A DNA stretch of 30,833 nucleotides, from assembly GCA_016839515.1 (NCBI GenBank), contig JAEOUE010000168.1:1-30833 (forward strand). The letters run 5' to 3'. This document shows, in pieces, positions 1-30,833 of the stretch. A program made the position numbers and the translations under genes. Source of the stretch: Candidatus Hodarchaeum mangrovi (GTDB taxonomy: Archaea > Asgardarchaeota > Heimdallarchaeia > Hodarchaeales > Hodarchaeaceae). Under the pieces are notes generated by a model. It was not told where the DNA came from. It searched no databases and saw only the letters and a list, made by a program, of their open reading frames with translations. Numbering within the stretch: the stretch's first letter is position 1; every line of letters starts with the position of its first letter.

Positions 1-655
1 CAACAAGATCCCAAGTGTTTGCACCATCTTTGGCAATGATGTGCTTCCACGCTGATTGCCGCCAACCGCCACCGATGTACATACAGAGGATGGCCCAATC
101 CGTCTCAACCCAGATTACTTCACCAGTGTTATTGACAGCAGCAGAAAAGTAGGTTCCATTATCAAAGCTTGCATAATGTCGGGCAGGGAGCCAGTCTAAA
201 TATGTCTCATTATATAACCCTTGACCCATGGTAATTGCTGTTGTTGGAGCCTGACCATTAGTGAGGCCTTCATTATTAACTTCAATAGTAAAGCTGGCTG
301 TTGTTGGATGTGTAAGGGTTGATGGTAATTGGAATACAATCTCATCAACAATTCCATCGCCATTAAGGTCATCATTCTGGGTATTTAATGCTGTGCCTCC
401 TGCATCATAAACCACAGCAGTTGCTAATTTTGAATAAGGGAGGGGAAAATCTTTCGCTTTTAGGATAATAGGTGCATATTGCATTATATCTTGGCCATTC
501 GTAGTAATAGTGAAATCAGCGGCCAAATAATTTGCTGTTTCAACTTTTGGAGATGTTCCTACATTAAAGAAAGGAGAAATTCCTACGGATGGACCTAGGA
601 GTAATGTCAACATGGTAACTCCTAAAATAGACAAAAGAAGCTTCTTTTTTCTCAT
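1..655 (-). CDS. Secreted DUF4861-like protein, 3'-truncated by the window edge; paralogue of 985..3234
   Basis: Not in the ORF track because it runs off the edge. My translation from ATG at 655 (AGGTGA RBS 6 nt upstream) is open to base 2: MRKKKLLLSILGVTMLTLLLGPSVG (signal peptide-like)...LNTQNDDLNGDGIVDEIVFQLP...WVETDWAILCMYIGGGWRQSAWKHIIAKDGANTWDLV. The QxDDLxGDGxxDExxF motif resembles the DUF4861 N-terminus. Confidence 0.8.
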   Translation of the reverse strand, partial: MRKKKLLLSILGVTMLTLLLGPSVGISPFFNVGTSPKVETANYLAADFTITTNGQDIMQYAPIILKAKDFPLPYSKLATAVVYDAGGTALNTQNDDLNGDGIVDEIVFQLPSTLTHPTTASFTIEVNNEGLTNGQAPTTAITMGQGLYNETYLDWLPARHYASFDNGTYFSAAVNNTGEVIWVETDWAILCMYIGGGWRQSAWKHIIAKDGANTWDLV

Positions 656-676
656 AATTTTTCACCTAATGTTAGA

Positions 677-732
677 AAATTCTTTTTAAAGAATTTGAAT
701 ACGGGATGAAGGTCCAAAAATTCATCCTGTAT
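677..732. repeat. Two adjacent inverted repeats upstream of the 655 start codon
   Basis: AAATTCTTT-TT-AAAGAATTT (677-696, perfect 9-bp arms) and ATACGGGATGAA-N10-TTCATCCTGTAT (699-732, 11/12 complementary). Confidence 0.6.
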
Positions 733-751
733 AAAATATTGAATTCTCAAG

Positions 752-770
752 ATAATTTTTAAATTTTCTG
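752..770 (-). promoter_or_regulatory. Candidate archaeal BRE/TATA promoter for the 655..<1 gene
   Basis: Minus strand reads CAGAAAATTTAAAAATTAT (purine-rich BRE-like stretch plus TTTAAAAA), about 100 nt upstream of the ATG. The AT-rich background makes this weak evidence. Confidence 0.35.
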
Positions 771-937
771 TAAGTTAATCCTAATTGTTAAAAAGGGTCA
801 CAAGAAAGAGAAAATTAGTATATTAATATGGGTGATTCATAGGGGTTAAAAATGATTACCCATCTGACTGGAAAAAACCTCTTTTAGAAACCTTTCAAGA
901 GTTTTGATCTTTCAAATATTTATTTGATTTACTTTAA

Positions 938-984
938 GCGAAAAAAAGGAAGGAAGGAGGATATAGCAAAAAAGATCCAATATA
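938..984 (-). terminator. Candidate archaeal pyrimidine/oligo-T terminator after 985..3234
   Basis: Minus strand directly after the stop reads TATATTGGATCTTTTTTGCTATATCCTCCTTCCTTCCTTTTTTTCGC, with T6 and T7 tracts in a pyrimidine run. Confidence 0.45.
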
Positions 985-3234
985 CTAGACTTGATCATAT
1001 TTTTGTCGATGCATTGCAGCAGCCCTTAAAGCGACAATGACAGCTACGATAATAATACCTGATATACCAATCAATGGAAGAATACCTTGACCTGGTTGGT
1101 ATTCTAATGCGACAACATAGCTGTAAACTCTAGTAGTATTGGTATTCTGTTGTGGAGAATCGTCAATAGCTGTTATTTTATATTGAATTGTCTTCCCTGG
1201 TTGTTGAGCTGGGATTGATCCGATATAGAGCCCTGATTGGAACTGCATCAACACATTATACCAACTACCATTATTGTATTGCAAAGTTACATTATAGATC
1301 CCACTTTCATCAGTAACTAAGCAAGATACATCAACAATATCAGTTGACCGAATAACTACTGTCGATAAAGGTGATTGGAGGACACTAGAAATTGTTGGAG
1401 GAGTTAGATCAATTGGAGGATCAGAATTTCCATACCAGAATTTTAATGAAGCTTTGCTTGTTCCTACTAAGGTATCGTAACCGAATATTGCTCGTACAGC
1501 ATAAAATTTATCTTCAGTGAGTCCGCTCAAGTCAATCCTTGTTGCTTCCCAATATATTGAATCATTATTCCATTCCAGATCTCCAGATGAAACAACAGTA
1601 CTTGTATCAAAATCAATTATCTCATAAGTGTGTGTAGACGTAATGGAATCGTTGATCGGCCCCAAAGTCGAGATATAGGCAGTTATCTCAGTGATATTAA
1701 TTGTTTCTCCTACCTTGGCCCAAGGAGGTGTAACCTTTGGCTTTGAAACACTAATGTAATCAAATGGCAAAGTCACAGTTTCACTAATATCAAAGATAAT
1801 TTCTGGTTTAGGGCTTGCCCATTTAGAATATTCTTGTTGCATGTAAGTAAGGGCGTTACTAGTTATTGTAACATCGATTGGAAAATATCGTGCTTTAAGT
1901 GGTAGTTCACAAGCATTATAAATAATCTTAATATGTTCTGTAAGCTTTCCATAGGTTAAATTTGTCAAACCTTCTTTTTCAAAGATAATTCCAAAACCAA
2001 GTTTATCTTCGTTTGGTTCAGAAGGAAACATAGTCTCGCCAGGAGCAAGCTTCTCAAGATACCATGGATCTGTTATACTTGCACTTTGAACTGAATATTC
2101 ATTTAGATCATCTGGGGTTCGGTCGAGCCAACCCAATCCTGGAACATAAAATGATTTATATGGACTATACCCCCCTCCAGGGGCAAATTCACGGTTTTGC
2201 AATTCAATCATGAGAATGGGGAAATTTGCTGCATTAACGCCTGTTGTATCTAAGGTATAATCGACATAGGGGACATTAGCAAATACATCATAGGTAACAA
2301 GCCCATATACACCTGGTTTTGTCCCCCAAGGCGATGCTGGCTTCCCATATGGAGGAACTGATTGCATTTGAACTCTTGCCCGAACAGGGCCTGAAATTAA
2401 AGATGATCGACTAGGATCTGGTAAAAAGAAAGGATTTGATCCAGCAGCATCATTCAATTCAATAAATTGTTCAACTGTGGCAAATCGGGCCCATTTCCAT
2501 GACTCCCAAACATCTGGAGGTGGTTTAAATCGTTGTTTAACTGCATCCCATTGTGATTGGCCAGTTTCGTTAAGAATTGAGAGTTCATACATACCACCAC
2601 TAGACCATGCAGCATCAACCATTGCACACATTTGAATCCAGCCATTCTCAAGATAATAGGCTTCAGCTAACATATCAGGACCAAAAGCCTGAATCACATC
2701 ATCAAGCTTTGGATAATCATAAACGAAGCATTTTTCTTCAAAAACAGGTTCAGGGAGATCAGCATCTAAATTGCCTAAGTAGATTGAAAATGTTGCACTT
2801 TCTTCACTAGCAAGTTCTAAATCTTCTGGGAATTGAAAAACTAGTTCATCAGCCGCTGTATAACCAACCTGTGCATCAAGATCATCTACTTGACTAGGAA
2901 TTAATGTATTGTTAAAAATGACATAAGAACTTTGCCATTTTATGTCATCCGCGGATTCTGGGGTATCTAAGCCAAATGGATCGGCAGAACTTGGAAATTC
3001 TTGTGCTAAGGTCGACAAATTAACTACAACAGGTGTAAATTTCGGAATCGAACTCCCTGTAGGAGCTGTAATCTGTAAATCGACCTTATAAAATTTACTT
3101 TGGGACAGACTTTTGGGAGAATTGATTACTTCTCCATGACTATCTAGAACTCCTTTGGCAAAAATATTATTACTAGGAATTAATAAAATAGTAGCTAATA
3201 GGAGTAATAATGTTCTATTAATCCATCTATTCAT
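985..3234 (-). CDS. Cell-surface DUF4861-like protein with signal peptide, C-terminal Ig-like domain and C-terminal TM anchor
   Basis: 749-aa ORF. Signal peptide MNRWINRTLLLLLATILLIP; IPSQVDDLD...ADELVFQF and SGPVRARV motifs reminiscent of DUF4861; DLTPPTIS...VTDESGIYNVTLQY...IQYKITAIDD Ig-like module; hydrophobic C-terminal helix followed by basic residues. Confidence 0.75.
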   Translation of the reverse strand: MNRWINRTLLLLLATILLIPSNNIFAKGVLDSHGEVINSPKSLSQSKFYKVDLQITAPTGSSIPKFTPVVVNLSTLAQEFPSSADPFGLDTPESADDIKWQSSYVIFNNTLIPSQVDDLDAQVGYTAADELVFQFPEDLELASEESATFSIYLGNLDADLPEPVFEEKCFVYDYPKLDDVIQAFGPDMLAEAYYLENGWIQMCAMVDAAWSSGGMYELSILNETGQSQWDAVKQRFKPPPDVWESWKWARFATVEQFIELNDAAGSNPFFLPDPSRSSLISGPVRARVQMQSVPPYGKPASPWGTKPGVYGLVTYDVFANVPYVDYTLDTTGVNAANFPILMIELQNREFAPGGGYSPYKSFYVPGLGWLDRTPDDLNEYSVQSASITDPWYLEKLAPGETMFPSEPNEDKLGFGIIFEKEGLTNLTYGKLTEHIKIIYNACELPLKARYFPIDVTITSNALTYMQQEYSKWASPKPEIIFDISETVTLPFDYISVSKPKVTPPWAKVGETINITEITAYISTLGPINDSITSTHTYEIIDFDTSTVVSSGDLEWNNDSIYWEATRIDLSGLTEDKFYAVRAIFGYDTLVGTSKASLKFWYGNSDPPIDLTPPTISSVLQSPLSTVVIRSTDIVDVSCLVTDESGIYNVTLQYNNGSWYNVLMQFQSGLYIGSIPAQQPGKTIQYKITAIDDSPQQNTNTTRVYSYVVALEYQPGQGILPLIGISGIIIVAVIVALRAAAMHRQKYDQV

Positions 3235-3378
3235 TTTCTATATCATCCTTCAAAATGAAAACTTGTAGAATCCATTAACTTGTACAATATAAAAATTTAT
3301 TTCTCCTGTGGTAATTTTATCTTAAAAACTAGTATTGGAAAGCTTATGATTGGCAATTCCTTTCAAAAGTGAATAATT

Positions 3379-4059
3379 ATGGTTAAATCCTTCACTGACG
3401 ATTTATTGGTACCATTTGCTAAATACTTAGAGAATTATGGGACATGGGATATTTCTTCACAAGGTGCTAGCATCCTTATTCCTCATTCACATTTCCACTT
3501 CGATAAGATATTGTTTTTACCTAAAAGACTTTATTATTCTGCCGATAAAACGTGGAATTTCATCGCATCTGTTCCGATCATCTCTAAAAATCAATTTAAA
3601 CAGAATGATATAAAATTATATCAAAATCTTAAATGTATTGAAGCAGAAGTGAAAAAATTAGGGGTGTTAAAGAAAAAGTTTCGATTTCAGGAGCATTCGA
3701 TTAGTCTAAAACTTCAGGAAGAAATTCCTTCATTTGAAACAAGGTCGTTTCTAACTGAAATTTTAAATGAAGATAGAGATTTGATGCAACTAATGAATAA
3801 TATTTCTCCAGAGAATTTACAAATACAGTTATATTCCCCGAGGATTCAAACTTCTAGTATTAAAGAATATATAAACCAATTTAAAATCTATTATCAGAAT
3901 CCAGAAGAAATAATTTGGAATATAGCCATAGAAAAATACTTAGATTCTATAATTTCTAAAAAAAAGTACACTTTGGTTCTAGATTCTATCATCCAGGCTC
4001 TTGATCTATGTGCCATCCATGTTATTCGTGGTACAAATATTATCAAGAGTAGAATGTAG
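3379..4059 (+). CDS. Hypothetical soluble protein
   Basis: 226-aa ORF filling the gap between two minus-strand genes; AGTGA RBS-like sequence before the ATG; no recognised motif. Confidence 0.7.
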   Translation: MVKSFTDDLLVPFAKYLENYGTWDISSQGASILIPHSHFHFDKILFLPKRLYYSADKTWNFIASVPIISKNQFKQNDIKLYQNLKCIEAEVKKLGVLKKKFRFQEHSISLKLQEEIPSFETRSFLTEILNEDRDLMQLMNNISPENLQIQLYSPRIQTSSIKEYINQFKIYYQNPEEIIWNIAIEKYLDSIISKKKYTLVLDSIIQALDLCAIHVIRGTNIIKSRM

Positions 4060-4073
4060 AGTCGATATATGAT

Positions 4074-5966
4074 TTAAAACGGTAGTGCTATCGTATTCAG
4101 TATTAATGATAAGAATGTCGCTAATGAGATTGTTATTCCTAATCCTGCTCCTAATCCAGCAAGGATTACTGCACGATCAGATTCCCAATCACTCATTCTG
4201 GTTTTAAGAACACGAGCAAATAACGCTCCGAGAAAAGTTAATATAGGATAGGGGATAGCAGTTGTGGTCCCAACAACCAATGAAATTACAGAGATTGGTA
4301 TTGCGGTTCCCCATTCGAATCCATACAAAATCAATACAATAATAAAAGTAATTCCAACTATAAGTGGATTGAATACAACCTGAGGATTGGTTACTAACGT
4401 AACGACTTTCCCTACATCTAAGTTCCAGAAGGGAACTGGATAAATCACAGAAGGTACTTCAGAGATAGATAACAGTGCTGTAACCCAAAAAATTCCAGCC
4501 CCCCACGCTATAAAGGACGCAATAAAATGAGCCTTAATTAAACTCATCCTTTTGGTTTTTGTTAAATCAGCTACTTTAAAAGTTGCAACCCAGCCAGCTC
4601 CTCCTTGAGTAATGACTAGGGGAGCAAACCATATCTCGCCTCCTAAAGGAGCATCTGCTGCTATAAATAATGATTCCTTAAAATAGGGTATTCCAGGTAA
4701 ATTTGCTGTAATTCCAAATGCATAAGCTAGTGCCAATGTTGACAAAAAAGACCAGCCAACAGTTAAGATTATGATTAATAATATCAATCGCATTGGAAGA
4801 TCAGGAATTAAAAATACGACAAGAAAACTTGAACCTAATGTTCCAAGCAAAAAAAATCCAATTAAAACGCTTAAACGAGGCATTTCACCTTCAATATCCT
4901 CCCCTTTTCCTTTGCTTAGCTTTCTTAAATCCCTGATAGTTTTACCAAAAATTCGTGGATCTTTTAAAATTGGAATTAAAGAAGCAGAGATTACTAATCC
5001 CACAGTCCAAGGTAAATAAAATTCTAATTGGGTATAATTATACGTATCCAATAAAGACATCCCGGGTGACCACCGGGGTAACAATCCATTCGCTACCAGA
5101 ATTGGATTCATAATAAGATTTACAAAGATTGATCCTAATAATATGCATACTACAACATTAAATGGAAGAATGAATCCAGTAGCAAATGCCAATATATCGG
5201 TAGCAATACCTAGAGATGCTCCTGGTAAAAATGCTTCAATTGATTCATTAAAATCAAACCATGGTATCGGAATAAAGGTTAATTTTAGAACTAATGGGAA
5301 TGCATAAATTACTACCCCGATAATACTGGCAATTATGGCACTCATTGAAAAAATTTGGAGATGCCGTTGATTTTCCCAGGTAAGTGATTTGGCTGCAGCT
5401 GCATCTACATAAGCAGTAGGAAAAGGGAGTACCTCTACTTTTGTATAAAGATAATTAAATATGAGCCCAAGAGATAAATCAGCAGCTTTAGAAAGTAAAG
5501 AAGTAATGATTAATAACCCTATTGGAATGAAAAAAACGGGGTTGAATAATGACCTTAGTGGGCCAAAATATTCAGGTGCAAACCAATCAGGGATTAATTC
5601 TGTAAGAGAGATTCCATTAATAAGAGCAGATCCAGTTATATCATGATGTCGAAGGTAATAATTAAAGACGACTGCCACAATCATCTCCATTCCAAGAGCA
5701 GTACTTGTTACATTCATCATAATAAATACTTCTTGTTTAGAAAGGGGATTATCGGCCATTTTTGCTAGAACAGCGAATAATACAATTGTAGTATTGAGAA
5801 CAGCCCCAATAAACCAATTATTAGTAACAAAATAAAGATATATAGCTGCTGGTTGCAAAATAAACGCTGAATAAATTATTGCGAGCCATATTCGCCATGT
5901 AAATCCACTTTGATATAGGCTGTCATCTGAAGAATTTGTTATGACATCTGCTTCAATATTCGTCAT
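4074..5966 (-). CDS. OPT (oligopeptide transporter)-like polytopic membrane protein
   Basis: 630 aa, hydrophobic throughout with many predicted TM helices; SGFTWR at the N-terminus, LSKQE, EVLPFP motif typical of OPT-like proteins; AGGAG RBS; 18 nt downstream of the preceding gene. Confidence 0.75.
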   Translation of the reverse strand: MTNIEADVITNSSDDSLYQSGFTWRIWLAIIYSAFILQPAAIYLYFVTNNWFIGAVLNTTIVLFAVLAKMADNPLSKQEVFIMMNVTSTALGMEMIVAVVFNYYLRHHDITGSALINGISLTELIPDWFAPEYFGPLRSLFNPVFFIPIGLLIITSLLSKAADLSLGLIFNYLYTKVEVLPFPTAYVDAAAAKSLTWENQRHLQIFSMSAIIASIIGVVIYAFPLVLKLTFIPIPWFDFNESIEAFLPGASLGIATDILAFATGFILPFNVVVCILLGSIFVNLIMNPILVANGLLPRWSPGMSLLDTYNYTQLEFYLPWTVGLVISASLIPILKDPRIFGKTIRDLRKLSKGKGEDIEGEMPRLSVLIGFFLLGTLGSSFLVVFLIPDLPMRLILLIIILTVGWSFLSTLALAYAFGITANLPGIPYFKESLFIAADAPLGGEIWFAPLVITQGGAGWVATFKVADLTKTKRMSLIKAHFIASFIAWGAGIFWVTALLSISEVPSVIYPVPFWNLDVGKVVTLVTNPQVVFNPLIVGITFIIVLILYGFEWGTAIPISVISLVVGTTTAIPYPILTFLGALFARVLKTRMSDWESDRAVILAGLGAGLGITISLATFLSLILNTIALPF

Positions 5967-5984
5967 TCATAAAACTCCTAAAAT

Positions 5985-8900
5985 CTACTTCAAATGTTTT
6001 CTGAACTGTTCCGCTTTTACCACTTTTTCTTCCTGTGGTAAGCTTCTCCATATTAATAATTGTTTACGAATAGAATCGACAAACCTCCTAACTGAGGATT
6101 CCCAGGCAGAAAGTATTCCTTCTAAACGAACCAGATTTATTTCAAAGGTATAATGATATTTGATTTCATCGAGATATGTAATTAATTCAACAGTTTGTTT
6201 CATGCCCATATCAAAAGGTGCCAGATTTACTGTTGCAGTCAGAGATTTCTTTCGTCCTCCTTCTGATTCAGAAGTATTAATTTTTTGAGCAAAAAATACT
6301 CCTCCAACGCTTTCTGATTCATAAATCAAGAAAAATTCCCGTAAGAATTCTATTATCCCTTCAGCTTCTTGTTCCGTTGCAGCTACAAATGGTAATGAGA
6401 TAGTCCATTTACCTGATTCCTCATCAGGTCTTGTTGATAATTCCCACGCTCTTTTAACCGATGGAACAGACATTTTCGCGGAAATTCGTAGAGGATATAC
6501 CGTACTTAACAAAATTCCAATAATACCAAAACCTAAAGCATTTATAACAGATCCTGACGAATAATTAATTGCTAAAGATTCAGGAAATAGTCCTATTATA
6601 GATAAAACGACTGCTGAAGTAATACCGATCAAATACCCAACTACAGCACCTATCACTGCATATACTAAAAATTCAGCCAAGAATAAACCAGCTATATGAA
6701 AGGGAGCTAGACCTAAAGATGTAAAAATAGAAATTTCTTTTTTAGATTCATAAACTGTAGATATTGAAGTGTTGACCATCAGTAAAATTGCAATGGTTAA
6801 TGGAATAGCTAATTCAACGAATCCCCGACCTAAATCTTGGGTCACACGTCTATGTATACTTACAATTCCATTATTTCCAACACGAATTTCTAAATATCTA
6901 GCATAGGTTGCAGAAATAGTTTCAGCTATTTTAACTGCATTTGTATAGTCACTAAGTACAGATATTGAATATAAAGAAGCTCCAAGGTCTTTTGCTGTAT
7001 CAGCAGAGACAATAACAATTTGATTTCCACTTATATGAACATTTGGGCTTGACGCATGTGTATTACGGGGAGTTATAGATTCACTATCAAATTCTTTTAA
7101 TTCTACAAACCGATCACCATCAATTAATCCTACTACAGTATATTGAGCTCCTGACCATAAAATGGTGTCATTTACATTAATATTTAAAATATCTGCTGCA
7201 GAATTAGGTAGAAGACATTCGGAATTATTATTTCCAGAAAGCCATCTACCTGTAACCAAAAAGTTCTCCACAGGTTGAAAATCTACTTCTAACTCCGACA
7301 AGCCAAGAAGGGCCCACGCCACCCAATATGCACTTAAATCCATTGTTGAAATATTAACATATCCAATAGTAGTCTGAGCAGGTGGATATAACCACCAGTG
7401 GGTAGTAAAATTGCCTATATTGCTATAATCAATTTTTAAATTTTCAAGAAGTTCTTGTGATAATGGTGTTTTCCAATCTTTACTTCTAATATAAACACCA
7501 GTATAAGGTGTTGGAGCTTCAAGGCCTTTTGAATAAACAGAAATTTGAGTGCTAGCAGAAGTAAACAAGGTTAAAGAAAAAGTAATTAGAATAATCCCTG
7601 AAAGTGCAATAATTGTTCTTCCCTTCCTCTTTTTCATCCGTGAAATTCCAGTACTCATTGCTATAAGAATTGTAGAAGTTCTTGAGGTATCCACAAAATG
7701 AGAACCTACAATCTTGACACGTAAACTCTTCAAAAAGTTAAATCCTTCTTGATAGATCATATAAAGCGCGGGAAAAATAAATATAATAGCAACAACACCT
7801 AAGATTATCATTAGAATATTTTTTGAAAGATGTAATCCTGGATGAATTATATAGAAAAAACCTAATGTAATTGAAAATATCGCACCTGTTGATATTATAC
7901 GTTTTACTCCTGTATCAAAGTTAAAAAGCAAAGAAGTCAACGCAAATGAAAAAGGAATTAATAATACAGCAAAAAAGATAGTTGTAGAAGTACCATCTTC
8001 AATAACATTACGAGCTTGTTTAAAAGCATCATAGGATAATGTGTGGAGCTGTTTAATATTAACTAAAGCATGTGAGTAATTATATTGGTTTATTAATTCC
8101 TCTACCTGCGAATAAAGTGTTTTCGCGTTATAGAGAGTCGTATTTACAAGAGCATCATCTATATTATATCTAGTATAAAGATCAACATATGTTTTTGTTA
8201 TTGAGAGTAAATCTTTGGAAGAGATCCAAGCTGATAATCCAAGATTTAGAGTTATTCCTTTTGCAACCTTATATCCACTACCACGTAAAAATTCATCACT
8301 TGAATTAGTGATGTAAACGCCAAGGATTTTATCAGGCAGCTCACCTACTAATATTACTGGGCTATCAGGTTCTAAAAACACTAAGCTTACAGTACCAACT
8401 CCAATATATCCATATGAAAAATACAAACTTCTAGTTTCAGGATCTAAAGCTCTATAGCGTAATGAACCTGCTGAAGGAACCTGTGTATAAGGATGGGTAA
8501 TTCCACCTAAGGTAAGAGTTCCACACTCAAAAATAATTGGATTTATTGTGATTCTACTATTTGTTAATTTTCCTGTATTTTTAAATTGCTTTCCATGTTG
8601 ACCCAAGTTATTTGCTTTAATTAATTGACCAGAATCATCAAAACAATATGCTTCTACAATGAAATCAAGAGGGTAATCAGGTTGGGAAGATGCAACTCCT
8701 CGAATTTGGTAATAACCATTATAATCAGCTTGTGTATAAAAACAAAATTCTTCAGGTACCCCTTTTCGAAGTTCCATATAAGTGACTCTAATAAGTGCGT
8801 TTGGAACATTCTCTAACCAAGCAGTTGTTTCATTATACTCTTTAACATTCCCATGGATAGAAGCAAAACCTACGTGAAATTGATGTTTCAAGCTGAAAGT

Positions 8901-10403
8901 TTTATGCTGAAGATCTAGGTAATTTCCCAAATTTGGTTCTGTTATAAGCTGTGAGAGAGCACATAAAGAATAAACTACTTGTGGTTTAAGATTTGACCAA
9001 TTAAGATTATCAACAATATCAAAAGGAGTACTAAATTTAAATCGATAGGATTCAGATGTAAATATTGATAATCCGATCACATTACTGGCAACAAATGGTT
9101 CTTGATCTCCAACAAATGTTATAGGGGCAATGTCTTCAAATTTTGCCAAATTAATATATGACTTAATATCAAATATTACATCTGTTTCAGATCGTATTTG
9201 AGACGCATATTTTTGAAGAAAACCTTCACCAATATCTTTCATTCGATTCTGTAAATTATTTCCTGAAGTAAATTGTAATTTAAAACGATAAAGATATCCA
9301 TATGGATTTATACCCAATTTTGTGCTTGTACTAGATAGATCTAAACATAAGACTAGTTTTATGCCTGAATTTTTGTTTAAAATATCATAATTTTCAAATA
9401 CAAACTCCCTAGAACCTGCTGCAGATTGATGGTGTCCAGAAAAAGCGATAAACATTATTGTTTTTTTAGGTGTAATGTTATTATCCCTGATTAAATGGAT
9501 AAGTTCAAGGAGAGTAGCTATTCCACACGCATCATCAGCACCGGGTGCAATTGAGTTCACAATAGAATTTGAATCAAAATAAGCGGAGATTATTACTTTA
9601 TCCTCATCTTCACCTGGAAGAATTCCTATTACATTCTTTGCATCTATTGTCTTCCATTCCATTCCAGAATAGATTTTTACAATATGACCCCCTTCTTTAC
9701 CAAGTGATCTAATATTTGAAGCAGTGGTCTGATTTGAGATAAAAATTCTTGGAATATATAGTGGTACATCCAAATCTTTTTCTTTAGCCTCAAAACGATC
9801 GGTATTATTAGGTGTAAGAAAAATAATACCTTTTGCACCAAGACTTACCGCATTTACCCAGTTTGATTTTGAATTGAATTCAAGAATTACAATTGAATCC
9901 TTAACTTCTAAACCGTTGAACTCTGTAAATGAACCATAACCTGCATATACTAAAGATCCAATTAATCCTCCTAGAGGAGTTTTACATGCATGTACTGAAT
10001 TTGGATTTAACATTTGAGCAGAATAATTCTGTCCTCCATATTCAATGTAAGTACCATAATCAATAGGAACAGTCAAGGGATAGGTAAAATATTCAACATT
10101 AGACAGATTATTTCGGTTAAAAAAATTAGTAATATATGTCAGGGACTGCTCATAACCTGGATAACCAGTCATTCGGCTCCCAAAACTCGAAAAATTTGCT
10201 ATATGGCTTTGTATACTAGGAAAATAAGAAGAGTTTATCTGACTTGCAAGTAACTCAAAATCTAAGTATTCATTAACTACTTTTGGAAGATCCACTGAAA
10301 ATTCATTGTTAAAATCAATTGTACTTGTAGATGGATTACTTAAAATTAAAGTCAATAGAAAAAAAAAAAGAGGAAGGAGTAAATGAACTTTTAGAATCTT
10401 CAT
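5985..10403 (-). CDS. Giant FtsX/MacB-type ABC permease with N-terminal PA + M28 peptidase-like (degenerate) ectodomain
   Basis: 1472 aa. Signal peptide; SRMTGYPG; PA-like GSLVYAGYGSFTEFNGLEVKDSIVIL; M28-like IISAYFDS...APGADDACGIATLLEL; TM cluster; KRKGRTIIAL (FtsX TM1); second extracellular domain; VYESKKEISIFTSLGLAPFHIAGLFLAE (FtsX signature region); soluble C-terminal domain. Confidence 0.85.
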   Translation of the reverse strand: MKILKVHLLLPLFFFLLTLILSNPSTSTIDFNNEFSVDLPKVVNEYLDFELLASQINSSYFPSIQSHIANFSSFGSRMTGYPGYEQSLTYITNFFNRNNLSNVEYFTYPLTVPIDYGTYIEYGGQNYSAQMLNPNSVHACKTPLGGLIGSLVYAGYGSFTEFNGLEVKDSIVILEFNSKSNWVNAVSLGAKGIIFLTPNNTDRFEAKEKDLDVPLYIPRIFISNQTTASNIRSLGKEGGHIVKIYSGMEWKTIDAKNVIGILPGEDEDKVIISAYFDSNSIVNSIAPGADDACGIATLLELIHLIRDNNITPKKTIMFIAFSGHHQSAAGSREFVFENYDILNKNSGIKLVLCLDLSSTSTKLGINPYGYLYRFKLQFTSGNNLQNRMKDIGEGFLQKYASQIRSETDVIFDIKSYINLAKFEDIAPITFVGDQEPFVASNVIGLSIFTSESYRFKFSTPFDIVDNLNWSNLKPQVVYSLCALSQLITEPNLGNYLDLQHKTFSLKHQFHVGFASIHGNVKEYNETTAWLENVPNALIRVTYMELRKGVPEEFCFYTQADYNGYYQIRGVASSQPDYPLDFIVEAYCFDDSGQLIKANNLGQHGKQFKNTGKLTNSRITINPIIFECGTLTLGGITHPYTQVPSAGSLRYRALDPETRSLYFSYGYIGVGTVSLVFLEPDSPVILVGELPDKILGVYITNSSDEFLRGSGYKVAKGITLNLGLSAWISSKDLLSITKTYVDLYTRYNIDDALVNTTLYNAKTLYSQVEELINQYNYSHALVNIKQLHTLSYDAFKQARNVIEDGTSTTIFFAVLLIPFSFALTSLLFNFDTGVKRIISTGAIFSITLGFFYIIHPGLHLSKNILMIILGVVAIIFIFPALYMIYQEGFNFLKSLRVKIVGSHFVDTSRTSTILIAMSTGISRMKKRKGRTIIALSGIILITFSLTLFTSASTQISVYSKGLEAPTPYTGVYIRSKDWKTPLSQELLENLKIDYSNIGNFTTHWWLYPPAQTTIGYVNISTMDLSAYWVAWALLGLSELEVDFQPVENFLVTGRWLSGNNNSECLLPNSAADILNINVNDTILWSGAQYTVVGLIDGDRFVELKEFDSESITPRNTHASSPNVHISGNQIVIVSADTAKDLGASLYSISVLSDYTNAVKIAETISATYARYLEIRVGNNGIVSIHRRVTQDLGRGFVELAIPLTIAILLMVNTSISTVYESKKEISIFTSLGLAPFHIAGLFLAEFLVYAVIGAVVGYLIGITSAVVLSIIGLFPESLAINYSSGSVINALGFGIIGILLSTVYPLRISAKMSVPSVKRAWELSTRPDEESGKWTISLPFVAATEQEAEGIIEFLREFFLIYESESVGGVFFAQKINTSESEGGRKKSLTATVNLAPFDMGMKQTVELITYLDEIKYHYTFEINLVRLEGILSAWESSVRRFVDSIRKQLLIWRSLPQEEKVVKAEQFRKHLK

Positions 10404-10415
10404 TATTCAACCCAT

Positions 10416-12563
10416 TTATTCTGTTTTTCTAACAATACCTCTAACTACTAAGAAGAGAACTGCGACTATGGATATTAACCAAATTCCAGCTACTATCCAA
10501 TAATATACATCTTCAACAAAACCAGTAAAAAACAGGAATGGTAAGATAGAAGGAATAATTGTAGCAAGTAATGTATAACCCCATAATCCAGCGGTCCCAA
10601 TTAAATAGCCTACAGCTGCAGGAAGAAGATAATTGGTGTAAGCTCGGGTTCCTCCAATACGTACAATTAAAAATTTAATTAGATAAGCAATTAAAATAGA
10701 CAACCACCAATAACCACCTCTTAAACTTAGTAGTATTGGAGCAGCAACAGGATTTAATGGCAACCAAGGTCTACTTAGACGGAGAATATTCAAACCAATT
10801 GCAAACACAGCCCCAAGTATAGCTTGACCCCAAATTTCGATTCCATAACTTCTATGATCCCAAAAACCTCCTGCTGCTAATTCAAGAGAAGATTCACTAT
10901 AATCAAACATATGACCTGCTTCACCTGACCATTCGTTACTTAGACCATAGAAATAAGCTAATACTGGCCATATTATTAAACAGAGTAAAATAATCGAAAT
11001 TACACTAACACTTTGACCTATAAACAGATCTCGAGCTCTAGTTTTTGTTGTTCTTGCGATATTATAACCTTCCAACGCTGAAATAGCAGGAGGTGCAGGT
11101 GCAGCATCACGTTGGAAAAATTGGAGCCACATGGCTGTAACATAATAACCTGGGGTAGCAGCATTGTTCTCACCAATAATTACACGTGCACTATGCATTC
11201 CATGCAGATGTAAATATCCAGGATGACCAATACCCATTCCTGCAGTTTCTGCGCGTAACCGAGCTCCTGCAAGATATCCAATAAGAAGAAATACCACTGC
11301 ATAAACTGCTCCAATTAGTGGGGAACCACTTAATACGAGGCTGCTTAGAAAAATTAATCCGCAAACCATTAAACCAATCCAAGCTGTCCGATAAGAAATT
11401 GGTTCTCCACTTTCATCGATAATACTTGGATCCCAGATAGCTTTTATTGTCCTTATAATGTATCTTCGTTGCAAGATAAATGCCCAGATGGCTACGCCAA
11501 ATAGCATTCCAAATTCACCAAATGCAAATAAAGAAATTCCCCCAACTCGACCAAATCCAGAATCTATGTCTGGAGGAGAAGCTAAGACGGTTGGAGGGTC
11601 AACTATTCCAAATTCTGTCTGAAAAACAGGTATAAGTACCCAAAACAACAAATAGAAGACAAGACCAGAAAGCAAAACATTTAATGATACCAAAAGAAAA
11701 GCAGCGATCATAACTGGTTCTGGTCTGGCTTCTAAATATGCATTTGGAAGTAAAGCACTTAATCCAAATTCCTTTCCAAAATCAATCGTTATTGCCCAAG
11801 CCTTTCCAGGAATAATACCAAATGGAAAGTCGGGAAGAAGTTCTATTTGATAGACAACTCGTAAAAATTCTAAGCTAGACCATCCGATAGCAATTAATGC
11901 ACCTAACGACATGAAAAAGTACCTTGTTCTTTTTTCTGCAGGTTTGGCAAGTGGTGCTTCTATTAACTCTTGAACTGGTTGAGCAAGAGGAAAAGCTAGA
12001 CGTTCGACATCAACCCAAGGCTTTCTAAAAATTTGAATCAAAAAAAGACACATAAATGCCCATGCAATGCATGTAATAGCCCAAAATGCTATAGGAATTA
12101 ACCATTCAGCGATATTCGGAAAAGCACCTCCAGCGTATGCACGATTTATCTCATCTAAAGAAGGAGCCCAGAACGTTGGAGCCCAACCAGTGGGAGGCGA
12201 AAGAGGCTCATCGAGGTGGGTAAACATTGCATTAAGTAGTAGACGCCCAGCAATAAATCCAGAATTAGTAATAGGAATTCCAACAATTAACATTGCCCAT
12301 ATAAAGGTTAATTCTTGGCGAGAATACTGCTTTCCTTTTATTCTGATTTTTTCTAAAAGCTGCAGACCAAAAATAAGTAAAAAGAATGGAAAAAGTATGC
12401 TCATTTCCTCAATGAATATTTGGGGAGCACCACCAAAATTTCCAGAAAAGATAGTAAGAACACCCCAAACTAAAAGAATTGAAAAACCAGTAATAAAAGA
12501 TTTTTTGGTTAAACCATTTTGAAATTTCTCTATTTCATCAAATTGCTCATTCTCTTCGCTCAT
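10416..12563 (-). CDS. Polytopic membrane protein, DUF6785/DUF6784-like (OPT-related)
   Basis: 715 aa with many TM helices; SRQEL, RKPWVDVERLAFPLAQ, ARLRAETAG and WLPLNPV...KFLIVRIGG motifs recalled from DUF6785/DUF6784 proteins; 12 nt upstream of the 1472-aa gene. Confidence 0.75.
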   Translation of the reverse strand: MSEENEQFDEIEKFQNGLTKKSFITGFSILLVWGVLTIFSGNFGGAPQIFIEEMSILFPFFLLIFGLQLLEKIRIKGKQYSRQELTFIWAMLIVGIPITNSGFIAGRLLLNAMFTHLDEPLSPPTGWAPTFWAPSLDEINRAYAGGAFPNIAEWLIPIAFWAITCIAWAFMCLFLIQIFRKPWVDVERLAFPLAQPVQELIEAPLAKPAEKRTRYFFMSLGALIAIGWSSLEFLRVVYQIELLPDFPFGIIPGKAWAITIDFGKEFGLSALLPNAYLEARPEPVMIAAFLLVSLNVLLSGLVFYLLFWVLIPVFQTEFGIVDPPTVLASPPDIDSGFGRVGGISLFAFGEFGMLFGVAIWAFILQRRYIIRTIKAIWDPSIIDESGEPISYRTAWIGLMVCGLIFLSSLVLSGSPLIGAVYAVVFLLIGYLAGARLRAETAGMGIGHPGYLHLHGMHSARVIIGENNAATPGYYVTAMWLQFFQRDAAPAPPAISALEGYNIARTTKTRARDLFIGQSVSVISIILLCLIIWPVLAYFYGLSNEWSGEAGHMFDYSESSLELAAGGFWDHRSYGIEIWGQAILGAVFAIGLNILRLSRPWLPLNPVAAPILLSLRGGYWWLSILIAYLIKFLIVRIGGTRAYTNYLLPAAVGYLIGTAGLWGYTLLATIIPSILPFLFFTGFVEDVYYWIVAGIWLISIVAVLFLVVRGIVRKTE

Positions 12564-12726
12564 TCAAATCCCATCTGATTTTTTTATTATTATTTATAAT
12601 GTTAGTTAACCTAATGTGTCGCAATTATTAATTTATTAAATTTTTTGGAAATTTATCAATATAAAATCTTTTGATGTCTTTTCAATGAATCAGATAATCT
12701 CACAGTTTATTATGGGTGAAAAAGAA

Positions 12727-14613
12727 TTAATGAAATTTAATCGTCTTAATTAGCACTTGTTTAGATTTATGTAAGGTAAATGTCGTATTAAATAAAGTTA
12801 TAGCCTGATTTATTTCAATTTTTAACATCGAAAATAAACTACTTACCGAAGAGATACTATTAAAGGGAGTAATAGACCTTAATGGGCTGATATTTAATGA
12901 ATAATTGAAGGGTTTAAAAGAAACCAAAGCTGAACCCTTAGGAGGTAAATTTACAGAGAATGAATCCCCAGGTAGAAATTCATTTATTGTAGAGTTATAT
13001 GGTATTAGACTGTTATTAATATAAAGATTAAACGTGGTTTGCATCTTTTTAGGAATAAATTCGAGATTTTTCTCCTCAAAATATGGATTCCAAATGATAA
13101 AAAGTCGGTCTTCTTGCAAGGGAGGATATTGAGTATCAAAAATATTGAGATTCACCATTAGAGCATTACGATCTGTGGAAACTCCAAGTGCTTCAAACAT
13201 TAAATACAACCAAATTGTTTCTCCTGATCCATAGATTTCTTTTCCATTAAATCCAGCTTTATAACGATATGAATTGTCCTCATGAGGATGAATATAATAT
13301 TCATCAACATCTTCATAAGGAATATATTGCAATGTTTTAGGCCCATATTCTCGTTCATTAGTATCAGGAATATTGGGTGAAAAAAAATCAAACATCTTAA
13401 TACGATTTAAATTCAAAACTTTTAATGGTTCTTCGGCAATAATGTAAGGGGAAAAGTAGAGATATTTTAGATATTCAAGCCAGATCATTATTGATTCAAT
13501 ACACTCCTTATAGGCTGGTGGTTCTATTCCTGCCCTTTCGGCCCAATTGAAAAATGGTGTGTGTAGGCCATCCCGCCAAGGTCTTGCTTGAATCAGATAG
13601 AGCTCACATTTTCCTCCATTTGTATATAAGAGTTGTTCTTGGGCATAGAAAAACTCACTTGCCATTTTTCCAAAGTCTATTGTCGTATTTAATTTATCTG
13701 AATATTTTAATAATCGTGCTGCAGCTGCAGAAGCACATCCTAACTCTTGAGGTTCATATAATAATTCAAAGGGCTTGGTCTTACGCATCGCAATTAAACA
13801 CTTCATTGCTTCTTGAAGAAAAGTTAGTTCTCCGCAAAGCTCATATGCATCAATCAAAGAATATGCTAGAAGGCCAGCTGTACAATAGTTCCAATTCTCT
13901 GAGCCAACCTGTTTTAAATCAAGATCAAAAAATTGAGGGAATAAATAATTGAAATTCGCTGCAGCTTGTAAAGCGCTGCTTAAGCTAGAAAAATATGGAT
14001 TTTTTAAGAGTGAAATATTCGAAATTTTAAATAGATGACCATATTTCCATACAGAGTTCTCCATAAAATACCAGCTATCATGTCGTGTTTCCCCGGGTCG
14101 ATTAATGGATTGATTGACTTCTGGATTAAAATATTTAGGCAATTCGTTAATAAACATGTCAACCATTGTCTGTCTAGTTGAATTTGGATGTAGTTGTAAA
14201 TATCGATAAAGTGGCCACAAAACATCAATCCCAGCCATCAATTCTGTGATGTTTCTATATCCTTCGGGCCACATCCATCCATGTGCATTCTTTACATAAG
14301 CTCTAAATCCTGTAATGTTGTCTTCATTATCCTTCCCATAAGTCCAACAATCATCATACGTTAAAAACGCATCTATGCACTTATTTGCATATTCCTGCCA
14401 AGTAGTAGCATTCTCTGCAAAGGATGTATATGTAGGTAAGGTAGAAATAGCACTCTGTCGATTCTTTATCATATCAGTCCATATTTCTTCCAAACTTTTG
14501 GGAGGAAATAGAATATTTACTAAAATAATTCCTCCTATAACTCCAGATATGATTATTATAGTGACTAACAAGGCTCTAAGATCAGTACTTTTAGACATTA
14601 TAATCATTCTCAT
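12727..14613 (-). CDS. Putative (alpha/alpha)6 glycan-active enzyme of unassigned family, paralogue 1 (N-terminal TM anchor)
   Basis: 628 aa; N-terminal hydrophobic helix; HDSWYFMEN, YEPQE, YIPYED and GKEIYGSGE shared with two other ORFs in the window. The start may be a downstream Met (MSKSTD). The ORF is solid; the function is inference. Confidence 0.7.
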   Translation of the reverse strand: MRMIIMSKSTDLRALLVTIIIISGVIGGIILVNILFPPKSLEEIWTDMIKNRQSAISTLPTYTSFAENATTWQEYANKCIDAFLTYDDCWTYGKDNEDNITGFRAYVKNAHGWMWPEGYRNITELMAGIDVLWPLYRYLQLHPNSTRQTMVDMFINELPKYFNPEVNQSINRPGETRHDSWYFMENSVWKYGHLFKISNISLLKNPYFSSLSSALQAAANFNYLFPQFFDLDLKQVGSENWNYCTAGLLAYSLIDAYELCGELTFLQEAMKCLIAMRKTKPFELLYEPQELGCASAAAARLLKYSDKLNTTIDFGKMASEFFYAQEQLLYTNGGKCELYLIQARPWRDGLHTPFFNWAERAGIEPPAYKECIESIMIWLEYLKYLYFSPYIIAEEPLKVLNLNRIKMFDFFSPNIPDTNEREYGPKTLQYIPYEDVDEYYIHPHEDNSYRYKAGFNGKEIYGSGETIWLYLMFEALGVSTDRNALMVNLNIFDTQYPPLQEDRLFIIWNPYFEEKNLEFIPKKMQTTFNLYINNSLIPYNSTINEFLPGDSFSVNLPPKGSALVSFKPFNYSLNISPLRSITPFNSISSVSSLFSMLKIEINQAITLFNTTFTLHKSKQVLIKTIKFH

Positions 14614-14827
14614 AATAAAATAAATTTATAGTGATAATTGTAAGAAGATTTAATAGTTCTTTATGTTTTTATTATTTTCTAAGATAAATCAAATCCAGAA
14701 TTATTTGAAAGATTAAAATTTCTAAAATCAATAGGAAATATTACAATAGTCACTAATTGGAAAACTTTCAGAGAACCATGAATAATATTAAGAATCAAGT
14801 TAATTATAAATCATAAAAATAAAGATC

Positions 14828-17233
14828 GTGAAATTTGTGAAAAATTTGGAGTTTATCATTTCAAACCAGAAAATTGTTTTTCAGAATAGAAAAAGAGGAG
14901 TAGATACTGATTTTTATGTAAATAATGGAATAAAATGGATTAAATCTCTTTCAGTTCCCTTAATTTCTTTTGAATGGGGTACTTATTCCGCATTAGAATT
15001 AGAAAAAGTTAAAGCATCAGATTATTCTTTTAAAGTTCTTTTATCAAGAAAATTTGAGGAAGATATTGAAATCAATGCCATAGTTGAATCTCATCCTGAT
15101 ATTAGTCCATGGATCCATTTCAAAATCGAAATAAAACCTTTAAAAATGTTAACATTTCAAAAAAAAGCACCAGAAATTTTATTAAAATTACCTAATTCCA
15201 GTTCTATAACTCAATCTATTGTAATCAATCAACCCACGAGGCATACACCACCAACAAATCAATGGAAATCAAACGATTTCCCAGCTAGTTATCATTGGGA
15301 TGCAAATAAGAAAATTGAAACATTATTTTTTGTAGATTTTTCACAGATGAAATGGATGTCCCCTGAAACATTTGAACGATTTTCTCTATACGAATGTGGT
15401 CTCCACTCTGATGGAAAATTTGGATTATTAAATAGAGTACAATTATCTACTCAGGTTGATATTCCAAGGAATGTTACGCTTTTATTTGACTTCTATATTA
15501 CACAGAACTATTTAGAGAAGCAAGTTGATAAATGGATTGCAGTAGAATCCTTAATTTCTCAATCTTTTAAACTAATCCCTGGAGCAGTTAATTTTCCCAT
15601 TTCAAAGTTGTCATGGTCGAAATTCAGCAAAGGTTGTATTAAGGACTTAATGAAAGAAAATTATTGTTGGTTTGACCCAGAAAACCCTAAATATCACGCT
15701 TATGTTTTTGATGAATCAGAAATCGAACGTAGAAAGGCTTGGGAATCTAAATTTGTTGCAGAGACAATGACAATGCTAGATATCCTTCCTCCTTGGATTT
15801 TATATCTTAAATTGCATTATGATGAAACAGAAACCAGCCATGTTAAAAATACTTGTAAAAGTATCTTACAATTTTCTGATCCTAAATCTAAATTTCTATA
15901 TAATAGCCTTAAAAAGACAACTACGAACGAATACGAAATTAATAGACCAACTAATATATCTATAGGTGATTCATGGTATTTTTTTGAGCCAATAGCACGA
16001 TTCGGGATTTTATTAAAGCTTCTTCCCTCATTTTTACAAAATACTGAATTAAAACCCTATTCGGATATTTTTAGAGTAATGTGTGAAAAATCACAGATAT
16101 TTGTCAATAATCATAAATACAGAATTTCAGCATTTTATAACCCAATTTCTTTACAACCATTTTCAGATAATTCTAAAGAAGTATTAGCTAAATTAGTTGA
16201 TTTACGAGGTAAAAAAGATATTAACTGGAAAGTTGTTGCTAAAAATTATGCTTGTTTATGTATTTTTATTTTTATTCAAGTAGAAGCTTATTATATTTTC
16301 AATGAAAAAAGATATCTGGAAGAGGCAGAAAAAGGAGCAAAAGAATTAGCTAGAATATCACCAGACGAATTATTTTGGGAACCTCTTGAAATTGCTTATG
16401 GAGTTGCAGGCTTAAGCGAACTTTATCAGATCAATCATGATCTATTCTTCTTGGATCTTGCTAAAAAATTAATATTAAATGAGTTAAGAATGTTCTATTG
16501 GTATAATGATAATTCATTTAATTGGGAGGGAAAAAGAAACAATTTAGGTTTAATAATGGCCTGCGTAGGAATTAGATATCCAGCAATGAAAGAAAATATT
16601 GAATCAATTTATCCATGGCTGTCTTTTTTGAAAATAGCAATTCAGAATAACCGATTTGACTTTATTCCTCTCGGTATTTTCAAATTTTTTAACTTAATCA
16701 GGATAAATAGCTTTTATTATTTTTCTGAGGTTTTATCAGATGATTTAATCTATCCCTCACGAATCGATACACCTTGTCCATATATTCCATTTGAAGATCT
16801 AGAAATGCTTGAAACTCCTAGTCACTGCTCTAAAACTCAACCTGAAGTACCAAAGGGAAGACGAACTGGAACATTAGGACGAGAAATATATGGAGCTGGA
16901 GAAATACTCTGGTTATATTTGATGTTCGAAGCGCTTGCTACTGTGGACAATTCAGATATCATGATTATGAACATTGATCTATTTAACTTCAAATATATTC
17001 ATGATTTTCCACCAAAAAAACCTACATTCATACTATTTAATCCATATGAAAAGGAAATTGAAACAATTATTACATTCCCCTATCTCCAGAAGGAGGAACA
17101 ATTAAAGACTACTATTAATGTTTTCTCAATAGAAAAAAACACAAGACTACCCTTATCTTCCAAATTAGAAATGTGGGGGAACAAGATAAGAATAAATTTG
17201 AAAGAGGAAGATGTTATTATTCTAAATTTTTAA
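14828..17233 (+). CDS. Putative (alpha/alpha)6 glycan-active enzyme of unassigned family, paralogue 2 (cytoplasmic, extra N-terminal beta-rich domain)
   Basis: 801 aa, no signal peptide; GDSWYFFEP, WEPLE, PAMKENIES, YIPFED, GREIYGAGE and WLYLMFEAL. Alternative start TTG at 14846 has a GTGA RBS. Confidence 0.7.
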   Translation: MKFVKNLEFIISNQKIVFQNRKRGVDTDFYVNNGIKWIKSLSVPLISFEWGTYSALELEKVKASDYSFKVLLSRKFEEDIEINAIVESHPDISPWIHFKIEIKPLKMLTFQKKAPEILLKLPNSSSITQSIVINQPTRHTPPTNQWKSNDFPASYHWDANKKIETLFFVDFSQMKWMSPETFERFSLYECGLHSDGKFGLLNRVQLSTQVDIPRNVTLLFDFYITQNYLEKQVDKWIAVESLISQSFKLIPGAVNFPISKLSWSKFSKGCIKDLMKENYCWFDPENPKYHAYVFDESEIERRKAWESKFVAETMTMLDILPPWILYLKLHYDETETSHVKNTCKSILQFSDPKSKFLYNSLKKTTTNEYEINRPTNISIGDSWYFFEPIARFGILLKLLPSFLQNTELKPYSDIFRVMCEKSQIFVNNHKYRISAFYNPISLQPFSDNSKEVLAKLVDLRGKKDINWKVVAKNYACLCIFIFIQVEAYYIFNEKRYLEEAEKGAKELARISPDELFWEPLEIAYGVAGLSELYQINHDLFFLDLAKKLILNELRMFYWYNDNSFNWEGKRNNLGLIMACVGIRYPAMKENIESIYPWLSFLKIAIQNNRFDFIPLGIFKFFNLIRINSFYYFSEVLSDDLIYPSRIDTPCPYIPFEDLEMLETPSHCSKTQPEVPKGRRTGTLGREIYGAGEILWLYLMFEALATVDNSDIMIMNIDLFNFKYIHDFPPKKPTFILFNPYEKEIETIITFPYLQKEEQLKTTINVFSIEKNTRLPLSSKLEMWGNKIRINLKEEDVIILNF

Positions 17234-17245
17234 ATTCTGGTTAAT

Positions 17246-17428
17246 TCAGCCCTTTATCCGTGAAAGCGACTGGCCAAAAATTGCGATTCCTATAATGCCT
17301 ATGAACAAGACAATCTCTATTATAAATAGAAGCAATTCACCTATCACTGGTTTTAATTCTTGACTTAATATAGCTAAAATAACAGCTAAAATAACTAAAA
17401 TAAATGCGATTATGTCTCCTAATTCCAT
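17246..17428 (-). CDS. Small membrane protein (two TM helices)
   Basis: 60 aa with two hydrophobic segments separated by SQELKP; GAGG RBS 8 nt upstream; lies in intergenic space, co-oriented downstream of the ABC ATPases. Confidence 0.6.
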   Translation of the reverse strand: MELGDIIAFILVILAVILAILSQELKPVIGELLLFIIEIVLFIGIIGIAIFGQSLSRIKG

Positions 17429-17500
17429 TTTTATTGCCTCTTACAATATAAATTGTTATCTTTTCTAATTTTTTCCTTTATTTAAAATTCTTTTGTAGAA

Positions 17501-18244
17501 TCATTGAGGAATCCTTACATCTTCTGGGCCAATAAACACATCAACTCTATTCTGGGTTCGTATAATTTCTCCATCTCTCAACCAAGAAATTCGATCAGCT
17601 AAATCAAGAAGTTTAAGGTCATGAGTACTATTTATTACGGTTACTCCCGTTTCGTGGCATAGCTCTCGTAATAATTCCACAATCTGAAAGCCTGTTTTTA
17701 GATCTAAATTTCCCGTTGGCTCATCAGCTAAAATAACGCTTGGTTTTCCGGCCAATGCTCTAGCAATGGCAACACGCTGTTGTTGTCCTCCACTGAGTTC
17801 ATCAGGAGTGTGATGGATACGATCTCCAAGACCAACTCGTTCTAAAATTTCTATAGCACGCTTTCGACGCTCTTCTCTTGGAAATCTTTGAAAAACTAAA
17901 GGTAGTGATACATTTTCTAAGGCAGATATGACAGGAATAAGGTTAAATGTTTGAAAAACAAATCCTATCTTATAGGAACGTAGAGAGGCTAATTGTTTTT
18001 TGGTTAAATCAGAGAGGTTCACTCCTTCAAAATAGATTTCCCCTTTCGTTGGAATATCTAAAGCTCCCACCATATTTAAAAATGTAGTTTTCCCCGAACC
18101 AGATGGACCCATAATACAATGAAATTCACCCTTATAGATGTCTAGATTAATGCCTTGAAGTGCATTGATCTTATTATCACCCATAATATAAGTTTTCCAT
18201 ACATCTTCTATCCGAATTGTGACTTTTTGAGACATCTTTATCAC
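17501..18244 (-). CDS. ABC transporter ATP-binding protein, MacB/LolD family
   Basis: Walker [10 protein letters not shown]-loop FVFQTFNL, signature [15 protein letters not shown], Walker [13 protein letters not shown]-loop STHD. Likely true start is ATG 18235 (MSQKV). Confidence 0.95.
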
Positions 18245-18247
18245 TTT

Positions 18248-18970
18248 TTATCCAATCGAACTAACTTGAACATCAGCTCTATCTTCAATTCTATCAACGT
18301 ATCCGTCCCTGATCCAGATAATGCGATCACTAATTGAAATCATTTTCAAATCATGGGTTGCTGTAATAATTGTAGTCCCCCTTTCATTGTTTAACTTCCT
18401 TAGTAGTTCAATTATTTCAAGTCCAGTTGCTAAATCAAGGTTTGCAGTTGGTTCATCTGCAAGTACAATGGCAGGATCATTAGCTAATGCCCGAGCAATT
18501 GCAACACGCTGTTGTTGACCACCACTTAACTGACCAGGTTTGTTCTTCATACGATCTCCAAGCCCTACTGTCATTAATAGTTCTTTTGATCGCTTTCTTC
18601 TTTCCTCTCGTGGAATCCCAGCAAAAATCATCGGTGTTTCAATATTTTCTTGCGCTGTGAATGCTAATAAAAGATTGAATGTCTGAAAAATATAGCCAAT
18701 CTTTCGATTACGTAACCATGCCAATTCGTATGCATCAAGTTCTGCTATATCGACCTGATCAATGAAAATTTGTCCTGAATCAACTATATCAAGACCCCCT
18801 ATGGCATTGAATAACGTACTCTTACCTGACCCTGATGGCCCCATAATAGAAATGTATTCTTCTCTTTTAATCTTGAATGAAATTCCTTGAAGTGCATGGA
18901 CTTCTACTTTACCAAGGTAATAAGTTTTATATACATCGGAGATTTCAACAACGTTTTCAGTTAAACTCAT
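18248..18970 (-). CDS. ABC transporter ATP-binding protein, MacB/LolD family
   Basis: [50 protein letters not shown]; GAGGAG RBS. Confidence 0.95.
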   Translation of the reverse strand: MSLTENVVEISDVYKTYYLGKVEVHALQGISFKIKREEYISIMGPSGSGKSTLFNAIGGLDIVDSGQIFIDQVDIAELDAYELAWLRNRKIGYIFQTFNLLLAFTAQENIETPMIFAGIPREERRKRSKELLMTVGLGDRMKNKPGQLSGGQQQRVAIARALANDPAIVLADEPTANLDLATGLEIIELLRKLNNERGTTIITATHDLKMISISDRIIWIRDGYVDRIEDRADVQVSSIG

Positions 18971-18984
18971 GGTTGACTCCTCTA

Positions 18985-19587
18985 TTAATTTTCATAACGT
19001 AAAGCTTCCGCTGGGGATAGACTTGCTGCACGACGAGCAGGAACATAAGTAGCTAAGGCAGAAAGTATCATTGAAACTAGGACTGAAGTTACTAATAGAA
19101 TTAAAAAGAAAAAGATATTATCTTGTATAAAGAGACTGATTTCGTTAAAAGAAAAACGATTAAGATTAATTATAACCCCAAAAAGCATTCCAATAAAACC
19201 TCCAAGACTTCCTCCTAAAATACCAAGAAGAAGTGCTTCAATAATAAATAACCGGACAATATGGTTGTCCAACCCACCTATACATTTGTAAACTCCTATC
19301 TCTTTAACTCGTTCATTTACAGCCATCAACATACTATTTGTGATTCCACCAAAGCAAACGACTAATGAAATTCCTACTAGCCAGAATTGATAAGCTTCAA
19401 TCCCTGTTTCAGCTTGCAATTCCCTTAATATAAAGTAACTAGTTAATAAAGCGACCATAAATGCTATTCCTAGTATTATACCCAGTGCTGTGATAACTGA
19501 TCGAAAAAATCTTCTTCTTATATTTGAAACAGATAAAAATAACATTTCCCCAATGGTAAAATTAGGTTCTGGAAGATCTAAACTCAA
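18985..19587 (-). CDS. Minimal FtsX-like ABC permease (4 TM, no ectodomain)
   Basis: RRRFFRSVITALGIILGIAF; ITNSMLMAVNERVKEIGVYKCIG; PARRAASLSPAEALRYE C-terminus. The TTG start overlaps the upstream TGA stop (TTGA); GGAGG RBS. Confidence 0.9.
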   Translation of the reverse strand: MSLDLPEPNFTIGEMLFLSVSNIRRRFFRSVITALGIILGIAFMVALLTSYFILRELQAETGIEAYQFWLVGISLVVCFGGITNSMLMAVNERVKEIGVYKCIGGLDNHIVRLFIIEALLLGILGGSLGGFIGMLFGVIINLNRFSFNEISLFIQDNIFFFLILLVTSVLVSMILSALATYVPARRAASLSPAEALRYEN

Positions 19588-19955
19588 TATTCGCCCTCCA
19601 TTTTTTTACTCAATAGACCTTTCTTTATTTTTTTCCATGTTACATTTTTTTCAGTGATGTCAACCAAATGTTGTCTTAGGATTTTTACTGTTTCACCTTC
19701 ATTTATTCGCGTGCTATTCCAAGTAACGTAAGGAGCGTAAAAACGTCCTCGTTCAAATTTGATTTGATCATTTTCAAAACTAAACTTTAAAAACCCTAAT
19801 TCTCTTAGATAGCAGTATTCATTTGGACAAAGAATATCAATCTCCCCCATATCTTTTTTGAGATAGAGCAAAAGGTAATCTGTATAATCTTTGATTATTT
19901 GTCCACATGGACACTGTATTTGGTTTGTTTTATCCTCTAAGGCCAAACTATACAC
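19584..19955 (-). CDS. Small hypothetical protein with CxC...CxxxxC (putative Zn-binding)
   Basis: 123 aa; IQCPCGQ and ILCPNEYC; first gene of the ABC operon with a 4-nt overlap into the permease. Probable start is TTG 19946 behind an AGGTG RBS. Confidence 0.75.
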   Translation of the reverse strand: MYSLALEDKTNQIQCPCGQIIKDYTDYLLLYLKKDMGEIDILCPNEYCYLRELGFLKFSFENDQIKFERGRFYAPYVTWNSTRINEGETVKILRQHLVDITEKNVTWKKIKKGLLSKKMEGEY

Positions 19956-20173
19956 CTTTAAATATTAAAATAAACTTATTTCTTAAAGAGAAATTGATCT
20001 TAAATTTTGTTAAGCACTCTTTTAATAAATTATGTCATAAAAGTTGTGTACAAAATTCTTGAAAATAAATGACTATATAAATTTAGATCTAATATCAAAC
20101 TTGCAAGCCTTCTTTTGTGTATATTCTGCTAAATATCATGAAATAATTTACCTTATTTTCAAAAAGAATGCCT

Positions 20174-22042
20174 TTACTTCTTCGGTCTTAGCTCTAGGAA
20201 AAGAACCATACCTAGTGCGATCACAGATACTCCAACAAAAAGAATTATGATAATTTCATCATTTCGTGGACTGGGAATAGAAGTTGTTGTAGGTTCTGTA
20301 GTAGTAGTAGTATCTTGTAATTCATATGGTTCCATTGTAATTTTTGCAGTCCCAAGAGCTGGTAATGTTATATTGAAGGTATCATCCATTAAAAAATTTC
20401 CCAAAAGATTTGAGCCATTGTAATATAAAGAATAAGAAGCTGGATAGTTTTTAATTCTAAATGTTAATGTTTTTTGCTGATTATATGGATTGAAGACGAT
20501 ATAATATCGATTTGTGGAGTTTATTGGATAATTACGCTCTAAAACGTTTAAATTAAGAATCATGGCATTTTGGTCCAAGGATTCTCCCAATGCTTCAAAC
20601 AATAAATACAACCAAAGTGTCTCCCCAGCACCGTAAATTTCTTTACCGTTATAACCAGCCTTTAGTGGATCAGGATCGTAAGTCCCTCTTGATTGATAAT
20701 AACTTATATCCTCATATGGAATATATTGAGCAGTAATTGGACCATAAAATCGTTCATACACATCTGGGACACAAGGACTAAAGAAATAAAAGTGCTTAAT
20801 TCGATTTAAATTCATAATTTTCAATGGTTCTATGACTTTAAATGTAGGTGAATCATAAAGATGTTTAATATAATCTACCCAAAATAGGATTGTCTCAATA
20901 TTTTCCTTAGCTGCAGGAGCATCAATACCACCTAAACCTAGTTCTTTAGGATTTGCATAAGGGGAATGCATACCATCTTGCCAATTTGTTGGTAACCAAG
21001 GACAATCTTGAGGATTAAATCCGAAATTCCAATCTATTTTTCCATTATCATAATATAAGATTTCTGTCCCAGCATAAAATAATTCAGTAGCTAATTGTTG
21101 AAAGTTTGTTGTTGAATTTATTAAATCTGCGTATTGAATCAATCTAGCAGCTGCAGCAACCCCAGCTGACACTTCTTGTGGTTCATACATTAGGTTAAAT
21201 GGAGGAGTTACAGATCTCATTGCTAATAATGATTTTTCCGCTTCCTCTAAATAAGTAAAATTTCCAGTCATTTCATAAGCGTCAATTAAGCTATAAGCCA
21301 TTAGACCAACGGTACAATAATTTATATTACCATTTTCTATTGCCTGTTTTGTTTCAACAATGACAAATTGAGGAAATAAATAGTTAAAATTGGAAGCCAT
21401 TTCAAGAGCACTGTTTAATGACCCATAATAAGGCTCAACAAGGACAGATTCATTAGAAATATAAAGTAAATGTCCCCATTTCAGTACACTATTTTCCATA
21501 AAATACCAACTATCATGCGTTGTTTCCCCTGGTCCATTTGTAGCTTGTTTATATACAGGAGAATAATAGAGTGGTAAACTTTGAATAAATTCATCCAATT
21601 CATCAGATCGTGTTGAATTAGGATGTAATTCTAAATACCTATAGAGAGGCCAAATCACATCCATAGTAGCTATTAATTCCGTACTATCACGAGTCCAGTC
21701 TGAACCTCCCCAACCATCTGCACCTTTTACATAAGGGCGAAAACTTCTCCGATTCCCTCCTATATCCAACCAACTAACATCATATGTCAAGAGTTCTTCA
21801 ATACTTTTCTCTGAGAAATCAGTCCAAGTTGTTGCATTCTCTGGAAATTCAGCATAAGCTGGGAGAGTGGAGATAGCAGACTTACGAGTATCAAAGAGAC
21901 TTTCCCAAGTAAAATCAACATTATGAATGATATTATTTTCTGTATTAGTTGAAATGATAACTGTAGAAGCAATGGTTAATGCGTGAGTAATAAGCAAGAG
22001 AAATGCAATTTTTAATATTTTATAAGACCCTATTCTTGACAT
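20174..22042 (-). CDS. Putative (alpha/alpha)6 glycan-active enzyme of unassigned family, paralogue 3 (signal peptide, Thr-rich linker, C-terminal TM anchor)
   Basis: 622 aa; signal peptide; HDSWYFMEN, YEPQE, PAAKENIET, YIPYED, GKEIYGAGE; QDTTTTTEPTTTS linker, then hydrophobic helix and RPKK; GAGGA RBS. Confidence 0.7.
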   Translation of the reverse strand: MSRIGSYKILKIAFLLLITHALTIASTVIISTNTENNIIHNVDFTWESLFDTRKSAISTLPAYAEFPENATTWTDFSEKSIEELLTYDVSWLDIGGNRRSFRPYVKGADGWGGSDWTRDSTELIATMDVIWPLYRYLELHPNSTRSDELDEFIQSLPLYYSPVYKQATNGPGETTHDSWYFMENSVLKWGHLLYISNESVLVEPYYGSLNSALEMASNFNYLFPQFVIVETKQAIENGNINYCTVGLMAYSLIDAYEMTGNFTYLEEAEKSLLAMRSVTPPFNLMYEPQEVSAGVAAAARLIQYADLINSTTNFQQLATELFYAGTEILYYDNGKIDWNFGFNPQDCPWLPTNWQDGMHSPYANPKELGLGGIDAPAAKENIETILFWVDYIKHLYDSPTFKVIEPLKIMNLNRIKHFYFFSPCVPDVYERFYGPITAQYIPYEDISYYQSRGTYDPDPLKAGYNGKEIYGAGETLWLYLLFEALGESLDQNAMILNLNVLERNYPINSTNRYYIVFNPYNQQKTLTFRIKNYPASYSLYYNGSNLLGNFLMDDTFNITLPALGTAKITMEPYELQDTTTTTEPTTTSIPSPRNDEIIIILFVGVSVIALGMVLFLELRPKK

Positions 22043-22126
22043 CTAATTAATTCCTCATTTAATGACGGATAATTTTATGATTAATGTTTTTTATGATATA
22101 ATACCTAGATAAAAAGGAGAACAGCC

Positions 22127-23497
22127 TTAAAATTTAAATTGAGGTAATTCAGCTTTAAAAGCTTCTATATAAGCATTTGATAAGATTTCGGCTAATTCAA
22201 GATCACGAACCATTGGATCTAAAGCAAATGCTTGTGTTATAAGATCAATATCTCCTTTTATAGATCCCTGCGTTATTAATTTCGCAATAGATATTTCTTG
22301 ATTACAAATTGCTGCAATTGATTCTGGTAGAGAACCAATTTTTACTCCAGAAGCACCATATCTGTTTAAAAGACAAGGAACTTCCACTATTGCATCAGAA
22401 GGTAGATTTGTTATACATCCATTATTTTCAATATTTAAAGCAGGTTCATAGACATTTGTATTTGTTTCTATTGAATCTATGATTGTTGCAATTCTTTCAG
22501 CGACATCAGAATGTAAGTGACTAAGTGGAAGTTTATAATCGATCATATCCTGAATTTTTTTCATGTTTTTTATTTTATTTTCTTTATTTTCTTGAAAATT
22601 GAAAGGATAAAGATTAAATTTATCCCAATTCTCTTTTCTACTTGTATACGGTAAATACTCTGATATATGAGTTTCACCACCGACAGGTAGTTTCTTAAAG
22701 GTTTTTAGCATTCGTATTGTCAATGCTTCAAATTTTTTAGGTACTTGATCTAGATTCGCCCAGATTAGAGGGTAAATATCCTCATTTGTACCTTTTCTTC
22801 TGATATCGAGCATCCATGAGAAATGATTCAATCCAGCTGCTAATACTTCATATTCATTGAGTGAAGCATTTCGAATTTCCTGATATTCTGAAAGTTTATT
22901 ATTTCTTATCCTTTTTTGTAGGTCAGGAAGCATAATCCGGCCCAATATATAATGACCATGCCAAAATTGATGACAAAAACTAATACATTTCAGATTCGTG
23001 AGTTCATTTATAGCATAATGGATTCTAGGAAGTGGGTTGGTAAAATTTATTATCCAACTATCTGAAGCTAAATCTTGAATGTCATTAAAAACAGGTATTA
23101 GAACAGCAATGTTTCTAGCTGTGTGACCAAATGATCCAGGTCCTCCATTCTCAGCATAATGATAAATATCGAATTTTTTTCCTAGTTCGTAATCCTGACT
23201 CCAAGTATCGTCCCGATTAACCCCAATGATCAAAATAATATAATCCGCATCATGTAAAACCTCGCATCTATCAGTTGTCGACACGAGTTCCATTTTTGAC
23301 CCAAACTCATTTTTTATACGCTTAGCAAGCGAATAAACCATTTTAAGCTTATTTTCATCGATATCTACCATACAAAGGGTTCCATTGTCAAAATTCTTAT
23401 TTTTTAAGATGTCACCTAAAGTAACAAGATTAAACCCTGCGCTCCCTGCTCCAAGTGTAACAATTTTTGGATCATCTGACATAATTAAACCACTCAA
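22127..23497 (-). CDS. Glycoside hydrolase family 4 (NAD+/Mn2+-dependent), alpha-galactosidase-like
   Basis: KIVTLGAGS (NAD-binding), AENGGPGS, INFTNP, FCH, GLNHF, HISEY, NxGxIxNLPxDAIVEVP, AFALDPMV. Likely start is ATG 23482 (MSDDPK). Confidence 0.9.
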   Translation of the reverse strand: MSGLIMSDDPKIVTLGAGSAGFNLVTLGDILKNKNFDNGTLCMVDIDENKLKMVYSLAKRIKNEFGSKMELVSTTDRCEVLHDADYIILIIGVNRDDTWSQDYELGKKFDIYHYAENGGPGSFGHTARNIAVLIPVFNDIQDLASDSWIINFTNPLPRIHYAINELTNLKCISFCHQFWHGHYILGRIMLPDLQKRIRNNKLSEYQEIRNASLNEYEVLAAGLNHFSWMLDIRRKGTNEDIYPLIWANLDQVPKKFEALTIRMLKTFKKLPVGGETHISEYLPYTSRKENWDKFNLYPFNFQENKENKIKNMKKIQDMIDYKLPLSHLHSDVAERIATIIDSIETNTNVYEPALNIENNGCITNLPSDAIVEVPCLLNRYGASGVKIGSLPESIAAICNQEISIAKLITQGSIKGDIDLITQAFALDPMVRDLELAEILSNAYIEAFKAELPQFKF

Positions 23498-23521
23498 TAA
23501 TTCTAAGATGTTATTTTAAGC

Positions 23522-24568
23522 TTAATACTTAACAATCGTTTTTATATCATTAGAAGAACCTGCTTTCATCAAAGAAAACATATTTTTTAACTCATCTAAG
23601 GTATATTGCTTCGTTATTAAAGAGTTTATGTCAATCACATTTTTCTGAAGAATATCCATTGCATTCTGGTTTTCATAGGGATTAGTGAAACTACCAAAAA
23701 TGTGTAATTCGTTTTCATATACCTTAAAAATATCTAATGGAATCTCAGTACTAGGATTTGCAACTCCAAAGAGTAATGCTTGACCCCCGCGATTTAAAAT
23801 TTTGATTGACCCTATCGAAGTTTGTGCGCTTCCAACAGCTTCAACTGACAAATCTACTCCATTATTAGCAGTTTGTTTGGAAATAAAATCAATCATTGAA
23901 AATTCCATTGGATTAACAACTTGATCAGCTCCAAACTTTATTGCAAGCTCTCTTCGTAATTCTATTGGTTCAAAAACAAAAAGCTCAGACTTGAAAAGAT
24001 ATTTTATCAGTGAAATCATCATCAATCCAATTGGACCTGCACCAATAACAGCTGCAGTCTCGACAATGGAATTTTTCAGATTATTTAATCCATGAAGACA
24101 ACACGCAATAGGTTCCATGAAAAGTGCTTCTTTTAACGTGACTTTTGAAGGAATTTTAATAGCTGCACTTGCAGGACTTTTGATTAATTCTGCAAATCCT
24201 CCAGGTTCTGTTACTCCTAATGCTTTCCAGTTTAAACAAAAATGAGGACGCTTTTTCTTGCAATAATAACAATATTGAGAAGGTTTGATATTATAATTAA
24301 GGCAAGAAAGATTTGGATTAAGCGCTACACGATCTCCTACAAGATAATTTTTTACTTCTGAACCGATTTGGATAATTTTTCCTGAAAGCTCATGGCCTGG
24401 AACAAGAGGGTATTTTACAAATGGAACTTGTCCCTCATAGATATGTAAATCAGTCCCACATACTCCACAATAGGCAACTTCAACTAAAATTTCGTTATTA
24501 TTAATAGAAGGGTTCTGAATTTCTTCTAATTCAATTTTAAAGGGCTTTTCAAAGATTAAAGCTTTCAT
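23522..24568 (-). CDS. Zn-dependent medium-chain dehydrogenase (sugar/polyol dehydrogenase-like)
   Basis: CGVCGTD, GHE, structural-Zn Cys cluster, EPIACC, GAGPIG Rossmann motif; AGGTA RBS. Confidence 0.92.
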   Translation of the reverse strand: MKALIFEKPFKIELEEIQNPSINNNEILVEVAYCGVCGTDLHIYEGQVPFVKYPLVPGHELSGKIIQIGSEVKNYLVGDRVALNPNLSCLNYNIKPSQYCYYCKKKRPHFCLNWKALGVTEPGGFAELIKSPASAAIKIPSKVTLKEALFMEPIACCLHGLNNLKNSIVETAAVIGAGPIGLMMISLIKYLFKSELFVFEPIELRRELAIKFGADQVVNPMEFSMIDFISKQTANNGVDLSVEAVGSAQTSIGSIKILNRGGQALLFGVANPSTEIPLDIFKVYENELHIFGSFTNPYENQNAMDILQKNVIDINSLITKQYTLDELKNMFSLMKAGSSNDIKTIVKY

Positions 24569-24644
24569 CTAGAAAGATTACCTACCTTAAAGGAATTTTT
24601 AAAGGATTAAATTTAAATTCTTCTAAGGTATCTGGTGGACTTAT

Positions 24645-25577
24645 ATGAATTTTAAAGCAGTAGGTTGGGAACATATTCTTATCAATGTTCCAGAAAATTG
24701 GGAATTGGTGTTTCAAAAGGATCAAAAGAAATCAAAAAAACATGAAACAGGTTATTTTGGTTTTCGTGACTCATATCAAAAAAGACTAGAAATATCCTTT
24801 TCTAAGATTGATAAAAAACCACCAAAAGTCAGTTCAGTCCTTGCAGATTATTATAAATCACTCAAAAAAAGTAATCGGAAAATCACAATTAAAAAAGAAG
24901 CTTCAATGAAAGTCAATGAACATAATACAGAATATATTTACTGGGAATTAAAAAAAGAACAAATATTAGGGTATATTTTTTCTTGGATTTGTCCTGAATC
25001 AAATCGAATTTTAATTTGTACAACCCAATTTTCTATTGATGAAAAACCAGAAATGAAACAACAATTAATAGAATTAATTTCAAAACTAAAATGTCATTTT
25101 GATACTGACTTTATAATATGGTCAGCACCCAACCTTCAAATTTCAACACCTGTATATGAAATGTACCTACAAAAAAAGGTATTTCTTATAGGATTAACTT
25201 TTCTAGAATTTAAAGGAAAAAATTTATCTCTTTTGACATACAGAATTGGTTTAGCTAATCAAAAAATAAAAGATGAGAGTAATCTGCCAGAATGGTTTAA
25301 GGATAATTATAAGAAGGACCTTCCTAAAATCCCGCGTAATTTTCAGGTTGGGGAATTTTCTAAGTTGCATTATAAGAAAAAAGAGAATATTTGGAAGAGT
25401 TCGTATCATGTAGAATCGAAAATTCCGAAGAGAGGAATGTACTTTGAAATATATCTATGGCATAATTATGATAAAAACGACATTTATTGTCTAATTTTTA
25501 TATCTAAAACTCCTCCTTCATCTAAAAAAAGGGAAACTATAGAAAATATTACTAAATTAGCTATCATGGTTAATTAG
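24645..25577 (+). CDS. Hypothetical protein, possibly tandem PsbP/Mog1-like domains
   Basis: 310 aa, basic and soluble; GWEHILINVPENWEL N-terminus and WICPESNRILI; GGTGG RBS. Fold assignment is inference. Confidence 0.65.
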   Translation: MNFKAVGWEHILINVPENWELVFQKDQKKSKKHETGYFGFRDSYQKRLEISFSKIDKKPPKVSSVLADYYKSLKKSNRKITIKKEASMKVNEHNTEYIYWELKKEQILGYIFSWICPESNRILICTTQFSIDEKPEMKQQLIELISKLKCHFDTDFIIWSAPNLQISTPVYEMYLQKKVFLIGLTFLEFKGKNLSLLTYRIGLANQKIKDESNLPEWFKDNYKKDLPKIPRNFQVGEFSKLHYKKKENIWKSSYHVESKIPKRGMYFEIYLWHNYDKNDIYCLIFISKTPPSSKKRETIENITKLAIMVN

Positions 25578-25635
25578 TTTCTATTTTTTAGTAAATTAAA
25601 CTCGGAATCAAGAAAGGAGTTTGAATTATCTAGCT

Positions 25636-26085
25636 TCAGAAATCTAGAATAACTTTTTCAATAGAGACTCCTGATAATTTTCTTTGTCCAGCAATCTCTT
25701 CAGGAACAAGAAATCCGATTAAATGTCTCTCAGTTAAATTCATCAAAAATTTTTGGACAGATAACTCGGTTTCAGTCTGTGTTAGTTTATATTTCTCTTG
25801 AAAAATCTGAATGATATCCTTAACACGGTTCTTACCATCACATAACAAAAAAACATCCATTCCTAATTTATCAAGCTGGATCCTTTTGTAATCAGGTGTG
25901 GGTATATATCTTCGTATTTTACTTCTTTTTTTCAACTCTGAAATGTTGAGCTTCAGAAGTAATGAATCCTCTGTTCTTTTCTTCTGTTCTACAAAAGGGC
26001 TAATAACTGGTTTTAAACGATAAAATTCATTTTTGTCTACTACTAGTTGATTTGAGGCTTTCTTTCTTTTTCTTAAAAAAGACAA
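25636..26085 (-). CDS. PqqD family / RiPP recognition element (RRE)-like protein
   Basis: LDKLGMDVFLLCDGKNRVKDIIQIFQEKYKL...SVQKFLMNLTERHLI matches the PqqD winged-helix pattern; TTG start with AGGA upstream. Confidence 0.8.
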   Translation of the reverse strand: MSFLRKRKKASNQLVVDKNEFYRLKPVISPFVEQKKRTEDSLLLKLNISELKKRSKIRRYIPTPDYKRIQLDKLGMDVFLLCDGKNRVKDIIQIFQEKYKLTQTETELSVQKFLMNLTERHLIGFLVPEEIAGQRKLSGVSIEKVILDF

Positions 26086-26216
26086 TTGCTCTAGCTTCCT
26101 TAAAAAGAGTGATTATGATAGACCTATCAATTCTTCAGAGAATACATAAGATTTAATTCTTAATAATTTGTAAAATCAGGTAATTTAAAAACTCATTCTG
26201 ATTTTAATCTCCACCC

Positions 26217-28676
26217 ATGATAAACCCAATTTTGTTAGATAATTTTCAATTTACCTTGGTTGATCCTTCAGAATTGGATGAAATACAAACCAGAGTTTCA
26301 AATATTAGATCAAAAAATGATATTACTAAATTATCGTTGAATTTCAAACCATTTAAAGTTCCTGGGACGTTACAATCAAACTTGGCTTCAATAGAAAAAT
26401 TAAATCCTTTTTATGAAAAAAATATGAAATTTTTTGACGTATTTGAACAAAAAACCCTCTTATTAATCTCCGACCTTCCACCATTAGATGAGTTTAAGAA
26501 TTACATCCTAAAATTTGAATGGATTGATACAACAGCAGATATTTATCTAAATGGAAATTTGATTGGTTCCTCAAACAACGCTTTCCAACGAAAAGAAATT
26601 TTATTAGAAAAAACTATCCTCAAAGACTCAAACGTTCTCATTTTGATCCTATATCCCCATATGAATTATGTTGATCAAGAATCTGATATTCCCCAAATAA
26701 ACCCGATAGATAGAGTTTTCGTTCGTCGTCCTGCATATAATTATGGTTGGGATTTTAGTACTCGGGCCTTATTACTAGGAATCGGTAGAGTAAATATCGA
26801 AGAGGAAGTGAAATTCAATATTGAAGATATTTTTATCTATACTTCTAATTTAACCTCCACAGAAGCTCAAATTGAGATAGAATGGACATGTAGGTCTCAA
26901 TCTCCCTTTAATGCTCTATACTCAATTGGAATTTTCTTTAAAGATAATAGTATAACAAAAGAGTTGATACAGGAGCTTCAAATAGGAAAAAATACTACTA
27001 AAACGCAAATAATCGTGAAAAATCCTGAAATATGGTGGCCCAACGGATATGGAAGCCCGAATACTTATTCCATTATGATCAGGGAGAAAACCACAAATAC
27101 GATAAAGAGTAGCAAATTTGGGATCAGAACCATAGAATTAGTTTTAGAAGAAGGATCTAAATCAGTTTTTTATTTTAAAGTCAATGGAAAACGGATATGG
27201 GCTCGAGGTGCAAATTGGGTACCAACTGATATACTACAGAATTTTAGCGAAGATAAAAAATACCAAACATTATTAAATCTTGCAAAAGATGGTAATTTCA
27301 ATATGTTACGAATATGGGGGGGTGGAGTAGTCGAAAAAGACAATTTTTACGACCTCTGTGATGAACTTGGTTTAATGCTTTGGCATGATTTTAATTTTGC
27401 CTGTTCTATTTATCCCGAAACAGAAGATTTTCTAATAAATGTAAATGGTGAAATTAGAGAGGTTATTCAACGTCTACGAAATCATCCCTCAATTATTCTA
27501 TGGAATGGGAATAATGAGAATGAATGGATAGATTTCCAACATTTAACTCCTAGTTATAGGGAATTAAGGCAAATTGGGGTAAAACTACATAAAATCAAAG
27601 CACAAGCGTGTTCTGACTTAGATCCGAGCCGACCCTATTGGCGAACAAGTCCATGGAGTCCCTCTGCTGAGACAAATTATGAAATAGATCCCAATTCTCC
27701 AAACGAAGGCAATAGACATAACTGGGAAGTTTGGCATGGAGTAGGACAAGACAGATTTGTTCCTCCAGAGTATGAGCATTATTATAACGAGCAGGGAAAA
27801 TTTATAACAGAATATGGAATTCAAAGTTTACCCTCTGAGCAGACAATAGAAAAAATTTTTTCTGAAGAAACTAAAAAAAAGCCAAATGAAATATGGGAGT
27901 TTCACAATTGTGATTTGAATAAGTTAGATATCAATCTGAGGAAATTTGGGAAACCATCTGATATTAAAGAATGGATATTGTACTCACAGATAGCTCAAGC
28001 CTCTGCAATGAAATTTGCAATCGATACATGGAGATCGCGGAAATGGAATATTGGAGGATGCTTGATCTGGCAATATAATGAACCTTGGCCAACAATTTGT
28101 TGGTCCCTTATAGATTATTATAATTTCCCCAAAATTTCTTATTGGTTTGTAAAACGAGCGTATGCACCTTTATTACCTATATTTGACCCAAAAAAAGAGC
28201 AAATTGTTGTAATTAATGATACTTTTCATTTAACGATGGGATCACTTCGAATAGTTGAGCTTCGATTTCCAGATGTTATTCTTAAATCTACAAAAACAGA
28301 GATTTTAATTGAACCAAATTCCAAAGCTGTTAAATCCTATATAATTGACCCTAATTCCGAATTAATCTATTTAGAATTTATTTCAACTAAACAGAAAGTA
28401 ACCAATTACTGTTTACTTAAAGACCCAAAGGAATTAGAAATTCCTAACCCGTTAATAAACTTGAAAATAGGAAAAAATCCTTACGAGCTCATTTTACTTT
28501 CAGATAAAATCGCATTTGTTACAAAAATCGATTTTACTTTAAATTTAAAGGATAATTTCGTGCTAATAATACCTAACGAACCATGTTCAATTGAGGCAAC
28601 AAGTCCTATTAAACGAAGCGAAATTAAAATTTCTGTCTGGATACATCCAGAAAAAATCATCCAACCCCAGAAATAA
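26217..28676 (+). CDS. Glycoside hydrolase family 2 beta-mannosidase (cytoplasmic)
   Basis: 819 aa; IDTTADIYLNG, YGWDF, WWPNGYG, RGANWVP, NMLRIWGGG, WHDFNFAC, WNGNNE (acid/base), TEYG (nucleophile), WQYNEPWP; no signal peptide. Confidence 0.92.
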   Translation: MINPILLDNFQFTLVDPSELDEIQTRVSNIRSKNDITKLSLNFKPFKVPGTLQSNLASIEKLNPFYEKNMKFFDVFEQKTLLLISDLPPLDEFKNYILKFEWIDTTADIYLNGNLIGSSNNAFQRKEILLEKTILKDSNVLILILYPHMNYVDQESDIPQINPIDRVFVRRPAYNYGWDFSTRALLLGIGRVNIEEEVKFNIEDIFIYTSNLTSTEAQIEIEWTCRSQSPFNALYSIGIFFKDNSITKELIQELQIGKNTTKTQIIVKNPEIWWPNGYGSPNTYSIMIREKTTNTIKSSKFGIRTIELVLEEGSKSVFYFKVNGKRIWARGANWVPTDILQNFSEDKKYQTLLNLAKDGNFNMLRIWGGGVVEKDNFYDLCDELGLMLWHDFNFACSIYPETEDFLINVNGEIREVIQRLRNHPSIILWNGNNENEWIDFQHLTPSYRELRQIGVKLHKIKAQACSDLDPSRPYWRTSPWSPSAETNYEIDPNSPNEGNRHNWEVWHGVGQDRFVPPEYEHYYNEQGKFITEYGIQSLPSEQTIEKIFSEETKKKPNEIWEFHNCDLNKLDINLRKFGKPSDIKEWILYSQIAQASAMKFAIDTWRSRKWNIGGCLIWQYNEPWPTICWSLIDYYNFPKISYWFVKRAYAPLLPIFDPKKEQIVVINDTFHLTMGSLRIVELRFPDVILKSTKTEILIEPNSKAVKSYIIDPNSELIYLEFISTKQKVTNYCLLKDPKELEIPNPLINLKIGKNPYELILLSDKIAFVTKIDFTLNLKDNFVLIIPNEPCSIEATSPIKRSEIKISVWIHPEKIIQPQK

Positions 28677-28687
28677 AGCCATGGGGA

Positions 28688-30833
28688 ATGAAAAAAATGC
28701 TTGAATTGATGAATTATTGGACTAAAAATGTGGAAAACCTAATCAGTCTTCTGAAATCAGATTATAATGGTTTAAGTCAAGAAGAGGCCATTAAGAGGAT
28801 AAATGAATATGGACCCAATATTTTGAAACCAAGTAGGAGGATAAATACTTTTTCTGCTCTTTTGAACCAATTTAAAAGTCCTATCATCATTCTTTTATTA
28901 TTTTCAGCATTTCTTGCCTTTTTAACCGGAGACCAGGTCGATGGAACTATTATTTCTTTAATAGTTCTTGTTAGTAGTTTGTTGGGCTTTTGGCAGGAAA
29001 GGATGGCTACTAATGCGATAGAGAAACTGATTTCAATAATTCACGTACAAACCGCTGTTATACGTGATGGTAATCAAGTATCTATTTCTATTGAACAAGT
29101 TGTTCCTGGCGATATAATAATATTAACAGCAGGTGATATAATTCCTGCTGATTCAAGATTAATAGAAGTAAATCAATTATTTGTCAATGAAGCATCTCTA
29201 ACTGGTGAAACATTTCCTGTAGAGAAGAATATTGATATTTTGAATGAAAATACTTCATTTTCAAAAAGAATAAATTTGTTATTCATGGGAACTCATGTAA
29301 TTAGCGGCACAGGAAAAGCAATTGTCGTTCATACAGGTCAAAAAACAGAATTTGGAAAGATTTCGGCAAGAATAAAATCAAAACCTCCAATTCCAGAATT
29401 TGAGCGAGGTATTCGCCATTTTGGATTAGTGTTGTTAGAAATAGTATTGTTAATTACAATAACAATCTTTGGTATCAATGTTTATCTTAATCGTCCAGTC
29501 TTAGATTCTTTCTTATTCGCGCTTTCATTAGCAGTTGGTCTTACTCCTCAATTATTACCAGCTATAATAATGGTTAATCTATCTCGAGGAGCTAAAAAAA
29601 TGGCTGATGAGAGAGTAATTGTCAAAAAACTTTCATCAATTGAAAATTTTGGAAGTATGAATATTCTTTGTTCCGACAAAACTGGAACTCTCACACAAGG
29701 AATCATGAAAATTCATTCAACAAAAAATATTGAAAATAATGCTTACAAAAAAATCCTAGATTATGCATATCTTAATGCATTTTATCAAACTGGATTCCAA
29801 AATCCCATAGATGACGCTATTTGCTCTTCATACGCACTCTCTGATCATGAATTTATCAAATTAGATGAAATTCCTTATGATTTTATAAGAAAAAGAATTA
29901 GTATCTTATTCTCAAATACCAATACAAATTTGATAATAACGAAAGGAGCTATTCCAAAAATTATTGAGATAAGTAATTTTATTGAAAAATCTGATGGAAC
30001 TATAATTGAGATTGCCAATTTTAAAGAATCAATCAATTCAATGTTATCAGAATATAGTGTTCAAGGATTTAGATGTATTGGGGTTGCGTATAAAGATGTA
30101 GGAACGTTAAATAAAATGAAACGAGAAGATGAGACCAATTTTATTTTTTTAGGTTTTCTTCTTCTCATTGATCCTCCTAAAGAAGAGGTTCCTAAAGTAA
30201 TACACGATTTGCAATCTCTAGGGATTACACTAAAAATTATTACGGGTGATAATCAATATATCGCTAAAACAATTGCAAAAAACGTTGGTTTAGAATATCC
30301 CAGCCTTCTAACAGGAGATCAGATTCAAAAAATGAGTGATGAAGCGTTGACGCTTCAAACAAGACAAATTAATATTTTTGCTGAAATTGAACCAAACCAA
30401 AAGGAAAGAATAATTCTAGCATTAAGAAGAGGGGGAAATGTTGTTGGTTATATGGGAGATGGAATTAATGATGCTTCAGCGTTACATGCAGCTGATGTAG
30501 GTATATCAGTGGATTCTGCAGTAGATGTAGCAAAAGAAGCATCTGAAATAATTCTCTTGGAGAAAAACCTTGAGGTCCTTCTAAATGGTATAAATGAAGG
30601 CAGAAAAACATTTGCGAATAGTTTGAAATATGTTCTAATCACAATTAGTGCGAATTTTGGAAATATGATTTCTATGGCTCTAGCATCCCTATTTCTTCCT
30701 TTTTTACCATTACTCCCAACACAGATCCTTTTAATTAATTTTATGACCGATTTCCCTTCAATGACTATTGCAACAGATGAAGTAGACTCTGAAATGATAC
30801 AAACTCCTAAAAGATGGAATATGAGAGATATTA
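28688..30833 (+). CDS. mgtA: P-type ATPase, Mg2+-translocating (P3B, MgtA-like), 3'-truncated by the window edge
   Basis: Not in the ORF track. Open from ATG 28688 (alternatives 28697 and 28709): GLSQEEA...YGPN, EASLTGETFPVEK, AVGLTPQLLP, CSDKTGTLT (Asp codon at 29675), DPPK, ITGD, GDGINDA, SANFGNM. Confidence 0.88.
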   Translation, partial: MKKMLELMNYWTKNVENLISLLKSDYNGLSQEEAIKRINEYGPNILKPSRRINTFSALLNQFKSPIIILLLFSAFLAFLTGDQVDGTIISLIVLVSSLLGFWQERMATNAIEKLISIIHVQTAVIRDGNQVSISIEQVVPGDIIILTAGDIIPADSRLIEVNQLFVNEASLTGETFPVEKNIDILNENTSFSKRINLLFMGTHVISGTGKAIVVHTGQKTEFGKISARIKSKPPIPEFERGIRHFGLVLLEIVLLITITIFGINVYLNRPVLDSFLFALSLAVGLTPQLLPAIIMVNLSRGAKKMADERVIVKKLSSIENFGSMNILCSDKTGTLTQGIMKIHSTKNIENNAYKKILDYAYLNAFYQTGFQNPIDDAICSSYALSDHEFIKLDEIPYDFIRKRISILFSNTNTNLIITKGAIPKIIEISNFIEKSDGTIIEIANFKESINSMLSEYSVQGFRCIGVAYKDVGTLNKMKREDETNFIFLGFLLLIDPPKEEVPKVIHDLQSLGITLKIITGDNQYIAKTIAKNVGLEYPSLLTGDQIQKMSDEALTLQTRQINIFAEIEPNQKERIILALRRGGNVVGYMGDGINDASALHAADVGISVDSAVDVAKEASEIILLEKNLEVLLNGINEGRKTFANSLKYVLITISANFGNMISMALASLFLPFLPLLPTQILLINFMTDFPSMTIATDEVDSEMIQTPKRWNMRDI

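Follow-up and report, generated by a model that had tools for sequence, protein, structure and literature searches.

A giant FtsX protein between two OPT-type carriers in an archaeal glycan-catabolism locus: a possible receptor-assisted importer

What could two tightly packed operons of membrane proteins be doing inside a glycan-catabolism locus of Candidatus Hodarchaeum mangrovi? The window, the whole stretch of DNA that we analysed, comprises 30,833 nucleotides of contig JAEOUE010000168.1. A preliminary description had read the operons as one machine, in which an ABC complex built from two FtsX proteins serves an OPT-like heterodimer. All named ORFs are present in the window, and the coordinates, gaps and overlap of the two operons were verified. 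Operon A encodes the 715-aa DUF6785/6784 protein, a 1472-aa protein (the giant) and a 630-aa OPT-like protein with intergenic gaps of 12 and 18 nt, and operon B encodes a Cys4 protein, a 200-aa FtsX protein (mini-FtsX) and two LolD-type ATPases with a 4-nt overlap followed by gaps of 14 and 3 nt. Because each of these ORFs has many homologues, they are real genes and not chance ORFs. The component identities given earlier (two unequal FtsX proteins, two ATPases, an OPT-like pair, Cys4 and PqqD) agree with our annotation, as follows:

4074..5966, minus strand: 630-aa divergent OPT-superfamily carrier, downstream flank of the trio (Pfam OPT below cut-off, hhalign)
5985..10403, minus strand: 1472-aa giant (Pfam, hydropathy, alignments, AF2 and Foldseek, PADLOC)
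5988..6461, minus strand: aa 1315-1472 of the giant, cytoplasmic C-terminal domain, signature of the giant family (AF2, profile search)
6468..7622, minus strand: aa 928-1312 of the giant, FtsX/MacB-type module (Pfam, Foldseek)
7740..7994, minus strand: aa 804-888 of the giant, family-specific cluster of three TMs (hydropathy, invariant columns)
8985..9635, minus strand: aa 257-473 of the giant, catalytically degenerate M28-like domain (Pfam, alignment to 1amp/2anp)
10416..12563, minus strand: 715-aa DUF6785+DUF6784 membrane protein, upstream flank of the trio (Pfam, AF2, Foldseek)
12727..14613, minus strand: 628-aa N-terminally anchored protein of an unnamed family, context
14828-17233, plus strand, and 20174-22042, minus strand: paralogues of the 628-aa anchored protein
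17501..18244, minus strand: 247-aa LolD/MacB-type ABC ATPase (Pfam ABC_tran, 117.9 bits)
18248..18970, minus strand: 240-aa LolD/MacB-type ABC ATPase (Pfam, NCBIfam, motifs)
18985..19587, minus strand: 200-aa mini-FtsX permease with 4 TMs (Pfam FtsX, hydropathy)
19584..19955, minus strand: 123-aa cytoplasmic Cys4 protein, overlapping the mini-FtsX start
22127-23497, minus strand: GH4 glycosidase, context (Pfam, NCBIfam)
23522-24568, minus strand: Zn-dependent dehydrogenase, context (Pfam, NCBIfam)
24645-25577, plus strand: 310-aa protein, neighbour outside the conserved module
25636-26085, minus strand: 149-aa PqqD-domain protein, neighbour outside the conserved module (Pfam PqqD, 31.8 bits, cut-off 23.4)

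Besides both operons, the window encodes GH2, GH4, DUF4861, a dehydrogenase and the anchored paralogues (Pfam, hydropathy), with three membrane-anchored enzyme-like proteins in total by hydropathy. The 628-aa protein gave only weak leads of the (alpha/alpha)6 type, namely an Atlas cluster named GH88 (0.91), LanC-like (E 0.013), C5-epim_C (0.014) and GH127 (0.15). In line with the earlier account, Pfam detected a solute-binding protein or type I/II ABC permease in none of the 19 ORFs of at least 90 aa, and neither Pfam nor hydropathy indicated an importer in the window other than the components of operons A and B. This catabolic setting, in which operons A and B are the sole transporter candidates, agrees with the glycan-type import that had been suggested.

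The 715-aa protein is assigned by Pfam to DUF6785 (1.6e-35) and DUF6784 (2.8e-11) and not to OPT. Its AF2 model (pLDDT 84.2, pTM 0.89) gave two Foldseek hits at E<=0.001, both of them barley YS1 (7wst_A: E 3.8e-11, TM 0.61/0.70, 689 columns), and as modelled the protein shares the fold of this OPT/YSL elevator symporter. The 630-aa protein aligns with positions 2-620 of the 623-position Pfam OPT model (E 3.9e-5), but its 22.9 bits stay just under the cut-off of 25.8. An hhalign comparison shows homology to the DUF6785 family (98.6%, E 7.4e-16, 559 columns), which makes the two carriers paralogues. Among the 80 DUF6785 loci compared, the 630-aa carrier type is confined to loci with a giant, in all 12 tree rows of the type, and these rows, the window included, form a single clade with support 100. 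Every giant locus (15/15) holds at least two OPT-superfamily genes, and two adjacent DUF6785 paralogues are found in at least 13 of the 65 giant-less loci. Paired genes fit dimeric elevator carriers, as described in PMC9691689. The neighbours of stand-alone DUF6785 genes (84 proteins, 16 loci) are sulfatases, sugar-acid and sugar-isomerase-type enzymes, esterases and glycosidases.

The giant has eight hydrophobic segments by hydropathy. It begins with a signal or anchor TM, a PA and M28 pseudo-peptidase ectodomain, a beta-rich region and three extra TMs. A single FtsX module follows, in which a MacB-like periplasmic core domain separates TM1 from TM2-4, and a conserved cytoplasmic C-terminal domain completes the protein. 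Peptidase_M28 (56.5 bits, cut-off 21.3) and FtsX (39.1 bits, cut-off 25.5, E 8.7e-10) were found by Pfam, with MacB_PCD (17.5 bits, cut-off 27) and Nicastrin (E 0.0015) under their cut-offs; the M28 fold common to both proteins accounts for the Nicastrin match. In the Vibrio aminopeptidase 1amp we take His97 and the Glu151-Glu152 pair to be ligand residues. The alignment places a Tyr at the His97 position and His-His at the Glu pair of the giant. Across 12 giants, the His97 column is Y in eight, H in three and F in one, and a census of the Glu151/152 columns found Glu in 0/12, so the earlier term pseudo-peptidase holds.

Within the three-TM cluster His854-Pro855 is invariant in the alignment, and no similarity of the cluster to FtsX TM2-4 was found (hhalign probability 0.2%). 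Foldseek with the AF2 model of residues 790-1472 matched MacB (5lil_A, E 3.6e-13), LolCDE, HrtBA, YbbAP and BceAB, and the periplasmic part matched the MacB periplasmic domain 3ftj with a TMt of 0.62. Between TM2 and TM3, the residues E1219, E1223, I1224, G1231, L1232 and P1234 are invariant in all 12 giants, across archaea and bacteria; in MacB, the ATPase docks at this stretch. The C-terminal domain (AF2 pLDDT about 80-89) had no sequence match in the PDB, and no paper on its family was found in the literature searched. Its profile retrieved 1582 cluster representatives at E<=0.001, and 266 of the 268 domain-bearing proteins examined end with it. Furthermore, the PADLOC model PDLC01991 matches residues 754-1455 of the giant (E 3.7e-63). 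Its best stretch ends at profile position 598-688 of 810 in 8/8 giants, reaching about 682-688 in five of them, and the last ~125 positions, which would be the sensor, are never covered.

In operon B, the 123-aa protein has C15, C17, C43 and C48 invariant in 7/7 aligned sequences and belongs to no Pfam or NCBIfam family; in Atlas it resembles hypothetical proteins of Bathyarchaeota (0.95 and 0.94), which we treat as a lead only. The mini-FtsX matches Pfam FtsX (61 bits, 1.4e-16) and has no ectodomain, with about 20 aa from TM1 to TM2 by hydropathy. Its homologues are of about 200 aa, and those with a name come solely from the Heimdall group and Bathyarchaeota, the same archaeal groups as the trio of carrier, giant and carrier. 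The 240-aa ATPase (Pfam ABC_tran 121 bits, 7.2e-35; best NCBIfam match LolD, 223.5 bits, under cut-off) has Walker A, LSGGQ, Walker B-Glu and H-loop, and is 54% identical to the likewise intact 247-aa ATPase. That two unlike intact ATPases accompany only one mini-FtsX gene hints at another, dissimilar membrane partner.

The trio was found in 15 of the 80 DUF6785 loci, always on the same strand, which bears out the earlier expectation of similar gene sets in other archaea and bacteria. These loci represent about six independent lineages, in the Heimdall group, Bathyarchaeia, Latescibacterota/Gemmatimonadota and Planctomycetota; the four Latescibacterota/Gemmatimonadota loci count as one observation because they are near-identical. 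The giant and the downstream carrier overlap by up to 59 nt or lie up to 31 nt apart in 13 of the 15 loci. Strict co-occurrence as one complex nevertheless fails: the giant is absent at 65 of the 80 loci, the carrier therefore works without it, and Poribacteria encode giants (M28+LysM+FtsX, 2400-2560 aa) and DUF6785 genes at separate places. One protein, P0382 (2120 aa), combines a giant and DUF6785+DUF6784 in frame and in the order of the separate genes. Its sequence supports a physical link between the FtsX-type protein and the carrier; being one of the 268 C-terminal-domain proteins and from an unannotated library source, it could be an assembly or gene-calling artefact.

Whether operon B belongs to the same machine depends on the lineage. 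It adjoins the trio in 7/7 Heimdall-group loci, but an ABC ATPase, mini-FtsX or Cys4 gene was found in 0/8 trio loci outside this group, within the flanking DNA covered (the full 10 kb on each side for L021, L022 and L025). The Heimdall-group linkage discriminates poorly, because the ~20-kb synteny also retains unrelated genes. The 310-aa protein (7/7) and PqqD (5/7), both named in the preliminary description, were matched at E<=1e-5 in that group and in 0/8 of the other trio loci, and are local neighbours within this synteny. The clusters of giant, mini-FtsX and DUF6785 agree in longest-contig size for nine values, five of them 16.6-26.5 kb, and we read equal sizes as probably the same contig.

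We tentatively favour, at somewhat less than even chances, a receptor-assisted OPT-type importer that is ATP-assisted in archaea. The three-gene membrane module would be the uptake system of the glycan-degradation locus; the trio probably imports glycan breakdown products, and the nearby ATP motor may drive it. Substrate would cross the membrane through the two OPT/YSL-fold paralogues, which most likely pair up as proton-coupled elevator carriers in a heterodimer comparable to the barley YS1 homodimer. The giant would lie next to them, its dead PA/M28 head and MacB-like periplasmic domain acting as a tethered receptor, which captures oligomers freed at the cell surface and delivers them to this pair. 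For the Heimdall group, with Bathyarchaeia as a probable further case, we propose that the FtsX unit of the giant pairs with the mini-FtsX and the two LolD-type ATPases, with the Cys4 protein as an accessory. In such an asymmetric type VII ABC engine, ATP hydrolysis would shift the head between capture and release by mechanotransmission. The substrates may be acidic or otherwise decorated oligosaccharides or glycoconjugate fragments; against this, the dead peptidase head could equally bind peptides. From the original proposal of an ABC complex with an OPT-like heterodimer, the components, the recurrence and the setting stand, and the evidence speaks against one obligatory machine. That the ABC part energises or gates the carriers was conjecture, and OPT/YSL carriers are self-sufficient as proton symporters and require no ATP, according to PMC9691689.

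A rather unlikely, though serious, alternative is that adjacency would reflect only shared pathway and regulation, with the OPT-like pair as autonomous secondary importers and the giant (plus mini-FtsX and ATPases where present) as a MacB/FtsEX/YbbAP-like mechanotransducer for a surface task. It could hold or switch anchored hydrolase-like proteins, for which the three anchored proteins of the window speak, or extract an amphiphilic substrate from the membrane. The known type VII partners are extracytoplasmic and not carriers (FtsEX-EnvC, LolCDE-LolA, MacAB-TolC, YbbAP-TesA; bioRxiv 10.1101/2025.05.16.654284), most DUF6785 genes stand alone, and the wider giant family carries varied ectodomains (M28, LysM, Big_5, WD40, Baseplate_J), as expected for surface-polymer binding. 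The very tight gaps and fixed gene order in about six lineages, the confinement of the 630-aa carrier type to giant loci and the in-frame fusion argue against it.

We consider it unlikely that the trio is a physical uptake complex in which the giant is an ATP-independent tethered receptor, scaffold or regulator, with operon B a separate, small type VII ABC system merely nearby in the Heimdall group. The eight trio loci that have no ABC ATPase in the flanking DNA covered, and P0382, which ties the giant to a carrier and not to an ATPase, point this way; the mini-FtsX could homodimerise, and FtsX-family 'orphan' permeases with no neighbouring ATPase are a known category. The mini-FtsX also weakly matches the NCBIfam ADOP model, a name that we take to mean such an orphan permease. 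However, the invariant TM2-TM3 docking stretch of 12 giants is difficult to account for if the giant has no ATPase partner, a mini-FtsX homodimer served by two different ATPases would be unusual, and the named mini-FtsX relatives share the archaeal distribution of the trio. A role in signalling, defence or peptide export, to which the PDLC01991 match ('CARF_m8 CARF_LolE_TM'), the PqqD domain as a hint at a ribosomal peptide with the ABC part for export or immunity, and JGI names of relatives such as 'antimicrobial peptide transport system permease' could point, is very improbable given the uncovered profile end, the absence from the window of a CRISPR/defence gene, radical-SAM or other peptide-maturation enzyme and precursor-like ORF, the lack of PqqD at 8/8 non-Heimdall trio loci and the catabolic context throughout.

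Compared with known systems, PDLC01991/PDLC01990, which reportedly stem from the CARF census of Makarova et al. 2020, are the only library models that cover the membrane core and C-terminal domain of the giant as a family; they differ in the profile end unmatched in 8/8 giants tested and in the defence context, which is missing here. With the type VII ABC systems (MacB, LolCDE, FtsEX, HrtBA, BceAB, YbbAP) the locus shares LolD/MacB-type ATPases nearby and the four-helix FtsX module, in which an extracytoplasmic domain separates TM1 from TM2. The giant adds the ~780-aa PA/M28 pseudo-peptidase head, the three extra TMs and a cytoplasmic C-terminal domain specific to its family. Its putative partner half, the 200-aa mini-FtsX, has no ectodomain, the two ATPases are different, and the bacterial trio loci have no adjacent ATPase. 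Some type VII systems use partner proteins, BceAB-S including a membrane kinase; OPT-superfamily carriers as such partners were not found in the literature searched.

With OPT/YSL (TC 2.A.67; barley YS1, PDB 7wst/7wsr) the likeness lies in the fold of the 715-aa protein and the weak full-length Pfam OPT match of the 630-aa protein, and the dimeric elevator logic of YS1 suits the paired carrier genes. The identity to YS1 is 17-18%, two unlike paralogues linked to a giant FtsX protein take the place of a homodimer, and the genomic context indicates glycan products, not peptides or metal chelates. The transferrin receptor and nicastrin, both with receptor roles, resemble the giant in their anchored PA and M28 ectodomain with lost catalytic residues. 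TRAP/TTT transporters, to which there is no homology, follow a receptor-to-carrier logic like the one proposed: their secondary carriers, of the elevator type, receive substrate from an extracytoplasmic binding protein. The receptor of the present locus would differ from theirs as an integral membrane protein that is fused to an ABC-type transmission module and that ATP may drive.

The carrier-giant-carrier trio of operon A recurs in other archaea and in bacteria, and it is this trio, not the seven- or nine-gene set that the preliminary description proposed as one uptake machine, which is conserved as a unit. An ORF check of the window found every ORF named in that description, with the spacing claimed; the genes of both operons and of a further protein family are listed below.

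Genes of the two operons and of the 628-aa protein family
4074-5966, minus strand: 630-aa carrier (operon A)
5985-10403, minus strand: 1472-aa giant (operon A), 18-nt gap to the 630-aa gene
10416-12563, minus strand: 715-aa carrier (operon A), 12-nt gap to the giant
12727-14613, minus strand: 628-aa protein of an unnamed family, N-terminal anchor
14828-17233, plus strand: 801-aa paralogue, cytoplasmic
17501-18244, minus strand: 247-aa ATPase (operon B)
18248-18970, minus strand: 240-aa ATPase (operon B), 3-nt gap to the 247-aa gene
18985-19587, minus strand: 200-aa mini-FtsX (operon B), 14-nt gap to the 240-aa gene
19584-19955, minus strand: 123-aa Cys4 protein (operon B), 4-nt overlap with the 200-aa gene
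20174-22042, minus strand: 622-aa paralogue, signal and C-terminal anchor

The window has a G+C content of 29-38%, and its proteins are 65-83% identical to NCBI proteins named Hodarchaeota, Hodarchaeales, Heimdallarchaeota or 'Promethearchaeota' from metagenome-assembled genomes (MAGs), which assigns it to an Asgard archaeon of the Heimdall group. No tRNA and no Rfam family were detected across the window. Pfam found no solute-binding protein and no type I/II permease among the window ORFs, in agreement with their absence as first described, and operon A is the only candidate importer in the window. Three antisense ORFs of 127-151 aa inside long genes with homologues (12067-12522, plus strand; 13554-13952, plus strand; 30448-30831, minus strand) are probably not genes. 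The MgtA-type P-type ATPase at 28688-30832 on the plus strand (TIGR01524, 675.7 bits, above cut-off) is truncated by the window end and appears unrelated to the trio.

The DUF6785 alignment has 518 relatives in a scan that covered one genome per species. Of their loci the best 80 were analysed with the window proteins and with profiles built in this analysis. The giant was found in 15 of these 80 loci.

Loci with a giant
L001-L007: Heimdall group
L008-L009: Bathyarchaeia
L021, L022, L024, L025: Latescibacterota and Gemmatimonadota labels
L043: Planctomycetes
L061: Latescibacterota

The giant and at least two OPT-superfamily genes lie on the same strand in all 15, and in 13 of them -59 to 31 nt separate the giant from the carrier gene downstream of it, with start codons chosen mechanically. 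A DUF6785 protein is paired with a carrier of the 630-aa type in 11 loci and with a second DUF6785 copy in four; L043 has three carriers. Among the best 80 of the 518 relatives the 630-aa type is restricted to giant loci, and all 12 of its tree rows, the window included, form a single clade with support 100. Counting the near-identical L021, L022, L024 and L025 once and the Heimdall loci as a single lineage leaves about six independent observations among the 15 loci. The four near-identical trio loci (end branches 0.001-0.03) are filed under Latescibacterota, Gemmatimonadota and 'uncultured bacterium', so that at least one MAG label is doubtful. A tree label test counted 4 changes, where shuffling gave 28.7 on average and 0 of 500 shuffles came as low. 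We do not use this to prove co-evolution, since both the near-identical rows and common descent exaggerate the result.

DUF6785 occurs without a giant in 65 of the best 80 loci, several of them on contigs too short to exclude one, and none of the Poribacteria giants (2400-2560 aa, M28, LysM and FtsX) lies less than 10 kb from a DUF6785 gene of Poribacteria. Strict co-occurrence of all components, named in the preliminary description as a sign of one complex, therefore does not hold. At least 13 giant-less loci have two adjacent DUF6785 paralogues (L011, L012, L019, L026, L027, L030, L033, L038, L042, L044, L047, L057 and L063), and L047 has three. Such pairs suggest that the DUF6785 family commonly works as hetero-oligomers. 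The neighbours of giant-less DUF6785 genes (84 proteins from 16 loci) include sulfatases, xylose-isomerase-like barrels, short-chain and GFO/IDH/MocA dehydrogenases, a lactonase, enolase-superfamily enzymes, PhyH dioxygenases, acetyl-xylan esterases, GH30 and alpha-galactosidase. As these loci are catabolic and have no FtsX partner, the carrier family works on its own.

The two carriers of the window are related to each other. The 715-aa protein matches Pfam DUF6785 and DUF6784 with no OPT match, and the 630-aa protein has a full-length Pfam OPT match of 22.9 bits, under the cut-off of 25.8; neither reaches the Pfam OPT gathering score, and one Bathyarchaeial DUF6785 protein matches OPT with an E-value of 5.7e-4. 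A profile-profile alignment of the DUF6785 family with the 630-aa family spans 559 columns (hhalign probability 98.6%, E 7.4e-16), and the genes flanking the giant are thus paralogues. PDB sequence searches with the carrier profiles gave nothing significant. The AF2 model of the 715-aa protein (pLDDT 84.2, pTM 0.89) matches only barley Yellow Stripe 1 (YS1) in the PDB at E<=0.001 (7wst_A/7wsr_A, E 3.8e-11, TM 0.61/0.70), so the protein is predicted to have the YS1-type fold with core and scaffold domains. The homology of the 630-aa family to DUF6785 would tie it to the same fold. According to PMC9691689, YS1 belongs to the OPT family and is an elevator-type symporter driven by protons, which forms a homodimer through its scaffold domains.

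Hydropathy gives the giant eight membrane segments, one N-terminal, three at 809-881, FtsX TM1 at 930-948 and three at 1196-1307. On this topology about 780 extracellular residues precede the membrane core, and about 160 cytoplasmic ones follow it. The FtsX four-TM module (TM1, extracytoplasmic domain, TM2-4) is present, with Pfam FtsX above cut-off in the giant and in the 200-aa protein. The AF2 model of giant residues 790-1472 has a pLDDT of 68.9 overall, with the periplasmic domain and the C-terminal domain (CTD) confident and the TM segments poor. Its best Foldseek match is MacB (E 3.6e-13), followed by LolCDE, HrtBA, YbbAP and BceAB. Pfam MacB_PCD scores 17.5 bits in the giant, below the cut-off of 27, and the modelled periplasmic part aligns with the MacB domain 3ftj at a TMt of 0.62. 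The giant as a self-sufficient double FtsX was dropped, with an hhalign probability of 0.2% between its three extra TMs and FtsX TM2-4. As the giant has one FtsX unit, a second one would be needed, from its own copy or from another protein.

The CTD (aa 1315-1472) is the signature of the giant family. Its profile matches 1582 of 1.84 billion cluster representatives, 1393 of them at E<=1e-10, and the domain lies at the extreme C-terminus in 266 of the 268 CTD proteins examined; a PDB sequence search with the CTD profile gave no significant match. The membrane core and CTD are combined with interchangeable heads in proteins of up to 3053 aa (e.g. P0225, P0205, P0249 and P0252), among them M28 with LysM in Poribacteria (2400-2560 aa), WD40 propellers in Planctomycetota, Big_5 and Baseplate_J. 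In the family member P0347 the CTD is followed by a tail (residues 1589-1791) with a CxxC...CxxC motif and then four hydrophobic segments; a fused Cys4 protein and mini-FtsX was ruled out, as the tail has no similarity to either window profile.

The M28 domain of the giant is clear, with 56.5 bits for Pfam Peptidase_M28 against a cut-off of 21.3. In the alignment with Vibrio aminopeptidase (1amp; E151H variant 2anp) the window giant has Tyr at the His97 position and His-His at Glu151-Glu152, residues which we take to be catalytic or zinc-ligand positions. A column census of 12 archaeal and bacterial giants found Glu at the Glu151 and Glu152 equivalents in none and His at the His97 equivalent in just three. 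Because the Glu pair is replaced in all 12 and the His is so seldom kept, the head is by canonical sequence criteria a pseudo-peptidase, as had been proposed for the window giant. Residues 270-337 have a weak Pfam match to the Nicastrin large lobe (E 0.0015, below cut-off), likewise seen in P0178, another protein met in the searches; in an Asgard membrane-anchored PA/M28 pseudo-peptidase this probably reflects just the shared M28 fold.

A physical link between giant and carrier is plausible, based on the synteny, the restricted carrier type and one fusion. The 2120-aa protein P0382, the only one of the 268 CTD proteins examined with a giant-DUF6785 fusion, consists of a giant, an acidic linker of about 27 residues and complete DUF6785 and DUF6784 domains (residues 1299-2110), all in frame. 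Its giant part is 41% identical to the giant of the Latescibacterota locus L061, and the DUF6785 clade nearest to its carrier part (43%) occurs by itself on the contigs examined. If genuine, P0382 is a Rosetta-stone link with the fusion in the same order as the genes; as a single unannotated sequence it may be an artefact. A complex prediction with TM segments of the giant (residues 800-955 and 1190-1320, as two chains) and the 630-aa carrier, run without controls, gave a score of 0.02 (mark 0.32) and counts neither for nor against binding.

Operon B is the candidate motor. The mini-FtsX has about 20 aa between TM1 and TM2 by hydropathy, and a MacB-like periplasmic domain is absent. Both ATPases match Pfam ABC_tran, with LolD and MacB as best NCBIfam matches below the equivalog cut-offs; they are 54% identical, and Walker A, signature, Walker B-Glu and H-loop are kept in both. 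The presence of two unlike ATPases but a single mini-FtsX would be in keeping with membrane subunits that form an asymmetric pair. The two intact ATPases lie about 5 kb from the trio in the window and are present in all seven Heimdall-group loci, where the Cys4/mini-FtsX/ATPase operon adjoins the trio with only the divergent 801-aa gene between them. No ABC ATPase, mini-FtsX or Cys4 gene was found in the flanks examined of the eight other trio loci, which cover 10 kb on both sides in three.

The longest contigs of giant, mini-FtsX and DUF6785 clusters are equal in size for nine values, five of them 16.6-26.5 kb, and so appear to be the same contigs; unrelated genes are likewise preserved in this Heimdall-group synteny. 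P0181, a diverged giant, and P0105, a diverged mini-FtsX, also have contigs of equal size (238137). Relatives of the mini-FtsX at 45-47% identity that bear a name are from Bathyarchaeota and the Atlas look-alikes of the Cys4 protein, a lead only, are Bathyarchaeota hypotheticals, which points to the same archaeal distribution as that of the trio. Between TM2 and TM3 the giant has a stretch that does not vary across all 12 aligned giants, which may be counted in favour of a motor link. ATP coupling of the trio is plausible in archaea only. Hodarchaeales also have a second group of shorter giants (P0153-P0170, 1228-1270 aa, M28 and FtsX) and a second mini-FtsX group (P0098-P0106, 45-53% identity), which would fit one mini-FtsX per giant.

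Two proteins that had been counted as parts of the machine, the PqqD protein and the 310-aa protein, are better left out. At E<=1e-5 the 310-aa protein is found in seven and PqqD in five of the seven Heimdall-group loci, and both are found in none of the eight other trio loci, which is why we do not count them as module parts. The PqqD domain of the 149-aa protein scores 31.8 bits in Pfam (cut-off 23.4), with all NCBIfam PqqD-type models below their cut-offs, and no partner maturation enzyme or precursor peptide family was found among the 19 ORFs of 90 aa or more. The PADLOC profile PDLC01991, labelled 'CARF_m8 CARF_LolE_TM', aligns through its positions 25-682 of 810 with residues 754-1455 of the giant (E 3.7e-63). 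In eight of eight giants the best-scoring stretch ends at position 598-688 (about 682-688 in five) and the last ~125 positions are uncovered, from which we infer that the sensor part of the CARF_m8 family is absent from the giants.

Besides the two operons the window encodes GH4, a Zn-dependent dehydrogenase, GH2, a DUF4861 fragment and the MgtA-type ATPase (Pfam, NCBIfam). The paralogues of the 628-aa protein are 49% and 26% identical to it, and two of the three proteins are membrane-anchored outside the cell. The only leads for this family, all of them weak, are of the (alpha/alpha)6 type (GH88-named Atlas cluster 0.91, LanC-like E 0.013, C5-epim_C 0.014, GH127 0.15), and it is possibly a new glycan-active enzyme family. 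Two proteins with no family match lie next to the trio: a 749-aa protein with signal and C-terminal anchor (985-3234, minus strand), which adjoins the trio in six of the seven Heimdall-group loci, and a 226-aa protein (3379-4059, plus strand), with full-length matches beside the trio in six of seven. Other trio loci encode GH20, GFO/IDH/MocA, epimerase, amidohydrolase and 2-hydroxyacid dehydrogenase proteins. The picture is that of a decorated glycan which is depolymerised at the surface, taken up and then processed in the cytoplasm. Proton-coupled import of a small solute is a putative function of the carriers, on which the catabolic gene context bears.

The preliminary interpretation is supported in part: the trio is conserved and a giant-carrier link is plausible, but the set of seven or nine genes is not a conserved unit. 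That the trio belongs to an uncharted hybrid importer, in which an ATP-driven type VII ABC mechanotransducer feeds an OPT/YSL heterodimer in a new importer architecture, is a tentative reading which we consider less likely than not. The giant, the mini-FtsX, the two unlike ATPases and the Cys4 protein would form an asymmetric mechanotransducer driven by ATP, and its dead-peptidase receptor head would serve to load, or to gate, two unlike OPT/YSL elevator carriers that are coupled to protons and paired as a heterodimer.

Literature searches found no paper on DUF6785/DUF6784 or on a combination of CARF and LolE and, among the papers listed, nothing on the CTD family of the giant or on the carrier-giant-carrier module, including FtsX with OPT and M28, type VII ABC importers and Asgard FtsX. 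Uncultured heterotrophs, among them Poribacteria, Latescibacterota, Bathyarchaeia and the Heimdall group, commonly encode the CTD and DUF6785/DUF6784 families. Knowing what these families do would help to explain how such organisms acquire the breakdown products of polymers when, as here, the locus has no classical sugar importer. In the current view, type VII ABC proteins perform mechanical work outside the membrane and OPT carriers function by themselves. A conserved and sometimes fused FtsX-OPT pairing would mean that FtsX-type proteins have a further, new class of partner, and it would suggest a new coupling of substrate capture to secondary transport. If true, such a hybrid importer would exist in the Asgard lineage closest to eukaryotes and also, with no motor next to it, in several bacterial phyla, and it would be a third route to receptor-dependent uptake, besides ABC importers and TRAP systems.

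Follow-up and report, generated by a model that had tools for sequence, protein, structure and literature searches.

We found that the extracytoplasmic M28-type head of a large membrane protein (P0001) of Candidatus Hodarchaeum mangrovi, as well as that of all the relatives that we examined, lacks the two-zinc catalytic site of M28 enzymes, so that the head is probably a ligand-binding module and not the 'M28 peptidase' of databases, as far as its residue pattern can tell. The head is fused to a MacB/FtsX-type permease, and the gene lies between two genes coding for OPT-like membrane proteins. The window, i.e. the whole stretch of DNA analysed here, is 30,833 nucleotides long (contig JAEOUE010000168.1; Table 1), and Rfam and tRNA scans of its full length were empty. 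No description of this protein family or of its function was found in the literature searched, which had subscription journals outside its coverage. If the binding reading is correct, the family would bring together pseudo-peptidase receptors and work done outside the membrane at the expense of ATP. Its operon with OPT-like genes is conserved, and it yields a testable hypothesis on peptide handling at the cell surface of Asgard and TACK archaea.

Table 1. Positions of the features discussed in the text, in window coordinates, with the evidence on which each was placed.
Feature	Position	Strand	Evidence
Candidate energiser block: 123-aa Cys-rich protein, minimal 200-aa FtsX permease, two LolD/MacB-type ABC ATPases	17501..19955	-	Pfam, motif check, synteny
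Upstream gene, 715 aa, DUF6785+DUF6784	10416..12563	-	Pfam, hhalign, synteny
P0001, whole gene, 1472 aa, intact ORF	5985..10403	-	ORF call, Pfam, AF2, TM scan
N-terminal hydrophobic helix, signal peptide or anchor, residues 1-26	10326..10403	-	hydropathy scan; model helix 5-21
PA-inserted M28-fold ectodomain, residues 45-510	8874..10271	-	Pfam, AF2, Foldseek
PA insert, residues ~125-250, approximate	9654..10031	-	model secondary structure, conservation ranks
SAYFDS, Y275 and D277	9570..9587	-	phmmer and family-profile alignments
GADDA, D290/D291, bridging-Asp loop	9528..9542	-	phmmer and family-profile alignments
SGHHQ, H324, H325 and Q326	9426..9440	-	phmmer and family-profile alignments
LCLDL, D355	9336..9350	-	alignment to AAP
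FSTPFD, S458	9018..9035	-	family-profile alignment, control alignment
Beta-rich extracytoplasmic domain(s), residues 511-723	8235..8873	-	Pfam, AF2 model
Helical stalk 724-800 and three extra TM helices 804-888	7734..8234	-	AF2 models, TM scan
TM1 of FtsX/MacB-type permease, residues 928-951	7551..7622	-	model, profile alignment, TM scan
MacB-like periplasmic core domain (PCD), residues 952-1190	6834..7550	-	Foldseek, sub-threshold Pfam
FtsX TM2-TM4 including TM2-TM3 loop E1223...P1234	6468..6833	-	Pfam FtsX, invariant columns, MacB 5lil alignment
C-terminal cytoplasmic alpha/beta domain, conserved, residues 1316-1472	5988..6458	-	model, invariant columns
Downstream gene, 630 aa, OPT-like polytopic membrane protein	4074..5966	-	Pfam, synteny

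An M28-fold ectodomain on a MacB/FtsX-type permease

From its N to its C terminus, P0001 comprises a signal peptide or anchor, an M28 fold with a PA insert, a beta-rich domain, a stalk, three TM helices, the permease, and a cytoplasmic domain. The M28 scaffold had been recognised at positions 8990..10200 by an earlier sequence-only reading of the window, and two lines of evidence agree with it. Pfam assigns residues 257-473 to Peptidase_M28 (PF04389) with 56.5 bits (cut-off 21.3; E 3.9e-15), and AF2 structure prediction, run with a 51-row alignment, gave for the head a model (pLDDT 91.6, pTM 0.88) that has as top Foldseek matches the PA-M28 aminopeptidases 2ek8, 8acg, 6hc6, and 3iib (E 1e-21 to 1e-23). 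The limits of the PA insert are our own estimate for P0001, PF02225 being precomputed for some of the relatives. The Pfam scan assigned no family to residues 511-723, and the C-terminal cytoplasmic domain belongs to no known family and obtained no usable match in the ESM atlas. The ectodomain contains 12 N-x-S/T sequons.

The best match of the head is 2ek8, with E 4e-31 by family profile and 2e-23 by Foldseek. The transferrin receptor (TfR) and GCPII are also among the Foldseek matches of the model, and both are weaker than the aminopeptidases, TfR with 1e-12 by profile and 1e-20 by Foldseek, and GCPII with 1e-9 by profile. Nicalin was retrieved with E 4e-12 by profile and 0.006 with the single sequence. 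No nicastrin chain is present among the 58 PDB matches of the family profile, the Pfam Nicastrin model (PF05450) scores 18.5 bits on P0001, below its cut-off of 25 and over residues 270-337 only, and no TFR_dimer domain was matched by Pfam. The comparison that the sequence-only reading had proposed as a check of its nicastrin/TfR-like label does recover TfR and nicalin, but at weaker values than active PA-M28 aminopeptidases, and a specific kinship is not supported: the resemblance of the head to receptors of this type is one of convergent loss, not of membership.

Concerning the permease, the Pfam FtsX family (PF02687) matches P0001 with 39.1 bits against a cut-off of 25.5, and the AF2 model of this part (pLDDT 85.8) retrieves LolCDE, MacB, HrtBA, YbbAP, and BceAB by Foldseek (E 9e-12 and weaker). 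The domain inserted between TM1 and TM2 matches isolated PCDs of MacB by Foldseek (3ftj, TMt 0.61; 9qgy_M, 0.60), Pfam MacB_PCD scoring 17.5 bits, below its cut-off of 27. The TM2-TM3 loop is invariant in close relatives, aligns to MacB, and would correspond to the major coupling helix. According to a TM scan, the head and the PCD are both extracytoplasmic, consistently with the earlier proposal of such a head on an ABC permease. A search for shorter forms gave 15 proteins and no close free-standing version of the head: 13 are fragments of the P0001 family, several of them labelled partial and most on short contigs, and the remaining two are weak canonical M28 proteins.

Replacement of the catalytic residues in P0001 and across its family

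With respect to Aeromonas aminopeptidase (AAP), the six catalytic positions of P0001 read Y275, D290, H324, H325, D355, and S458 for H, D, E, E, D, and H. These equivalences come from a phmmer alignment to AAP chains and from a family-profile alignment to 2ek8 and 6hc6. Y275 corresponds to AAP H97, which puts a Tyr in place of a Zn2 ligand His, H324 to E151, which puts a His at the site of the general-base Glu, and H325 to E152, which puts a second His at the site of a Zn1 ligand Glu. S458 occupies the place of the Zn1 ligand His of the Y-H-T-P-x-D motif. D290 corresponds to D117, the Zn2 ligand D179 is retained as D355, and D277 corresponds to D99 and is near-invariant in the family. Overall, two of the five metal ligands are retained and the Glu general base is absent. 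Compared with the canonical G-A-x-D-D, the GADD loop lacks one residue, and the bridging Asp is either D290 or D291 depending on gap placement, since the phmmer and family-profile alignments place the gap differently.

All five motifs lie where the sequence-only reading had put them, and most of what it said of them is borne out: the His-to-Tyr change in SAYFDS, the retention of LCLD, the conversion of the terminal YHTxxD into FSTPFD, and the resulting loss of the H/D/E/D/H ligand set together with the Glu base. Its reading of SGHHQ was right in that the Glu-Glu pair is replaced, but the replacement is H324-H325, and Q326 is merely the next residue. Similarly, the GADD that it regarded as kept is present as an acidic loop, but in the shortened form with the ambiguity just described. 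An alignment artefact as the source of the replacements is ruled out by two stand-alone canonical M28 proteins included in the same alignment run, whose residues at these positions are H..D, D, EE, D, and H. Recent pseudogenisation is ruled out by the intact ORF and by the conservation of the family.

This family counts 526 cluster representatives at E<=1e-30, with a length of 1400-1600 aa in nearly all of the best 150 of the 526 relatives. It is mostly archaeal, being present in Bathyarchaeia and Thermoproteota just as in Asgard archaea, and has some bacterial members. We aligned 219 relatives, of which 210 are scorable, i.e. have residues at all six columns. Neither the canonical six-residue set nor a complete Zn1 triad is present in any of the 210, and a complete Zn2-type triad H-[D/E]-D is found in 67. 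At the general-base position 324, His is present in 181 of the 219 relatives, and Glu in a single one of the 210. Position 275 is occupied by Tyr in 100 and by His in 99 relatives (n=219), with at least 39 changes between the two on a FastTree tree of 214 rows, built after removal of five gappy ones from the 219. Position 290 is acidic in only 156 of the 219. Position 325 holds W (63), N (60), H (32), Y (25), or F (17), and Glu or Asp in three relatives, and the residue at 458 varies freely, His occurring there in four of the 219. When the 466 positions of the head are ranked by conservation, D277 comes 2nd, H324 50th, D355 63rd, and Q326 87th, and the drifting positions 325 and 458 come 254th and 315th; W182, K209, P218, and R219, all in the PA insert, count among its best-conserved residues.

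As judged from this alignment, the altered catalytic site is a trait of the whole family and not decay. The conservation of D277, H324, Q326, and D355 points to either a kept binding function or non-canonical catalysis, and it does not suit the idea of an M28 domain that is 'dead' in a simple sense. The sequence-only reading had also considered a remodelled His-based metal site, which is met halfway by the data: H324 is kept in most relatives, but H325 is not conserved and 458 is free to vary, so that a His-based two-metal site is not a family feature. Among the residues whose conservation it had proposed to test, the His of the GH pair and the Gln are conserved, but the Tyr shares its column evenly with His. 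Its warning that an automated 'peptidase' annotation would mislead was justified, the name 'M28 family peptidase' carried by several NCBI-sourced relatives overstating what their sequences support. Since this name is given within a family in which the catalytic set is missing from all 210 scorable members, estimates of how many extracellular peptidases uncultured archaea possess may be too high on account of it.

Conserved OPT-like neighbours and candidate ATPases

The P0001 gene is separated by only 12 bp from the upstream gene and by 18 bp from the downstream gene. These two neighbours are distant paralogs of each other according to hhalign (probability 99.9%, E 3e-36), with a marginal match by BLASTP (E 0.044). 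The downstream gene scores 22.9 bits against Pfam OPT (PF03169), below the cut-off of 25.8, over 2-620 of 623 positions, and 18 of 25 of its homologues match the same model at E<=0.01 (best E 7e-18). A phmmer search of the PDB returned nothing for the downstream gene and only chance-level K-channel matches (E at least 0.05) for the upstream one, and our searches found no characterised OPT-like member of the clade of the downstream gene. To our knowledge, no characterised OPT works with an ABC permease or an M28-like receptor.

Both neighbours are adjacent to the P0001 homologue in all 11 Asgard loci containing the long paralog. Among the TACK long-paralog loci with enough flank, all 22 contain an OPT-like gene, which directly follows the long paralog in 19 of them. 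A DUF6785-like gene is contained in 19 of 25 loci, and in 11 of 25 it is the direct neighbour, on the same strand. The operon is conserved in Heimdall/Hodarchaeales and mostly so in Bathyarchaeia/Thermoproteota, in a set of loci that was obtained with a closer alignment and is biased to relatives with SGH[NH]Q and PGAD[ED] motifs, essentially no bacterial relatives being recovered in it (two partial loci). The family also includes short paralogs of ~1250 aa which, according to the TM scan, are devoid of the PCD. None of these lies next to a DUF6785-like gene (0/5 loci) or an OPT-like gene (0/6 loci), which suggests that the head works in another context too.

Two LolD/MacB-type ATPases, whose Walker A, signature, and Walker B motifs are intact, are encoded ~7 kb upstream of the P0001 gene. 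ABC ATPases are present in all 11 Asgard long-paralog loci and in only 2 of the 27 TACK ones, so that the energiser of the permease remains a candidate.

Proposed ligand binding, rival explanations and likeness to known systems

We propose that a two-zinc aminopeptidase site would have been remodelled at the origin of the family and kept so since, with the Zn1 site gone, the base Glu presumably turned into the now conserved His, and the Zn2 His free to alternate with Tyr, leaving a putative acidic/polar pocket (D277, D290/D291, H324, Q326, D355) that appears conserved in the alignment. The head would be mounted on a permease of the type VII ABC kind (MacB/FtsX), separate LolD/MacB-type ATPases would hydrolyse ATP, possibly those encoded nearby, and the force would pass via the TM2-TM3 coupling helix and the stalk to the outside of the cell. 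The gene would be co-transcribed with the two OPT-like genes, and the pocket of the former aminopeptidase would hold an oligopeptide at its free N-terminus, the peptide then being handed to, or gated for, the OPT-like permeases. Because the operon with OPT-like genes occurs in lineages as distant as Hodarchaeales and Bathyarchaeia, an oligopeptide is the most likely ligand. Taken as a whole, this explanation, i.e. a remodelled ligand-binding head on an ATP-driven permease, with a peptide ligand and working with OPT-like transporters, stands in our judgement at about an even chance.

An extension that we consider unlikely would make of the OPT-like protein A, the pseudo-M28/MacB-type permease, and the OPT-like protein B a single, so far unrecognised, archaeal nutrient-capture machine, whose dead aminopeptidase head would grip oligopeptides outside the cell by their free N-termini, cytoplasmic ATP then serving a type VII ABC engine to release them or to feed them into the two secondary OPT-type permeases. 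If true, it would be a functional counterpart of binding-protein-dependent import, assembled from other components altogether, and many of the 'extracellular M28 peptidases' of Asgard and Bathyarchaeia metabolic reconstructions would be receptors.

The conserved pocket could also belong to a head that has remained an enzyme. Such a non-canonical hydrolase would use H324 as its base, with one metal at the Zn2 site or with no metal at all, and would cut back peptides or some other polymer of the cell surface beside the OPT-like permeases, gated by the ABC machinery as in YbbAP-TesA, for which one study describes a type VII ABC that presents substrates to a partner hydrolase (PMC12646458). We regard it as somewhat unlikely. 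The prevalence of His at 324 (181/219), the conservation of D277, D355, and Q326, and the fact that the best AAP match is a chain with His at position 151 (2anp) all speak for it, as do the 67 of 210 relatives with an H-[D/E]-D triad, which may bind one metal. It fits poorly with a Zn2-His position that has swapped with Tyr at least 39 times, with a position 290 that is acidic in only 156 of 219 relatives, with W, F, or Y at the metal-ligand position 325 in many of them, and with the lack of a Zn1 triad in any, when the M28 active-site residues are, in a published account, conserved family-wide and Glu-to-Ala mutants non-functional (PMC3426542). A structural or docking role unrelated to peptides, with OPT-like neighbours carrying something else, seems quite unlikely to us. 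The head would then be a platform to which another protein outside the cell binds and by which it is regulated mechanically, in the manner of FtsEX with EnvC or PcsB, or it would make contact with neighbouring cells, glycans, or the S-layer. In favour of this, protein partners are a frequent route of action of type VII ABC systems according to published accounts that include a review on MacB (PMC5985334), the most conserved part of the head is made up of the PA residues W182, R219, P218, and K209, the short paralogs occur without OPT-like neighbours, and the ectodomain bears its 12 sequons; however, the former active-site residues D277, H324, and D355 all fall within the best-conserved 15% of positions, something for which a mere scaffold would have no use, and the linkage to OPT-like genes is tight across phyla.

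The remaining explanations fare worse. That Asgard archaea would have kept in P0001 a specific prokaryotic relative, or a forerunner, of the eukaryotic nicastrin/nicalin receptors is suggested by its host in Hodarchaeales and by the weak matches to nicalin (0.006; profile 4e-12) and Pfam Nicastrin (18.5 bits). It is nevertheless very improbable, given that bacterial PA-M28 aminopeptidases are far closer (4e-31), that the 58 profile matches contain no nicastrin chain, that the family is equally present in Bathyarchaeia/Thermoproteota with some bacterial members, and that the FtsX fusion is a different architecture. Finally, an ordinary active di-zinc M28 aminopeptidase, as the Pfam match above cut-off and the database name of several relatives would have it, is scarcely credible with two of five ligands and no Glu base in P0001, no canonical set in 210 relatives, and control proteins showing the full set.

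Under the preferred explanation, a ligand-binding head, prokaryotes would offer an independent instance of the change from M28 enzyme to receptor that is seen in TfR, nicalin, and nicastrin. These are M28-like folds (TfR also has a PA domain) without catalytic residues, acting as membrane-anchored receptors or complex subunits. They are, however, single-pass eukaryotic proteins, whereas P0001 is an FtsX fusion whose former pocket is partly conserved, the loss being presumably independent. The closest matches in sequence and fold are the PA-M28 aminopeptidases of Aneurinibacillus (AM-1, 2ek8), B. subtilis (BSAP/YwaD, 6hc6), and P. aeruginosa (PaAP, 8acg), which share with the head the PA insert within M28 and a secreted or extracytoplasmic location (profile E-values of 4e-31 and 3e-26, Foldseek E-values from 2e-23 to 1e-21). 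Unlike P0001, they have the full H-D-EE-D-H set (seen in 2ek8 and 6hc6) and are soluble, with no fused permease. The Aeromonas (Vibrio) proteolytica aminopeptidase chain 2anp mimics H324 with its His at 151, and this AAP variant reportedly keeps some activity; unlike P0001, AAP lacks a PA domain and has both Zn sites intact.

With type VII ABC systems such as MacB, LolCDE, FtsEX-EnvC, and YbbAP-TesA, P0001 shares the four-TM FtsX fold, the PCD, and a putative coupling helix. In the MacB review, such transporters are described as using cytoplasmic ATP hydrolysis to do work outside the membrane, and archaea are unmentioned there (PMC5985334). P0001 differs from the known members by a ~780-aa head and three extra TM helices fused N-terminally, by a conserved cytoplasmic domain fused C-terminally, and by the lack of a fused NBD. 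It also differs in belonging to an archaeal family whose conserved partners are two OPT-like membrane proteins.

Replacement of the catalytic set in the M28 head

The M28 domain described by the sequence-only reading lies in a single intact ORF (window 5985-10403, minus strand) encoding a protein of 1472 aa, P0001, whose residues 257-473 match Pfam Peptidase_M28 with 56.5 bits (cut-off 21.3). All five motifs named in that reading were found where it had placed them. In the Aeromonas proteolytica aminopeptidase (AAP), Zn1 is bound by D117, E152 and H256, Zn2 by H97, D117 and D179, and E151 is the general base. A phmmer alignment of P0001 residues 256-359 to PDB sequences, with equivalences taken from chain numbering, places Y275 at H97, D277 at D99, H324/H325 at E151/E152, and D355 at D179; the best AAP chain, 2anp, has His in place of wild-type E151 in these alignments, a variant that reportedly retains residual activity. 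A 51-member family profile aligns to the PA-M28 aminopeptidases 2ek8 (4.4e-31) and 6hc6 (2.6e-26), with 'SGhhq' facing 'gaEE', 'GA.de' facing 'GAnDD', and 'ylgtPlD' facing 'wyHTPnD', so that the last ligand His is replaced by S458. The Asp loop is one residue short of canonical and, since the gap is placed differently by phmmer and by the profile, the bridging Asp is either D290 (profile placement) or D291. On these alignments only two of the five ligands are kept and the Glu base is absent, which bears out the claimed loss of the catalytic set; two stand-alone M28 proteins, aligned alongside as controls, carry H..D, D, EE, D and H in these columns. In M28 enzymes two zinc ions are coordinated by His, Asp and Glu, and the active-site residues are conserved family-wide, Glu-to-Ala mutants being non-functional, according to PMC3426542.

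Residue statistics come from 219 aligned proteins gathered by two protein searches, independently of the locus scan presented below. A word-indexed search with P0001 residues 1-800 returned 74 proteins, the named members mostly from Hodarchaeales, Heimdallarchaeota or 'Promethearchaeota' MAGs, with distant ones in Ignisphaera, Deltaproteobacteria, Planctomycetota and Verrucomicrobiae. With residues 1-520 as query, exhaustive phmmer searching yielded 2601 cluster representatives at E<=1e-3, of which 526 reach E<=1e-30; among the best 150, almost all have the length of the fused form, 1400-1600 aa. Neither the canonical six nor the Zn1-type triad occurs in any of the 210 proteins with residues at all six columns: replacement of the catalytic site is a family trait, and not decay. 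At position 275 the 219 proteins are divided mainly between Y (100) and H (99), with at least 39 interchanges of the two by parsimony on a FastTree phylogeny (214 rows, five gappy ones dropped, trait columns left out of tree building). Variation is also large at positions 290 (D 102, E 54, Q 16), 325 (W 63, N 60, H 32, Y 25, F 17) and 458 (N 64, G 55, D 15), and by weighted conservation these four columns rank 109th, 189th, 254th and 315th, respectively, among 466 head positions. Such free exchange at one ligand position, beside drift at two other former ligand positions, speaks against conservation of a two-metal site, and the remodelled His-based metal site offered as an option by the sequence-only reading is, as a site for two metals, no family feature. 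Conservation is higher at D277 (216/219, ranking 2nd), G323 (19th), P460 (23rd), H324 (H 181, Y 18; 50th), D355 (187/219; 63rd) and Q326 (163/219; 87th). The former active-site pocket appears conserved in part, and the retention of D277, H324, Q326 and D355 argues that it is still in use.

Architecture of P0001 and candidate ATPases

The architecture of P0001 (see table) was drawn from a hydropathy scan and two AlphaFold models, of residues 1-800 (pLDDT 91.6, pTM 0.88) and 787-1472 (pLDDT 85.8). Pfam matches FtsX at residues 1200-1312 (39.1 bits, cut-off 25.5) and, below threshold, MacB_PCD at 930-1116. If P0001 is oriented like MacB (N-in, C-in), its head lies outside the cell, and so does the periplasmic core domain (PCD). 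By Foldseek, the C-terminal model resembles LolCDE (9xro_E, 9.2e-12), MacB (5gko, 5lil), HrtBA, YbbAP and BceAB, as well as isolated MacB periplasmic domains (3ftj, TMt 0.61). Two segments align to MacB by profile, namely the N-terminal amphipathic helix and, between TM2 and TM3, the loop 'ER..EI......G'; loop residues E1223, I1224, S1229, G1231, L1232 and P1234 are invariant in 18 close relatives. P0001 combines an extracytoplasmic PA-M28 fold lacking the di-zinc set with a MacB-type permease whose coupling loop is conserved. [quoted passage not shown]

The C-terminal cytoplasmic domain, which takes the place of the minor coupling helix of MacB, is strongly conserved (W1320, W1333, P1338, R1446, Q1448, W1452); it had no match in Pfam and gave no lead from the ESM-atlas. 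The beta-rich domain between head and stalk is modelled confidently and matches no Pfam family; its family consensus has what we take to be a resemblance to carboxypeptidase-regulatory or transthyretin-like sandwiches.

Features of P0001, of the upstream ATPase operon and of the short paralog
Feature	Location	Window position (strand)	Basis or remark
N-terminal hydrophobic helix	P0001 1-26		hydropathy scan, AlphaFold models
PA-inserted M28 head	P0001 about 45-510		hydropathy scan, AlphaFold models
Beta-rich domain	P0001 511-723	8235-8873 (-)	hydropathy scan, AlphaFold models
Helical stalk	P0001 724-800		hydropathy scan, AlphaFold models
Three TM helices	P0001 804-888		then cytoplasmic loop before FtsX TM1
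FtsX TM1	P0001 928-951		hydropathy scan, AlphaFold models
MacB-like PCD	P0001 952-1190		hydropathy scan, AlphaFold models
FtsX TM2 to TM4	P0001 1191-1312		hydropathy scan, AlphaFold models
Conserved cytoplasmic alpha/beta domain	P0001 1316-1472	5988-6458 (-)	hydropathy scan, AlphaFold models
Cys-rich protein, 123 aa	four-gene operon	in 17501-19955 (-)	no TM helix
Minimal FtsX permease, 200 aa	four-gene operon	in 17501-19955 (-)	almost no ectodomain
Two different ABC ATPases	four-gene operon	in 17501-19955 (-)	best NCBIfam matches LolD and MacB
Short paralog	L002, L005, L006, L010-L013, L018		example L013:9818-13576; same remodelled head

No ATPase is fused to P0001 or adjacent to its gene. The four-gene operon lies about 7 kb upstream, and both of its ATPases have intact Walker A, signature and Walker B-Glu motifs. 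This block was found in 11/11 Asgard long-paralog (P0001-type) loci, versus only 2/27 in TACK. That two different ATPases and two different FtsX permeases lie close together suggests a heteromeric machine.

An operon with OPT-like genes in distinct archaeal phyla

One scan of GTDB species genomes, whose patterns include SGH[NH]Q itself so that relatives without this motif could not be found, gave 53 loci: 19 in Asgard (Heimdall, Hodarchaeales or 'Hermod' MAGs; the closest, L001, at 71% identity), 32 in TACK (Bathyarchaeia, Thermoproteota and Korarchaeota-like MAGs; 26-33%) and two in Bacteria, both partial. Neighbours were counted by comparing every ORF of these loci with the window ORFs by BLASTP. 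In all 11 Asgard long-paralog loci a DUF6785/6784 gene adjoins upstream and an OPT-like gene downstream. In TACK, counting long-paralog loci with sufficient flanking sequence, the OPT-like gene sits immediately downstream in 19/22 and occurs within the locus in 22/22, and the DUF6785-like gene occurs within the locus in 19/25 and is a same-strand direct neighbour in 11/25. Intergenic gaps are 12 and 18 bp in the window, and many scanned loci have overlaps of a few bases. The two neighbours are themselves paralogs (hhalign probability 99.9%, E 3.2e-36, ~600 columns, from 25- and 23-row alignments). Pfam OPT is matched by 18/25 homologues of the downstream gene (best E 7.1e-18); the window's own copy spans the whole profile at 22.9 bits, below the 25.8 cut-off. 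An operon of the type OPT-like/P0001-type/OPT-like is thus common to distinct archaeal phyla, and this genomic context is our main new result.

The short paralog (~1250 aa), present in 8/19 Asgard loci, has no PCD, and BLASTP found the DUF6785-like neighbour in 0/5 and the OPT-like one in 0/6 loci with enough flank. In L013/L014 a single contig carries the long and the short paralog within ~20 kb of each other.

Elsewhere in the window, six ORFs of 226-801 aa (985-3234 (-), 3379-4059 (+), 12727-14613 (-), 14828-17233 (+), 20174-22042 (-), 24645-25577 (+)) match nothing in Pfam or NCBIfam; most keep the same order in Heimdall/Hodarchaeales loci, and the 628-aa one has a counterpart in L001 only. 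Sugar-related genes flank the block (22127-30832 and 2-655: GH4 and GH2 glycosidases, a Zn-dependent alcohol dehydrogenase, a DUF4861 fragment); also encoded there are a small protein resembling PqqD and a P-type cation ATPase. No tRNA or Rfam match was found in the whole window.

Putative working of the head and rival readings

The head may bind a ligand without cleaving it. The retained residues presumably form the amine-binding side of the aminopeptidase site and the partners are OPT-like, for which reason the ligand would probably be an oligopeptide gripped by its free N-terminus. LolD/MacB-type ATPases would power movements of stalk and PCD that release the ligand or pass it on to the OPT-like permeases, or else gate these permeases. 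We give this reading as a whole about an even chance.

Its main rival, a non-canonical hydrolase using one metal or none with H324 as base, is consistent with the conserved His at 324 and with the complete H-[D/E]-D triad found at the Zn2 positions in 67/210 relatives (65/210 have Y-[D/E]-D there); we regard it as unlikely, if worth keeping in mind. That the head is purely structural or serves protein docking, a role in which pocket residues need not have been kept, seems more doubtful still. An ordinary di-zinc peptidase, poorly supported in a family where the canonical set occurs in none of the 210 scored proteins, is scarcely credible. Equally little supported, and very improbable, is a specific nicastrin/nicalin ancestry: Pfam Nicastrin matches residues 270-337 below threshold (18.5 bits, cut-off 25), and a Foldseek search of the PDB with the head model places PA-M28 aminopeptidases on top (2ek8 2.2e-23, PaAP 8acg 7e-23, BSAP 6hc6 1.2e-21, 3iib 3.3e-21), then the transferrin receptor (TfR; 1.1e-20 and weaker), then GCPII and GCPIII. 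The profile search ranks TfR (1.1e-12) and nicalin (4.4e-12) well below 2ek8, and its 58 PDB matches include no nicastrin chain. The earlier view of a pseudoenzyme or receptor is reasonable, and its likening to nicastrin and TfR holds as analogy, not as kinship: what they share with the P0001 head is being membrane proteins with an M28 fold without the catalytic set.

We found no description of the P0001 family in open-access papers and preprints. Its conserved and previously undescribed three-gene context makes the function of P0001 directly testable. What P0001 appears to combine is of known kinds: a pseudo-peptidase of the M28 fold, and a type VII ABC machine to which a head has been fused. 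A published precedent for the proposed ligand-presenting scheme is YbbAP-TesA, a type VII ABC transporter described in PMC12646458 as presenting substrates to a partner hydrolase.

Follow-up and report, generated by a model that had tools for sequence, protein, structure and literature searches.

Three homologous genes at one locus

The window analysed here, the whole stretch of 30,833 nucleotides from Candidatus Hodarchaeum mangrovi, carries three members of a protein family that we call family X. P0001 (12727..14613, minus strand, 628 aa) and P0003 (20174..22042, minus strand, 622 aa) are of a short secreted type, and P0002 (14828..17233, plus strand, GTG start, 801 aa) is of a long type. 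Pairwise BLASTP gives 49% identity over 566 residues between P0001 and P0003 (E 0.0), 25% between P0001 and P0002 (E 2.6e-35) and 27% between P0002 and P0003 (E 8.9e-40). Judged by this similarity, which is far above chance, the three proteins are true homologues. Eight multi-residue motifs searched as regular expressions (E-x5-D[VI][LI], DSWYFxE, [YW]EPxE, PAxKExIE, NLxRI, YIP[YF]ED, G[KR]EIYG[AS]GE and WLYL[ML]FEAL) are found once each, and in identical order, in all three. The two-letter motif NY was outside this search, and the invariant N-Y pair of the three-way alignment is N242 Y243 (P0001 numbering). The helical-repeat sequence YEMTGNFTYLEEAEK is located at P0003 residue 256. BLASTP and the motif search thus confirm the original prediction of three homologous open reading frames with ordered motifs, whose coordinates are exact. 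In a tree of 106 family members, one clade (57 rows, support 100) consists of proteins of ~620 residues. P0001 and P0003 belong to separate subclades of it, and it also includes Anaerolineae (Chloroflexota) sequences at 49-55% identity. P0002 falls in another clade, of proteins of ~800 residues. Hence, two of the paralogues in the window are more closely related, and the third is ancient.

On the minus strand, P0003 comprises an N-terminal transmembrane or signal anchor (21947-22024; hydrophobic segment, residues 7-32), an (alpha/alpha)6 barrel (20597-21907) and a beta-sandwich (20327-20587), both delimited on its AlphaFold2 model, a Thr-rich disordered linker (20264-20320) and a C-terminal transmembrane anchor (20192-20260; hydrophobic segment, residues 593-620). 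P0001 has the N-terminal anchor (14497-14589, minus strand) and lacks the C-terminal one. No hydrophobic segment was found in P0002, which is without signal or transmembrane segment; its model consists of an N-terminal beta-sandwich (14843-15511), the barrel (15530-16927) and a C-terminal beta-sandwich (16961-17227), all on the plus strand. N-x-S/T sequons number 12 in P0001, 8 in P0003 and 3 in P0002. P0001 and P0003 are predicted to be surface-anchored and P0002 to be cytoplasmic.

The gene adjoining P0003, next in forward coordinates and on the same strand, encodes a GH4 NAD-dependent glycosidase (22127..23497, minus strand; Pfam GH4 and GH4C). It matches an NCBIfam alpha-galactosidase subfamily below that model's cut-off, and its PDB matches include an alpha-galacturonidase-like one. 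A Zn-dependent alcohol/polyol dehydrogenase (23522..24568, minus strand; Pfam ADH_N and ADH_zinc_N) and a GH2 beta-mannosidase of 819 aa (26217..28676, plus strand; Pfam GH2 domains, no signal-like N-terminus by eye) lie further along. The PDB sequence matches of the GH2 protein are beta-mannosidases (5n6u, E 5e-115; 2vjx, E 4e-82), and it is likely the downstream exo-enzyme of the locus. Between P0002 and P0003, Pfam identifies two ABC ATPases (17501-18244 and 18248-18970) and a small FtsX-type permease (18985-19587), all on the minus strand. Two genes of the Asgard locus L001, at 2854-3600 and 3613-4344 (~248 aa each), cluster by BLAST with these ATPases, and L001 also has three family X genes. 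The beginning of the window encodes a partial DUF4861 protein (2-655, minus strand; Pfam), a 749-aa protein that is anchored and resembles DUF4861 at its N-terminus (985-3234, minus strand; BLASTP and Pfam), a 226-aa protein (3379-4059, plus strand), an OPT-like transporter (4074-5966, minus strand) and a 1472-aa fusion of an M28 peptidase with FtsX (5985-10403, minus strand). This block (2..10403) keeps its gene order beside family X in the Asgard loci L002, L003, L006, L007, L008 and L010.

Breadth and assignment of the family

The three proteins have no match in Pfam at E <= 1 (models dated to 2025), in NCBIfam (June 2026) or among PDB sequence profiles (2026). In particular, Pfam at this threshold gave no match to PF07944 (GH127/GH146, DUF1680), GH76 (PF03663), GH88/GH105 (PF07470) or GH125 (PF06824), and PF07221 (AGE/cellobiose 2-epimerase) was matched in none of Pfam, NCBIfam and the PDB sequence profiles. 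The Atlas lead for the family was GH127, a weak one (0.75). Family X nevertheless extends to 436 clusters at 50% identity (E <= 0.001) from Asgard archaea, Acidobacteriota, Chloroflexota and others. We scanned 42 long representatives, hand-picked from 150 listed of these 436. The catalytic region of these distant relatives had no Pfam match, and 17 of them carry Pfam domains outside it; accessory domains in the sample include F5/8-C (CBM32), CBM96, Laminin_G_3, NPCBM_assoc, T9SS sorting and SLH. The source names met were 'hypothetical protein', 'Uncharacterized protein' and 'discoidin domain-containing protein'. The absence of profile matches and the uninformative names support the view, put forward earlier, that the family is unassigned. 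Family X might still be an already numbered CAZy family that is recent or has neither Pfam model nor solved structure, since Pfam and PDB trail CAZy; new (alpha/alpha)6 glycoside hydrolase families arise often. Yet, beyond the lack of sequence matches, the fold matches are only remote, names are uninformative even for relatives from cultured Paenibacillus and Bythopirellula, and literature searches gave no description of the family. We thus regard this explanation as unlikely.

Fold and structural neighbours

AlphaFold2 models P0003 (pLDDT 90, pTM 0.84) as an (alpha/alpha)6 barrel followed by a C-terminal beta-sandwich, and P0002 (pLDDT 92, pTM 0.94) with an additional N-terminal beta-sandwich; the barrel region of both has 12-13 helices. 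Foldseek, run with the two models on PDB folds to April 2026, gave probability 1.00 to GH127, GH76, AGE, GH146, GH63 and GH94. Six-hairpin CAZymes and sugar epimerases/isomerases (GH127, GH76, GH146 and AGE/YihS/cellobiose 2-epimerase) make up 34 of the 43 matches listed for P0003; the other nine are an SSV19 tail protein and eight complement C5 chains. P0002 matches GH127, GH94, GH63, GH116, GH78, GH65, GH15, GH95 and PL27. The six-hairpin fold suggested by the original prediction is therefore backed by both the models and their neighbours, and family X is probably a catalytic CAZyme with this fold. These matches are remote (6-13% identity; best E 3e-7 for P0003, and 1.5e-6; TM 0.2-0.4 when normalised by query) and thus do not fix the mechanism.

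The best E value of P0003 is to the GH127/GH146 beta-L-arabinofuranosidases (HypBA1, Ara127N, BT_1003 and BT0349-type). These are similar in length and also have a barrel followed by a beta-sandwich, but identity is 10-13% (9% for GH127 6ex6) and TM 0.29-0.36 for GH127 and 0.31-0.37 for GH146. In GH127 enzymes the nucleophile is a Cys bound in a Zn/Cys site, whereas no Cys position reaches 70% conservation over 217 family X sequences (P0003 contains three Cys). This and the absence of a PF07944 match rule against membership. The best barrel superposition is to the GH76 endo-alpha-1,6-mannanases (e.g. BT2949, 4v1s; TM normalised by target 0.65, rmsd 5.8 A), at 9-10% identity. GH76 enzymes have no C-terminal beta-sandwich and their catalytic pair is two adjacent Asp, whereas the invariant acids of family X are two Glu, 64 residues apart. 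As passages of PMC4599007 describe, GH76 enzymes are mannan-active and secreted, and share Bacteroides loci with GH130 beta-1,2-mannosidases. P0002 and the bacterial long forms have the domain order (N-terminal beta-sandwich, barrel, C-terminal beta-sandwich) of GH94 cellobiose phosphorylase, GH63 YgjK, GH116, GH78, GH65, GH15 glucodextranase and PL27, from which they differ by low TM (0.15-0.39, query or target), 6-10% identity and no sequence-profile match.

Conserved residues and candidate active site

Conservation was counted over the 217-sequence alignment, the denominators being the sequences aligned at each position. Glu380 of P0003 (PAxKE; codon 20903..20905, minus strand), a candidate catalytic acid/base, is Glu in 174/174 members; its equivalents are E370 in P0001 (13504-13506) and E589 in P0002 (16592-16594). 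Glu444 (YIPYED; 20711..20713, minus strand), the candidate base/acid, is Glu in 171/175 and corresponds to E434 (13312-13314) and E656 (16793-16795), respectively. Tyr470 (GKEIYG; 20633..20635, minus strand), a near-invariant active-site candidate, is Tyr in 171/173, with equivalents Y461 (13231-13233) and Y688 (16889-16891). Further conserved positions are G466 (166/168), N518 (150/152) and W179 (170/180), and R414 is highly conserved; no His position reaches 70% over the 217 sequences. The DSWY Asp (132/181) and the EIYG Glu (122/173), proposed earlier as targets for mutation, are less conserved than the two Glu and the Tyr above, which displace them.

In both models every other helix carries the motif residues at its N-terminal end, and the motif-bearing helices of P0003 start at 123, 178, 244, 288, 378 and 469. 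This topology suggests that the conserved acids may share one pocket, which the six inner helices would line with their N-terminal ends. Glu380 and Glu444 would then form the acid/base pair, with Tyr470 assisting, in a probably inverting mechanism. Most six-hairpin glycoside hydrolase families are inverting.

GH130 partners and possible function

In 63 of 79 related loci, family X has a same-strand GH130 gene no more than 180 nt away; these loci come from 11 named phyla of both domains and include 4 loci without phylum label. Acidobacteriota account for 45 of the 63; many positive loci are thus from related Acidobacteriota, and the number overstates the independent events. The nearest matches of the Asgard GH130 partner are 1,2-beta-oligomannan phosphorylase (E 3.7e-76) and beta-1,2-mannobiose phosphorylase (E 1e-75). 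The acidobacterial partner has a hydrophobic N-terminus and retains the linkage-specifying Lys of BT3780 and Glu268, and its Glu227 position is occupied by an Asp; the roles of these residues are taken from passages of PMC4599007. The window has no GH130 and has the GH2 beta-mannosidase instead, and the four Asgard loci that are closest and have sufficient flank (L001, L002, L006 and L007) likewise show no GH130 beside family X. Hence, the beta-1,2 reading is transferred from more distant orthologues. Our most specific guess is a beta-1,2-mannoside-containing glycan because a GH130 of this type is the adjacent partner in most other genomes, and the presence of beta-1,2-mannosides in the substrate is put forward tentatively, as somewhat less likely than not.

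A role as sugar epimerase or isomerase, preparing the substrate of the adjacent GH130 as cellobiose/mannobiose 2-epimerases might, deserves mention here. The AGE superfamily (N-acylglucosamine 2-epimerase, cellobiose 2-epimerase, mannose isomerase, YihS) superposes on the barrel with TM normalised by target of 0.48-0.57, and 3gt5, 5x32, 2zbl and 3vw5 (0.54-0.57) are among the best superpositions. Yet, the AGE mechanism relies on His residues, and family X has none conserved; it also has additional beta-sandwich domains, and surface anchors, TAT export or fusion to CBMs or T9SS tails are seen in many of its members. Some AGE members do act alongside GH130 phosphorylases, and the abstract of PMC12871903 describes pairs of epimerase and GH130 phosphorylase, but the GH130 beside family X belongs to the beta-1,2 rather than the mannosyl-glucose type. 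The missing His and PF07221 match rule against AGE/cellobiose 2-epimerase membership, and an epimerase is most unlikely. Of the earlier proposal of a hydrolase, lyase or epimerase, the enzyme fold stands, but the lack of a conserved His and the secretion of many members weaken the case for an epimerase.

Family X could also be a polysaccharide lyase acting on a glycan with uronic acid and mannose, where Tyr470 would be base/acid and Arg414/Asn518 would neutralise the uronate as in toroid lyases. The high conservation of these three residues and PL27 (5no8) among the P0002 fold matches would suit a lyase, and neighbourhoods with DUF4861, alpha-galacturonidase-like GH4, (Zn-)ADH and mannitol/mannonate-type dehydrogenases, such as the mannitol-dehydrogenase-family gene of L069, would suit a uronate substrate. 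Against this stand the two invariant Glu that dominate the conservation, the absence of a conserved His, and the gene that constantly accompanies family X, which encodes a GH130 mannosidase/phosphorylase and is not of the GH88/GH105 or KduI type. A lyase is quite unlikely.

A TonB-dependent receptor is present in 56 loci, directly upstream of family X in the acidobacterial loci inspected. Family X might thus be a non-catalytic SusD-like glycan-binding or accessory protein of TonB uptake, and non-enzymatic (alpha/alpha)6 domains do exist, as the complement C5 chains among the fold matches indicate. This is at odds with the invariant carboxylates at inner-helix N-termini, with the RRxF/L twin-arginine motif in 48/53 full-length bacterial long forms, and with the lack of a lipoprotein Cys in the 10 acidobacterial-type N-termini inspected. 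A phosphorylase or transglycosylase is another option, the three-domain layout being that of the GH94 and GH65 phosphorylases, but phosphorylases, as passages of PMC4599007 state, are cytoplasmic, whereas most family X members are exported. We consider these non-hydrolytic roles, taken together, very unlikely.

On balance, we slightly favour a hydrolase over a lyase, epimerase or phosphorylase, and it is somewhat better than an even bet that family X, unmatched in Pfam, NCBIfam and PDB sequence profiles, is a new family of glycoside hydrolases with mannose-containing glycans as substrate. It would cleave a beta-1,2-mannoside-containing glycan and pass beta-1,2-manno-oligosaccharides to GH130. 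In the window, P0001 and P0003 would be membrane-anchored, N-glycosylated ectoenzymes cutting a mannose-containing glycan outside the cell, P0002 would process imported oligosaccharides in the cytoplasm, and the GH2 beta-mannosidase and the GH4 enzyme would complete the breakdown. One might speculate further that family X are (alpha/alpha)6 endo-beta-1,2-mannanases, the missing depolymerase of beta-1,2-mannans or beta-1,2-mannoside-capped glycans, feeding GH130 beta-1,2-mannoside phosphorylases and hydrolases at the Asgard cell surface and in the periplasm of soil Acidobacteriota, but in this specific form the idea is rather doubtful. A functional analogy exists: secreted (alpha/alpha)6 endo-beta-1,2-glucanases of GH144/GH162 supply beta-1,2-oligosaccharides to a cytoplasmic GH94 1,2-beta-oligoglucan phosphorylase. 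Here the sugar would be mannose and the phosphorylase GH130, and GH144/GH162 are absent among the fold matches listed.

If these views hold, a new glycoside hydrolase family of several hundred sequence clusters would be present in sediment Asgard archaea and soil Acidobacteriota, both of ecological importance, with GH130 adjacency as a ready functional handle. It would point to a common carbon-source glycan, either fungal/protist beta-1,2-mannans or another class. The first description of beta-1,2-mannoside phosphorylases states, in a passage of PMC4264767, that the source of their substrate for Thermoanaerobacter was not known, a gap that a secreted family X partner could fill. Asgard archaea would also carry surface-anchored glycan-degrading enzymes, as predicted from these genes.

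Three homologous proteins unassigned in Pfam, NCBIfam and PDB

The ORFs at 12727-14613 (- strand, 628 aa, P0001), 14828-17233 (+, GTG start, 801 aa, P0002) and 20174-22042 (-, 622 aa, P0003) have exactly the coordinates of the original prediction, in DNA of about 32% G+C, and the claim that they are paralogues holds well beyond chance. BLASTP aligns P0001 with P0003 at 49% identity (E 0.0) and P0002 with P0001 and P0003 at 25-27% (E 2.6e-35 and 8.9e-40). By a regular-expression check, all three contain each of the eight multi-residue motifs previously listed exactly once and in one common order; the NY motif, outside this check, is an invariant N-Y pair in the three-way alignment. In the tree of their family, here called family X, P0001 and P0003 belong to separate subclades within a clade of ~620-residue proteins and P0002 is placed among ~800-residue proteins (the long type). 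A Hodarchaeota genome (locus L001, 72% identity to P0003) likewise has three family X genes, so the three-paralogue arrangement is conserved at least once; two ~248-aa genes of L001 also cluster by BLAST with ABC ATPases of the window. Anaerolineae proteins (P0031, P0057 and those of L009 and L011) nest in the ~620-residue clade with the putative Asgard ectoenzymes, at 49-55% identity. This suggests gene transfer between domains.

The original prediction could place the shared motifs in no named CAZy family, and the proteins have no assignment in Pfam, NCBIfam and PDB, the three collections to which the word "unassigned" applies here. For P0001-P0003, Pfam at E <= 1 gave sub-threshold noise only, NCBIfam gave zero matches, and PDB searches with profiles from 3- and 39-sequence alignments gave chance-level matches only (unc-119, E 0.55; 3cc1 on the beta-sandwich, E 0.082). 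The best ESM Atlas scores, taken as leads only, were 0.84-0.86, under the lead level of 0.9; the matches comprised clusters lacking a name, a cluster auto-named GH88 and, at 0.75, a GH127 cluster. A word-indexed search returned 66 relatives of P0003, of which the named ones are all "hypothetical protein", belong to Hodarchaeales/Heimdallarchaeota-type Asgard archaea plus a few Anaerolineae and Firmicutes, and have no precomputed Pfam domains. Among 1.84 billion cluster representatives, searched exhaustively with an HMM, family X accounts for 436 clusters at E <= 0.001, of which 292 reach <= 1e-10 and 69 reach <= 1e-30. In the sources, the 10 representatives whose names were checked, cultured Paenibacillus baekrokdamisoli and Bythopirellula polymerisocia proteins included, are called "hypothetical protein", "Uncharacterized protein" or "discoidin domain-containing protein". 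Our search of a library of open-access papers found no description of family X or of an endo-beta-1,2-mannanase; the 1,2-mannanases named in the retrieved titles and abstracts are alpha-1,2 enzymes (GH99). We think it unlikely that family X is an already existing CAZy family, and regard it as a candidate new glycoside hydrolase family inside a known fold class, new with respect to Pfam, NCBIfam and PDB.

Fold and conserved residues

The AF2 model of P0003 (39-sequence alignment, pLDDT 90, pTM 0.84) consists of an N-terminal transmembrane helix (residues 2-32), a helical barrel (about residues 46-482), a beta-sandwich (486-572), a Thr-rich disordered linker and a C-terminal transmembrane helix (595-617). 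In that of P0002 (43-sequence alignment, pLDDT 92, pTM 0.94), an extra N-terminal beta-sandwich (about residues 6-228) precedes the barrel (235-700), and the C-terminal sandwich spans 712-800. Together with Foldseek, these models show that the six-hairpin class was the right one, with no solved family close: matches of both proteins in PDB are remote, at identities of 6-13%. P0003 matched GH127 (4qjy, 3wkx, 5mqo; E about 3e-7, TM 0.3-0.36), AGE-type epimerases/isomerases (3gt5, 5x32, 2zbl, 3vw5; TM normalised by target 0.54-0.57), GH76 (4v1s; 0.65 with the same normalisation), GH146 and complement C5, which contains an (alpha/alpha)6 thioester domain. P0002 matched an SSV19 tail protein, GH127, GH94, PL27, GH63, GH116, GH78, GH65, GH15 and GH95, with TM 0.15-0.39 for multi-domain matches and 0.50-0.57, normalised by target, for the barrel-only matches GH76 6u4z and mannose isomerase 5x32. 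The tail protein, from the archaeal spindle-shaped virus SSV19 (7xdi_F), is the best fold match of P0002 (E 1.5e-6, TM normalised by target 0.43) and is also matched by P0003; it may represent a virus tail domain of the six-hairpin type.

When 217 family sequences were aligned to the family HMM, the residues kept throughout or nearly so were, in P0003 numbering, E380 (174/174), E444 (171/175), Y470 (171/173), G466 (166/168) and N518 (150/152). W179 (170/180), E267 (173/189), R414 (159/176), E383 (153/174), E287 (149/190, plus 20 Asp) and E122 (132/159, plus 16 Asp) are also conserved. The Asp of DSWY and the Glu of EIYG, earlier put forward for mutation, turned out to be conserved in closer relatives only (D177, 132/181; E468, 122/173), and judging from this alignment E380, E444 and Y470 are better targets. 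In the P0003 model the conserved motifs fall at the N-terminal end of every second helix, or immediately ahead of it: E122/D128 at helix 123-139, D177-S-W at 178-196, N241/G246 at 244-259, E287-P-Q at 288-304, P376-A-x-K-E380 at 378-386 and G466-K-E-I-Y470 at 469-482, with E444 in the long loop preceding the last. The P0002 model has the same pattern of motifs and helices. From this topology we infer a layout such as would be expected if six inner helices opened onto one pocket.

At no position of the 217-sequence alignment does His or Cys reach 70% conservation. Family X would work like a six-hairpin glycosidase and yet differs from GH127/GH146, in having no conserved Cys and no model match, and from the AGE superfamily, in having no conserved His and no model match; it has no model match to GH76, GH88 or GH125 either. 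The reading as an AGE-like epimerase, epimerases being among the activities originally considered, is weakened by the missing His and the secretion of family members, and we find it very unlikely. A lyase using Tyr, Arg and Asn would have Y470, R414 and N518 among the conserved residues, and seems to us quite unlikely. We favour a glycoside hydrolase, in which E380 and E444 would act as acid and base. The mechanism would probably be inverting, like that of most (alpha/alpha)6 glycoside hydrolase families.

Modules and cell location

Among 42 long representatives, chosen by hand from 150 listed family X matches, Pfam had zero matches on the catalytic region and found accessory modules typical of secreted CAZymes in 17: F5/8 type C (CBM32), CBM96, Laminin_G_3, HpiC1-like and NPCBM_assoc, as well as T9SS sorting domains, SLH, Big_2 and fn3. 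A twin-arginine motif, RRxF/L, occurs within the first 80 residues of 48 of the 53 full-length bacterial long forms, which implies export to the periplasm. In the window, the P0001 sequence contains 12 N-x-S/T sequons and a single hydrophobic segment, which is N-terminal, that of P0003 contains 8 sequons and hydrophobic segments at both termini, and that of P0002 contains 3 sequons and no hydrophobic segment; because of these features P0001 and P0003 are predicted to be surface-anchored ectoenzymes and P0002 to be cytoplasmic.

Linkage to GH130 across genomes

A scan that took a single genome for each species yielded 136 confirmed matches, from which 79 loci were kept, and GH130 was sought with purpose-built HMMs in all their stop-to-stop ORFs. 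In 63 of the 79 loci, GH130 and family X share a strand and are no more than 180 nt apart; since many of the acidobacterial loci are related, these do not amount to 63 independent events. The GH130 gene is downstream of family X in 62 of them and upstream in one (L076). Such adjacency is found in Acidobacteriota (45/53 loci), Chloroflexota (3/5), Asgard groups (5/10), Verrucomicrobiota (2/2), Dormiibacterota (1/2), Methylomirabilota, Saccharimonadota and Armatimonadota (one each) and loci without a phylum label (4/4). The linkage extends over both domains. Two further loci have GH130 6-7 kb away. The 14 loci without it include six contigs under 7 kb and the four closest Asgard kin of the window (L001, L002, L006, L007).

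The cytoplasmic GH130 of the Asgard locus L008 is closest to the 1,2-beta-oligomannan phosphorylase 9fj8 (E 3.7e-76) and the beta-1,2-mannobiose phosphorylase 7fip (E 1e-75), and matches beta-1,4-type enzymes far more weakly (1e-35 or worse). That of the acidobacterial locus L014 has a hydrophobic N-terminus and matches 1,2-beta-oligomannan/beta-1,2-mannobiose phosphorylases (6e-55) and BT3780-type secreted beta-1,2-mannosidases (1e-48). Aligned to 5a7v (chain index offset +4, verified at all three residues), it keeps the Lys of beta-1,2 specificity and the equivalent of Glu268, and has Asp in place of Glu at the Glu227 position, the roles of these residues being those given in excerpts of PMC4599007. 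The same excerpts describe GH130 hydrolases as secreted and phosphorylases as cytoplasmic, a rule with which the predicted locations of the L008 and L014 enzymes agree. A Thermoanaerobacter beta-1,2-mannoside cluster, as described in an excerpt of PMC4264767, contains two "hypothetical proteins".

The locus in the window and a proposed function

No GH130 gene was found in the window. It has a GH2 beta-mannosidase (26217-28676; PDB 5n6u, E 5e-115) with no signal-like N-terminus by eye, and genes for a GH4 enzyme and a Zn-ADH directly downstream of P0003. The analysis shows the fold class, the invariant Glu/Glu/Tyr, the CAZyme-like modularity, the tight linkage to genes for beta-mannoside-cleaving enzymes and, by prediction, that most members are exported or anchored at the surface; that family X is a binding protein or a phosphorylase we consider very unlikely. 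As a hydrolase system, P0001 and P0003 would work at the cell surface, cutting a mannose-containing glycan into oligosaccharides that would then be imported, and the rest of the breakdown, in the cytoplasm, would fall to P0002, the GH2 beta-mannosidase and the GH4 enzyme. In its most specific version, a guess that is possible and still rather doubtful, family X would be endo-acting on beta-1,2-mannan or beta-1,2-mannoside-capped glycans and supply GH130, a version drawn from the GH130 subtype in other genomes. It would parallel the pairing of endo-beta-1,2-glucanase with oligoglucan phosphorylase.

Other genes hint at glycopeptide or peptide handling: a 1472-aa fusion of an M28 peptidase and an FtsX-type permease (5985-10403, -), an OPT-like transporter (4074-5966), and two ABC ATPases with a small FtsX permease between P0002 and P0003 (17501-19587, -), 7 kb from the fusion. 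The fusion recurs by family X in Asgard loci (FtsX matches in L002, L008 and L010). A DUF4861 protein (2-655, -), a 749-aa anchored protein (985-3234, -) whose N-terminus weakly resembles DUF4861 (BLASTP E 9e-6) and a 226-aa protein without a Pfam match (3379-4059, +) form a trio conserved beside family X in 7-8 Asgard loci, and the whole block from DUF4861 to the M28-FtsX fusion lies beside it in six other Asgard loci. Directly adjoining P0001 is a polytopic membrane protein of 715 aa (10416-12563, -) that carries DUF6785 and DUF6784 and may be some transporter. We established no link to glycan genes for a 149-aa PqqD-like protein (25636-26085, -), a 310-aa protein without a Pfam match (24645-25577, +) or a 123-aa Cys-pair protein (19584-19955, -), whose gene shares its last 4 bases with the start of the FtsX gene. 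The antisense ORFs of 127-151 aa at 12067-12522 (+), 13554-13952 (+) and 30448-30831 (-), inside longer well-supported genes, are most likely not genes.

Other neighbours of family X

By BLAST clustering of called genes, three acidobacterial neighbours recur. One is a TonB-dependent receptor, in 56 loci, whose gene immediately precedes family X in 10/10 acidobacterial-type loci inspected. Rarer are genes for an MFS sugar transporter (13 loci), an FAD oxidase (13) and an ROK kinase (10). Upstream of the receptor-X-GH130 operon lie the other two recurrent genes, both without a Pfam match, of 866 aa (L014:2555-5155, +; equivalents in 34 loci) and about 441 aa (L014:971-2461, -; 42 loci). The 866-aa protein was rejected as a distant member of family X (hhalign probability 0.1); with weak ESM Atlas leads to GH116, GH94 and GH63 (0.83-0.86), it could be a further unassigned glycosidase.

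In locus L003, also Asgard, family X lies between GH20, directly upstream, and a beta-1,2-type GH130. Two more enzymes are encoded 2.3-7 kb upstream of family X: another GH130, this one of the Uhgb_MP/beta-1,4 type (E 2.8e-160), and a GH2 beta-mannosidase that has mannosidase Ig domains. With the GH20, a hexosaminidase, these two make up, at L003:4182-9884, a set of enzymes reminiscent of N-glycan core breakdown.
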